Below, piece by piece: positions 1 to 37,531 of a stretch of DNA of 37,531 bases. Source of the DNA: Promethearchaeota archaeon (lineage in GTDB: Archaea; Asgardarchaeota; Thorarchaeia; Thorarchaeales; Thorarchaeaceae); the NCBI GenBank assembly GCA_048939765.1, contig JBHLPF010000036.1, positions 1 to 37,531 on the forward strand. Reading direction: 5' to 3'. Position numbers and translations under genes: made by a program. The first letter of the stretch is position 1. Each line of letters opens with the position of its first letter. The notes below the pieces were generated by a model. The model was not told the DNA's origin. It saw only the letters and a list, made by a program, of their open reading frames with translations, and did no database searches.

Positions 1-321
1 GAAAGCGCCGAGATTGCGATTGATTGGAGCAAAGCAAGATTGGAACCTGTAGTAGCCACCGAAAAAGTTCCATTTGACGCTGGCGAAACAAGAATAGTTC
101 CCATAAGACCAATCACGGTGCCTGCTTATGGATTAGTACTACAGTCGTTCTATGGTGCAAATGGCATGGGACATATCTCCTGCGTGGGAGCGCTTGAATA
201 CAAATCCTATACTCAAGAACGAGAAGCCAACATGGCAATGTTTCAGGCGAGACTGAAAGCGTCCGTCATGAAAGGAGATATGCTGGGACAAGTATTAGTC
301 GTCCCAGGAAAGAAAGCATAG
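1..321 (+). CDS. DUF22-like archaeal protein, 5'-truncated by window edge
   Basis: Frame is open from base 1. The EPVVA.E.V.F.AGETRIV.I.PI.VP...GH......KGD.LG pattern resembles archaeal DUF22. Confidence 0.7.
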   Translation, partial: ESAEIAIDWSKARLEPVVATEKVPFDAGETRIVPIRPITVPAYGLVLQSFYGANGMGHISCVGALEYKSYTQEREANMAMFQARLKASVMKGDMLGQVLVVPGKKA

Positions 322-339
322 CTTTCTCGAAAAGAAAAA

Positions 340-582
340 TCACTTGGTACGCTTAATGTACCATATGAGCTTGTCGCCTTTCTCAACAAGTTCAATTATC
401 TCGTGACCAGTTCTATCGGCAAAGGCAGGAAAGTCCTTCTTAGTTCCGATGTCAGTGGCGATCACTTCGAGGATCTGACCAACTTCAATTTGGCCGATCT
501 CCTTCTTTGTTTTGAGAATTGGCATGGGACACCTCATCCCCGAGGCATCAAATGTTCGTGCAACGTCGTGGGTCATAGTCAA
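340..582 (-). CDS. tusA: TusA/SirA-family sulfur carrier
   Basis: DASGMRCPMP (CPxP) motif and LEVIATD, about 80 aa. Alternative ATG start at 576. Confidence 0.93.
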   Translation of the reverse strand: MTMTHDVARTFDASGMRCPMPILKTKKEIGQIEVGQILEVIATDIGTKKDFPAFADRTGHEIIELVEKGDKLIWYIKRTK

Positions 583-611
583 AACCTGCGAGGCGGCTCT
601 GCCGAGTTTCA

Positions 612-623
612 GTTTAAAGCGTT
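612..623 (-). promoter_or_regulatory. BRE/TATA promoter of tusA (AACGCTTTAAAC on minus strand)
   Basis: TATA-like TTTAAA about 30 nt upstream of the start. A near-identical AACGTTTTAAAC lies upstream of tusD (3127-3138). Confidence 0.55.
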
Positions 624-634
624 GTGATTTGCGG

Positions 635-693
635 ATGTGCGTTTTCGCACATTCGATTAACGATTCTTAATCAACGATAGTGCGCTATCGCAC
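635..693. promoter_or_regulatory. Paired palindromic operator sites GTGCG-N4-CGCAC between divergent tusA and dsrE-operon genes
   Basis: ATGTGCG-TTTT-CGCACAT (635-652) and GTGCG-CTAT-CGCAC (680-693) flank a central GATTAA-N6-TTAATC (655-672). Confidence 0.55.
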
Positions 694-775
694 ACCCGAG
701 CCGTATTTTTTGTTCCATTTCCGACATCCTTATCAATGGAGGATTTTCCCGCCACAATCACTTGGGTGAACCAAA

Positions 776-1171
776 ATGGCAGTTTTCCAATTATTACTGT
801 TCGTCCTGTTCGCAATGGGATTCGCTACGATGTTCAGCGGATTCATGGCGGCTAGGAGAATGGGATTTATCTTAATGCCCCAGGTCATGTTGCTTATGTT
901 GGGAATGCTGGTCAGCCTCATCACTCTGATTGTGGGGATTGTGGCTCCAACATTCTCGTTGGGATTCATGGATCTGGTACAGCTACTACTCGTGATCGAC
1001 CTTGTCTTCTTTGCTCTGGCGTTCCTGCTGGAGTTCATTCAGGCTGTGCCTGTGTTAATGAAGACGATGCAGGGCGGACCAATTCACAGCTCACACATTA
1101 CAAACCTGATTGTGAGTCTCTTCCTAACTCTTGGAATGGTCTTGTACTACGCGGAGCTTGCGATTCTATGA
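776..1171 (+). CDS. Small integral membrane protein (~4 TM), probably co-transcribed with dsrE
   Basis: Four long hydrophobic stretches; 9-nt gap to the next gene. Confidence 0.8.
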   Translation: MAVFQLLLFVLFAMGFATMFSGFMAARRMGFILMPQVMLLMLGMLVSLITLIVGIVAPTFSLGFMDLVQLLLVIDLVFFALAFLLEFIQAVPVLMKTMQGGPIHSSHITNLIVSLFLTLGMVLYYAELAIL

Positions 1172-1180
1172 TGGAGATGA

Positions 1181-1552
1181 ATGAATTTGGCAGATAAACT
1201 ATACATTATTGGGCAATGGGGCCCAGAAGCGGCTGAGCGCTGCTATGGTCCATTTGTGACTGGCACTACTGCACAAGCTCAGGACATAGAAACAAGCATC
1301 TTTCTGATGATGGATGCTGTATACCTGATGAAGAAAGGTGCAGCTGAGAAGGTAAAGGCACCGGGCTTTCCGCCGCTGCCAGACCTAATCGACGCCTTCC
1401 TAGAAGCGGGAGGCAAGCTGCAGGTATGCTCAAACTCGGTTGAATTCAGAGGCATCACTCAGGATCAGCTCAGAGATCCCAGGATTGAGATCGCAGGAGC
1501 AGCCACAATGATTGATGATGCTCTAGGGCACACTCGAATAATGACCTTCTAA
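1181..1552 (+). CDS. DsrE/DsrF-like family sulfur relay protein
   Basis: ERCYGPF, IFLMMDAV, LQVCSNS..RGI and AGAA...D motifs typical of the DsrE family. Confidence 0.88.
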   Translation: MNLADKLYIIGQWGPEAAERCYGPFVTGTTAQAQDIETSIFLMMDAVYLMKKGAAEKVKAPGFPPLPDLIDAFLEAGGKLQVCSNSVEFRGITQDQLRDPRIEIAGAATMIDDALGHTRIMTF

Positions 1553-1563
1553 AACCAACATGC

Positions 1564-1596
1564 GGAGAGAACTCAGAATTAGCTCAAGTTCTCTCC
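1564..1596. terminator. Perfect 10-bp inverted repeat between convergent genes
   Basis: GGAGAGAACT-N13-AGTTCTCTCC. Confidence 0.45.
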
Positions 1597-1626
1597 AATG
1601 CAATTTCTTCTACGGATATAGTCTTC

Positions 1627-1926
1627 TCAGTCCTCGCCTTTCTCTTTTCTGAAGTAGATGTATATGGACTGATCATTATCGTCCGCAATTACACTGTACC
1701 GGATTTCATCATCCATTAGATTCACGTGAAACTTGAGCTCATCAATCGCATCATCATCTTCTTTTCGAAGATGCAGATAGTCTTTCAAAAATCCCAAACT
1801 CACAGCTACGTCTTGGTCAGCGACTTTGCCTATCATCTCTTCAAGGCGTTCTCTGACCTTCATATCAATCTGAGTATTGGATTCTTTGAGTTCTGTAATC
1901 TTCTTTGAGTGTTTTTCCCATGCCAT
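1627..1926 (-). CDS. Hypothetical acidic protein
   Basis: 99-aa ORF with protein-like composition and upstream AGGTG, downstream of dsrH on the same strand. Confidence 0.7.
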   Translation of the reverse strand: MAWEKHSKKITELKESNTQIDMKVRERLEEMIGKVADQDVAVSLGFLKDYLHLRKEDDDAIDELKFHVNLMDDEIRYSVIADDNDQSIYIYFRKEKGED

Positions 1927-2045
1927 AAGTGAGCACCTAGGCTTCTGCTATTGTCTCATTCCTTATTCAACGTTTGCGAAGGGCTCAAAAGGACCCAATG
2001 GGGGAATCTGAACATAAAGAGGAGATGCGAGCCAGCATAGCCAGC

Positions 2046-2354
2046 TCACAGTGAGATTACCTTGTCATACTTCTCCATGATTAGGTCGATTGCACCATCG
2101 TATTCAACGAGCTTGGCTTTGATCGCCAAGCGTTCATTTAATCCTCTCTCTTCAACATGATGCTTGATTGCAAACACTGGAACTCCAAGTTCCTTGATAT
2201 CGCCTGAAGTACCGCAACCCCTGTCTATGCTGTAGACTCCATCCTGAGCCAATAGAATCCCAATATCATGTCCGCCTGCCTTCAGCGCATCCACTACCTC
2301 ACTAATATCGGGACAATCATTTGTAAGCCAAATCAGAAACTTCAACATAACCAC
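2046..2354 (-). CDS. tusB: DsrH/TusB sulfurtransferase complex subunit
   Basis: ILLAQDGVY, EERGL and VEYDGAIDLI...DKVIS motifs; third gene of the DsrEFH triad. Confidence 0.85.
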   Translation of the reverse strand: MVMLKFLIWLTNDCPDISEVVDALKAGGHDIGILLAQDGVYSIDRGCGTSGDIKELGVPVFAIKHHVEERGLNERLAIKAKLVEYDGAIDLIMEKYDKVISL

Positions 2355-2355
2355 C

Positions 2356-2706
2356 TCAAAATGTAAGGATAATCTCGTTTTCAGTAAGTGCTTCTGCGAT
2401 CATTGACTCATCAGCAAGCTCGACCTCTTCGAAAATCTCCTCGGCACTGATGTTTCGTTCTTCAAGCGACCTTCTGCTGGCAAGGATTCTGCCATCGAAA
2501 TCAAGGTAGGTTGACTTGAACATCCGGAAAGGTATCACATCCGCGGATTTCAGGAGGGAGAAGACTCCATCGCCCATAAACAAAAGTAATGGCTCATGAT
2601 CCATCCCAAACATCCCCACTGCTGCTCTCCAACCCTCAAAGTTGATAATCTCACCATATGGGCGGCTGTTTACAATTATGAGCACCTTGCGTTCTGTAAA
2701 CTCCAT
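2356..2706 (-). CDS. tusC: DsrF/TusC sulfurtransferase complex subunit
   Basis: NSRPYG...EG.RAA, LFMGDGVFSLLK, SLEER and C-terminal ILTF. Confidence 0.85.
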   Translation of the reverse strand: MEFTERKVLIIVNSRPYGEIINFEGWRAAVGMFGMDHEPLLLFMGDGVFSLLKSADVIPFRMFKSTYLDFDGRILASRRSLEERNISAEEIFEEVELADESMIAEALTENEIILTF

Positions 2707-2717
2707 CCTTATTCCTC

Positions 2718-3083
2718 CTACATTCCAAATGTTATGAAGCGGTCTGCTTCGCCAACGTATTCAGCAAACTCGGTGAGCCCCGAAACCTCCACACCTTCAA
2801 TAAAATCAGATCCTCTCTGGTCAAACCCGCGAGCGGATGTACATAGACCACAGGCCTGGAACTCGGCTCCCGCGTCAGCCAGTTCTTGAAATCTGTCATT
2901 CATTGGAATGTCGGGATCAGGGTCTTGGCCCAGTTTGGCATTATTCACTCCGTCCACGAACAGGAACACCTTGACGGGATAGCCCTTCTCAAGGGCAGCC
3001 TTGGCAAGGTCATAGAATGTGTGACTGTTCTGATATGTGTACGGTGAAGTCAGGAGTAGAATTCCGAGAGTCTTTTTCTCCAA
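2718..3083 (-). CDS. tusD: DsrE/TusD sulfurtransferase complex subunit
   Basis: TSPY..Q.S....LAKAALEKG, VFLFVDGVNNA and catalytic-region CGLC..ARG; TTG start. Confidence 0.88.
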   Translation of the reverse strand: MEKKTLGILLLTSPYTYQNSHTFYDLAKAALEKGYPVKVFLFVDGVNNAKLGQDPDPDIPMNDRFQELADAGAEFQACGLCTSARGFDQRGSDFIEGVEVSGLTEFAEYVGEADRFITFGM

Positions 3084-3112
3084 GCCTAAGCAGCTCCAAA
3101 TGCTTTGTCTGG
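3058..3112 (-). repeat. Copy 1 of a diverged 55-bp direct repeat (tusD leader plus first ~9 codons)
   Basis: 46/55 ungapped identity to 5466-5520. Confidence 0.85.
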
Positions 3113-3126
3113 CCGGATGATGTGCT

Positions 3127-3138
3127 GTTTAAAACGTT
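3127..3138 (-). promoter_or_regulatory. BRE/TATA promoter of tusDCB (AACGTTTTAAAC on minus strand)
   Basis: 11/12 identical to the tusA promoter element; about 45 nt upstream of the start. Confidence 0.5.
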
Positions 3139-3603
3139 AACGCAATTGGTCACCACTCACTCTAATTCGGCTTTTTTGATTCCTTAAAAAACATAATATA
3201 AACCTCAAGCCACGAACTGAGGGATTTCCGCTCTGAAATGGCTTCAAGTCGTCGATGCCTAGACTCGATGTAGAGCACAAGATCTGTATATGCCCTTATT
3301 CTAAGAGAACTGATAGGTCTGATTCATTCAATCCTCCCCTCAAGAAACGGTAGTGAACGACCGAACAACTTATTACAAGGCTGTTAACATGTTGGAGGTT
3401 AACTTCATTAATTAGGCGTGGTTAGGCCTCATTAATAGGTTCCAGAACTTACCCATTTGAATTACAAGCAAGTCATCTGTGCCTTGACTCAATGGAGAAC
3501 GCAAGACCTGCATAGCCCCTATTTCTGAGAGACTTGGGAGAGTCTGAGTTAGGAGAGGAGAAATGTTGTGCGATTTGCATAAAGGGAAAGAGGTGAAAAC
3601 GTA

Positions 3604-4059
3604 ATGAGCGTGTCAAAAAGAGTGGGTGTAGGCCTACTAAGTATTATCTTCCTAATGGCTCTGGTCTCTGCAATGCCTGTAGAAGCCAAAACACCGATTA
3701 GATGGGATGTTTCGGCAAAGTACGTTGGTAATGCTACATGGCTTGGAGTAGTCATCGGAGAAGATGCAACCGCTGGTATCTTCAGTTCGGAGATCGTATT
3801 ATTATCCAACGGACAGAAAATGGTTTCAGATTGGTGGATCCAGTTCGATGGAGGATATATTAAGGGAACATCTCACGGGTTTTTAGTCTATGAAACACAC
3901 AACTCTTTGTTGGATGGTGGAAAATATGTCCTAAATGGAAAGGTGACAGAAACCTCTCCAGACTGGTCACATTTGAATGGAAGAAATGTGCATGTAATGG
4001 GGATTATAACCCCAATCCCGCAGACATTAATCACTGAGGCAACGATTCAGATAAACTGA
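3604..4059 (+). CDS. Secreted beta-rich hypothetical protein
   Basis: GAGGTGA RBS; signal peptide (KR + hydrophobic + VEA); alternating beta-strand pattern. Confidence 0.8.
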   Translation: MSVSKRVGVGLLSIIFLMALVSAMPVEAKTPIRWDVSAKYVGNATWLGVVIGEDATAGIFSSEIVLLSNGQKMVSDWWIQFDGGYIKGTSHGFLVYETHNSLLDGGKYVLNGKVTETSPDWSHLNGRNVHVMGIITPIPQTLITEATIQIN

Positions 4060-4087
4060 AGGAGATCCAACTAGCATTGTGAATATC

Positions 4088-4126
4088 GAGGGGTCGGCCA
4101 CTGACTGACCCCTCTTCCTATTTTTT
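4088..4126 (+). terminator. GC-rich hairpin plus T-tract terminator
   Basis: GAGGGGTCGG-N7-CTGACCCCTC followed by TTCCTATTTTTT, just after the stop at 4059. Confidence 0.65.
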
Positions 4127-4407
4127 GGATACAACACTGAGCCCCTCGGGGCCTAGCCGCAACTCTTCCAATCTTTGCTTATGCACATTTTTAGTTAAGA
4201 TTGGGCTTAAACAATCAAATAGAAGCCTCATTAGAAAGCTATTGATCACGATTCGGTCTATTTCGAGTCTCGGAGACCTTATGTCGAAGCTCCGAACATA
4301 TTATTGCTCACAGTGTTGTCATATCTATGACACATCTTCTAGACTCTCAGTTGGTCTGAGAGAACGCAGCGATTTCTTGCATTTCAACACTAATAGGAGA
4401 GGAGAGA

Positions 4408-5157
4408 ATGAGAGAGAATAGACTGAGAGCAATAGCGATGGCCATCGGGCTGTTTATTATCTTGACATTGCCCGCATTTGTGCAGGCGGAATTGGTCTGG
4501 TCAGATAGTTTCGATGATGGCACTATACCGGAAGAATGGACTACAAATGGGATGTGCTGTGCAGATGACCATTGTCTGCGAGGAACCGAGGAATTCGCAA
4601 AGGCCTGGAAGGAAAGTTCGATTGAGAGTGGTACGTGGAAATTCGATGTTATTGACATTGATGAGTGGACCATCCAGCCCGATCCGATTAGGACTCCATC
4701 CCTGAATGTGCGTTTCATGGGTACCGACCCGGATGTTTCCCCGGCGACGTACTATGAGATCTCAATCGGTTTCGCGGTCATAGAAGATATTGAAAAATAC
4801 ACGTACACCCTTACTAAGAAAAGCGAAGATGATCAAATGGCTGCCACACTAGTGTCCTACGATGGAACTTTGGAATCCAGTGCAGGAACTGTGCATCACC
4901 TTGCTGTCACACGGACCGCGGGAGGGCAGATGAGTGTCTTCCTTAATGGATCACTCACACCTATACTTCAGGCCTCCGACAACGAGCTCGCAACTGCTGA
5001 ATACTTCTATGTAGAATTCTGGCATGACTTTGCCGTCGACAATATTGAGGTCTATGATACCATTGAGGTCGGGGAACTCCCGATTGTATGGATCGCAATA
5101 GGCGCCGGCGGTGTGCTTGCAGTCGTTGTTATCGTAGTGTATCTGAAACGCCGATGA
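4408..5157 (+). CDS. Membrane-anchored surface protein with concanavalin A/LamG-like domain
   Basis: Signal peptide; WSDSFDDG start; HHLAVTR...G.MSVFLNG LamG-like motif; C-terminal TM plus KRR. Confidence 0.75.
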   Translation: MRENRLRAIAMAIGLFIILTLPAFVQAELVWSDSFDDGTIPEEWTTNGMCCADDHCLRGTEEFAKAWKESSIESGTWKFDVIDIDEWTIQPDPIRTPSLNVRFMGTDPDVSPATYYEISIGFAVIEDIEKYTYTLTKKSEDDQMAATLVSYDGTLESSAGTVHHLAVTRTAGGQMSVFLNGSLTPILQASDNELATAEYFYVEFWHDFAVDNIEVYDTIEVGELPIVWIAIGAGGVLAVVVIVVYLKRR

Positions 5158-5465
5158 TGCGTGAGGCAGAACTAGTCCAACAGGCTTGTGAATCTGGCAT
5201 GTGGCACCGTCCTATGTATGCATCTGCGTTTCAAGGAGTGTCATAAGACGAATGGGGACGAACCTTGTGGGCATATCAAGGACCACATGGTTCATCCTCT
5301 CTTTAAGTAGGACTCTTCGGGCTTTATCCCTCCATGAACAGGAATCCAATAGCGTCTTTGTTCCGGGGTCACTGAGGACAGAGATTCACAAGAGAGGGCC
5401 GTCGCGTCCTCTCTCTTCTATCCAATAGAGCTTCTCCCACAGAATGGTATTCTTGTGCAACTCTC

Positions 5466-5520
5466 AGAATGCCGAGGGTCTTTTTCTCCAAGCCTGTACG
5501 GCTCCCAAAGCTTTCTCTGG
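5466..5520 (-). pseudogene. Vestigial second copy of the tusD 5' end (repeat copy 2)
   Basis: TTG at 5491 reads MEKKTLGIL, identical to the TusD N-terminus with synonymous changes only. Similarity then stops and the frame closes after about 40 codons. Confidence 0.7.
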
Positions 5521-5666
5521 TCTGAGCATATGCCATCTAGCACATCAACCCTGAAGGAGTGTTTTGTTTTCATCATGGCGAATACTCAGTGGAAATAAGG
5601 CTAACATTGAAAAGTCCAATTGCAACCTCGACTCAATCATAGCAGGACCAAGAAGGGAGTGATTCG

Positions 5667-6734
5667 TTGTACGAGATTGACATTGAATATACTGACAAGG
5701 ATGGCACGAAACGAATCGAATTCGACCTTGAAGAAAGCGTCTTGGACTTGAGTAAGAAAGGCATCCTCAGCATCACCCTTGAGGTTCTAAAGGCCTCCCC
5801 TAATATCGAAGAGTTGCTACTCGGTGCCAACAAATTGACTGAAATCGACCTCTCCCCTCTTAGCGAGTTGAAGGATTTGAGAGTCATCAATCTCTTCAAG
5901 AATCAAATTCCAATTGTAGACTTATCGCCTCTGGAGGGCTCCATGAACCTCAAGGAGCTCAATATAGGATCTAACGAATTATCCACACTCGACCTGACCC
6001 CTCTCTCGAAGTGCGTCCAGTTGGAGAGATTGAGGCTTTTCAACAACAAGATCACGGACATTGATCTTGCTCCCCTCTCAGGTTGTTTGAATCTGACCAG
6101 CCTAGAGCTAGAGACAAATGGTTTGGAATCTGTAGACTTGACGCCTCTTGAGAAATGCCGAAACCTAACTCAGCTGAATCTCATGTATAATTCACTAGCA
6201 GAAATAGATCTAAGTCCACTGTCAGCCTGCACCAATTTGAAATTCCTATATTTGCACCAAAATGCAATCGCTTCAGTAGAACTTAGTTTCCTCTCGAAAG
6301 CGGCAGATTTCAGAATACTTCGTCTTGGAGGCAACGAGATCACTGCAGTAGATCTTGAACCGCTCTCTCGCTGCACAAATCTGAGAAGACTCGAGCTTGC
6401 AATGAATGCAATTACTGAATTGGACTTGGGACCTCTGTCAAGTTGTGTGGATCTCAGGGCTCTTGATATTGCAGGCAATCAGCTTGAGTCTATAGACCTT
6501 AGCCCGCTCTCAGAATGTGTAGCACTTGAAGAACTCTACCTACATAGCAGCCATCCGCAAGAGAATGACTTCTCGGAGTTGAATCTGACTCCCCTTTTCT
6601 CATGTCCAGAATTGGAGGATCTCGGTGTTCCTGATTCATGTGAACTCATTGCCGACGCGTCGTTAAAAACGCGAAAGCAGAAGCCATTTGCGCTTGATGA
6701 GCTCATTGACGATGGCAGGCTATCTTGGATTTAA
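5667..6734 (+). CDS. Leucine-rich repeat protein (22-aa repeats)
   Basis: About 12 repeats of LxxLxLxxNxLxxIDLxPLxxC. Confidence 0.93.
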   Translation: MYEIDIEYTDKDGTKRIEFDLEESVLDLSKKGILSITLEVLKASPNIEELLLGANKLTEIDLSPLSELKDLRVINLFKNQIPIVDLSPLEGSMNLKELNIGSNELSTLDLTPLSKCVQLERLRLFNNKITDIDLAPLSGCLNLTSLELETNGLESVDLTPLEKCRNLTQLNLMYNSLAEIDLSPLSACTNLKFLYLHQNAIASVELSFLSKAADFRILRLGGNEITAVDLEPLSRCTNLRRLELAMNAITELDLGPLSSCVDLRALDIAGNQLESIDLSPLSECVALEELYLHSSHPQENDFSELNLTPLFSCPELEDLGVPDSCELIADASLKTRKQKPFALDELIDDGRLSWI

Positions 6735-6810
6735 TGAGGATAATCCGGAGCTGCTGGCTATACAACTACCAATACACAGACTATATTTATGCAATTAGAT
6801 TCAGTGTTTA

Positions 6811-7074
6811 ATGCTCAGACCCATAAATCCACTATGGACCCCAATACATGAGAAGGACGGTATACCTGTGCCATATGATGATCAAAAGGGCAACAGCAAG
6901 GACAGGGTTGTCCAGCGCTACTCCAATTATCTAAATGGTCCGATGGGTAGAAACGTAATGGATAATGTGGAAGAGGGCGATAGTTTTGAGCTACAGACCA
7001 CCGAGTATTTGCTGCGAGTAACGAAGGTCAAAGGCAAGGCCATTGTTGACATTGTCAAGAGACTGACGCCATAA
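6811..7074 (+). CDS. Hypothetical protein
   Basis: 87 aa; TATATTTAT about 25 nt upstream suggests a leaderless transcript. Confidence 0.65.
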   Translation: MLRPINPLWTPIHEKDGIPVPYDDQKGNSKDRVVQRYSNYLNGPMGRNVMDNVEEGDSFELQTTEYLLRVTKVKGKAIVDIVKRLTP

Positions 7075-7154
7075 TCAGGCAAATCTGTTTTCTGCTGAAA
7101 CAAAGCGATTATATTCATGAAATGCAACTCGGTTTCCGCGGAGGCCTGTTCATA

Positions 7155-7802
7155 TTGGTTGTTGAAATTGATGAAGAGACTCAGATGCAAGTGCGAGAGC
7201 TCTTCGAGCCTATGGTTAATGACGTAACTATGCATGTTTTCATTGAGGCGGACAAGTGCTTGTATTGCAATGACGTAAGAAGTATGGCGGAGCAAATAGC
7301 AGATTTATCCGAAAAGATCACTCTTGAGATTCACGAAGGTTCACTGGAAGGAGGAAAGGCAGCCGAGTTTGGCGTTGAACACGTTCCAGCTACTGTTCTT
7401 CACGGGAAAGACCCTTACAAAATCAAGTTCTATGGCATAGCGGCAGGTCACGAATTTGGAGCTCTAATAGGTTCCATTGTTGACGTTTCGTTGGGAGTTA
7501 CCCAGCTACCCCCAGACATTGTTGAGGACATCAACTCTATAGACAAACCTATCCATATTCAGGTCTTCACAACACCGCAATGTCCCTATTGTCCAGGAAT
7601 GGTGCGTCTAGCAAATCAGGCGGCAATCATTAATCCACTAATCGAGTCAGACATGATTGAATCACTTGAGTTTCAAGAGCTAGCTCAGAAGTATGAGGTC
7701 TTTGGCGTACCAAAGACGATCTTCAATGAAGATGTGTCTGTTGAGGGACTCACTCCACCAGTAATGTTCATTGAGAAGTTGTATCAAGCTATTGGCGAAT
7801 AG
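7155..7802 (+). CDS. Protein disulfide oxidoreductase (PDO/AhpF-NTD-like, two thioredoxin folds)
   Basis: CLYC and CPYC active sites, GHEFGALI, VFGVPK. TTG at 7155 chosen because of the GGAGG RBS; the ORF track starts at 7122. Confidence 0.9.
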   Translation: MVVEIDEETQMQVRELFEPMVNDVTMHVFIEADKCLYCNDVRSMAEQIADLSEKITLEIHEGSLEGGKAAEFGVEHVPATVLHGKDPYKIKFYGIAAGHEFGALIGSIVDVSLGVTQLPPDIVEDINSIDKPIHIQVFTTPQCPYCPGMVRLANQAAIINPLIESDMIESLEFQELAQKYEVFGVPKTIFNEDVSVEGLTPPVMFIEKLYQAIGE

Positions 7803-7830
7803 AAGAATCGTTGCCTCATAGAGGGAGGAT

Positions 7831-8118
7831 GTGATCTTGGAGAAGCAATCCTATGTCATTATGCTGCGGCCTGCACCAGCATACGGAGAAGAGGGCACTG
7901 AAGAAATTGTTGGTGAACATTTCAGGTACCTCCAAGAGCTCCAAAAGAAGGGGGATCTTATAATGGCAGGGAGATTCAGCGAGGTATTAATCGGCCTCTC
8001 TATAATTCAGGCCGAAACACACGAACGAGCAATTGAGATTATGAAGGGAGATCCTGCAGTCAAAGCAGGAATATTCCATGCTGAACTATATCCTTGGCGA
8101 ATTGCACTTGGAAATTGA
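7831..8118 (+). CDS. YciI-family protein
   Basis: EH..YL..L...G.LIMAGR, then A..I...DPAVKAG...ELYPW. Confidence 0.85.
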   Translation: MILEKQSYVIMLRPAPAYGEEGTEEIVGEHFRYLQELQKKGDLIMAGRFSEVLIGLSIIQAETHERAIEIMKGDPAVKAGIFHAELYPWRIALGN

Positions 8119-8135
8119 GCCTCATTCTGGATATT

Positions 8136-9065
8136 TTAGTCACAATGGAATGCAAATTCCTTCTCGTTGACATACTTGTACGCTTGATACGCGGCATGAA
8201 CGCCCTCTGCAACCCCGGTGATCGCTTGCTTGAACTCAGTGTCGACAACGTCTCCAGCAGCAAAAACACCCTCAATGTTTGTACGGCTTGATCGGTCTAT
8301 GATTATTTCTCCTTTCTCATTGGTCTCAACACCAAGTTTCTTTGCTAGATCTGAGAACGGAATCCCGCCAATTGCAATGAATACTGCGTCAAGAGGGAGA
8401 GTATCAGATCCGTTGTATGGATTGTCAAGCTTGACGCCTGTGACTCTAGACTCTCCAAGAATCTCGGTCACATTCGTCTTCGGGATGATCTCGATCTTAG
8501 GTTCATTATCTATTCTTCTGGCGTTGATAGGCTCAGGTCGTATCTTCTCTCTGCGATAGATGATGTAGACCTTTGGGCAGTACTTGGCAAGGAGCAATGC
8601 TTCCTTTGCAGAACTGTCACTACCACCCACAACAGCGACATTTTTGTCCTTGAATAGAGGGGCGTCGCACAGGGCGCAGTAAGAAACCCCTTTGTTTCGC
8701 AATTCGTCATGTCCTGGAACCTCCAACTCGCGCTCTTGCATGCCTGTGGCAAAGACAACGGATTTGGCAAGGAATGTCTTGTTCGATGTGATCACATAGA
8801 AGAAGTCCTGGTCAGCCCTGAAGATATCCTCGACCTTGCCATTCTCGATTGTCACCGGATAGTCCAAGGCGTGAGCCTTGAGATTGTCTGCAAGTTCCTT
8901 ACCCGTGAGTTGGATAAAGCCTGGATAATTCGCGACATCATCAGTTAGGGTGATTGTTCCGCCATCTACATCGCCTATGACTGCCACGGAGAGGTCAAGA
9001 CGAGCTGCATACATAGCTGTGCCATATCCTGTTACTCCTGATCCAATAACAACTAGGTCGTACAT
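8136..9065 (-). CDS. trxB: Thioredoxin-disulfide reductase
   Basis: Rossmann GSGxxG, NYPG, GVSYCALCD, YRR..IR, T...GVFAAGDV and QAITG. Confidence 0.93.
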   Translation of the reverse strand: MYDLVVIGSGVTGYGTAMYAARLDLSVAVIGDVDGGTITLTDDVANYPGFIQLTGKELADNLKAHALDYPVTIENGKVEDIFRADQDFFYVITSNKTFLAKSVVFATGMQERELEVPGHDELRNKGVSYCALCDAPLFKDKNVAVVGGSDSSAKEALLLAKYCPKVYIIYRREKIRPEPINARRIDNEPKIEIIPKTNVTEILGESRVTGVKLDNPYNGSDTLPLDAVFIAIGGIPFSDLAKKLGVETNEKGEIIIDRSSRTNIEGVFAAGDVVDTEFKQAITGVAEGVHAAYQAYKYVNEKEFAFHCD

Positions 9066-9069
9066 CTTC

Positions 9070-9312
9070 TTATCCCTCCAGTTTTCGCCTTAGTCTTCGC
9101 TCGGTTCGCCGGTCAAAGCCCACGTACACGTCTTCACCAAGAACCGCTGTTGGAATGGCTCTTTGGGCACTGACTTCAATCAATTCAGCTAAGGTCTCCG
9201 GATCTCTGAGGATGCATTTCTCCTCAAACTCAGTACCTGTTTCCGAAAGGAACTGCTTGAGCTTATTCGAATGAGGACAATCAGGTGCTGTGTAAATCGT
9301 CACCTTCGCCAT
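9070..9312 (-). CDS. Glutaredoxin/NrdH-like protein (monothiol CPHS)
   Basis: VTIYT..DCPHS, QRAIPT and VGFD; 4 nt upstream of trxB. Confidence 0.88.
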   Translation of the reverse strand: MAKVTIYTAPDCPHSNKLKQFLSETGTEFEEKCILRDPETLAELIEVSAQRAIPTAVLGEDVYVGFDRRTERRLRRKLEG

Positions 9313-9481
9313 CTTTGATGTACCTCCTAGTTATCAAGTCTTAGAGACTCACTGCGAGTGTCGGTTGGTGCGGCGATGCTGATATAAGTTGTGAAGAGGT
9401 TGTTAGCGACAGTCATGTGTGAAGAGTCTTAAGTGACAAATGCTCCAAGCAGGTCAGTCTTCAATAAGGAGTGGAATGAGA

Positions 9482-9958
9482 ATGAACAAGGAAGAAACGC
9501 TAGATTTTATCGACAAGCAGATTGAGATGGAGTATAATATTATCAAGATAGTGGAGGAGAATGTTTCTCAGCTTGGCAATGTCTTCATCAAGGAACTGCT
9601 TCTAGGAGTTTCTATGGACTCCAATAAACACGCCACATTGCTGAAAGCATTGAGAAAAGCTGTGGACGGTCCGACTCCTTTTATCAGTGAGAAAGAACGA
9701 GACAAGATTGCTAAGGGCATAGCAAAACACATCGAGATTGAAGCAAAGGCAATCGAAACTTATCAAGAACTGGCTGACAAAAATGACAGTGAGCAGGTCA
9801 AGACAATTGCATTGATGATTCGGGAAGATGAGGTGCGACATCACGCCCTCTTGAAGGAACTCCATAAGGCGGTTGTTGAGCCCGAAACACTGACAGAGGA
9901 TGACATCTGGGACATTCTTTGGAAAGACTCACCTTGGCATGGTAGCCCCGGCGGTTGA
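9482..9958 (+). CDS. Ferritin-like (rubrerythrin-type four-helix) protein
   Basis: Duplicated E...(D/E)xxH pattern (EME...DSNKH; EIE...DEVRHH). Start could be 9476 or 9482 (GGAGTGG RBS). Confidence 0.8.
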   Translation: MNKEETLDFIDKQIEMEYNIIKIVEENVSQLGNVFIKELLLGVSMDSNKHATLLKALRKAVDGPTPFISEKERDKIAKGIAKHIEIEAKAIETYQELADKNDSEQVKTIALMIREDEVRHHALLKELHKAVVEPETLTEDDIWDILWKDSPWHGSPGG

Positions 9959-9971
9959 GAGCCAGAACTGG

Positions 9972-10538
9972 CTAGTTGCCATACTTCTGAGTCAGCTCTC
10001 TGATCTTGAAGTCTAGCTGTTCAATTCCAATTCCAGTCTTTGCCGAAATCAGTTGCAGTCCGGTTCCAGCATCCTCTGCGAACTGAATCATCTCTTTGTG
10101 GATATTGTCAAATGTACCATCCAAAAGGTCGATTTTGTTGCCCACAAGAATGAATCTGGAGCCATCGTCTCTGCTGAAATCAAATCCAGCATTCTCCTCT
10201 ATCAAGGGCACCCAGTAACTGATTAGATTGTCCAAGCTCTGTAAATGGGTCACGTCAAAGAAGAGGAGCCCTATTCTGCACCCTCGTATCATGCTCTTAA
10301 GCTGCTCAATGAATCGCATTTGACCCCCAAAATCCCACATTGAAAGGACGATACTACCATCTCCATTGGGAGATTCAATCCTCTTGGTTGCAAAGCTAAC
10401 CCCAATCGTTGTCTGAAGTGTTCTGGGATCAGGAAATGTGCCGTTTGTCCAACGTGATGTAAAGGACGTCTTACCGCATTCAGAGTCCCCTAGAATCACC
10501 GATTTGATTATTGGCACGAAAGTCCCATCCCTAGACAT
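9972..10538 (-). CDS. Rab-like small GTPase (Ras superfamily)
   Basis: G1 GDSECGKTS, G2 TTIGVSF, G3 WDFGGQ, G4 NKID, G5 SAK; no C-terminal Cys. Confidence 0.93.
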   Translation of the reverse strand: MSRDGTFVPIIKSVILGDSECGKTSFTSRWTNGTFPDPRTLQTTIGVSFATKRIESPNGDGSIVLSMWDFGGQMRFIEQLKSMIRGCRIGLLFFDVTHLQSLDNLISYWVPLIEENAGFDFSRDDGSRFILVGNKIDLLDGTFDNIHKEMIQFAEDAGTGLQLISAKTGIGIEQLDFKIRELTQKYGN

Positions 10539-10646
10539 CTGTGGCCTATTTGTCGTCCAGCAGATTTACCCCGAAACATGATAATTAAAGGATTAGGTGG
10601 ATGAATCCATTACGCTAGTCGTATTGGTGGTATGTTTCATTAGAAC

Positions 10647-10910
10647 TCATTTCTTTTTTCGTGGTTTCTTCTTGGCAGCGCTCTCTTCTGGTATTCGATA
10701 AGCCACGACAACATCACGTATTCCCAGGCCTTCACCGGTCCTAAGATTGTAAAAGGTGACGACAAGCTCATGCTCATTTTCACAACGAACAATAAAAAGA
10801 GGAGACCGTCCCTCGCTCAGTATATTTTGCTTTATTTTTGTGGCCTTTCTCTTGGACATCTCAATTTTGGTTTGCCCGCTGCATTCGGGACATTTGAAGA
10901 CAATTTCCAA
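10647..10910 (-). CDS. Small CxxC...CxxxH zinc-ribbon protein with polybasic tail
   Basis: FKCPEC...CENEHELVV...GIRDV and C-terminal KKKPRKKK; paralog at 32512-32763. Confidence 0.8.
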   Translation of the reverse strand: MEIVFKCPECSGQTKIEMSKRKATKIKQNILSEGRSPLFIVRCENEHELVVTFYNLRTGEGLGIRDVVVAYRIPEESAAKKKPRKKK

Positions 10911-11051
10911 GGCATCACGTCCAAGAAAGGCATTGAAGGTCCCTAATAATCTCTGGGACTCCTTCTGGCTTGCATCTGGTTGGCAGAAAAGGGAAGCCGC
11001 ATATGAAGCTTGTTCCGTTTGTCATGAGCTGTAAGGTGAAGAGGAAGTAGA

Positions 11052-11216
11052 TTAACGAGTTCCCTTATGATTCGCATCTAGTTCATTGAAGCGCCTTCGC
11101 ATACAATCCCTTATGAATTCGGGAAAGGAAGCATAGCCCAAGTCATACTCCTTGTTCTTTCTCTCGAACTGAATCTTGTAATCCCGTGGGATCTTTACAG
11201 ACAATCTCCTTGTCAT
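11052..11216 (-). CDS. Ribbon-helix-helix (CopG-like) DNA-binding protein
   Basis: LSVKIP...GYASFPEFIRDCMRRR; ATG at 11216 avoids overlap with the GNAT gene. Confidence 0.7.
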   Translation of the reverse strand: MTRRLSVKIPRDYKIQFERKNKEYDLGYASFPEFIRDCMRRRFNELDANHKGTR

Positions 11217-11256
11217 AACAATTGTATAATTCCCACACGTATTAATTCCTCTCTTT

Positions 11257-12162
11257 CTACAGCTCAACCTCATAGAGAAATAGACGACGTTCTGAGAAAT
11301 CACCAGGCCAGGCGCCCATCCCAGAGTCCGTATATCCTAATCCTGTTACCCAGTTTGTTGCATTAGGTCCCATTAGAAAGGTGACCCGCGTAGCTCCCCT
11401 TTCTGATATCTCGTCTACAATCCTTGCCATCATGTCAACAAAGATGCTTTGATTCGTCGTGTAGACTATATAGGAAGTGGCACGTTCTCCTCGATCATCC
11501 CGTAATGGAGCGCTGTAATAAAGGCCGCCTGGATTGCCATTCTCATCCGTCACAAGATGAATGTCTGTTGTAGCTGTTAGATGCTTGAGATCGCTGAGAG
11601 ACTTCTGATAGAACTGAAAATCAAATGGTATATAGTGATTGGGGACAAGAGAGGGGAAAGTTCTCAATACCTCAGCGACACGCTCAAGACTTGCCTTAAT
11701 TGGAATAAACGCAGGACTTGGGGTGGGGTGAGACGGAAATGGCGTGTAGAGATGAAAAGAGCCATACTGGTCTCGTATAGAGAATCCCAACTGCTCAGCT
11801 AGCTTCATAGATGGGGCATTGGAGTTCATTGTCAGGTATAGAAGACGCTTTACACCAATCTCCCGCGCGGTATCAAACAGATTCTTGGTGAGCCTTTTGC
11901 CATGGCCTTCTCGACGGCGGGTTTCTTTGGTTCTCAAACCTGAGATATACCCAGTACCGAATGACTGCACTATTTGAAGCGTGCAGATAGACAAGAGTTC
12001 ATCGCCTTCAAAAAGACCTCTGACAATATACTCTGGATTATCGATCCAATATGGCAAGACTTCTGGTATGTAGTCATTGCCGCCCCAAGTTGTGGAGCAG
12101 ATTGCGATGACCCCTTCCATATCAGATTGCACAAGGTCGCGAATCTTAGCCAAAGAGTGCAC
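11257..12162 (-). CDS. GNAT-family N-acetyltransferase
   Basis: GYISGLRT...RREGHG acetyl-CoA motif and N..S.KLAEQLGF; extra C-terminal domain. Confidence 0.88.
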   Translation of the reverse strand: MHSLAKIRDLVQSDMEGVIAICSTTWGGNDYIPEVLPYWIDNPEYIVRGLFEGDELLSICTLQIVQSFGTGYISGLRTKETRRREGHGKRLTKNLFDTAREIGVKRLLYLTMNSNAPSMKLAEQLGFSIRDQYGSFHLYTPFPSHPTPSPAFIPIKASLERVAEVLRTFPSLVPNHYIPFDFQFYQKSLSDLKHLTATTDIHLVTDENGNPGGLYYSAPLRDDRGERATSYIVYTTNQSIFVDMMARIVDEISERGATRVTFLMGPNATNWVTGLGYTDSGMGAWPGDFSERRLFLYEVEL

Positions 12163-12224
12163 CTAGAAATGAGAGCTCTTGGATGGATTTGAAGCTTGAC
12201 CTCTCGTCTTGAGATCTGGAAGAA

Positions 12225-12881
12225 TCATGCCACCATCATAGATAGAAGGATTGTCCCGTAATTCATCAGAATGGGAAATATCAGCCAAACGAGATAGTTG
12301 CCGGGTGGAGCTGTAAACCTATCCAATTGAGATGGTAGGAACCTGAAATAGCCATTTCGGACAGAATACCAAATCCAGAGCTCCTTCTGGCGACTGAAGT
12401 AGGGTTCAAGAAAAAGAAGGTCAAACACTGAAGCTAGCAATCCAGATAGCACACATGCTTCAAGACCTGATAGGCCAAAAATCAGTCCAGTGAGAAAGGC
12501 AGCCTGAATCGAGAAAATCCATAGAAATGGGATCCATATTGGGACATTTCTAATGAAGGGGCCATTACTGTGGATTCTGGGGTATTCATAGTATCCTTGT
12601 GAGGAGACATAACTTTCGCCCATCGCTGCGACAAGTATTATCCCTGCAAGCTGTGCTAGTGCACTCCAGCCAACATATTGAAACATCCAATATGTCGAGA
12701 TGGCGGCCAGAATAGTGAATGTTGCCAAGATGCGCAAATAGCGGGCTCTGATGGTAGCCCGATTCACCACATGGTCAAGCTTGGGGAAGGACAGGTTTAG
12801 GCTTTGTCTCCTATTGACCGTAACCTGCTTATTGCACTCTGAAAGAACTCTGTTGTCCTGTTCCTCATTGAAACTACCCAC
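12225..12881 (-). CDS. CruF-like (carotenoid biosynthesis/DUF422) membrane protein
   Basis: E......GYYEY, GP...VP.WIP..W, D...EP, W.W and P.GNY..W motifs. True start is probably downstream of 12797. Confidence 0.7.
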   Translation of the reverse strand: MGSFNEEQDNRVLSECNKQVTVNRRQSLNLSFPKLDHVVNRATIRARYLRILATFTILAAISTYWMFQYVGWSALAQLAGIILVAAMGESYVSSQGYYEYPRIHSNGPFIRNVPIWIPFLWIFSIQAAFLTGLIFGLSGLEACVLSGLLASVFDLLFLEPYFSRQKELWIWYSVRNGYFRFLPSQLDRFTAPPGNYLVWLIFPILMNYGTILLSMMVA

Positions 12882-13096
12882 ATTTTACCCTCCTTCCTTC
12901 GGTCTATCTTTCTAGTAGCCAGTGAATCTTGAACATTCATAATAAGGTCTACAGCTTTTGATACGGTACGACGGTCGATCCCTGTTGCTCTTGCCAAACC
13001 TGATATCGAGGCCGAGGGAACCTCCTTCAAGGCGGCAAGGACATCAACGATGGCTTGGGGAAAATCAACACGAGTCGCAGGCAGTGATGAAGACAT
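12797..13096 (-). CDS. Winged-helix HTH protein
   Basis: SISGLARATGIDRRTVSKAV helix-turn-helix. Confidence 0.8.
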   Translation of the reverse strand: MSSSLPATRVDFPQAIVDVLAALKEVPSASISGLARATGIDRRTVSKAVDLIMNVQDSLATRKIDRRKEGKMWVVSMRNRTTEFFQSAISRLRSIGDKA

Positions 13097-13132
13097 CGCA
13101 ATTCAAGATCCATCACACCACATTGCCTTTTA

Positions 13133-13174
13133 TACATTATTATGTACACATAGTTATGGCTACATTATTATGCC
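13133..13174. promoter_or_regulatory. Three in-phase 14-bp repeats (ACAT-N4-ATG) between the divergent HTH gene and iorA
   Basis: TACATTATTATGTA / CACATAGTTATGGC / TACATTATTATGCC. Confidence 0.6.
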
Positions 13175-13275
13175 ACTATTTGAAACCTCATATCAGCCCA
13201 GGATTTTGATGTGCATAGCTGAACGCTTATGTTGATTCTTCGCATCTGAGCAGCAACCCGATACTCGGGCTTGCA

Positions 13276-15192
13276 TTGGAGAGAGAATTGATGACTGTCG
13301 AGGATGTGAAACGGACCGACAAAGGACCGGCGCTCATGCTTTCAAATGAAGCTGTCGTGCGCGGAGCGTTGGAAGCAGACGTGAAAATTGTCGCATTCTA
13401 TCCCGGGTCTCCGGTCAGTGAGATTCTGGACACCTTTGGTGAGGTGCTAGAGCATTTTGGCGATTATAAGATGCACATTGCCGCCAACGAGAAAGTGGCG
13501 TTGGAAACTGTTGCAGGAGCTTCGATGGCAGGACAACGTTCGTTTACTTCCATGAAGAGTGTTGGAATGAATGTTGCCAGTGACTCCATGTACAGCCTCG
13601 GCTACGTTGGAGTGAACGCTGGATGTGTCTGCCTCATCGCAGACGACCCGTATGCACACTCTTCACAGAGCGAGCAAGATGGCAGGTATTATGGTGAATC
13701 CGCGTACATACCTATGATAGAACCTTCTACACCCCAGGAAGCTCACGATATGGTCAAATGGGCCTTTGAGGTCTCAGAGAAACACAAAACCCTCGTTATC
13801 ATGAGGACAACGACAAGAGTCAATCACCAGAGAGGCATGGTCAATCTCGGAGAATTACACAGAACCCCATTCAAGAAAAACCGATGGGAGGATGTCAAGG
13901 GTCAATATTTCACAGTCGGGGCAGTCGCTCGGAGGTTGAAGGCAGCCTTGCTTGAGAAGGTGAAGTCTATCAAAGAAGACTTCGAGAAGACTCCGTTCAA
14001 TTTCATTGACAAAGGAAATGGAGAAGTTGGGGTTCTAACATCCGGCGTCTGCTACCTTCACTCAAAAGAGGCAATGAAGAATCTAGGCGTTGACATTCCT
14101 GTGTTCAAGCTTGGTACGATCTATCCATTGCCCGAAAAGAAGTTGGCAGAGTTCATCAAGCCACTTCAAACACTGATTGTTGTTGAGGAACTCACTCCTT
14201 ATCTAGAGACCAAGATTGCCGCAATAGCGAAGGATGTGAATCCCTCACTATACATTGTTGGGAAGAAGTCAGGGCACTTCTCGGAAATGCTCGAATACAA
14301 TGTGCCAATCGTTGAGAAGGTGTTTGCTGAAGTGCTGAACACCAAGCCAAGCATAGACTATGATGCTGTCCTAGAGAAAGCAAATCGACTGAAGGAAGTC
14401 CTCCCAGATAGACCGCCAATCTTCTGTCCTGGATGTCCCCATCGTGGAACTCTCTGGGCTTTTAGGCAGGCATTGCAGCGACTTAGAATCCGCGATAAGA
14501 TCGTCTTCAACAATGACATTGGCTGCTATAGCATGGCATTCCTCCCTCCAAACGAGTTTTCTGATTCTATGCTTGCAATGGGAGCCTCTCTGGGAGTTTC
14601 TGCTGGCATGGAGTTGGCTCTCGAAGACAAGGTGATAGCGATGGTGGGAGACTCCACGCTCTATCATGCTGCTTTGCCTGGAATTGTCAATCTCATCCAT
14701 CATAACTCGAATGTGACACTTTTTGTTCTCGACAATGCCGTAACTGCAATGACTGGTCAGCAATTCAATCCCAACTCACCATACAATGCAGGGGGTCAAC
14801 CAGCCAAGAAGATCAACATGGAAAAGATGTTCGAAGCGCTGGGAGCTGAAAGCGTCACCATCATTGATCCATATGAAACTCGAGATTGCATTGGATCTAT
14901 CAAGAAGGCGATAGAGGCTGACGGATTCAATGTGATTATCTCCAGACGAGAATGTGCGCTCTACGGAGACCGACTCAAGAAGAACGCTGGTCAGAAGATC
15001 ATCCCGGGTGAGAATGACAAGGAGACCTGCAGAGGAATCTATGCGTGTGTCCGAGAATTCTACTGCCCAGCCATAGCGGTGGATAAGAGCGACCACAAGA
15101 TGGTGATTCAAGCTGACCTGTGTGACGGATGCCTGGAATGTCGACAAGTGTGCCCTGTTGATGCACCCCAGCAAATGGAGGTGAAGAGATGA
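13276..15192 (+). CDS. iorA: Indolepyruvate ferredoxin oxidoreductase alpha subunit
   Basis: YPGSP.SEI, NEKVALE, SQSEQD, RPPIFCPGCPHR, DIGCY, GDST..H, LDNAVTAMTG; C-terminal ferredoxin domain. Confidence 0.96.
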   Translation: MERELMTVEDVKRTDKGPALMLSNEAVVRGALEADVKIVAFYPGSPVSEILDTFGEVLEHFGDYKMHIAANEKVALETVAGASMAGQRSFTSMKSVGMNVASDSMYSLGYVGVNAGCVCLIADDPYAHSSQSEQDGRYYGESAYIPMIEPSTPQEAHDMVKWAFEVSEKHKTLVIMRTTTRVNHQRGMVNLGELHRTPFKKNRWEDVKGQYFTVGAVARRLKAALLEKVKSIKEDFEKTPFNFIDKGNGEVGVLTSGVCYLHSKEAMKNLGVDIPVFKLGTIYPLPEKKLAEFIKPLQTLIVVEELTPYLETKIAAIAKDVNPSLYIVGKKSGHFSEMLEYNVPIVEKVFAEVLNTKPSIDYDAVLEKANRLKEVLPDRPPIFCPGCPHRGTLWAFRQALQRLRIRDKIVFNNDIGCYSMAFLPPNEFSDSMLAMGASLGVSAGMELALEDKVIAMVGDSTLYHAALPGIVNLIHHNSNVTLFVLDNAVTAMTGQQFNPNSPYNAGGQPAKKINMEKMFEALGAESVTIIDPYETRDCIGSIKKAIEADGFNVIISRRECALYGDRLKKNAGQKIIPGENDKETCRGIYACVREFYCPAIAVDKSDHKMVIQADLCDGCLECRQVCPVDAPQQMEVKR

Positions 15193-15821
15193 AGGAATCA
15201 GATACTTTCAACATCATGTTCGCAGGTGTCGGGGGGCAGGGCTTAATGCTTCTCTCAGCAATCCTTGGCAAAGCCGCGGTTGACTCTGGTCTGGAGGTCA
15301 AGACTGGTGAACAACATGGCCTCTCTCAAAGACAGGGGTCGATCTATGTTCACTTCAGAATTGGCAAACCCATCTCTCCATTGATACCCTATGGTAAGGC
15401 TGACATGGTCATCGCGATGGAGGCTAGCGAAGTGCTTCGATACATCGAGTATCTAAAGGAAGGTGGAGTCGTCATCATGAGCAATCGCAGAATGGCATCT
15501 GTCACTGAAACTGAAACCGTTGCGCTGGACAAAGAGAAGAAGACGTCCTATCTGACAGTGGACCAAATAGTTGAGAAGATCCATGAAGTCACTGACAAGG
15601 TGATTCTACTTGATTCACTGAACCTGGCAATTCAAGCCGGAAATGCAAGGACTGAGAACTCTGTTCTAATTGGAGCAACTGCCGCCTGCGAGGACTTTCC
15701 AATCCCAGCAGAAGAGGTTCGAAAGGCGGTTCTAGCTCTTGTACCACCTAAGACGGTGGAGGCCAACTCGAAAGCCTTTGACCTAGGGAGAGATGCCGGT
15801 GGTGCCTGTCTAGGAACCTAG
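15189..15821 (+). CDS. iorB: Indolepyruvate ferredoxin oxidoreductase beta subunit
   Basis: GVGGQG, EQHGLSQRQGS, SPLIP.G.AD and N.KAF..G; ATGA overlap with iorA. Confidence 0.95.
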   Translation: MKESDTFNIMFAGVGGQGLMLLSAILGKAAVDSGLEVKTGEQHGLSQRQGSIYVHFRIGKPISPLIPYGKADMVIAMEASEVLRYIEYLKEGGVVIMSNRRMASVTETETVALDKEKKTSYLTVDQIVEKIHEVTDKVILLDSLNLAIQAGNARTENSVLIGATAACEDFPIPAEEVRKAVLALVPPKTVEANSKAFDLGRDAGGACLGT

Positions 15822-16834
15822 CGCGACGATAGCTTTCGAAACACAACGGCCACGATGAGTATGAGAACAATGGCGCCAGCAATCATTATGTAGAGCATGG
15901 GCCCTGCGAAAATATCTGGCGCTTGGACAGTCACCATTACAGTATCGACGGCCGTATTTCCTGCAAAATCACTCACTACAATTGTGTAGTTGTATTCTCC
16001 AGCACTTAACCCCCATGCAGGAACCGCTATGGATTCAGATGACGAGTTCCAATCTCCTGACATCAAGGTCGTTCCATCAACAAATACCTCGTAGCTCAGA
16101 GGATAATCATCGCTCGGGGTCCACGTTATAGTTTCGCCTGAACTGCCTCCCTCAAAGTAGCCAATGTCATCGGGATGATTCAGAACAGGTGCTGTTTTGT
16201 CCCGATATGGCTCCATGCCTATTCGATTCAGTTCCAGCTCACCAGTCTTCTCCATAGTTGTGGTATTGTAGCTGTCAAGCGAGTAGTGAGATAGGAATCC
16301 ATCTTCCTTGAAGTAATCCACATGTACGAAGATCGTGATTCCTTCTTCGATACTGAACCCATCAAATGTGAAGTTGTCATCATCCCAACTGAATCCCCAA
16401 AAATAGGGATCGTCAGCATCCATGGCAACATGGTCTACGTTCAATGTGGTTGAGAAAAGGATGCTCATCAGTGTCCAGTTTCCAATGGGCAGCTGGAAGC
16501 GGAGCGCTGTTACGAAGGTCAGGACAATTATGCCCAGATCTGTTCCGTTAGCGTAGTAGGAATTGAGAGTGGCGTAGGGGATATCAGACCAGTTAGTCAA
16601 GGAGTCAGGTATTGAGGGAAGAGGCCCTGTACTGTTAACGTATATTTCTTCATCAATTTGCATATCTTCTGCATCGAGATGCATCATGAAGGAAACTTCA
16701 TCTTCGGGATCGTAACCCCACTCTAACCCCTGATTAGTTTGTGCAACTACTGTTGGATAGGAGAGCATTGTGATTATGCATAAGACTACAAGAACTGCTT
16801 TTGCGCGGTTCATCCTACTTTCTCCTGAAGACAA
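15818..16834 (-). CDS. Membrane-anchored surface glycoprotein with C-terminal Ig-like domain
   Basis: Signal peptide; many NxS/T sequons; P.L.HP.D..Y..G....ITW..SD..P.SY....G.YNYTIVV.D.AGN...DTV.V.V; C-terminal TM. Confidence 0.8.
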   Translation of the reverse strand: MSSGESRMNRAKAVLVVLCIITMLSYPTVVAQTNQGLEWGYDPEDEVSFMMHLDAEDMQIDEEIYVNSTGPLPSIPDSLTNWSDIPYATLNSYYANGTDLGIIVLTFVTALRFQLPIGNWTLMSILFSTTLNVDHVAMDADDPYFWGFSWDDDNFTFDGFSIEEGITIFVHVDYFKEDGFLSHYSLDSYNTTTMEKTGELELNRIGMEPYRDKTAPVLNHPDDIGYFEGGSSGETITWTPSDDYPLSYEVFVDGTTLMSGDWNSSSESIAVPAWGLSAGEYNYTIVVSDFAGNTAVDTVMVTVQAPDIFAGPMLYIMIAGAIVLILIVAVVFRKLSSR

Positions 16835-16940
16835 TCAATCTCCAAGAACATAGCCACTTCTGCTGTTAAAAACAAATCGTGAACTCAGTTATTGGACTTC
16901 CACACCGCCCAATAGCTAAAGTTATTAACCATAGTGAAGT

Positions 16941-17978
16941 TTGGATAGTGGAGGCGAGGAATCTTTGGATGAGCCAAAACTCTATGATGCCATTATCGTT
17001 GGTGGAGGTCCAGCTGGATGTTCAGCCGCTCTGCATCTAGCATATCATAAGCGTGATGTCTTGGTTTTGGATCGGGGAACAAGCCCAATGAGTTTCCATC
17101 ACAACACCATTGTCAATTTTGCGTCTGGTGAGGCGTATCATGAAGGCCGGCCTCTTCTCAGGAATATGCAGGGGATTGCAAGGGCAGCTGGAGCTGAGAT
17201 GAAGGAGGCAAATGTCGCAGAAGTTTCTGGACGGTATCCACGCTTTATTGTGCGTACAGACAGGAGTTATCGAACCCAGGACATATCCGAGTATGAGGCA
17301 AAGATACTCCTTTTTGCGACAGGCACCGCCAGAAAGCATCCAAAGGTGAATGGGATGTGGAGAGGGTGGTTACCAGTTGCTAATGCAGGCAACGCGGCGT
17401 TCTATTGCCCGGATTGCGAGGCGCCTCTCTGCAAAGACAAGGATGTTCTTGTCGTCAATGCGGGAACCGTCGGAAGTGCCCTCCATACAGCTAACTCATT
17501 GACACGCTTTACTGATAGAATCAGAATCCTCATGACTGAGGACGCATACATACCTATTGAGGAACAAGACCTGACGAAATTGGATGAATCACCTTTTGAG
17601 TGGATACGCGGCACAATCAAAGCTGTAGAGTTTCCGGTCCCTGGGAAGATGCAGTCTATCACACTTACGAACGGCTCGAAAATAAAGGCAGAGGTGTTCT
17701 TCGTCGCTTTTGTTGCCGAGCCAAGATCAGAACTGGCTCAACAGATTGGTGTGCAGGTTGACAGCAGAGGAAACATCATCACTGACCATAGAGGAAAGAC
17801 AAATGTTGAGGGAGTCTGGGCGGCGGGAGACTGTAGACCCATAACTCAGCAGATAGCTATGGCTATTGGCACAGGGAATTATGCTGGTCTCATGATGAAT
17901 CAATTCCTCGGCAATGATTACGAGTTAGAGAAGGAGTTTGACCATCCAGACCATCGCGCTCCTCTGCACATGGGCTAG
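16941..17978 (+). CDS. Thioredoxin-reductase-like FAD-dependent oxidoreductase
   Basis: GGGPAG, ATG, YCPDC and TNVEGVWAAGD; degenerate second Rossmann motif. Confidence 0.88.
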   Translation: MDSGGEESLDEPKLYDAIIVGGGPAGCSAALHLAYHKRDVLVLDRGTSPMSFHHNTIVNFASGEAYHEGRPLLRNMQGIARAAGAEMKEANVAEVSGRYPRFIVRTDRSYRTQDISEYEAKILLFATGTARKHPKVNGMWRGWLPVANAGNAAFYCPDCEAPLCKDKDVLVVNAGTVGSALHTANSLTRFTDRIRILMTEDAYIPIEEQDLTKLDESPFEWIRGTIKAVEFPVPGKMQSITLTNGSKIKAEVFFVAFVAEPRSELAQQIGVQVDSRGNIITDHRGKTNVEGVWAAGDCRPITQQIAMAIGTGNYAGLMMNQFLGNDYELEKEFDHPDHRAPLHMG

Positions 17979-18421
17979 GCTGGCTTCAACATCAATAGCC
18001 GATAGCTCTCATAGAGAGACATCAACACTGCAATGAGGCCCATAGCAATGAACATAATGTCCTCTCCACGGGGTGGAAATTCGCAGTAGAATGCCAGATA
18101 CACAATAAGCATACCTGTGAATAGAGTTGCCAGAAAGGCGAAGCGGGGAAGGAATCGCTTTCCGATCCTCACAAAGAGTGTAAGTGAACCGACACGGACA
18201 GTTCTTGCAACAGAATACTCACCATGAGCGTTCTTGGTTACCAAACCAGCTTCTTCTAGCTTCGTGAGATGATGTTTGGAAAGACTTGGGCTTGAAAAGC
18301 CGAGCTCCCTCTGTATCTCTCGCACACCCATTTCATCTCGTGTCAGAAGGAGCGAGTAGACTGACATAGTCCTTCCTTTCAGAAGCTCCTCTATACTCTG
18401 GACGTCCTCCTCAGTGCTCAT
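17975..18421 (-). CDS. Membrane-bound wHTH transcriptional regulator (HTH + 2 TM)
   Basis: GVREIQRELGFSSPSLSKHHLTKLEEAGLV.K...G.Y followed by two hydrophobic helices. Confidence 0.88.
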   Translation of the reverse strand: MSTEEDVQSIEELLKGRTMSVYSLLLTRDEMGVREIQRELGFSSPSLSKHHLTKLEEAGLVTKNAHGEYSVARTVRVGSLTLFVRIGKRFLPRFAFLATLFTGMLIVYLAFYCEFPPRGEDIMFIAMGLIAVLMSLYESYRLLMLKPA

Positions 18422-18435
18422 TTAATCGGCCTCGC

Positions 18436-18470
18436 AAAAAAGAGGGTTGGGGGAGCTTGGCCCCCGGAGG
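18436..18470 (-). terminator. Hairpin plus T-tract downstream of the 18507 gene
   Basis: Minus strand reads GGGGG-N7-CCCCC...CTCTTTTTT. Confidence 0.45.
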
Positions 18471-18506
18471 TACTTCTGCGTGTCGGTCTAAGTAAAAGTC
18501 CGAAGA

Positions 18507-19253
18507 TTAAGGATATGAAACTGTGCCTGTAATTGCATTATAGAAATTGGCCATTGGAGTCTGCAAGCGGCCACCTTCAAGCAGCCAGTATCCTTGACTG
18601 TATCCTGTTACTTCCGGCCAGCCCCATTCTGTATAGCCGCCGGTCCAGGTACCATTAGTCACATACACAAGACCATCGCTCGAAGTATATCCTATGTAAA
18701 ACATGGACAGGTCTTCAAAGAACACTTCTACGAAGAAATCTATGGGCCAAGTCTGCGGCCAATCTGTTGGATGCGATGTCGCATCAGCCATTCGACCAAT
18801 ACCATCATCTACTAGTGACCCACTGAGAGAGAACCATTCCGCAGGACTTAGCCAATCACTGCCTGTGATGTTTTGATCATAGGGCGCAAAGAGAACCTCG
18901 ATCCTGCAGTAGTCTGTGTCATTTCTCCCCATCTGCACGCCATCAACAAAAGCTCCGGCATGTGTTGCATTATAGAAATTCGAGAGTTCCTCGTTGACAA
19001 ATGTTGAGTTGCACATCCAATAAAAGACTACATCCTCTCTTTTGCTATTTAGAAATTCCGCGCTCAACGGGCCATAGCCCTCTAATGGGCCAGTAGTGGT
19101 GGTAGTTGTTGTTGTAGTAGTCGTAGTGGTTGTAGTTGGTCCAATTCCTCCCGGAAACCAGAACATTGCTGCAGCAAATCCTGCCACGATGATGACAGCA
19201 ACCAGGATTGGCGCAAGCATAGTTCTTCCAAGACTGGAATCGTATTGCTTCAT
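18507..19253 (-). CDS. N-terminally anchored surface protein with poly-Thr linker
   Basis: AGGTGA RBS; TM segment, 15 consecutive Thr, then a Trp/Gly-rich extracellular domain with N-glycosylation sequons. Confidence 0.85.
   Translation of the reverse strand: MKQYDSSLGRTMLAPILVAVIIVAGFAAAMFWFPGGIGPTTTTTTTTTTTTTTTGPLEGYGPLSAEFLNSKREDVVFYWMCNSTFVNEELSNFYNATHAGAFVDGVQMGRNDTDYCRIEVLFAPYDQNITGSDWLSPAEWFSLSGSLVDDGIGRMADATSHPTDWPQTWPIDFFVEVFFEDLSMFYIGYTSSDGLVYVTNGTWTGGYTEWGWPEVTGYSQGYWLLEGGRLQTPMANFYNAITGTVSYP
19092..19136 (-). repeat. ACN trinucleotide tract encoding 15 Thr
   Basis: Mixed ACT/ACC/ACA/ACG codons. Confidence 0.9.
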
Positions 19254-19300
19254 AGTTCTTCACCTATTTGATACAAGAACCATTTCGATAATATGCTACG

Positions 19301-19338
19301 CATTGAACACTCTGTTCAACCCATTGAACACCCAATGG
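19301..19338. promoter_or_regulatory. Operator-like TTGAACA repeats
   Basis: Palindrome TTGAACA-CTC-TGTTCAA (19303-19319) and direct repeat CATTGAACAC (19301, 19322). Confidence 0.55.
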
Positions 19339-19529
19339 AGTGCAAGGGAACATATGCAGAATGCGAACCTTGGCAATATTCGCTAGGAACGGCGGGAAGG
19401 GGACTGATCTTGTCTGCAAGACCATTTGGAACCTCTCGTTCCAAGGTACATACCGATAATATAAAACGGACATACTGATGCTGCAACTTGTCTATAGTCA
19501 AGCCTCAGCTGGGAGTCTGTAGGTGATAA

Positions 19530-20003
19530 TTGATGCCCACACACAATGATGTATCACAGGATTATACGAGTGTCACAGATTACATTGATCATATGAGCCC
19601 CTCCCAAAAGGGAGGATTCGTTCGAAGAAGAGACGACTATGAGCTTAACAAGGATGCAGTGGATATCCTCAAGACCTTCAAGGATGACTACGATTTCATT
19701 GTCTTCTTTGCAGATTGGTGCGGCGACTCGCGAAAGGCGGTACCAGTCCTATCACTCTTGGAGCAAGAGCTGGACATCAAAATAGCAGCACTAGGCGGCA
19801 TGACGAAGCCCCCATTTGGCTCCAAGGCAACGTGGGCAATCCCTCCAAGTCCCACTGAAGTAGAGACATTCGATATCCGAAGCAGTCCAACAATCATTGT
19901 CTTCAAGAAGTCAGGCGAAGAAGTCGGGAGGATGAAGACGCGTCCCAAGAACACCTCTACTGTTGAAGAAGAACTCATTTGGATAATAGAATCGAGTAAC
20001 TGA
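19530..20003 (+). CDS. Thioredoxin-family protein (monothiol WCGDS)
   Basis: VFFADWCGDS, cis-Pro loop SPT and GEEVGR; AGGTGA RBS. Confidence 0.88.
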   Translation: MMPTHNDVSQDYTSVTDYIDHMSPSQKGGFVRRRDDYELNKDAVDILKTFKDDYDFIVFFADWCGDSRKAVPVLSLLEQELDIKIAALGGMTKPPFGSKATWAIPPSPTEVETFDIRSSPTIIVFKKSGEEVGRMKTRPKNTSTVEEELIWIIESSN

Positions 20004-20016
20004 GCTGTACCACTGC

Positions 20017-20448
20017 TCAGTATTCTGCGTAGACATTGACATCCTTCTTCTTGCATCCGTCACAGTTTTCGAATCCAGGCCCAAGACAATCCGCAGCTCT
20101 GGAGCCACCATGCTTCTTCCCCCATTCTTGCATCAGGGTCAGCACCCCCCTGAGATCCTCTCCCTTGTTCGTGAGTGTATAGGTGACACTTGGCGGAGTC
20201 ACTTCTGGGTTGACCTCTCGTGTCACAAGCCCCTCTTCCACAAGCTCCTTCAGCCTACCTGAGAGGACTTTGGCACTGATCCAATCCAAGGTCCTGTGTA
20301 TCTCGTTGAATCTTAGTCCGTTCATAGCTGGAGTTGTCATTAATGCCTGGAGAATCAGAATTGTCCATCGCTTCCCCAAGATGTTCGACGCGATAAACAC
20401 TGGACAGGACATAACAGCCTCCTTGCTTCTAGCTTCCATTTCAGCCAC
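20017..20448 (-). CDS. HxlR/DUF24-family redox-sensing regulator
   Basis: CPV....ILGKRW, RFNEI...L..IS.KVLS.RLKEL and PP.V.Y.LT.KG. Confidence 0.93.
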   Translation of the reverse strand: MAEMEARSKEAVMSCPVFIASNILGKRWTILILQALMTTPAMNGLRFNEIHRTLDWISAKVLSGRLKELVEEGLVTREVNPEVTPPSVTYTLTNKGEDLRGVLTLMQEWGKKHGGSRAADCLGPGFENCDGCKKKDVNVYAEY

Positions 20449-20465
20449 CCAAATCGAATAGTCGA

Positions 20466-20510
20466 TTACTATTTGTTACTTACTATACGGTAACTACTAC
20501 CTTTATATAA
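20466..20510. promoter_or_regulatory. Divergent promoter with TTAC-N6-GTAA site and TTTATATA TATA box
   Basis: Repeated TTACT motifs, TTAC-TATACG-GTAA (20480-20493), and TATA at 20502-20509, about 33 nt before the ATG at 20542. Confidence 0.5.
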
Positions 20511-20541
20511 GTTTGGTACACGAAATGCCCTGTGGCTGACA

Positions 20542-21297
20542 ATGGTTCGACGACTAATGATTGTGATTGACGAGGACAAGTGCACTGGATGCGGCTTATG
20601 CGTGCCTAATTGCGCTGAGGGAGCGCTCAAGATAGTTGACGGAAAAGCCAAGGTTGTTTCCGAGAGCTACTGTGACGGATTAGGCGCATGCCTAGGACAC
20701 TGTCCGGAGGGAGCACTAACACTGAGAGAAGTGGAAACAGTGGAATTTGATGAGGAGGCTGCTATGGCATATGTTGCCGAAACTGGAGGCCAGGCAGCTG
20801 TGACTGCTGCAGCAACCCATGGGGGCAGCGTCGATGTTGGATGTGCTGGCTCAGAGGCATTCACATACGCTGCGGGCCATGAGGAATTGTCTCATGACAG
20901 GACCGTGCCAGAAAGAGTTGCACCTTCTCAGCTAAACCAATGGCCTGTGAAGCTCAAGTTGCTGAGCCCCCAGCACCCAGTGTTTCAGAACTCAAAAATT
21001 GTGATACTAGCAGATTGCGCAGGCCCTGCATATGCTGGCTTGCATCAGGACTTCATCAAGGATCGCGCTGCCATTATGGTCTGTCCCAAGTTTGAGGACT
21101 ACGAGGCGAACCTCCAGAAACTTAGCGCCATCTTTCAGAATCACAACATCAAAGACATCTCTCTTGTACACATGGAAGTCCCATGCTGCTTCGGCCTGGC
21201 GAGGCTCACCGAAGAAGCTATACACAACTCTGGCAAAGAAATTCCGCTCAGGTCCTACGTGATTGGAGTAAAAGGCGAGATAAAGGCGGTCATGTAG
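20542..21297 (+). CDS. 4Fe-4S dicluster protein with conserved C-terminal Fe-S domain
   Basis: CTGCGLCVPNC and CDGLGACLGHCP; S.L.QWPV.L.L, ADC, CPK and MEVPCC.GL. Confidence 0.92.
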   Translation: MVRRLMIVIDEDKCTGCGLCVPNCAEGALKIVDGKAKVVSESYCDGLGACLGHCPEGALTLREVETVEFDEEAAMAYVAETGGQAAVTAAATHGGSVDVGCAGSEAFTYAAGHEELSHDRTVPERVAPSQLNQWPVKLKLLSPQHPVFQNSKIVILADCAGPAYAGLHQDFIKDRAAIMVCPKFEDYEANLQKLSAIFQNHNIKDISLVHMEVPCCFGLARLTEEAIHNSGKEIPLRSYVIGVKGEIKAVM

Positions 21298-21420
21298 GAT
21301 TACGCTGAACTAACTTCCAACCTTAGTTCGACCAATGGTGCCACTTCGAAAGAGGGGCGACTCATCTGGAACAACGCTTATGTTGAGGCTGGCACCATAG
21401 CTCACGTTGTGGGGTGAAGG

Positions 21421-21831
21421 TTGGAAATACAGAATCGTGCTCTAAGAGCCCTCTATGTAATAATCTTTGTCGGGGGCATATTCGAACTAGTAATGGGCAT
21501 TGTGATTCTTTTCGCGGGCGACATAGTAATTTCGATTTCAGGTGGATCCCCCACTCCAGTTTTTCCGCTCTATTGGCGAACGATGGGATTGCTAGCTATT
21601 GCTCTTGGCAGTCTACAGATTCATGCATCAAGAGATATTAAGAGGTACGTCGCGATTCCGATTGCGGCGAGCTGTGTCAGGCTGGTCCTGCCGATTCTCA
21701 CCTACTTGCAGATGCTAGATTCTCCAACAATGGGTGGCGCCTTGGTTATATCAACAGCGTTCGATTTCTTCCTGGCGGTGGCAACACTTGTCCTCCTTTA
21801 TAGAGTTGGTCTGCTGAGTAGTCAAAAATGA
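21421..21831 (+). CDS. 4-TM membrane protein
   Basis: Four hydrophobic helices; GGGGTGA RBS; upstream promoter-like AACGCTTATGTTGA. Confidence 0.75.
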   Translation: MEIQNRALRALYVIIFVGGIFELVMGIVILFAGDIVISISGGSPTPVFPLYWRTMGLLAIALGSLQIHASRDIKRYVAIPIAASCVRLVLPILTYLQMLDSPTMGGALVISTAFDFFLAVATLVLLYRVGLLSSQK

Positions 21832-21847
21832 ATTAGACTTAGATATA

Positions 21848-22732
21848 CTAGTCACGGTCCAGCGGCCATTTGGGAGTCATAGAGGAATAAGTTTCCCTAC
21901 CACGATAAGAAACAGCGACAGGCATGTGGGGTGTGTCAAACCCGAGGCCAACGTTTCCGACCTTATCAACCATAATCAATCCAGCTTCGCCACTAGTCTT
22001 TTCCTTGAGCAGACGCATTGCCTTTGTAGATGCCTCTTGGGCATCTAGTCCTTCCTCAACGTAGAGAACTGCTACGCGAGCCATCACGATTCTCAATATC
22101 TGTTCGCCCTTGCCTGTGCAGCTCGCCGCTGCCATTTCATTGGCATATACTCCGGCTCCAATGATAGAGGAGCCCCCGACTCTTCCTGGAAATTGACCAG
22201 GCCAGCCGCTGGTTGAAGAGGCAGAAGCTATGCGTCCATGAGAATCGACCGCCACACAACCAACGGTATCATGACCTTCTCCCGCTCCTATAGGCATATT
22301 CTTCGTTTCTCCTGGCGCGTCTTCATGGCGGTAGCCAGTGTCAATCATTTCTTGGTAAAGCTCCTTTGCACCGTCCCCTGTGACCTGACAGATTGGAGTT
22401 CGCTCAAGCACATAACGTGCAAGACTGATTGGATGGACTACATCTTGAACAGCAATCACCGCTCCACTCTCAAGCTTATTGCCATCCATGATCATGGCAT
22501 TCAGCTCGACATAGCCATCTCGATTAAGTCTAGCACCTCTACCCGCGGTGAATAGATCAGTTTCTTCCAGCTCCCAGATAGCTGCTTCCGCTGCAGCAAC
22601 CGCAGATGCACCCTTGCCAAGAAGCCGCATTCCAGATTCAGCGGCATGCTCGACTGCATGGATTATTGCTGGGATGTGCTCTTCCCTGAATTTGGTCGCG
22701 CCGCCGTGAACTGCGATTACAGGCAATGGCAA
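21848..22732 (-). CDS. Type-2 asparaginase/isoaspartyl peptidase (Ntn-hydrolase) family, atypical
   Basis: HGGA, D|TVGCVAVD..G autocleavage site, GRVG and SCTG.GE. Confidence 0.9.
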   Translation of the reverse strand: MPLPVIAVHGGATKFREEHIPAIIHAVEHAAESGMRLLGKGASAVAAAEAAIWELEETDLFTAGRGARLNRDGYVELNAMIMDGNKLESGAVIAVQDVVHPISLARYVLERTPICQVTGDGAKELYQEMIDTGYRHEDAPGETKNMPIGAGEGHDTVGCVAVDSHGRIASASSTSGWPGQFPGRVGGSSIIGAGVYANEMAAASCTGKGEQILRIVMARVAVLYVEEGLDAQEASTKAMRLLKEKTSGEAGLIMVDKVGNVGLGFDTPHMPVAVSYRGRETYSSMTPKWPLDRD

Positions 22733-22786
22733 ATTGGATACCCAGACTCTGCAACATTAGAACGTCACAAAAACCTGTCGAGATAG

Positions 22787-23695
22787 CTAGATGCCCATCC
22801 GATTCAGTTCTCTTTCCAGGAACTCTTTTGTGAGATGGAGATTGGTCCATCGCTCAGCAAACGTGCCAGGTGTGACCCTCTGTTCATCATAGACCTTTTG
22901 CAGTTGAAGGATTTCTTGATTGGTTTCATCGAGTCTGTCACGGTACATCTGAATCCTGATTTCAACCGTCGCCTCCTTTGCCTCACCGGGTGATTGCACT
23001 GAAATTATCTTCCCGTCCATGATTCGATATATCCTGTCCGTCCGTCTGGCAATCTGAGGATCATGCGTAACAATCAGCACTGTCTTTCCCATGTCCTTAT
23101 TGACGCTCAGCAAGAACTCGACAATCTTAGCTCCAGTTTCAGTATCAAGGTCTCCTGTTGGCTCGTCCGCAATCACAATTGGCGGATCATTTGCGAGGGC
23201 TGCTGCTATCGCGACTCGCTGTTTCTCGCCTCCGCTCAATTCATCAGGCTTGTGATTCATTCGAAGTCCTAGGCCAACGGTCTCCAGCAATTCTTCCACA
23301 CGCTTCTTGCGAGCATCCTTAGGGGCACCTATTGCAAGCATAGGGAGCTCGACGTTCTCATAAGCCGTCAATGTTGGGATAAGGTTCAGAGTCTGAAAGA
23401 TATGTCCCACGATTCTCTGCCTGAGATTACCGAGTTGTGCAGGTGAAGAACCAGAAATGTCGTTTCCCGCGACGAAAGTCTTCCCTGCTGTCGCGTAGGT
23501 CAAGCCACCGAGAATATTGAGCAGAGTCGTCTTTCCAGACCCGCTTGGTCCGATGATGGATATTACCTCGCCTTTGTCTATCTTGATTGAAAGGCCGCGG
23601 AGTGCCTGAACCTCTACATCTCCGAGCTGATACACCTTTACTAGATCTCTTGTTTCGATGTAACTTGTCATGCTTTCCATTTCATTCACCTTCAT
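22787..23695 (-). CDS. ABC transporter ATP-binding protein (LolD/MacB-like) with C-terminal extension
   Basis: GPSGSGKTT, LSGGEKQRVAIA, ADEPTG and VTHD. Confidence 0.95.
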   Translation of the reverse strand: MKVNEMESMTSYIETRDLVKVYQLGDVEVQALRGLSIKIDKGEVISIIGPSGSGKTTLLNILGGLTYATAGKTFVAGNDISGSSPAQLGNLRQRIVGHIFQTLNLIPTLTAYENVELPMLAIGAPKDARKKRVEELLETVGLGLRMNHKPDELSGGEKQRVAIAAALANDPPIVIADEPTGDLDTETGAKIVEFLLSVNKDMGKTVLIVTHDPQIARRTDRIYRIMDGKIISVQSPGEAKEATVEIRIQMYRDRLDETNQEILQLQKVYDEQRVTPGTFAERWTNLHLTKEFLERELNRMGI

Positions 23696-26484
23696 TCTCT
23701 CAGAACGTCAACCTTTGTTTCTGTGAATCTAGAGGCCAAGATGATTGGCACAACAGCAGCCACAAAAACTGCCAGCACCATGCTAAACATACCAAGCACC
23801 GCTGGTGCAGACAAGACAACTTGCGGGCGGACAAGTGCCTGCAGGTTCTGACTCTGATTTGAGAGGTCCCCGAATAGCTCTATGAACCCAGTTCCAATTC
23901 CAAGGATGAGTGAGAATAAAGTCATCACCATAATCTCAGCTACTAGCACCTTCAGAACTTGCCCACGAGTGAAGCCACGAACCCTGAGTAGAGTAGTTTC
24001 ATACTCCTTTTCTTTCAGAGTGAGTCCTACTACAAGTCCCGTGCCAACTATTGCAAGGACAACTGCAAAGATGACACCCACCCATCGAGCTCTGGTTCCT
24101 CCTGCCTCGAATGTGTTTTCTTCCAATGATTTCAGAGTTGATGTTACAGAGCCAGTGCTCTGAATATCATCAGGGGCGATAGATGCAATCTCTTCTTCAA
24201 GCAAGGTTCCATTGATGCCATCTTCAGTCTTTACAAGGACGTGACCTTCAGAATATTCCTCAAGACCAGTTGAGTTCAGAAAGTCCCTTGGGACAAATGA
24301 GGGGTATGTCCCTCCAAATGCAAATTGCCCGAATTGTCTTGAAATATCTCCAAATAAACTTTCAAACACACTTACAAACCCAACAAAACCTACAATCTCC
24401 AGCCTATGCATATCGCTACCACTTGTTCCCCAAAGAGTGATGTAGTTACCAATTCGAAGGTCTAGCTGCCGGGCAACTGATATCGAGAGCAGAATCTTAC
24501 CACCAGTGAAATTGGAGAGGACATCCTCAAGAGTAGGACCAGAAAACCAGCTCGATTCATAGTAAGCCGCATCTGTCCAGTTCTCAGGAGAGATTCCTCT
24601 AACTTCCATGCTGCCTCGTGAGCTACTCATTGAGATATGATACTCGAGTGTGACTGCATCCACGCCATTCAATCCCTCTATTTCGTTTATCGGTTCAGAG
24701 AGGTTCGCGCCAGCATTGAAGGTGGCACTCACGTTGGAGCCTACATCATAGAGTGCAGTCCTTATGACACGGTCTTGCTCGGAGAAAAGCCCTCCAACAC
24801 TGAAGATGCCATAGGAAACAATGAGGGCAACCACAAAGACAAGTGCCGCATTTCTTGATGGATTTCGTTTCACATTTCTAGTGGCGAGCTTGCCAAATGC
24901 TCCAAAAAAGCGACTTCCTGCCCCAACAATTGCCTCTTGGAACTTCTGTGATCCTCTCAGTAATATCTTGGTGAGGCCATAGAGGAATAGGATTGGGCCA
25001 GCAAAGTTCAGAAATGCATCAACAGGCGTCCAGATTCCAGTGATGATAAGTAATAGGAAATTTGTGGAGAGCGCACCTGAGAGCACTGCCTGCATGTTGA
25101 TACCAAGAATCCATGCGACTATTTTGTAGGTGCCGAGCACCAGAGCAATGGTCGGGAGAAGTCGCTTGTAGGTCCTCTGCTCTTCGATGTAGACATATTG
25201 CTTCAGAGCATCTAGCGGGTCGAGCTTTGAAGCACGGCTGGATGGGCCTCGAACAGACCAATAGGCTAGGATGAGCGCAAAAGCAACGACGAATACTGAT
25301 GTCATTGGATTTCCAATGAATGCGAGCAGTAGGTTGTCTATTGGTGCGGCAACAACCATGTGACCTAGAATTGTTCCTAACGCCAGGCCCAGGATTCCTC
25401 CTATTAGACCTATAATGAGTCCTTCAAAGACGAGCATCCGTCTGATAGACTTGGGCCCCATGCCTTTTGTTGATAGAAGGCCAAACTCGCGTCGTCTCAG
25501 ATTATAGCTTACATCACTGAGCATCGTGGAGGAATACCAAGACATGAAGATGATCGGTGCCGCCAGACTGACAAATGCCAGGATCAGAATAGTGGACATT
25601 AAAGAAACGAATCCAAGAGTAGTACCCACAAGATTCGTGACTTCCGTATTCATGGGGGCTGTTCTATCTTCAATCTTTGCTACAACATCATTGACGGCAT
25701 TGGTTGAAGCACTAACATCATAGGGATTTATGACAAGGTCTCGATTCAACTGACATGCAAATCCAGTAGTCATCATCAACCGAGTTGCATTCTCATCCGT
25801 GGCAAAGACATCTATGAAGGGCAAGAGCGTGGATGACCAATCTGTTATGAGAAGATTGTAATTGCGCCAATTCCCTAGCTCAATTTGAATGAATCCTAAG
25901 CTGAAATATCTGGGAGGATTAAGCAGCCGAGCAGTGCGGTCAGGAATGTCGACGTATCCTGCCACAGTCAGGTTGAGTTCATAGTCTATGAAGTATGGAA
26001 ACTCTGTTGTCTGTACTCTAATAGGAACTTGCAGAATCTCACCGACTGAGAGAGCAGTAGCATTGACTGAGCCAGCGACAATGTATGTTTCATTTGCACC
26101 CAATGTTTCTGAGCCGTTAATGAGATTCATTGTTTGCCAAGCTGTACTCTGTGGATTTAGCCCGACGACATCAAACGAAGTACCTGTCGTCTGGTTATAC
26201 GTATATGTCACTTTGCCGTAGACATCAGCTGAAGCAATTTCAGGCATGCCCTCGAGCGAGGCTTGAAGTTCATCCATCTGAAACGGTGTCCAGGTTACAT
26301 TGTTCGCTTGAACACGCAGATCGTAATCAACATCTTCTAGTGCATTCAATAGTGCGACCCTCGATGTGACATCAGCAGAAATCACCATTGCTGCGAAGAA
26401 AGTCGTCGCTATGAGCACACCAATCGTGAGGGCAATGAAAAGTCGATATCCTCTTGAGACCCTCTTCAGTGCGTATCGAAACAA
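23692..26484 (-). CDS. ABC transporter permease, double FtsX/MacB type
   Basis: RRREFGLLSTKG and KEYETTLLRVRG FtsX motifs; two large extracellular domains; ATGA overlap with the ATPase gene. Confidence 0.92.
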   Translation of the reverse strand: MFRYALKRVSRGYRLFIALTIGVLIATTFFAAMVISADVTSRVALLNALEDVDYDLRVQANNVTWTPFQMDELQASLEGMPEIASADVYGKVTYTYNQTTGTSFDVVGLNPQSTAWQTMNLINGSETLGANETYIVAGSVNATALSVGEILQVPIRVQTTEFPYFIDYELNLTVAGYVDIPDRTARLLNPPRYFSLGFIQIELGNWRNYNLLITDWSSTLLPFIDVFATDENATRLMMTTGFACQLNRDLVINPYDVSASTNAVNDVVAKIEDRTAPMNTEVTNLVGTTLGFVSLMSTILILAFVSLAAPIIFMSWYSSTMLSDVSYNLRRREFGLLSTKGMGPKSIRRMLVFEGLIIGLIGGILGLALGTILGHMVVAAPIDNLLLAFIGNPMTSVFVVAFALILAYWSVRGPSSRASKLDPLDALKQYVYIEEQRTYKRLLPTIALVLGTYKIVAWILGINMQAVLSGALSTNFLLLIITGIWTPVDAFLNFAGPILFLYGLTKILLRGSQKFQEAIVGAGSRFFGAFGKLATRNVKRNPSRNAALVFVVALIVSYGIFSVGGLFSEQDRVIRTALYDVGSNVSATFNAGANLSEPINEIEGLNGVDAVTLEYHISMSSSRGSMEVRGISPENWTDAAYYESSWFSGPTLEDVLSNFTGGKILLSISVARQLDLRIGNYITLWGTSGSDMHRLEIVGFVGFVSVFESLFGDISRQFGQFAFGGTYPSFVPRDFLNSTGLEEYSEGHVLVKTEDGINGTLLEEEIASIAPDDIQSTGSVTSTLKSLEENTFEAGGTRARWVGVIFAVVLAIVGTGLVVGLTLKEKEYETTLLRVRGFTRGQVLKVLVAEIMVMTLFSLILGIGTGFIELFGDLSNQSQNLQALVRPQVVLSAPAVLGMFSMVLAVFVAAVVPIILASRFTETKVDVLRE

Positions 26485-26545
26485 CCCTTCAGACCTCCAA
26501 GATACTATTGAGTTTGGCCAGACAGTTGAATTGTTTTATTATCGG

Positions 26546-26581
26546 ATGTGATATTGAATGCGATATCGAATGCGATATAAA
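26546..26581. promoter_or_regulatory. Three tandem 12-bp repeats upstream of the ABC operon
   Basis: ATGTGATATTGA ATGCGATATCGA ATGCGATATAAA. Confidence 0.55.
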
Positions 26582-26730
26582 GTTGCTGGTTTTTTCTCCG
26601 ATGGAGAAAACAAGAGAATCGCCCTTCTATGTTTCTCCGGTTTCGATACAGAAATCTAGAGTTATAAGCTGGATGATTGAGACATCACGTTGCCATTTCT
26701 TACGCTTCTGTTTTGCCGGCTCCAATCCTT

Positions 26731-27858
26731 TCATTTATTCGCTTGGATGGCATTGTATGTTTCTTCCATAGTCTTTGGCGGGATGAACTCCTTCTCATGC
26801 TTCTTTAGTGTGATAGCTCCTTCAGGACAGTTAGCTACACATACCCCACATCCGATGCATCTGTCCAGGTTGATAACCAGTAAGTCATCCTGGAAACTCA
26901 GCGCTTTCATCTGACAAAGATCCACGCATGTGCCGCATTGCGAACAAAGATCATGGTCTACTTCTGAACGGTAGTTGGTGGTGAATAATTCTACAGGTTT
27001 TGGCATTGCTCCCTTTCCACGGAGGAGACCACAGCAGCAACCGCAACAGCTGCAAATGAACTCAAACTTCTCGGAATTGCTGGGCTGAAGGACAAGACCC
27101 TCACTCTGAGCTTGTTCAATGAGCTCCATCAGCTCATCTTTAGAAATCTCACGCCCCCATCCATTACTGATGAACATCTTGGCAAAAGGTCCTGAACCAA
27201 TGCAGGTCTCCTCTCTATCAGTGACTTTGCATGGCTTGCCGTGAATCTTCTTTATTTCTCTGCATATGCAATGCATGACCATGAAGGGAGCATCAGCAGT
27301 TTCAATGAGTTCTCTTATGTTGTCATAACTCGCTACAGGGCTTTCAGGTGAGAAGCTTTTCTGAACTGGAATGATTCTGAATTGTTTGGGTCGCGCCGTG
27401 AATAGTGCTTTGCCGTACGCATCTCTGTTGTAATCACGAGAAAGCTTGATGAACTCCTCTGTCATTCGCCCAATTTGAAGCTCATAGATTCCGACCATCC
27501 ATTGTGCATTGTTATAGAACTTCGTCCCTTCTTCAACCTTGAAGTGCACTAGTCCCTTTGACGCCATCCTATCTAGAACCTCTTCAAGCGCCTCGATAGT
27601 GATACCAACGTCTTTTGCTCGATCGAAGATAGTTTCCAAGTCATCTACGGCGCGATGCCAGTACGTAAGAAATGTGGCAATGAGGGCTTCTTCGGGTGTG
27701 AAAAGATACTTCAGAAGTCGTATGTCAGCATCGGATTCTGCCGCAGGAAATCCGATAGGGGTCTTATCCAAGTGCTCCTGCAAACGACGATAGACACTAT
27801 CATCAGCCAACTCTGCTTCTGTCAATCTGCATTCTCCTCCTGTATCGTAGGATGTCAT
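26731..27858 (-). CDS. Multi-Fe-S protein (N-terminal wHTH-like region, Cys-rich core, C-terminal 2x[4Fe-4S])
   Basis: CICR, CSCCGCCCG, CSQCGTCVDLC and CIGCGVCVANCP. Confidence 0.9.
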   Translation of the reverse strand: MTSYDTGGECRLTEAELADDSVYRRLQEHLDKTPIGFPAAESDADIRLLKYLFTPEEALIATFLTYWHRAVDDLETIFDRAKDVGITIEALEEVLDRMASKGLVHFKVEEGTKFYNNAQWMVGIYELQIGRMTEEFIKLSRDYNRDAYGKALFTARPKQFRIIPVQKSFSPESPVASYDNIRELIETADAPFMVMHCICREIKKIHGKPCKVTDREETCIGSGPFAKMFISNGWGREISKDELMELIEQAQSEGLVLQPSNSEKFEFICSCCGCCCGLLRGKGAMPKPVELFTTNYRSEVDHDLCSQCGTCVDLCQMKALSFQDDLLVINLDRCIGCGVCVANCPEGAITLKKHEKEFIPPKTMEETYNAIQANK

Positions 27859-28268
27859 TGACTAAAGCCTACATTAAAAGAATTCGAAAATGAGTTGGAA
27901 TAAGGTGGGCGCAACCCAAGTGGGCAATATGACGCTTGCCGCGCCACCACCTAATGATTTGTGCGTCACATTCCATAGAGCTCATTTTGGAGCAATATGC
28001 AAGGTCCGGATCGCACGCCAGAATCCTGGACCGACCCACATCAGTTGTGCTGCGCCCTTGCTTTAGAGTCATCCATAATGTGTTACATAAACAGTATGGT
28101 GGCTCCACCTTAACTGGTCACGTAACCGCATTAAGGTTTTGGTCTGCGCCCCAACCCCCACTTAACATACGTGTTTGTCGTGGCGCTCTCTAAGCATTGC
28201 ATGCTTAATACGGTATAGTAGTATATAATAGTTGTTAGACCGGATAGTCTATCTGAAACCAGTCTGGT

Positions 28269-30872
28269 TCATTTAATCTGTCGGACCAACACTTGAATCA
28301 TAAGTTCATCCCCTAGGATTATTCGTGTCATGTTTAGCTCTGAATCGAATGTAGATCCATCGCATCTCTTGAATTGCCATCTTGCAGTTTCTGTACTCCC
28401 GGCCAAGATGGAGTCAATTATCTTGAGGACTCTTTGTTTTGATGATGACTTGTCAGGCTGACGACGTGGAGATAGCTGCCATAGCGCCTTTTCGATGACT
28501 TCACTCCTTTTGCATCCAAGCATTCTTAGGAACGCTCTATTGCAGTCAGTCGCGGTAGATTCTTTCAGCAGGAGAAGAGCATCACTTGACATTTTGATGA
28601 GGGACAAGTATCTATCGTCGCTTTCTTTAAGGGCACCCTCGAGCATTTTCTGCTTCGTGATATCTAGGAGAAGAACCTGTAGAGCTGGCTTACCCTCGTA
28701 TATTATCCTGGAAGGAAAGCTACGATACCAGACGACCGATCCATCGTGATGTACGTATTCATCCTCATAGCCACTATGTGGTGCCACTTGCTTCCCATCC
28801 AGAATATCGAGCATTGTTTGCAGTGCTCCCTCAACATGACGAGGGTGCAGCGCATCTGAAACCCATTTGGGACCCATAGCGATGAGGTCCTCTGTAGTAT
28901 ACCCTGTGAGTTCAGTTGTTGACTGATTGGCGTACACTATAGTTAGAGGATTTCCACGCATGATAATAATTGGGAAAGCACTGGATTCGACCAAGGTTCG
29001 AAATCTCTCTTCACTTTCCCTAAGCATCATCTCAGATTTCTTCCGCTCGGTTATGTCTTGAATTTGCGCCAAGTAGACAAATCCTGTTCCGTCTTCTGCC
29101 GCTTGCAAGGCTGAACCAATGATGCTCAAATGAATAGGATCCGTTTTGGTTGAGTTGAATCCTGCCCCTCTAATGTCATATTCAACTTCGAATGTAATCA
29201 CTTCGCCTTCTTGGACGTCACTAAGAACCCATTCAGGCAAATTCGTGTCTTTTTCAAGCAGGTATTCCTCGAACCCCGTTTCACGGCTAATACCAAGGAT
29301 ATCTGCGGCTGCTTGGTTTATCTGAATTATCCTGCCTTCCGAGTCAAAGAGAAGGATACCATAGAGCGAAACCTCGAAGATTCCTCTGAACCTTTTCTCG
29401 CTTTCACGTAGGGCTGCTTCTCCTTCAATCTGCTCAGTGATGTCAACCTCTAGTGTTTGCATCGCATTACGACCATCATGTTCCACAACATTTACGTATG
29501 ACTCAACCCATCTGACGTCACCATTAGGCCGAATATAGCGAAACCTATGACTGGGAAGCTTCTTGACTCCTGACTTGACCGCATCATTCCTCCTAATGAG
29601 CTCCTCCCGATCTTCAGGATAAATCATGTTCCAGGTTTCATCGGGACTCATCTTAAGCAACTCGCCCATGGAACGTCCGACAGTGCGAGCATAGGCAGGA
29701 TTGACGAATACGAAGCGGCCATCAACCAGTATCGAGATACCTTGCAGGGATTCGTTGACCAATCTTCTATATCGTTCTTCGCTCCGATCAAGTGCTTCAA
29801 GTACTAGCTTTTCATGGGTCACATCCAATAAGGTACCTGCCGAACGGACTGGATTCCCATCATCATCTCTATCAACGACTCGCCCTCGGTCAAGTACCCA
29901 GACATAATCGCCAGATTTTGTCATCATCCGATGCTCAGATGAATACATAGGCGTCTTATTCTCAAGGTGGTCATCCCACACAGCAAGGACTAACTCAAGG
30001 TCATCGGGATGAATAAGAGCTTCCCAGTTTTCAGCATATTCATTCAGCTCCTGCAACGAATATCCCAATAGCTTTGCATAACGTTCGCTGAACGTCATTC
30101 TGCCTGTCTTATGATGCCAATCCCAAGGAGCAAGGTCAGCTCCTTTGAGAGCGAGGTCCAATCTTTCCTGGCTCTGGCGCAAAGCTTCCAACGTTGATTT
30201 TTGCTCCGTGATGTCTCGAACAACCGAAACTATGCTTTCGCCATCATCGTGAAGGCTCATTGTTACCGAAAACCAGTATGTTGCTTCATTGATAGTGAGT
30301 TGATACTCAAAGGCATCCGCTCGTCCGGTTTCCTTCACTTCCTGTGCCATCTCTACCGCTTTCTCCGTAACATCAGGAGGAAGCACGTCTCGCTCCGCTA
30401 GGTCTGGAGATATCTCGAAAGTTGTTGGAACATAGAATCGGGCGGTGGTTCGGAAGTACATTCCTCTAACCCGTTTCGATGTGCCCTTGTCATCCTCCTT
30501 TGGTGGTGGATATTGGTCTACCAAGCCTTGGTCACGTAGCTTTCTGAGGTGATAGTAGCAGTTGTAGTTTGATATCTCGAGCTTGGGCCTATTCTCCTTG
30601 ATAATGGCAAGGATTTCGTGGACACTCAACCAGTACCTTGTTGATGGCTTCCGAATTGTCACTTCCTCAGAAATGAGTGTACCGTCCTCAAGAGCCCTTT
30701 CTGTCCGCTTGCTTTCCGTTACGTAATCCTCATACCCCTGATCTAGCGCTCTTAGAATCTCGAGTCTAAGAGGATGATAGAGAGATTCCTTCTGATCTGC
30801 TGTTTCGAGGACCATGAAATCTTGTCGTGTTGTTTCAGGCAACTCTATTCGGACTGAATTTTCAGGGACCAT
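28269..30872 (-). CDS. wHTH regulator fused to an array of PAS domains (one half plus five full), no kinase domain
   Basis: N-terminal HPLRLEILRAL...YYHLRKLRDQGLV; repeated SEERY/F...D(I/V)TE.K PAS/PAC units running to the C-terminus. Confidence 0.92.
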   Translation of the reverse strand: MVPENSVRIELPETTRQDFMVLETADQKESLYHPLRLEILRALDQGYEDYVTESKRTERALEDGTLISEEVTIRKPSTRYWLSVHEILAIIKENRPKLEISNYNCYYHLRKLRDQGLVDQYPPPKEDDKGTSKRVRGMYFRTTARFYVPTTFEISPDLAERDVLPPDVTEKAVEMAQEVKETGRADAFEYQLTINEATYWFSVTMSLHDDGESIVSVVRDITEQKSTLEALRQSQERLDLALKGADLAPWDWHHKTGRMTFSERYAKLLGYSLQELNEYAENWEALIHPDDLELVLAVWDDHLENKTPMYSSEHRMMTKSGDYVWVLDRGRVVDRDDDGNPVRSAGTLLDVTHEKLVLEALDRSEERYRRLVNESLQGISILVDGRFVFVNPAYARTVGRSMGELLKMSPDETWNMIYPEDREELIRRNDAVKSGVKKLPSHRFRYIRPNGDVRWVESYVNVVEHDGRNAMQTLEVDITEQIEGEAALRESEKRFRGIFEVSLYGILLFDSEGRIIQINQAAADILGISRETGFEEYLLEKDTNLPEWVLSDVQEGEVITFEVEYDIRGAGFNSTKTDPIHLSIIGSALQAAEDGTGFVYLAQIQDITERKKSEMMLRESEERFRTLVESSAFPIIIMRGNPLTIVYANQSTTELTGYTTEDLIAMGPKWVSDALHPRHVEGALQTMLDILDGKQVAPHSGYEDEYVHHDGSVVWYRSFPSRIIYEGKPALQVLLLDITKQKMLEGALKESDDRYLSLIKMSSDALLLLKESTATDCNRAFLRMLGCKRSEVIEKALWQLSPRRQPDKSSSKQRVLKIIDSILAGSTETARWQFKRCDGSTFDSELNMTRIILGDELMIQVLVRQIK

Positions 30873-30998
30873 ATTATCGACATCTCTCTGTGACCGCTTT
30901 TCTCTCAGGGATGGGTGTTTTCAAAGCAGCGGAACTCCGCATCTTCCGCGTCAGAATGCTCCCTACAGTAATTTGGCAAACTAGAATAAAAATCTTTG

Positions 30999-31082
30999 TT
31001 ATTGTAATTGACTATATAATGAAGATGTACTAATGCAGAATATTTAAATAGTAATAATTCTTATTGCAATTCGTTACAATAA
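30999..31082. promoter_or_regulatory. AT-rich divergent promoter with TTATTGYAA operator-like sites
   Basis: TTATTGCAA-TTCG-TTACAATAA (31061-31082), extra half-site TTATTGTAA (30999) and palindromic TATTTAAATA (31041-31050). Confidence 0.55.
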
Positions 31083-31112
31083 TACCTAGCATCAAGTGCG
31101 TGGGGTAGTGAA

Positions 31113-31961
31113 GTGACAAGCGTGGGTACTAATGGAAACGACCTAGATCACCTCGATCAAGAAGGGAACAATCCAAAGGTCCTGCTCTTTATTGAAACCG
31201 ATGAACAGAAGCAATCACTTCACCATCCATTCCGGAAGAAAATCCTGAAAGCCCTGAGTGCAGGCATAGAAGACTACGAGACTCAGATAACCACAGAAAT
31301 AAAGACTCTCAAAGACGGCACGGGACTCAAGCATTCACTCGAACTCAAGCGTCCAATCCAGAGATACTGGTTGACGGTATCGGAGCTTGTGGATGAACTC
31401 TGTTATAGATATCCCAAGCTCGAGATCACAAGCTATCAATGCTATTACCATCTTCAGAAATTGGAAGAACAAGGACTTGTGGAACAGGATCCGGCCCCTG
31501 AGTTCAACGATGACGGGAAGAAGAGAAGAATTAGGGGCAGGCGCTTCAGAGCTGCTGCCCGCTTCTTCATTGCCTACAATCCAGGATTCTCTCCAGGAAA
31601 TCCGATCCCTTGTGTTGAGTTTCTTCAGAACAATTGGAATCTCACTCCTACCAAGAAAGACTGTGAAGATCTGACTGACTTGATCTTTCAGCAAGATATG
31701 GCTCTTTTCAAGGCTTTAGAGCATCTCGCGGCTCATCTGAATGAGCCAGATATGGACTCAGTTACGTTGTCTGTGTTGCTCGAACGGCTTGCCCATGTCT
31801 TTCTCTCCGATAATCATGAATTCATTGAAAGATATCGAAAGGCGAAAGCAATCCTCATTCGCGCCGGGGGGAGATTTCTGGAATCAGACACCAACGACAT
31901 GGATGTCACACAGACCAGTGATGCCAAGGGAACAGGAACCAGAGGTTGTGTCAATGAATAG
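31113..31961 (+). CDS. ArsR-like wHTH regulator with beta-hairpin insertion, paralog of the 28269-30872 N-terminus
   Basis: HPFRKKILKAL...RYWLTVSEL...PKLEITSYQCYYHLQKLEEQGLV...RG..FR..ARF. Confidence 0.87.
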   Translation: MTSVGTNGNDLDHLDQEGNNPKVLLFIETDEQKQSLHHPFRKKILKALSAGIEDYETQITTEIKTLKDGTGLKHSLELKRPIQRYWLTVSELVDELCYRYPKLEITSYQCYYHLQKLEEQGLVEQDPAPEFNDDGKKRRIRGRRFRAAARFFIAYNPGFSPGNPIPCVEFLQNNWNLTPTKKDCEDLTDLIFQQDMALFKALEHLAAHLNEPDMDSVTLSVLLERLAHVFLSDNHEFIERYRKAKAILIRAGGRFLESDTNDMDVTQTSDAKGTGTRGCVNE

Positions 31962-32499
31962 CGTATTGAGAAGGCATCCGGTATTCAAGACCGTTATGAT
32001 AGGTGAAGGTGGTGTGGGTAAGACCAGTATCACTGTACGATACACTGAGAATCGTTTCGATGAGAACATGATGATAACAATTGGAGCAAACTTCGTTTCT
32101 AAGAAAGTCGAAATAAACGGGTCACCTCTCACCTTAATGATTTGGGATCTTGGCGGACAGCCTCGTTTTCGCGAGGTTGTTGTAGATTACTTCAGAGGAT
32201 CAAGATACGCAATCGCAGTCTATGATGCAACTCGAGTATACTCATTGGAAAGGCTACCGGATTGGATTGACCGACTGAGAGAATCGGCTCCAAATTGTGA
32301 ACTCCTGTTTGTTGGAAATAAGACGGATGCCAGAGCAAACGGGAGTGGCGTTCCGTTCGAGGAAGGAATCGCATTTGCTGAGAAGTACGATGCGCTTTGC
32401 ATCGAGGTCTCAGCTAAAACCGGAGCGGGAATCGATGACATGTTTGAGTTGGTAGCGCAGAAACTCATTCAGAAGTATCCTGAGATGTTGGAGGTGTAA
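31954..32499 (+). CDS. Rab-like small GTPase
   Basis: GEGGVGKTS, TIGANF, WDLGGQ.RF, YFRG, NKTD and SAK. ATG at 31954 overlaps the upstream stop; the ORF-track extension to 31741 is spurious. Confidence 0.95.
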   Translation: MNSVLRRHPVFKTVMIGEGGVGKTSITVRYTENRFDENMMITIGANFVSKKVEINGSPLTLMIWDLGGQPRFREVVVDYFRGSRYAIAVYDATRVYSLERLPDWIDRLRESAPNCELLFVGNKTDARANGSGVPFEEGIAFAEKYDALCIEVSAKTGAGIDDMFELVAQKLIQKYPEMLEV

Positions 32500-32511
32500 A
32501 CAACGACGAAG

Positions 32512-32763
32512 ATGGTTTTGAGCCCTTTTGCCTGCCCTGAATGCAAAGATGGTTCCTTGGTCAAGGTGGAAGTGGAAGAGGATGAAATTCGCAAAGCTCC
32601 TCGTCTCCCAGCTATGGTGATGACAAAATGTAGCAAGAACCACACACTTGTAGTCTTCGTTGATGGAAATCTCCAGGTCCGAGATGTTGAATCCACACTA
32701 AGCGGTCATAGGGTAAGCAAAGATGCTCTCGACAAAACGGGAGATTGGTTTGTTTCATTGTAA
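32512..32763 (+). CDS. Small CxxC...CxxxH zinc-ribbon protein
   Basis: FACPEC...CSKNHTLVVFVDGNLQVRDVE; paralog of 10647-10910. Confidence 0.82.
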   Translation: MVLSPFACPECKDGSLVKVEVEEDEIRKAPRLPAMVMTKCSKNHTLVVFVDGNLQVRDVESTLSGHRVSKDALDKTGDWFVSL

Positions 32764-32811
32764 CAGAATAATCATGATAACACAGTCAATTATCATTCGA
32801 GGCAAAGCAAA

Positions 32812-33255
32812 ATGTACGGAATAATGCTGGTGAACCACGCGGGGGAAACAGTTGCTTCGGCGGGATGGGACCATATAGATGGTGACATCACCCTGTTTGG
32901 CGGATTTGTTTCAGCTGTGCAGATGTTCATCAAGAAAATCTCAGGCGGCACGAATGTTGAAGAACTACGTTTTGGAAACATGAAGCTGCTGATTGGTAGC
33001 TCATATGACTACCATATTGTTACACTTCATGAAGCCAATGAAAAGAATGCATTGTCAGAAAACCGTGAAGTAACCGAACTTGTGAGGGAGAACGCTGGAA
33101 TTCTCAATGACGGGGTTCTCAAATTGATTCAAGCAATGATCTCCAATGACGATGCCGCATCTGCAGTCGTTGGTGAGAGTGTGAAGGATTGGACTCAGTC
33201 ACAAGTCGAACGTGCAAAGAAATCTGCGAGTGATTGGGGCAAGACTGTGTTATAG
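32812..33255 (+). CDS. Longin-like domain protein
   Basis: Beta-beta (GIMLVN.AG..V), helix LFGGFVSAVQMF.KKI, then VEELRFG.MKLLI and further strands, an Asgard longin-type pattern. Confidence 0.75.
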   Translation: MYGIMLVNHAGETVASAGWDHIDGDITLFGGFVSAVQMFIKKISGGTNVEELRFGNMKLLIGSSYDYHIVTLHEANEKNALSENREVTELVRENAGILNDGVLKLIQAMISNDDAASAVVGESVKDWTQSQVERAKKSASDWGKTVL

Positions 33256-33258
33256 GAT

Positions 33259-34641
33259 GTGTTAGTTATGGGAGTATATGAAACTGCTCAACTCTATCTT
33301 GGTTTAGCAACGCTAGTGGCTGCTCTGATCATTATCCAGTATAGCAAGAAGAAATCTGCAGTGCTGGACGCTGATGCTGGAAGAGCAATACGGCCTCTAT
33401 ATGTGGTTGCGATTGGTTTTGTTGCCTTTGCCATCGGAGCCTTGGCAACGTATATTGAAGAGATACTCGGACAAGCAATCCTTGTGGACACCTATTACGC
33501 ATACTATGCATCTGCAGCTGTGGAGGTGGTTTTGCTGGGCATTGCTGCAGCAATGATACTGGACGCTAAGCGCTTTTACTCAGTTCCATCCATGACTGTA
33601 ATTGCAACAGTTGTCCTATTCTATCTAGCTGAAGCCTATCCCCAGACATCGGACTTTCTGCTGCTCATAGGAGTGCTATTCCCTTCGTTAATTCTTCTCA
33701 GCATCGGAGGACTATTCGTATGGCTCACTCGGGAAACTCAACGTGGCACAAGCGCAGCTTTGGCATTTGGGTTACTTACTCAGATTGCTGGGTTACCAGT
33801 GCTATATTTTGATCTCTTGGTTGGACCCGAGGCCTTGATTGCTTTGTTCATTGTTCTGATGGGTCCGGCCATGATTGCCTTCGCATTCCTGCGTCCCAAT
33901 CAGAAAATTACCTTCGAGCTCGCGGGGTATGGTGCAAGCTTTGCAGCGCCCGCACTAGTTCTCATCAGTGTTCAGACCGCAGGTCTTGCTATGGACACAA
34001 TGCTACTTGCTATCGCGTCGATGGGTGGTGTTGCCATCCTTTTGGCTTTAGGAACTGCTGCATATCTTTATGGCAGATGGTCAGAAACTCGACAGATTCC
34101 AACAATTCTGTTCATGGTAGCATTTCTCCTATTCGGACTTGGTCAAATGTCAGGAATGCTTGATAATCTCGGGATGTTCCCTGATCCAGACGGTATCTAT
34201 ATCGAGTTCCTTCTCACAGGCTATGCATTGACATTCTTGTCAGTTGGAGCTATCTATGCGGCCGGTGGAAGGAGTACTGGACTTGTTCCTATGGTGGCTT
34301 TCGTGCCAATTTCTGTAATGATAATACAAGCATACCCCATCAGTATCGGTGATCTCTTCTTAGATCTGATTATAATCATGGTGCCAACAATTGTTCTCAT
34401 GATACTGCCATCCATCGTGTTTTTTGGCGTCTGGAAGCGAATGCGATCCAATCATGTAGCAGGAAGTCTACGACCCTTGGGAGTAGCTATTGCGATTATC
34501 CTGTTCTTCGTCATTCGTCTGCCTCCCATGGTGCTGGGATTTGGCGGACTGGATTACGGATATGGCTGGGTCCTTCTAAGTTACCTTATGTTCTGGTCAG
34601 CACTGACTGGACGGTTGGACAGAGTGACTATTGCCGTCTGA
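33259..34641 (+). CDS. Polytopic membrane protein (~15 TM; two apparent 7-TM repeats)
   Basis: About 15 hydrophobic helices, no soluble domain; internal repeat VP...AYP / P..L / LP. Confidence 0.8.
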   Translation: MLVMGVYETAQLYLGLATLVAALIIIQYSKKKSAVLDADAGRAIRPLYVVAIGFVAFAIGALATYIEEILGQAILVDTYYAYYASAAVEVVLLGIAAAMILDAKRFYSVPSMTVIATVVLFYLAEAYPQTSDFLLLIGVLFPSLILLSIGGLFVWLTRETQRGTSAALAFGLLTQIAGLPVLYFDLLVGPEALIALFIVLMGPAMIAFAFLRPNQKITFELAGYGASFAAPALVLISVQTAGLAMDTMLLAIASMGGVAILLALGTAAYLYGRWSETRQIPTILFMVAFLLFGLGQMSGMLDNLGMFPDPDGIYIEFLLTGYALTFLSVGAIYAAGGRSTGLVPMVAFVPISVMIIQAYPISIGDLFLDLIIIMVPTIVLMILPSIVFFGVWKRMRSNHVAGSLRPLGVAIAIILFFVIRLPPMVLGFGGLDYGYGWVLLSYLMFWSALTGRLDRVTIAV

Positions 34642-34718
34642 TGAAATCAGAGGAGTTGAGATGTTGAGTTCGATTCGAATCGAGGAGGATTCCTTTCTCA
34701 GCTCCTTTCTATCGAAAA

Positions 34719-35216
34719 TTGATGAAGGGAACTATATTGATTATGGTGGGAGAAGCGGATCAAACAATCAAGAATGAAGTTTCAAGATCAAGAATTAAGC
34801 GCGACGATGAACCAGTTCATCTTATTCTTGCTGCGGCAAAGGCTGGTTTTAGTTTGTTTGAATTGAAGTTTCAGCCGTATATAAGAGGAGATGATTCCAT
34901 AATGGCAGGATTTCTGACAGCGCTGACAAGCATCAGCAATGCCTTATTCTCGCAACCTCTTGAGAGCGCCAGGATCGGAGAGTATAATCTCCAGATTTGC
35001 ATCCGACTTCCGTTTCTTTTCTGCTACGTATCCAAGGGAGAGCAATATCCTGCCAATCAGAAATTAAACGACTTCATCGAGAAATTCCATGCTGCCACTC
35101 ATCTATGGAATTCTTTGACAAATACAATTGAAACAGGAGCCGTGGACAGAACGGCCCTCTCATCTATAGAGAACATGGCTTCACAGGCTCTCCTCTCCTT
35201 TAGAGAAGCCGGGTAG
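34719..35216 (+). CDS. Longin-like domain protein
   Basis: AG.SLF...F....D..IMAGFLTAL.S.S...F...LES..IGEY.L.....FLFCYV.KG..Y.A.QKL..F. Confidence 0.72.
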   Translation: MMKGTILIMVGEADQTIKNEVSRSRIKRDDEPVHLILAAAKAGFSLFELKFQPYIRGDDSIMAGFLTALTSISNALFSQPLESARIGEYNLQICIRLPFLFCYVSKGEQYPANQKLNDFIEKFHAATHLWNSLTNTIETGAVDRTALSSIENMASQALLSFREAG

Positions 35217-35238
35217 AATGATTGGAGCAAAATGAAAA

Positions 35239-36762
35239 ATGACAACTTCAACTGGAAAGGCGCGTCACAGCCTAATCATCCCGCTGTTGTTTGTTGTCTT
35301 CCTAATAATCCAGCTATATGCATTGGCATCAGGTCTTGCTTGGATTGAAGTAAATCCAATTCAGTTCAATTTCTGGCTTTCAGTCCTAGTTGCGATAGTA
35401 GCCACAGTTGCGGGAATTGTCGCCACATATTCATTCGTCCAATACAATCAAGAACGTTGCTTCAGAGATTTCATCTTCTCATTGATTGGCATCAATATTG
35501 TATTGCTGGCCTTCCTTTTCCTCCTCACTCATCCTGCTGCATCATGGTCCGCCTTCTCTGACCGACAAAGAAACATGACAATAGTCGCGGCAATAGGGTA
35601 TTTGGTTACACCTGGAATGCTTGCGAGTTCGATTGTAAATGACAATTACGTAACTCGGAAGACGAAGTGTATTGCGCTATTGCTAGGAACAGTCATTCTG
35701 CCGCTCATTTCGGTTTGGATGTTCCTTGCCCCTGAACCCATATTCAGATTGACAGGTCCTGGAATAGGCCTAGGCGTATTGACACCTCATGCGTGGTTTC
35801 TTGCGATAATCATTGGGATTACATCCTTGGTTGCTTTCCTTCGATACTTACAAGAGTGGCTGAGGGGACATGATCGGATTATTCTCTCTGCGGCTCTGGC
35901 TCTAGTACACTGGATACTTGCATTCCTGATTTATCTGGTGATTGAAAGCCCGTTACAGGTAGCGGAACTGTTGTGGTTTAGTAGCATCGCGGCCGGATTC
36001 ATTCTTCTAGCCATTGCTATGGTTGTGACTTCAATCATTGAACCTCATCGGGCACTTGAAATGATAATCGAAGAACGCACATCTCAGCTGAAAGAATCAC
36101 AAGAGGAAACCGAGTTCTATCTGAAGCTCTGGACACATAAAATCGGAAATCTCTTGCAAGGAATCTCGACCTATCTGGAATTGATTGGCTATCAAGCCGA
36201 AGAAGTTTCGGGCTTAGTTAACCTACGAAAGCCAGCAGCGGATCTTGTGAAAGAGTCCATTCTCGTGAATCGACAAATTGGGAGGCTGATTAGGATCAAG
36301 GAAAAGACTTCCTCTGCAACTTGGCCAGTTAGCTTGATGCACGCTTTGATGAAATCAAAGGATGAAGTAAGAGAAATACTGGATGAGAATCTAGTATCTG
36401 TAAGGATACCCAGAATCGAAGAATCGCTTCAAGTAGTTGCGGATGACTTGATAGACATCGTTTTCATTAATCTGATTACAAAATGCTTCAACAATGGCCA
36501 TCATGTTCAGCCCAAAATAGCAATGAGTGTAACTGTGAACCAGAATCATGTTCATGTGAAATTCAAGCCATGTCCGATTGAATCCGACATCAAAATCAGG
36601 GATTATCTAAAAAGGAAACCTTCGTTGAAAGAAAGCATTGCGGACCTTGATTTCTTCATGTCATGGACAATCATGGAGAGATATGGCGGCGCTATCAACT
36701 ATGAGGAGAATCCTCATACAAAGGAGAATGTTCTTGTTTTGACTTTCCAAAGAGCGTTCTAG
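35239..36762 (+). CDS. Membrane sensor histidine kinase-like protein (~8 TM) with degenerate HATPase domain
   Basis: TM bundle, EERT..L coiled coil, H-box THKIGNLLQGI, ADDLIDIVFINLI and ERYGG.I; N, G1 and G2 boxes degenerate. Confidence 0.85.
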   Translation: MTTSTGKARHSLIIPLLFVVFLIIQLYALASGLAWIEVNPIQFNFWLSVLVAIVATVAGIVATYSFVQYNQERCFRDFIFSLIGINIVLLAFLFLLTHPAASWSAFSDRQRNMTIVAAIGYLVTPGMLASSIVNDNYVTRKTKCIALLLGTVILPLISVWMFLAPEPIFRLTGPGIGLGVLTPHAWFLAIIIGITSLVAFLRYLQEWLRGHDRIILSAALALVHWILAFLIYLVIESPLQVAELLWFSSIAAGFILLAIAMVVTSIIEPHRALEMIIEERTSQLKESQEETEFYLKLWTHKIGNLLQGISTYLELIGYQAEEVSGLVNLRKPAADLVKESILVNRQIGRLIRIKEKTSSATWPVSLMHALMKSKDEVREILDENLVSVRIPRIEESLQVVADDLIDIVFINLITKCFNNGHHVQPKIAMSVTVNQNHVHVKFKPCPIESDIKIRDYLKRKPSLKESIADLDFFMSWTIMERYGGAINYEENPHTKENVLVLTFQRAF

Positions 36763-36988
36763 GTATTGGATAAGGCTCCTGCATCGCTCTTGCGATAGCT
36801 AGCAGTCATTGATTCGTTGAAAGCCAGAATCCAATTGTGATGTTTGAGGATTGATACCAGGCGCAGTCCCTGAGGGCAGTCTGGGAATCAAGAAGTGCAG
36901 AGCTTTCAAGACAACCAAAAGCATGCTTGGTCAGGGGAATGTACAAATACGCTGATGTCGGAATATGACCTGATTGAGGTGAGAGTGT

Positions 36989-37531
36989 TTGCCATACGAG
37001 AGGACTGAGTCATGTGAAGCAGTCTTCAGAGAATGCGTTAGTCTGTTTGAAAATCAAGAATTCCAAGAGGCGTTGACATGTTACAATAGGTACACAACGA
37101 TATGCCCGGCCGACCCTATGGGTTGGAATAACCATGGTGCGTGCCTTATTGCTCTTGGAAGATATCTTGAGGCAGTTCATAGCTGTAACATGGCCTTGGA
37201 ACTAGACCCGAACCACAAGTATGCAAGCAACAACAAGGGTCAGGCTCTGGAAGCAGTTGGCAAACTCAGAGAGGCGGCAGAATGCTACATGCAGGCTTGC
37301 CGAGTTGATCCTGAATATGCCCAGCCATGGTTCAATCTTGCCAATGCGCTACGGAAGATGGAGAAGTTTGACGATGCCATCAAGTACTATAGGAAAGTGG
37401 CGAAGCTCGAGCCAGACTATCCACAGATATGGAACAACATTGGTATCTGCTATCATATGATGGAAGACTATGACAACGCCTTGGTCTACTACAGAAAGGC
37501 ATCTGACTATAGTCCCAGAGATCCATTCCCG
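36989..37531 (+). CDS. Tetratricopeptide repeat protein, 3'-truncated by window edge (missing from the ORF track)
   Basis: GAGGTGA RBS and TTG start; frame open to the end. WNNHGACLIALGRYLEA, NNKGQALEAVGKLREA, WFNLANALRKMEKFDDA and WNNIGICYHMMEDYDNA repeats. Confidence 0.88.
   Translation, partial: MPYERTESCEAVFRECVSLFENQEFQEALTCYNRYTTICPADPMGWNNHGACLIALGRYLEAVHSCNMALELDPNHKYASNNKGQALEAVGKLREAAECYMQACRVDPEYAQPWFNLANALRKMEKFDDAIKYYRKVAKLEPDYPQIWNNIGICYHMMEDYDNALVYYRKASDYSPRDPFP

Follow-up and report, generated by a model that had tools for sequence, protein, structure and literature searches.

The Roadblock/longin fold is a GTPase-regulating platform in MglB, LAMTOR, Mon1-Ccz1 and the conservon proteins CvnB/MfpD. 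In MglA-MglB (with RomR/RomX), Ragulator-Rag and Mon1-Ccz1, a protein of this fold regulates a small GTPase at a membrane, with lipidated LAMTOR1 as the anchor of Ragulator; to our knowledge, none of these three systems has a zinc-ribbon subunit. Actinobacterial conservon and Mfp operons encode a sensor kinase (CvnA), a Roadblock protein (CvnB/MfpD), a DUF742 protein (CvnC/MfpC) and a Ras-like GTPase (CvnD/MfpB). The Roadblock protein has been reported as a GAP (PMC9769811), and a GEF role has been reported for the DUF742 protein in mycobacteria (PMC11343762). In Euryarchaeota, the ArvABC/DipABC/OapABC systems comprise a small GTPase, a DUF2073 protein and a DUF2072 zinc-ribbon protein, and Mss4/RABIF is a small zinc-binding protein acting on Rab GTPases. 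In Halobacterium salinarum, the bacteriorhodopsin-regulating zinc finger protein Brz is a genetic regulator of transcription. Our study compares with these systems a window of 37,531 nucleotides from an Asgard archaeon of the Thorarchaeia, the window being the whole stretch of DNA that was analysed.

Two zinc-ribbon proteins and their GTPase neighbours

At two loci of the window, A and B, a small zinc-ribbon gene adjoins a co-oriented Ras/Rab-like GTPase gene (Table 1), as the preliminary description of this DNA had noted, and both GTPases were matched by Pfam Ras above its cut-off of 21.6 bits. GxxxxGKT, DxxGQ, NKxD and SAK motifs are present in each, reading GDSECGKT (G1), WDFGGQ (G3), NKID (G4) and SAK (G5) in GTPase-A, and place both in the Ras superfamily. 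The open reading frame of GTPase-B extends from 31741 to 32499, with the ATG at 31954 as the likely start; its Pfam Ras match (5.4e-40, 137.1 bits) begins at residue 83 of the long frame, and its alignment with 13 orthologues has a mean column identity of 52 %. GTPase-B ends 12 nt upstream of ZnB, and GTPase-A lies 108 nt downstream of ZnA. The latter gap holds a TATA-like TTTAATTAT, so ZnA and GTPase-A may have separate promoters.

Table 1. Features of loci A and B, with positions in the window
Feature	Position	Strand	Description
GTPase-A	9972-10538	minus	188-aa Ras/Rab-like small GTPase; Pfam Ras 1.4e-23, 83.7 bits
ZnA	10647-10910	minus	87-aa predicted Cys2-Cys-His zinc-ribbon protein, A subtype
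wHTH protein	31113-31961	plus	ArsR-like HTH_20; Pfam HTH_20 5.9e-7
GTPase-B	31954-32499	plus	Rab-like small GTPase, ~181 aa; first gene of B-type module
ZnB	32512-32763	plus	83-aa predicted Cys2-Cys-His zinc-ribbon protein
RbL	32812-33255	plus	147-aa Roadblock/longin-fold protein (fold from AF2 model and Foldseek)
Mem	33259-34641	plus	460-aa polytopic membrane protein; third constant module member
507-aa protein	35239-36762		No Pfam match

The motifs that the preliminary description had listed as shared were all located in both proteins: FKCPEC in ZnA and FACPEC in ZnB, KIE and KVE, RSP and RLP, CENEHELVV and CSKNHTLVV, and GLGIRDV and GNLQVRDV. That the two belong to one family was borne out by pairwise BLASTP (26 % identity, E 1e-4) and by profile–profile comparison of their orthologue sets with hhalign (probability 94.5 %, E 8e-8), and the merged alignment has F, CPxC, I, RxP, Cx3H, L and RDV as invariant columns. 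Judged from their sequences, ZnA and ZnB are paralogues within one Asgard family. The predicted metal ligands are C7, C10, C43 and H47 in ZnA and C8, C11, C40 and H44 in ZnB. The resulting patterns, C7-P-E-C10 with C43-x3-H47 and C8-P-E-C11 with C40-x3-H44, agree with the definition of CPxCG-related small zinc fingers by Tarasov et al. 2008: one CPxC-like pattern and a second one in which 2-3 residues separate a Cys/His pair, the patterns being 7-40 residues apart (PMC2253796).

ZnA begins with a TTG codon, as do its annotated homologues, and has 60-91 % identity to its Thorarchaeota homologues; ZnB has 53-67 % identity to its orthologues. The AF2 model of ZnB has a pLDDT of ~86 over residues 1-64 and <50 in the tail, where a disordered linker leads to a conserved C-terminal DKTxDWFxSL. 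ZnA ends in a polybasic KKKPRKKK, as against the Trp-containing tail usual in the family. Members would generally fold as a zinc ribbon with a Cys2-Cys/His-His site and a three-stranded sheet, usually continued by a flexible linker and a short Trp tail.

Linkage of the family to small GTPases

When 1.8 billion representatives were searched exhaustively with a profile, 54 matches were returned, about 45 of them real, and every named match was an Asgard 'hypothetical protein'; the family so far appears to be unnamed and specific to Asgard archaea, where it was found in 277 of 400 genomes. A census took in 26 genomes of 15 GTDB families, with 99 family genes in all, and counted as a neighbour any GTPase within 300 nt. 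A Ras-like GTPase, mostly co-oriented, accompanied 23 of the 99 against ~2-3 % by chance, at a density of about one Ras gene per 60-120 kb, and this enrichment of about tenfold upheld the expectation that homologues would gather near GTPases. In this genome, three of six family genes had such a neighbour (chance 1.8 % per gene); the binomial P of 1.2e-4 is only indicative, as paralogues are not independent, and P values here overstate the support in general because neither paralogues nor orthologues are independent.

GTPase, Zn-wHTH, V4R is a recurrent alternative arrangement, and a GTPase followed by a 65-aa zinc-ribbon protein was seen in three further families. In the largest sampled family (f22), only two of 30 genes had a GTPase neighbour and the domain was mostly fused to unknown domains, and the short members C87 and C16 of this genome had no adjacent GTPase. 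GTPases beside zinc-ribbon genes fell into two adjacent clades of the GTPase tree, where only one of the other 24 small GTPases encoded by this genome was placed; GTPase-A was placed in the modA clade with an SH-aLRT support of 100.

Could common archaeal CPxC zinc ribbons simply have come to lie beside abundant GTPase genes? Small CPxC zinc-finger proteins are described as very frequent in archaea (PMC2253796), and Asgard genomes hold 25-96 Ras-family genes each. However, chance adjacency is contradicted by a likeness that reaches well past the metal ligands (RxP, hhhFVD, [IV]RD[VI]), by the enrichment, by a four-gene order kept across classes and by the clades formed by the partner GTPases, and we consider it highly improbable.

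An ancient four-gene module

The zinc ribbon belongs to an ancient Asgard module together with a Roadblock/longin-fold protein of ~130 aa, a polytopic membrane protein of ~460 aa and a small GTPase. This genome has three full copies, locus B among them. Cassettes C48 and C13 have the order GTPase, Zn, RbL, Mem, and C54 the order Zn, RbL, Mem, GTPase; the closest paralogues of GTPase-B belong to the other two modules (66 and 57 % identity). The same four-gene order recurs in Odinarchaeia and Asgardarchaeia, where the genes were called independently and the GTPases labelled Ras by Pfam.

RbL had no Pfam match, Robl_LC7 included. Its AF2 model, with a pLDDT of only 68, has a beta-beta-alpha-beta-beta-beta-alpha topology and gave 46 PDB matches in Foldseek at E <= 1e-3, all with probability 1.00 and TM-scores of ~0.45-0.54, including the Mon1-Ccz1 longin domain (1.2e-4), MglB (2.3e-4), LAMTOR and the Asgard Roadblock3 9jue; topology and matches at this pLDDT indicate the Roadblock/LC7-longin superfamily. 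Kyte-Doolittle analysis gives Mem, likewise without a Pfam match, 13 hydrophobic segments. An HMM built from the three Mem paralogues matched only those three proteins in the genome; in each of the B-type and C54-type loci examined (L008-L041, L094), it matched the gene product that follows RbL. The RbL and Mem families are confined in this genome to cassettes C48, C13 and C54, with each of the three RbL-type genes directly 3' of a zinc-ribbon gene.

In four other Thorarchaeota genera, the A-type module runs from Zn through a gene for a 124-aa protein and one or two Mem genes to a GTPase. As this GTPase is by synteny the orthologue of GTPase-A, with the same downstream genes, locus A is a deletion remnant that has shed the Roadblock-like and membrane genes but still has the zinc ribbon and GTPase. 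The preliminary description had taken the two pairs of the window for an independent recurrence; that part does not hold, since both are diverged paralogous copies derived from one ancestral four-gene module.

The gene most constantly adjacent to that of the zinc ribbon encodes not the GTPase, which occupies either end of ancestral-form modules, but the Roadblock-fold protein, always downstream of B-type and C54-type zinc ribbons. The two genes are tightly packed in many loci, with anything between an overlap of 18 nt and a gap of a few nt, and their products have look-alike C-terminal Trp tails (...SDWGKTVL in RbL), counted in 30/39, 15/15 and 4/4 proteins of three alignments against a background of 17 %. 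In the lineage whose A-type locus lost its RbL-like and Mem genes, the Trp tail of ZnA has given way to the polybasic one.

The proposal of a dedicated GTPase partner was therefore upheld in part. Genomic context backs it, because linkage exceeds chance across Asgard lineages and arrangements and the linked GTPases cluster; the direct partner may, however, be the Roadblock-fold or the membrane protein, as these are the constant neighbours while the GTPase sits at either end. Taken together, the zinc ribbon is probably a dedicated subunit of a membrane-associated small-GTPase module and a putative adaptor or co-regulator of the GTPase cycle, for which the roles of GEF, GAP cofactor or anchor may be envisaged. 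It would act through protein–protein contacts, most likely with the Roadblock-fold protein encoded directly after it, and its C-terminal tail may help to anchor the complex, either to the membrane or to the membrane protein. The full module is represented by locus B, and a reduced form with only the zinc ribbon and GTPase by locus A. In the archaea most closely related to eukaryotes, the family is a likely candidate partner of GTPase switches.

The invariance of Zn, RbL and Mem, from whose immediate neighbourhood the GTPase moves or departs, together with Trp tails that could dock on one receptor, would also suit a role of the zinc ribbon and Roadblock-fold protein as cytosolic accessory subunits of the membrane protein, in assembly, gating or sensing. 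We regard this as rather improbable, and hold the same view of its corollary, that the zinc ribbon makes no contact with the GTPase, which would be merely a downstream output or regulator. In the A-type locus the Mem and RbL-like genes were deleted while ZnA and GTPase-A were kept together (77-91 % identity), and short or wHTH-fused members pair with GTPases that have no such membrane protein nearby; both observations speak against such a role.

Comparison with described GTPase systems

By organization, the Asgard module appears closest to the actinobacterial conservons. Both are multi-copy operons in which a Ras-superfamily GTPase is combined with a protein of Roadblock fold, a membrane protein and a small protein of unclear fold, and some zinc-ribbon paralogues are fused to a wHTH domain with DUF742 as its best Pfam match and are encoded after a GTPase gene. 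These matches, at 26.5, 21.1, 17.9 and 15.2 bits, did not reach the cut-off of 27 bits, and ZnA and ZnB lack a DUF742 region and did not match DUF742 (PF05331). Locus B has a GTPase, a Roadblock fold and a small protein, whereas its membrane partner is not a histidine kinase: it is a ~13-TM protein that belongs to no Pfam family and has no kinase domain. The Asgard GTPases are also Rab-like, whereas those of conservons are MglA-like, and the lineage differs.

The ArvABC/DipABC/OapABC systems likewise pair a small GTPase with a zinc-ribbon protein in an archaeal operon. However, no DUF2072 match was obtained among 39 family members at E <= 1 in Pfam, the neighbour has a Roadblock fold, and the module includes a polytopic membrane protein and a GTPase of another family. 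The middle protein is of the Roadblock/longin type, whereas ArvB has a predicted structure like SepF (PMC10927574). The matches of the RbL model extend to the MglB, LAMTOR and Mon1-Ccz1 longin domains of MglA-MglB, Ragulator-Rag and Mon1-Ccz1; unlike in Ragulator, anchoring may come from the polytopic protein and the short tails. Mss4/RABIF is a functional precedent only. In line with the preliminary description, which claimed no homology to it, no Mss4 match was found among the 39 members in Pfam or among the 50 best structural matches listed (Foldseek, VIA), and size and predicted strand layout differ.

Relationship to Brz

By sequence, the zinc-ribbon domain appears closest to Pfam Zn_ribbon_Brz (PF23454), a profile of 58 positions with a gathering cut-off of 27.9 bits. 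ZnA (20.1 bits, E 0.001, profile positions 6-57) and ZnB (11.9 bits) did not reach this cut-off; relatives of the two nevertheless establish the link at family level, as alignment A4 has 39 members, 22 of which matched at E <= 1. A-type members match nearly the whole profile, one of them (P0029) above the cut-off at 28.8 bits, followed by P0035 (26.2) and P0053 and P0068 (24.9 each). Brz resembles the Asgard family in its CPxC and Cys/His-x-His ligand layout and as a small stand-alone protein, but it adjoins bop, brp and bat rather than GTPase or Roadblock genes.

The zinc ribbon might accordingly be a Brz-like regulator of module transcription, alone or with wHTH or PAS-wHTH proteins, and not a subunit of GTPase machinery; we consider this unlikely. 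Zn_ribbon_Brz was the only recurrent family match, and Brz requires its Cys and His ligands to raise bop mRNA, with cooperation with the PAS-HTH factor Bat proposed by its authors (PMC2253796). A wHTH gene opens locus B, which faces a wHTH-multiPAS gene, and ZnA ends in a polybasic tail. A nucleic-acid role would also fit the wHTH domains carried by some paralogues; yet those domains are most like DUF742, reported as a GEF of mycobacterial conservon GTPases and not a DNA binder (PMC11343762), and the available text of PMC2253796 holds no demonstration of DNA binding by Brz itself. What is conserved across Thor-, Odin- and Asgardarchaeia is the partnership with a Roadblock-fold protein, a membrane protein and a GTPase, whereas the wHTH and PAS genes are not conserved, and the tail is shared with the Roadblock-fold protein. 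The wHTH gene is lacking in the paralogous modules C13 and C54 and in those of Odin- and Asgardarchaeia, and lies outside the conserved core; its end overlaps the start of GTPase-B, and its product may regulate the locus B operon.

The zinc-ribbon pair and its GTPase neighbours

Our analysis confirmed that both zinc-ribbon open reading frames of the window, ZnA and ZnB, are present as first described, with all of the quoted motifs (FxCPEC, K[IV]E, RxP, Cx3HxLVV and [IV]RDV) common to the two, and that each adjoins a Ras-family GTPase, ZnA lying upstream and ZnB downstream. The two proteins share 26 % identity by BLASTP (E 1e-4), and alignments of their orthologue sets (6 A-type and 10 B-type sequences) matched each other with a probability of 94.5 % and an E value of 8e-8 by hhalign. 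The invariant columns of the merged A+B alignment were F, C-P-x-C, I, R-x-P, C-x3-H, L and R-D-V, which are predicted from sequence to be a Cys2-Cys-His metal site and a conserved strand. Both neighbours, GTPase-A and GTPase-B, belong to the Ras family by Pfam and have intact G motifs. ZnB begins 12 nt past the end of GTPase-B, and GTPase-A lies 108 nt downstream of ZnA. This 108-nt gap contains a TATA-like TTTAATTAT approximately 45 nt ahead of the GTPase-A start, and GTPase-A may therefore have a promoter of its own.

Locations and gene orders of the features discussed (G000, the window's own genome; C, contig; G, genome; L, fetched locus; f, coded Asgard GTDB family)
Feature	Location	Strand	Size	Gene order
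ZnA	window 10647-10910	minus	87 aa	
ZnA/GTPase-A gap	window 10539-10646	minus	108 nt	
ZnB	window 32512-32763	plus	83 aa	
RbL, Roadblock/longin-fold protein	window 32812-33255	plus		
Mem, polytopic membrane protein	window 33259-34641	plus		
First protein downstream of Mem	window 34719-35216		165 aa	
Second protein downstream of Mem	window 35239-36762		507 aa	
C48 cassette (window)	G000:C48			GTPase-B, ZnB, RbL, Mem
C13 cassette	G000:C13			GTPase, Zn, RbL, Mem
C54 cassette	G000:C54			Zn, RbL, Mem, GTPase
Odinarchaeia contig module				Zn (92 aa), 130 aa, 463 aa, Ras GTPase
Asgardarchaeia contig module				Zn (79 aa), 129 aa, 454 aa, Ras/Arf GTPase
C46 GTPase locus	G000:C46:87388-89101	minus		
C16 short member	G000:C16:34377-34574		65 aa	
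C87 short member	G000:C87:54400-54621		73 aa	
Triads	L047:928-2558, L051:642-2305, L054:622-2278, L124:746-2619, L131:267-2318			GTPase / zinc ribbon / V4R (Bet3/TRAPPC3-like)
f22 tandem arrays	L068, L072, L080 (G170:C6:836457-840572), L085/L088 (G163:C104), L066 (G277:C10)		~280 aa	2-3 genes
Fusions with C-terminal Zn	L062:1093-1689, L064:1090-1692, L065:1054-1692, L070:1093-1680, L074:1486-2049, L081:4-606, L116:1507-2100		~200 aa	

Four-gene modules and their reduction at locus A

The window's genome holds six members of the zinc-ribbon family, three of which head paralogous cassettes. Across these cassettes RbL spans 133-175 aa and Mem 460-488 aa with ~13 hydrophobic segments, both without a Pfam match. 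The predicted RbL model has the topology beta-beta-alpha-beta-beta-beta-alpha and matches the Mon1-Ccz1 longin, MglB, LAMTOR and an Asgard Roadblock structure. Iterative searches of this genome found RbL and Mem confined to the three cassettes, and in other genomes Mem came directly after RbL at every B-type and C54-type locus fetched. The cassette GTPases are mutual closest paralogues (57-66 % identity) and are also the best own-genome matches of GTPase-A (30-37 %). The two proteins downstream of Mem had no Pfam match at E ≤ 0.01 and were not detected by the RbL profile.

The A-type zinc ribbon was present in four other Thorarchaeota genera, where it carries the tail DWLKxAFGG and its gene precedes those of a 124-aa protein, one or two membrane proteins of ~470 aa and a 180-aa GTPase that is clearly orthologous to GTPase-A. 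Downstream of both GTPases lie rubrerythrin-like, glutaredoxin and thioredoxin-reductase-like genes. The window's genus has lost the internal genes of the module, ZnA abuts GTPase-A with a tail that reads KKKPRKKK, and the window's own genome retains no homologue of the 124-aa protein; locus A is a remnant of the module. The preliminary description took the two adjacencies for an independent recurrence, a claim that has to be withdrawn, as the paralogy of the cassettes and the synteny of the A-type module trace both to one ancestral module. That the deletion spared the zinc ribbon and the GTPase as a pair argues for a joint function of the two.

The same gene order was seen in modules from Odinarchaeia and Asgardarchaeia, identified from independent gene calls and precomputed Pfam labels, and the Odinarchaeia 130-aa protein matched the A-type 124-aa profile at E 2.4e-8. 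Membrane proteins of the B-type and A-type matched by hhalign with a probability of 21 % and an E value of 0.0011. Comparison with RbL by hhalign gave a probability of 0.3 % both for the A-type 124-aa protein and for the N-domain of the ~200-aa fusions, so the Roadblock-likeness of both is a by-eye pattern only; profiles gave no support for a longin in this N-domain.

Linkage to a dedicated GTPase lineage

Searching each of 26 genomes (15 GTDB families) in full yielded 99 distinct family genes, 23 of which had a Ras-like GTPase within 300 nt, nearly always co-oriented (21/69 outside family f22). These genomes carry 25-96 Ras-family genes each, and an immediate neighbour is therefore expected by chance in ~2-3 % of cases. 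The zinc ribbon had been proposed as a dedicated GTPase partner, and enrichment beside GTPases was indeed found in this census, although such statistics are only indicative because the family genes are related by descent. In the window's genome a GTPase lay within 300 nt of three of the six members, compared to 1.8 % of random 250-nt intervals, and within 3 kb of five of the six, compared to 7.2 % by chance.

A tree of 53 small GTPases, built by a quick maximum-likelihood search and provisional in its topology, placed those adjoining a zinc ribbon in two adjacent clades (SH-aLRT 87 and 95), and only 1 of the 24 other small GTPases of the window's genome fell inside them. On this tree the module GTPases constitute a dedicated lineage. 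That sole own-genome GTPase of the zinc-ribbon-linked clades without a family member beside it, on contig C46, is preceded by a 384-aa protein opening with a different CxxC...CxxC zinc ribbon.

Proposed function and known systems

Most stand-alone members end in a short Trp tail (e.g. ...DKTxDWFxSL or ...IDWLKKAFGG). This tail, xW[FML]xx[LF], resembles the RbL tail xW[GA]K[KT]V[FL] far above background, and two proteins of unrelated folds thus have look-alike tails (ZnB ...DWFVSL and RbL ...DWGKTVL at locus B; ...DWLKKAFGG and ...EIGDLWR in the A-type pair). In precisely the lineage that lost the membrane and Roadblock-like genes, the Trp tail has given way to a polybasic stretch. Because the tails are alike, the zinc-ribbon tail is disordered in the structural model and it is swapped where Mem and the Roadblock-like gene are missing, we propose that it helps docking at the membrane or a receptor.

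To our knowledge, the Roadblock/longin fold is a small-GTPase-regulating platform in every characterized system, and the zinc-ribbon gene is packed directly against the gene of this fold. The zinc ribbon would bind the Roadblock-fold protein and/or the GTPase and tune the nucleotide cycle. Complex prediction for GTPase-B, RbL and ZnB returned a score of 0.00, which speaks neither for nor against binding. That the zinc ribbon represents a new class of small-GTPase regulator of Asgard origin, acting as an exchange factor or as a specificity cofactor of the Roadblock/longin platform for a dedicated Rab-like lineage, and coupling it to a polytopic membrane sensor like the eukaryotic lysosomal transporter-Ragulator-Rag system, is a reading that we put forward as unlikely.

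By sequence, the nearest Pfam family to the zinc-ribbon domain is Zn_ribbon_Brz, which matched 22 of the 39 members aligned, one of them above the cut-off (ZnA scored 20.1 bits). Brz acts genetically on bop transcription and is proposed to partner Bat at the protein level (PMC2253796). This nearness, together with the effect on bop transcription, leaves room for a regulatory, nucleic-acid-related role of the Brz kind, which we consider unlikely.

With regard to GTPase regulation, the closest system in organization is the actinobacterial conservon or Mfp operon, comprising a membrane kinase, a Roadblock protein reported as a GAP, a DUF742 protein reported as a GEF, and a GTPase (PMC4316618, PMC9769811, PMC11343762). 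Another precedent comes from Euryarchaeota, where ArvABC/DipABC joins a small GTPase to a DUF2073 protein and a zinc-ribbon protein of the DUF2072 family (PMC10927574; bioRxiv 10.64898/2026.05.19.726155). In Pfam searches the proteins of the window did not match DUF742, DUF2072 or Mss4. We regard the module as a prokaryotic regulatory module for small GTPases to which the zinc ribbon would add a new accessory subunit.

Asgard archaea encode dozens of Rab/Ras-like GTPases and Roadblock/longin proteins. As far as we know, the pairing of these GTPases with regulators and their route to the membrane are almost wholly unexplored, the latter being obscure because prenylation sites are absent. Our study offers concrete, repeatedly conserved candidate partners, namely the zinc-ribbon and Roadblock-fold proteins, the ~13-TM protein and a single, specific lineage of GTPases, and all four parts of the module can be expressed and tested jointly. 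If the binding is true, prokaryotic small-GTPase switches would gain an accessory subunit, with a bearing on the pre-eukaryotic organization of membrane-coupled GTPase signalling.

Extent of the family and further arrangements

Only 54 matches at E ≤ 1e-3 came from an exhaustive profile search that covered 1.8 billion representative proteins; ~45 of them were small proteins of the ZnA/ZnB kind, the long matches being repeat proteins. Every named match was recorded as a 'hypothetical protein', the sources being Thorarchaeota, Odinarchaeia, 'Asgardarchaeia' or Promethearchaeota. The family was matched in 277 of 400 genomes of the phylum, being near-universal in the window's own family (82/85) and f22 (133/135), and rare or absent in several others (e.g. 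f8, 2/31; f10, 0/12). A related-locus search with the B-type alignment recovered Thorarchaeota-like records only, and the protein atlas held only unnamed Promethearchaeota clusters. A search of a 5.8-billion-protein index for longer fused forms found none, which is weak evidence. We found no description of the zinc-ribbon family or the four-gene module in the literature, and the text of an Asgard survey with a Roadblock, Rab-like GTPase and DENN operon does not mention either.

AF2 models ZnB with a single short helix and three strands, the Cys/His pairs lying in turns (pLDDT ~86 for residues 1-64, <50 for the linker and tail). This model had no Foldseek match in the PDB at E ≤ 0.001, and a wide structural search (VIA) gave a top Z of 4.1 to LysW and the sarcosine oxidase delta subunit, a generic zinc-ribbon-like arrangement only; neither search found a solved structure matching ZnB beyond generic zinc-ribbon proteins. 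Profiles of the zinc ribbon, RbL, the protein of alignment A6, the N-domain of the Loki-type 200-aa fusions and the 280-aa fusions found nothing meaningful among PDB sequences.

In f22 most copies of the domain are fused to unknown domains and a GTPase neighbour is rare, the zinc ribbon being N-terminal in ~280-aa tandem-array proteins or C-terminal in ~200-aa proteins. The former, with an unknown ~220-aa C-domain, went unnamed in Pfam, the PDB and the atlas and lacked a GTPase neighbour. A DENN-like nature of the ~220-aa C-domain of Loki-type Zn-X proteins, an idea prompted by a published operon (bioRxiv 10.1101/2020.10.19.343400), was rejected, there being no Pfam DENN match. In the ~200-aa proteins the zinc ribbon follows a ~135-aa domain, the strand-strand-strand-helix pattern of which is longin-like by eye.

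One small domain recurs in several kinds of GTPase module, its partners being of the Roadblock, V4R/Bet3-like and wHTH kinds. The order GTPase, Zn-wHTH fusion and V4R-domain protein was present in Thorarchaeota, f8 and f33, and DUF742 was the best, sub-cut-off, Pfam match of the wHTH. The zinc ribbon of these triads is a DUF742-like wHTH fusion in the Thorarchaeota loci and a longer form in L131 (f33); the L124 (f8) protein resembles the Thorarchaeota fusion by eye, without a Pfam match. The V4R scores were 25-38 bits, only the f33 protein exceeding the 31-bit cut-off. A longer Zn-X protein follows the GTPase in f3, f4, f28 and f33. In the short members on C16 and C87 the third Cys is replaced by His (KHDDH); these have no adjacent GTPase, and the same subtype, a 65-aa Cys2-His2 variant, comes after a GTPase in f17, f18 and f19.

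Follow-up and report, generated by a model that had tools for sequence, protein, structure and literature searches.

Near the end of an Asgard archaeal contig, a run of closely spaced genes on one strand combines a Rab-like GTPase with longin-type and membrane proteins, and raises the question of whether these genes form one signalling system. The window, which is the whole stretch of 37,531 nucleotides analysed here (Promethearchaeota archaeon, GCA_048939765.1 JBHLPF010000036.1:1-37531), had been described in an initial annotation as carrying a single candidate receptor, longin and GTPase switch of seven genes, headed by a pair of regulators. The explanation that we favor, with a probability of about 0.55, is that the locus consists of two adjoining modules: (i) a self-regulated operon for a membrane-anchored GTPase switch (30999-34641, together with the adjoining divergent PAS-wHTH gene), and (ii) a lineage-specific neighbour that extends from 34719 to the contig end and includes longin 2, a pseudokinase, and a TPR protein.

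ORF calling in the window returned exactly the genes, positions, order, and spacing that had been proposed (Table 1). From the wHTH gene onwards, an 8-nt overlap with the start of the GTPase gene is followed by gaps of 12, 48, 3, 77, and 22 nt. Pfam was blank for the zinc protein, longin 1, the membrane protein, longin 2, and the kinase-like protein. The junction between the membrane protein gene and longin 2 is spanned by X3, a contig of another sample (34003-37030, two differences), and by X7, a contig of another study (34438-34887), and therefore is not an assembly artefact. The Asgard origin agrees with an actin gene on contig C46 and with the source names, which point to Thorarchaeota.

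Table 1. Features of the locus, with positions counted from the first nucleotide of the window
Feature	Position	Strand	Basis of assignment
Divergent PAS-wHTH regulator	28269-30872	-	Pfam PAS and HTH_20
Shared control region	30999-31082		Half-site, TATA-like element, palindrome
wHTH regulator, 282 aa	31113-31961	+	Pfam HTH_20
Rab-like GTPase, 181 aa	31954-32499	+	Pfam Ras, 2e-40
Small zinc protein, 83 aa	32512-32763	+	Family alignment, invariant Cys/His
Longin 1, 147 aa	32812-33255	+	AF2 model and structure searches
Double-7TM membrane protein, 460 aa	33259-34641	+	AF2 model and repeat alignment
Longin 2, 165 aa	34719-35216	+	Profile-profile homology to longin 1
Histidine pseudokinase, putatively MASE3-type, 507 aa	35239-36762	+	Family alignment, NCBIfam
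TPR protein, truncated by contig end	36989-37531	+	Pfam TPR_1, 1.6e-39

The conserved unit of the locus comprises four genes, encoding the GTPase, the zinc protein (Zn-ribbon), longin 1, and the double-7TM protein. They occur together in three paralogous copies in their own genome (C48, C13, and C54) and in 12 loci of relatives. The 7TM family is present in 43 of 85 genomes of the same family, in all three Atabeyarchaeia, and in 3 of 19 genomes of a third Asgard family; in the latter two groups the gene order is Zn-ribbon, longin, 7TM, and GTPase. Unrelated genes could become neighbours without functional meaning in a gene-dense genome, and Asgard genomes are rich in small GTPases (about 24 here) and in longin/roadblock genes, so that some adjacency is expected by chance; moreover, most such genes lie outside conserved neighbourhoods according to the literature. 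However, the core four remain linked across three Asgard families, in two gene orders and with three paralogous copies per genome, and the Zn-ribbon, longin 1, and 7TM families have exactly three members each in the genome, all within modules. The core arrangement, recurring in three own copies and in many relatives, is far beyond chance. Chance clustering is thus already contradicted for the core and could apply only to the extension formed by the longin 2, pseudokinase, and TPR genes; as an account of the locus it is highly improbable. No description of the four-gene module was found in the literature.

Conservation ends at the membrane protein gene. Neither longin 2 nor the kinase-like gene follows the 7TM gene in any of the 13 loci checked among relatives and own-genome paralogues, which include the closest orthologues (L015, L017, and L019) and both paralogues from the same genome. 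Hence conserved gene order was found for the GTPase, Zn-ribbon, longin 1, and 7TM genes and not for longin 2 and the kinase-like gene, and the proposal that all seven genes act as one system was not borne out, the last two having neighbourhoods of their own elsewhere. Since longin 2 was missing after the 7TM gene in these 13 loci, pairing of longin 1 with longin 2 as a heterodimer was rejected as the way in which the module generally works.

A search of 5.8 billion proteins turned up a single close homologue of longin 2. Matches to its domain, with E values down to 5e-28, were found inside long open frames of other genera, where it forms the C-terminal domain of Asgard TPR proteins of 600-770 aa; for example, a 612-aa protein (L028) has TPR repeats in its N-terminal part and the longin 2 domain at its C-terminus. 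Profile-profile comparison relates longin 2 to the longin 1 family (93.4%, E 2.5e-7, 71 columns), in agreement with the longin fold proposed for it; Atabeyarchaeial longin 1 orthologues match both profiles, and for longin 2 Atlas lists a Roadblock/Fuz_longin cluster at 0.89. By homology, longin 2 corresponds to the C-terminal longin-like domain of TPR proteins, occurring here as a protein on its own. The TPR protein of the window, which matches many other Pfam TPR models besides TPR_1, shows only generic TPR similarity to these fusions.

The kinase-like protein was matched by the NCBIfam model MASE3_PAS_HK over residues 44-292 (E 1.6e-4, far below the model cut-off). Pfam MASE3 matched two of the 11 members of its family (best 2.8e-7) and HATPase_c three of them, the window member being matched by neither. 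The phospho-acceptor histidine of the DHp helix, H300 (W-T-H-K-I-G-N-L-L-Q), is invariant in the 11 members (alignment A6). Canonical ATP-binding boxes occur in just three distant members (NLxxN, DNGP/DKGP, and GLGLGL); the window protein has K-C for the N-A of the N box and KFKPCP for DxGxG, and GxGLG is absent. Judged by these motifs, it is a histidine pseudokinase, as initially annotated, with the H-box histidine kept and the N, G1, and G2 boxes lost. One pseudokinase paralogue is directly followed by a TPR-longin gene (L053), and another lies downstream of a true PAS kinase (L052). A paralogue in G023 is located 1.4 kb from a Zn-ribbon, longin, and GTPase set; besides this one, two have a different Ras-family GTPase gene within about 2.5 kb. 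Overall, small-GTPase genes were found near pseudokinase paralogues at four of 11 loci (about three independent cases), and most paralogues have no module gene within 9 kb. Genes of the module 2 type recur elsewhere without module 1.

These observations bear on the alternative in which all seven genes and the TPR gene form one system of receptor, longin GEF, and GTPase, with a longin 1/longin 2 heterodimer as the platform and the pseudokinase as a second membrane input that replaces a phosphorelay. In its favor are the tight same-strand spacing and the lack of a clear TATA box or other evident promoter in the 77-nt gap between the 7TM and longin 2 genes and the 22-nt gap between longin 2 and the pseudokinase, so that both genes may be co-transcribed with module 1 here. 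In addition, the 7TM-longin 2 junction is shared with a related population from a different study, and longin 1 and longin 2 are true, if distant, homologues. The arrangement resembles the actinobacterial conservon with its kinase-like sensor, roadblock protein, and small GTPase, and the pseudokinase paralogues near GTPase-containing sets suggest that the two modules may be functionally linked after all. On the other side, no other module copy examined has longin 2 or the pseudokinase downstream of its 7TM gene. The near-uniqueness of longin 2, the membership of its wider family in TPR proteins, and the separate location of most pseudokinase paralogues also argue against such a unit. We consider a single system unlikely and prefer two adjoining modules.

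The GTPase of module 1 has complete G1-G5 motifs and keeps the catalytic Gln in G3; GxGGVGKT (GEGGVGKT), T42, WDLGGQ, NKxD (NKTD), and SAK do not vary among 11 module GTPases. Its match to Pfam Ras (against a cut-off of 21.6 bits) is far stronger than those to Arf (5e-13) and Gtr1_RagA (5e-5), and eukaryotic Rab/Ypt proteins make up the whole set of its best 60 solved relatives (E 6.5e-33 to 3e-29). On sequence grounds, the protein is Rab-like, closer to Rab than to Arf, Rag, or MglA, which upholds the original call. A C-terminal Cys for a lipid anchor or geranylgeranylation was found in none of the 11 aligned module GTPases (the window protein ends in KYPEMLEV), and a eukaryotic Rab proper was ruled out by the missing geranylgeranylation motif. 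The zinc protein was never found outside the module and has no named relative in Pfam, NCBIfam, or Atlas. Its residues C8, C11, C40, and H44 are invariant in alignment A3, and this CCCH set fits the Zn-ribbon that had been proposed. The protein ends in a conserved Trp tail (...DWFVSL) with invariant W79. Longin 1 ends in a like tail (...SDWGKTVL) with invariant W142.

The 97 homologues of longin 1 are all from Thorarchaeota and none is named; no Pfam or NCBIfam longin or roadblock family was matched, and a profile built from 38 sequences found no solved structure. The AF2 model, with a pLDDT of only 69.5, places the elements at E3-8, E13-17, H26-43, E51-54, E57-63, E67-74, H80-93, and H100-108, which corresponds to a beta-beta-alpha-beta-beta-beta-alpha-alpha core followed by a long C-terminal helix and without the N-terminal helix of roadblock proteins. 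The top Foldseek matches were zeta-COP, sigma-adaptins, Mon1/Ccz1, and MglB (E about 1e-4). In VIA, the model was aligned with a CPLANE longin (Z 11.7, 2.6 A, 106 residues), delta-COP (Z 10.8), and an MK-D1 roadblock protein (Z 10.6). Longin matches cover residues 1-114, whereas roadblock ones cover residues 1-98 and skip the first 20-29 residues of the target. In the model, the protein thus has a longin-type fold of the longin/roadblock superfamily, as had been suggested for this 147-aa protein.

Modelling gave weak support to the proposed interaction between longin and GTPase. Two copies of longin 1 modelled with the GTPase gave an ipSAE of 0.49 (0.51, 0.49, and 0.45 in individual runs; best control 0.01), a value in the weak band, as the mark for a complex is reached by 58 of 80 solved complexes and by 2 of 110 mismatched pairs, and the range up to 0.60 holds only seven of the 80 solved complexes along with both mismatches that passed. 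The runs share at least 69% of contacts, and partner pLDDT is at least 77. Like complexes (MglA-MglB, and Rab with longin GEFs) are already solved, and the pass may therefore reflect likeness instead of binding. The model weakly suggests that longin 1 binds the GTPase.

The membrane protein was modelled with high confidence (AF2 pLDDT 92.3, pTM 0.90) as seven helices, a linker helix, and seven further helices (15 in total), followed by a short C-terminal helix that carries a conserved TGRLDR motif. Its N and C halves are an internal duplication (hhalign 97.3%, E 1.7e-11). The VIA top 50 were all GPCR-type bundles aligned on residues 244-456 over about 200 residues, including a designed GPCR-like fold (Z 15.6, 3.4 A, 201 residues), GABA-B (Z 14.6), and GPR156 and ADGRL3 (both Z 14.0); with 5-12% identity, the superposition on class C and adhesion bundles is at fold level only. 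Foldseek gave nothing below E 0.1 (best 0.17), and no 7TM receptor, transporter, or other family was matched in Pfam or NCBIfam. In the model, the C-terminal repeat has GPCR-like seven-helix packing and the N-terminal repeat is homologous to it, consistent with the tandem-7TM protein of about 15 helices in the initial annotation. As in GPCRs, the N-terminus is outside and a short inner helix follows helix 7. Unlike them, the protein has two bundles in one chain joined by a linker helix, has no extracellular domain, and is encoded with a monomeric Rab-like GTPase and not a heterotrimeric G protein. The inner loops contain 20 K/R residues and the outer loops none. Being variable and 7-16 residues long, the outer loops do not resemble a surface for ligand binding. 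A profile search of 1.84 billion proteins returned only 66 cluster representatives, all of one family.

Internal duplication with a linker helix is common among transporters. The protein could accordingly be read as a transporter, flippase, or membrane enzyme whose activity or placement is regulated by the GTPase, longin, and zinc protein, and its short variable outer loops and missing extracellular domain would suit such a role. MurJ, Wzx, MATE, and LYCHOS appear among the weak Foldseek rows, but without significance (E above 0.1, TM-score about 0.2), and the exhaustive structure search put only GPCR-type bundles in its top 50. Moreover, conservation peaks in the cytoplasmic loops (2.41 bits, compared with 1.18 bits in outer loops); the membrane core, through which a substrate would pass, scores lower (1.95 bits). 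With no transporter family matched either, we find this role quite doubtful and retain the GTPase switch as the likelier function of module 1.

In the scheme that we infer for binding, signalling direction, and output, the lipid-less GTPase would be recruited to the conserved cytoplasmic face of the double-7TM protein, where a longin 1 dimer and the zinc protein would set its nucleotide state at the membrane, GEF and GAP roles being alike possible. The like Trp tails of these two proteins would probably dock both on one shared site. Module 2 may provide input to this or a different small GTPase, and module 1 would not need it.

Several known systems resemble parts of this scheme. In MglA-MglB and in archaeal and Asgard roadblock-GTPase pairs (PMC4316618, PMC10933270), a GTPase gene also lies beside a roadblock/longin protein that acts as a dimer, and the longin 1 model can be superposed on MglB with a Z of about 10. 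However, MglB has the roadblock N-terminal helix, whereas longin 1 starts at its first strand and carries helices at the C-terminus; the G3 Asp of the window GTPase is missing from MglA; and the Mgl system has neither a zinc protein nor a membrane partner. Eukaryotic regulators such as Mon1-Ccz1, TRAPP, CPLANE, DENN, and folliculin likewise combine a longin platform with a Rab-type GTPase, and CPLANE, Mon1/Ccz1, TRAPP subunits, and adaptor sigma/zeta subunits are among the structures that best match longin 1. These regulators are heterodimers or larger multi-domain assemblies, in contrast to the single 147-aa longin here, which has no family membership at the sequence level. A published conserved Asgard operon joins a Rab-like GTPase with LAMTOR1-like (roadblock-superfamily) and DENN (GEF-type) proteins (bioRxiv 10.1101/2020.10.19.343400); it lacks the zinc and 7TM proteins, while the window lacks DENN and LAMTOR1-like proteins.

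Another parallel in layout is the conservon (CvnA-D; PMC4316618, PMC13343842), also a prokaryotic operon with a small Ras-superfamily GTPase, a roadblock/longin protein, a small protein of unknown role, and a polytopic membrane sensor, and also present in several paralogous copies per genome; the window further has a membrane histidine-kinase-like protein adjoining. Nevertheless, the GTPase here is Rab-like with a DxxGQ G3 motif and not MglA-type, its partner has longin topology and not that of an MglB-type roadblock protein, and no relative of CvnC (DUF742) was found by Pfam among the window proteins. The conserved membrane partner is the double-7TM protein and not a kinase, and the kinase-like gene is degenerate and absent from other module copies, whereas CvnA is an active membrane kinase. 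The lineages also differ (Asgard archaea versus Actinomycetota), and membership in the conservons was rejected on the Rab-like GTPase with its G3 Asp, the longin partner, the missing DUF742, and the degenerate, unconserved kinase. A rather improbable extension is that a MASE3 pseudokinase and a TPR-type longin domain provide a second membrane input to Rab-like GTPase switches in Thorarchaeota, acting in the window on the same GTPase as the double-7TM receptor. If true, this would be an Asgard counterpart of the kinase-roadblock-GTPase logic of conservons built from eukaryote-type parts, with inputs from a GPCR-shaped and a decayed two-component sensor converging on a single small GTPase.

The regulators of module 1 are themselves part of the conserved arrangement. 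The PAS-wHTH protein has an N-terminal ArsR-like wHTH followed by five to six PAS domains (PAS_3 3e-49, PAS_9 7e-40, and HTH_20 2.5e-7 in Pfam; six stretches matched by TIGR00229) and no kinase domain. It is a paralogue of the wHTH protein encoded by the first operon gene (44% identity by tblastn), in which HTH_20 (5.9e-7) is followed by an uncharacterised helical C-terminal half. At L015, L017, L018, and L019, the PAS-wHTH gene stays divergent from the operon and wHTH orthologues lie upstream of the GTPase gene, which bears out the placement of this pair at the head of the operon. Between the two genes, the control region contains a half-site TTATTGTAA (30999-31007) and a TATA-like TTTAAATA (31044-31051), with a palindrome TTATTGCAA-N4-TTACAATAA just downstream (31061-31082). 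We read the operon as self-regulated, with the palindrome, a candidate operator, and the regulator pair kept at orthologous loci. The operon wHTH and its PAS-bearing paralogue would bind the palindrome over the promoter, and expression would thereby follow PAS-sensed signals. The layout of TATA-like element and palindrome is common to the orthologous intergenic regions of L015 and L017, and that of L019 has a different palindrome. Across the 3.37-Mb genome, a single copy of the full palindrome was found.

The GTPase, the Zn-ribbon protein, longin 1 and the double-7TM protein co-occur in each of the 14 loci searched by tblastn with all window proteins, including two more copies in the host genome (contigs C13 and C54; the order in C54 is Zn-ribbon, longin, 7TM, GTPase). 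The Zn-ribbon, longin 1 and 7TM families have exactly three copies each in the host genome, all of them within modules. Among the 400 Asgard genomes scanned, the 7TM family was present in 43 of the 85 genomes of the host's family, in all three genomes of a family that includes closed Atabeyarchaeia genomes, and in 3 of 19 genomes of a third family, and weak half-length matches were seen in other Asgard genomes. In both outer families the four core genes are adjacent and follow the C54-type order. The initial annotation had proposed all seven co-oriented genes as one candidate receptor-longin-GTPase system; its open reading frames and spacing (an 8-nt overlap, then gaps of 12, 48, 3, 77 and 22 nt) were reproduced, and conservation of gene order in relatives upheld the grouping for the four core genes in the 14 loci but not for longin 2 and the kinase-like gene.

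Asgard archaea possess dozens of eukaryote-like small GTPases together with longin/roadblock proteins. To our knowledge, the matching regulator or membrane partner of these GTPases is almost never known. Here, four proteins travel together in three Asgard families: a Rab-like switch without a lipid anchor, a longin, a zinc protein and a double-7TM protein that is GPCR-shaped and has its conserved face predicted to be cytoplasmic. They raise the question of how a Rab-type GTPase was tethered to membranes, and how it was controlled, when neither prenylation nor multi-subunit GEFs existed yet; since the four co-travelling proteins are named, the question is concrete and can be addressed with four small recombinant proteins.

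Positions of the genes and other features discussed
Feature	Location	Position	Strand
Ras-family GTPase outside the module	window	9972-10538	-
PAS-wHTH regulator	window	28269-30872	-
Operon wHTH regulator	window	31113-31961	+
Module GTPase	window	31954-32499	
Zn protein	window	32512-32763	
Longin 1	window	32812-33255	
Double-7TM protein	window	33259-34641	
14-nt palindrome	window	34670-34683	
Longin 2	window	34719-35216	
Kinase-like protein	window	35239-36762	
TPR gene	window	36989 to contig end	
Kinase and pseudokinase paralogue (L052)	G022:C58	1834-5152	
Module remnant (L145)	G011:C15	9321-10317	
Module remnant (L047)	G023:C28	6951-8285	
Actin-associated locus (L056)	host genome, C46	75000-94000	
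Single-repeat 7TM locus (L062)	G205:C576	806-3257	

The contig (C48) belongs to a 3.37-Mb genome that is 88.5% complete, and close homologues of its proteins carry source names that point to Thorarchaeota. As a check of the assembly, positions 34003-37030 are covered by a 3,028-nt contig of another sample with two differences, and a mangrove study supplies a 450-nt contig that bridges positions 34438-34887. A perfect 14-nt palindrome, TCGATTCGAATCGA, lies in the 77 nt that separate the 7TM and longin 2 genes; it may form a hairpin or serve as a binding site, and in one mangrove contig 5 nt are deleted at 34669. Pfam matches were obtained for the multi-PAS/HTH_20 protein, the HTH_20 protein, the Ras-family GTPase (2e-40) and the TPR repeats, while Pfam and NCBIfam gave no match or nearly none for the Zn protein, longin 1, the 7TM protein, longin 2 and the kinase-like protein.

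The G1-G5 motifs and the catalytic glutamine are present in the module GTPase and invariant across the 11 module GTPases, every one of which lacks a C-terminal cysteine, and all 60 of its best solved relatives are Rab/Ypt proteins (E about 1e-33). Based on these features, its sequence may fairly be described as that of a Rab-like, lipid-less GTPase.

For longin 1, neither a profile search against solved structures nor the curated sequence families yielded a match. The AlphaFold2 model, built from a 38-sequence alignment, is of moderate quality (pLDDT 69.5) and has the order strand-strand-helix-strand-strand-strand-helix-helix followed by a long C-terminal helix. The best Foldseek matches were zeta-COP, sigma-adaptins, Mon1/Ccz1 and MglB (E about 1e-4), and an exhaustive aligner matched the model to a CPLANE longin domain (Z 11.7; 2.6 A over 106 residues), delta-COP (Z 10.8) and an MK-D1 roadblock protein (Z 10.6). 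The longin matches span model residues 1-114, and the roadblock matches span residues 1-98 and leave out the target's N-terminal helix. Together, these matches and residue ranges place the modeled fold in the longin/roadblock superfamily with longin topology.

A complex of two longin 1 chains and the GTPase was predicted with an ipSAE of 0.49 (runs 0.51, 0.49 and 0.45), and three controls scored 0.00-0.01; contact agreement between the runs is at least 69%, with a partner pLDDT of at least 77. The prediction passes a mark that 58 of 80 solved complexes had reached, as had 2 of 110 mismatched pairs; scores of 0.60 or less came from only 7 of the 80 solved complexes and from both mismatches that passed. 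As similar complexes have already been solved, the pass may reflect likeness to them, and the prediction weakly suggests that a longin 1 dimer binds the GTPase.

In the alignment of the Zn protein, C8, C11, C40 and H44 are invariant, which points to a CCCH site. A protein Atlas returned nothing usable for it (best score 0.78; the Atlas's own model has a pLDDT of 0.49). In the Zn protein, as in longin 1, a polar linker leads to a conserved C-terminal tail that contains Trp, and we infer that the two tails may share a docking site.

A profile search with the 7TM protein found only 66 proteins among 1.84 billion representatives, all of them members of this one family. The AlphaFold2 model (35 sequences; pLDDT 92.3, pTM 0.90) has 15 long helices, and a short one ends the chain. 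The N-terminal half (residues 25-177) aligns with the C-terminal half (267-419) at 97.3% probability (E 1.7e-11), which bears out the earlier proposal of a tandem 7TM protein with a linker helix. Foldseek found nothing below E 0.1 in the PDB; in the exhaustive alignment the top 50 matches were all GPCR-type bundles on residues 244-456 (Z 15.6, 14.6 and 14.0; about 200 residues; 5-12% identity). Twenty Lys/Arg residues fall in the predicted inner loops and none in the outer ones, and conservation declines from the inner loops (2.41 bits) through the membrane cores (1.95) to the short outer loops (1.18), so the conserved surface is probably cytoplasmic. This pattern would therefore favour a docking platform for cytoplasmic partners over a sensor of external ligands; sensing within the bundle or the membrane is possible.

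The divergent PAS-wHTH/wHTH pair is retained in all four orthologous loci, and the wHTH domains of the two regulators are paralogous. Their intergenic region contains TTTAAATA and then the palindrome TTATTGCAA-N4-TTACAATAA, a candidate promoter and operator, and the full palindrome occurs once in the genome. The same layout of a TATA-like element and a palindrome is found in two orthologous loci (L015 and L017), and a third (L019) has a different palindrome. Autoregulation of the operon with PAS-sensed input would be the natural reading of this arrangement. The C-terminal half of the operon wHTH protein (residues about 160-282) has no family match and is conserved with the operon; it could serve to sense the GTPase module's state.

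Longin 2 and the kinase-like gene follow the 7TM gene in no other module copy. Longin 2 has one close homologue (P0099, on a 3.7-kb contig) in 5.8 billion proteins. In a six-frame search its domain was detected within 600-770-aa open frames of other genera (E down to 5e-28), and in locus L028 a 612-aa TPR protein carries it as its C-terminal domain. The longin 2 profile matches the longin 1 family (93.4%, E 2.5e-7), and Atabeyarchaeial longin 1 orthologues match both profiles, so that the naming of two longins in the initial annotation is correct at the level of fold. Sequence searches of solved structures gave no match for the kinase-like protein or for longin 2 (as a profile). Full-length relatives of the kinase-like protein occur in seven genomes from the host's family. 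The phospho-acceptor His is invariant among these proteins. Just three distant members have canonical N, G1 and G2 boxes, and Pfam HATPase_c matches these three and no others. With the His kept and the ATP-binding boxes lost, the window protein is classed as a pseudokinase, and the sequences indicate that it arose inside a kinase family that is possibly of MASE3 type.

Pseudokinase genes also have neighbourhoods of their own. A TPR-longin gene lies directly downstream of a paralogue in L053, and in L052 only 2 nt separate a paralogue from the true PAS histidine kinase gene upstream of it (HATPase_c 1.5e-17), which suggests a kinase/pseudokinase pair. In the host genome and in G014, another Ras-family GTPase is located about 2 kb from a pseudokinase paralogue, near actin (on C46 in the host), and in G023 a Zn-ribbon, longin and GTPase set lies 1.4 kb from a pseudokinase-family gene. 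The other loci of the family had no relevant neighbours. Given the absence from other module copies and these separate neighbourhoods, we take everything from position 34719 up to the end of the contig to be a second module adjoining the first; a functional link between the two is possible. This pseudokinase/TPR-longin extension, seen in this copy alone, and its distinctness from the core are the window's own contribution, and the extension may show how two-component and GTPase parts were combined. The orthologous set also brings the candidate promoter and operator with two paralogous regulators. We further considered whether the pseudokinase gene had split a TPR-longin fusion whose TPR part is now the window TPR gene; this proposal was rejected, as only generic TPR similarity was found.

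The known system closest in logic to the module is the actinobacterial conservon, which consists of a kinase, a roadblock protein, CvnC and an MglA-type GTPase (PMC4316618, PMC13343842). However, the module differs in the type of GTPase and the topology of its partner, CvnC is missing, and the kinase is not conserved with the module. MglA-MglB and the eukaryotic longin GEFs have in common with it the idea of a GTPase plus a platform. The Asgard literature reports an ESCRT operon and a LAMTOR1, Rab and DENN operon, and in the published view most Asgard small-GTPase and longin/roadblock genes lie outside conserved neighbourhoods; no description of the four-gene module was found in the searchable Asgard literature.

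Several further loci contain related genes. L056 and its counterpart in G014 (L051, contig C255) are syntenic around the pseudokinase paralogue, with actin, the Ras-family GTPase (168-174 aa) and a 380-aa Pro/Ala-rich zinc-ribbon protein as neighbours. Two module remnants lack the 7TM gene: in L145 a truncated longin abuts a GTPase fragment, and in L047 the GTPase is intact and the longin has lost its C-terminal tail. Substitution of the 7TM protein by the pseudokinase in G023 was rejected, as the longin there is tailless and the G011 module is plainly truncated; the simpler explanation is that the locus is a deletion remnant. The window also encodes a second Ras-family GTPase of 188 aa (Pfam Ras 1.4e-23), which shares 34% identity with the module GTPase and is not flanked by module genes. 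Finally, in a distant Asgard family, L062 encodes a protein that matches only the C-terminal 7TM repeat and adjoins a small GTPase and a gene with a weak longin-2-like match; it could represent a relative of the module that has only one bundle.
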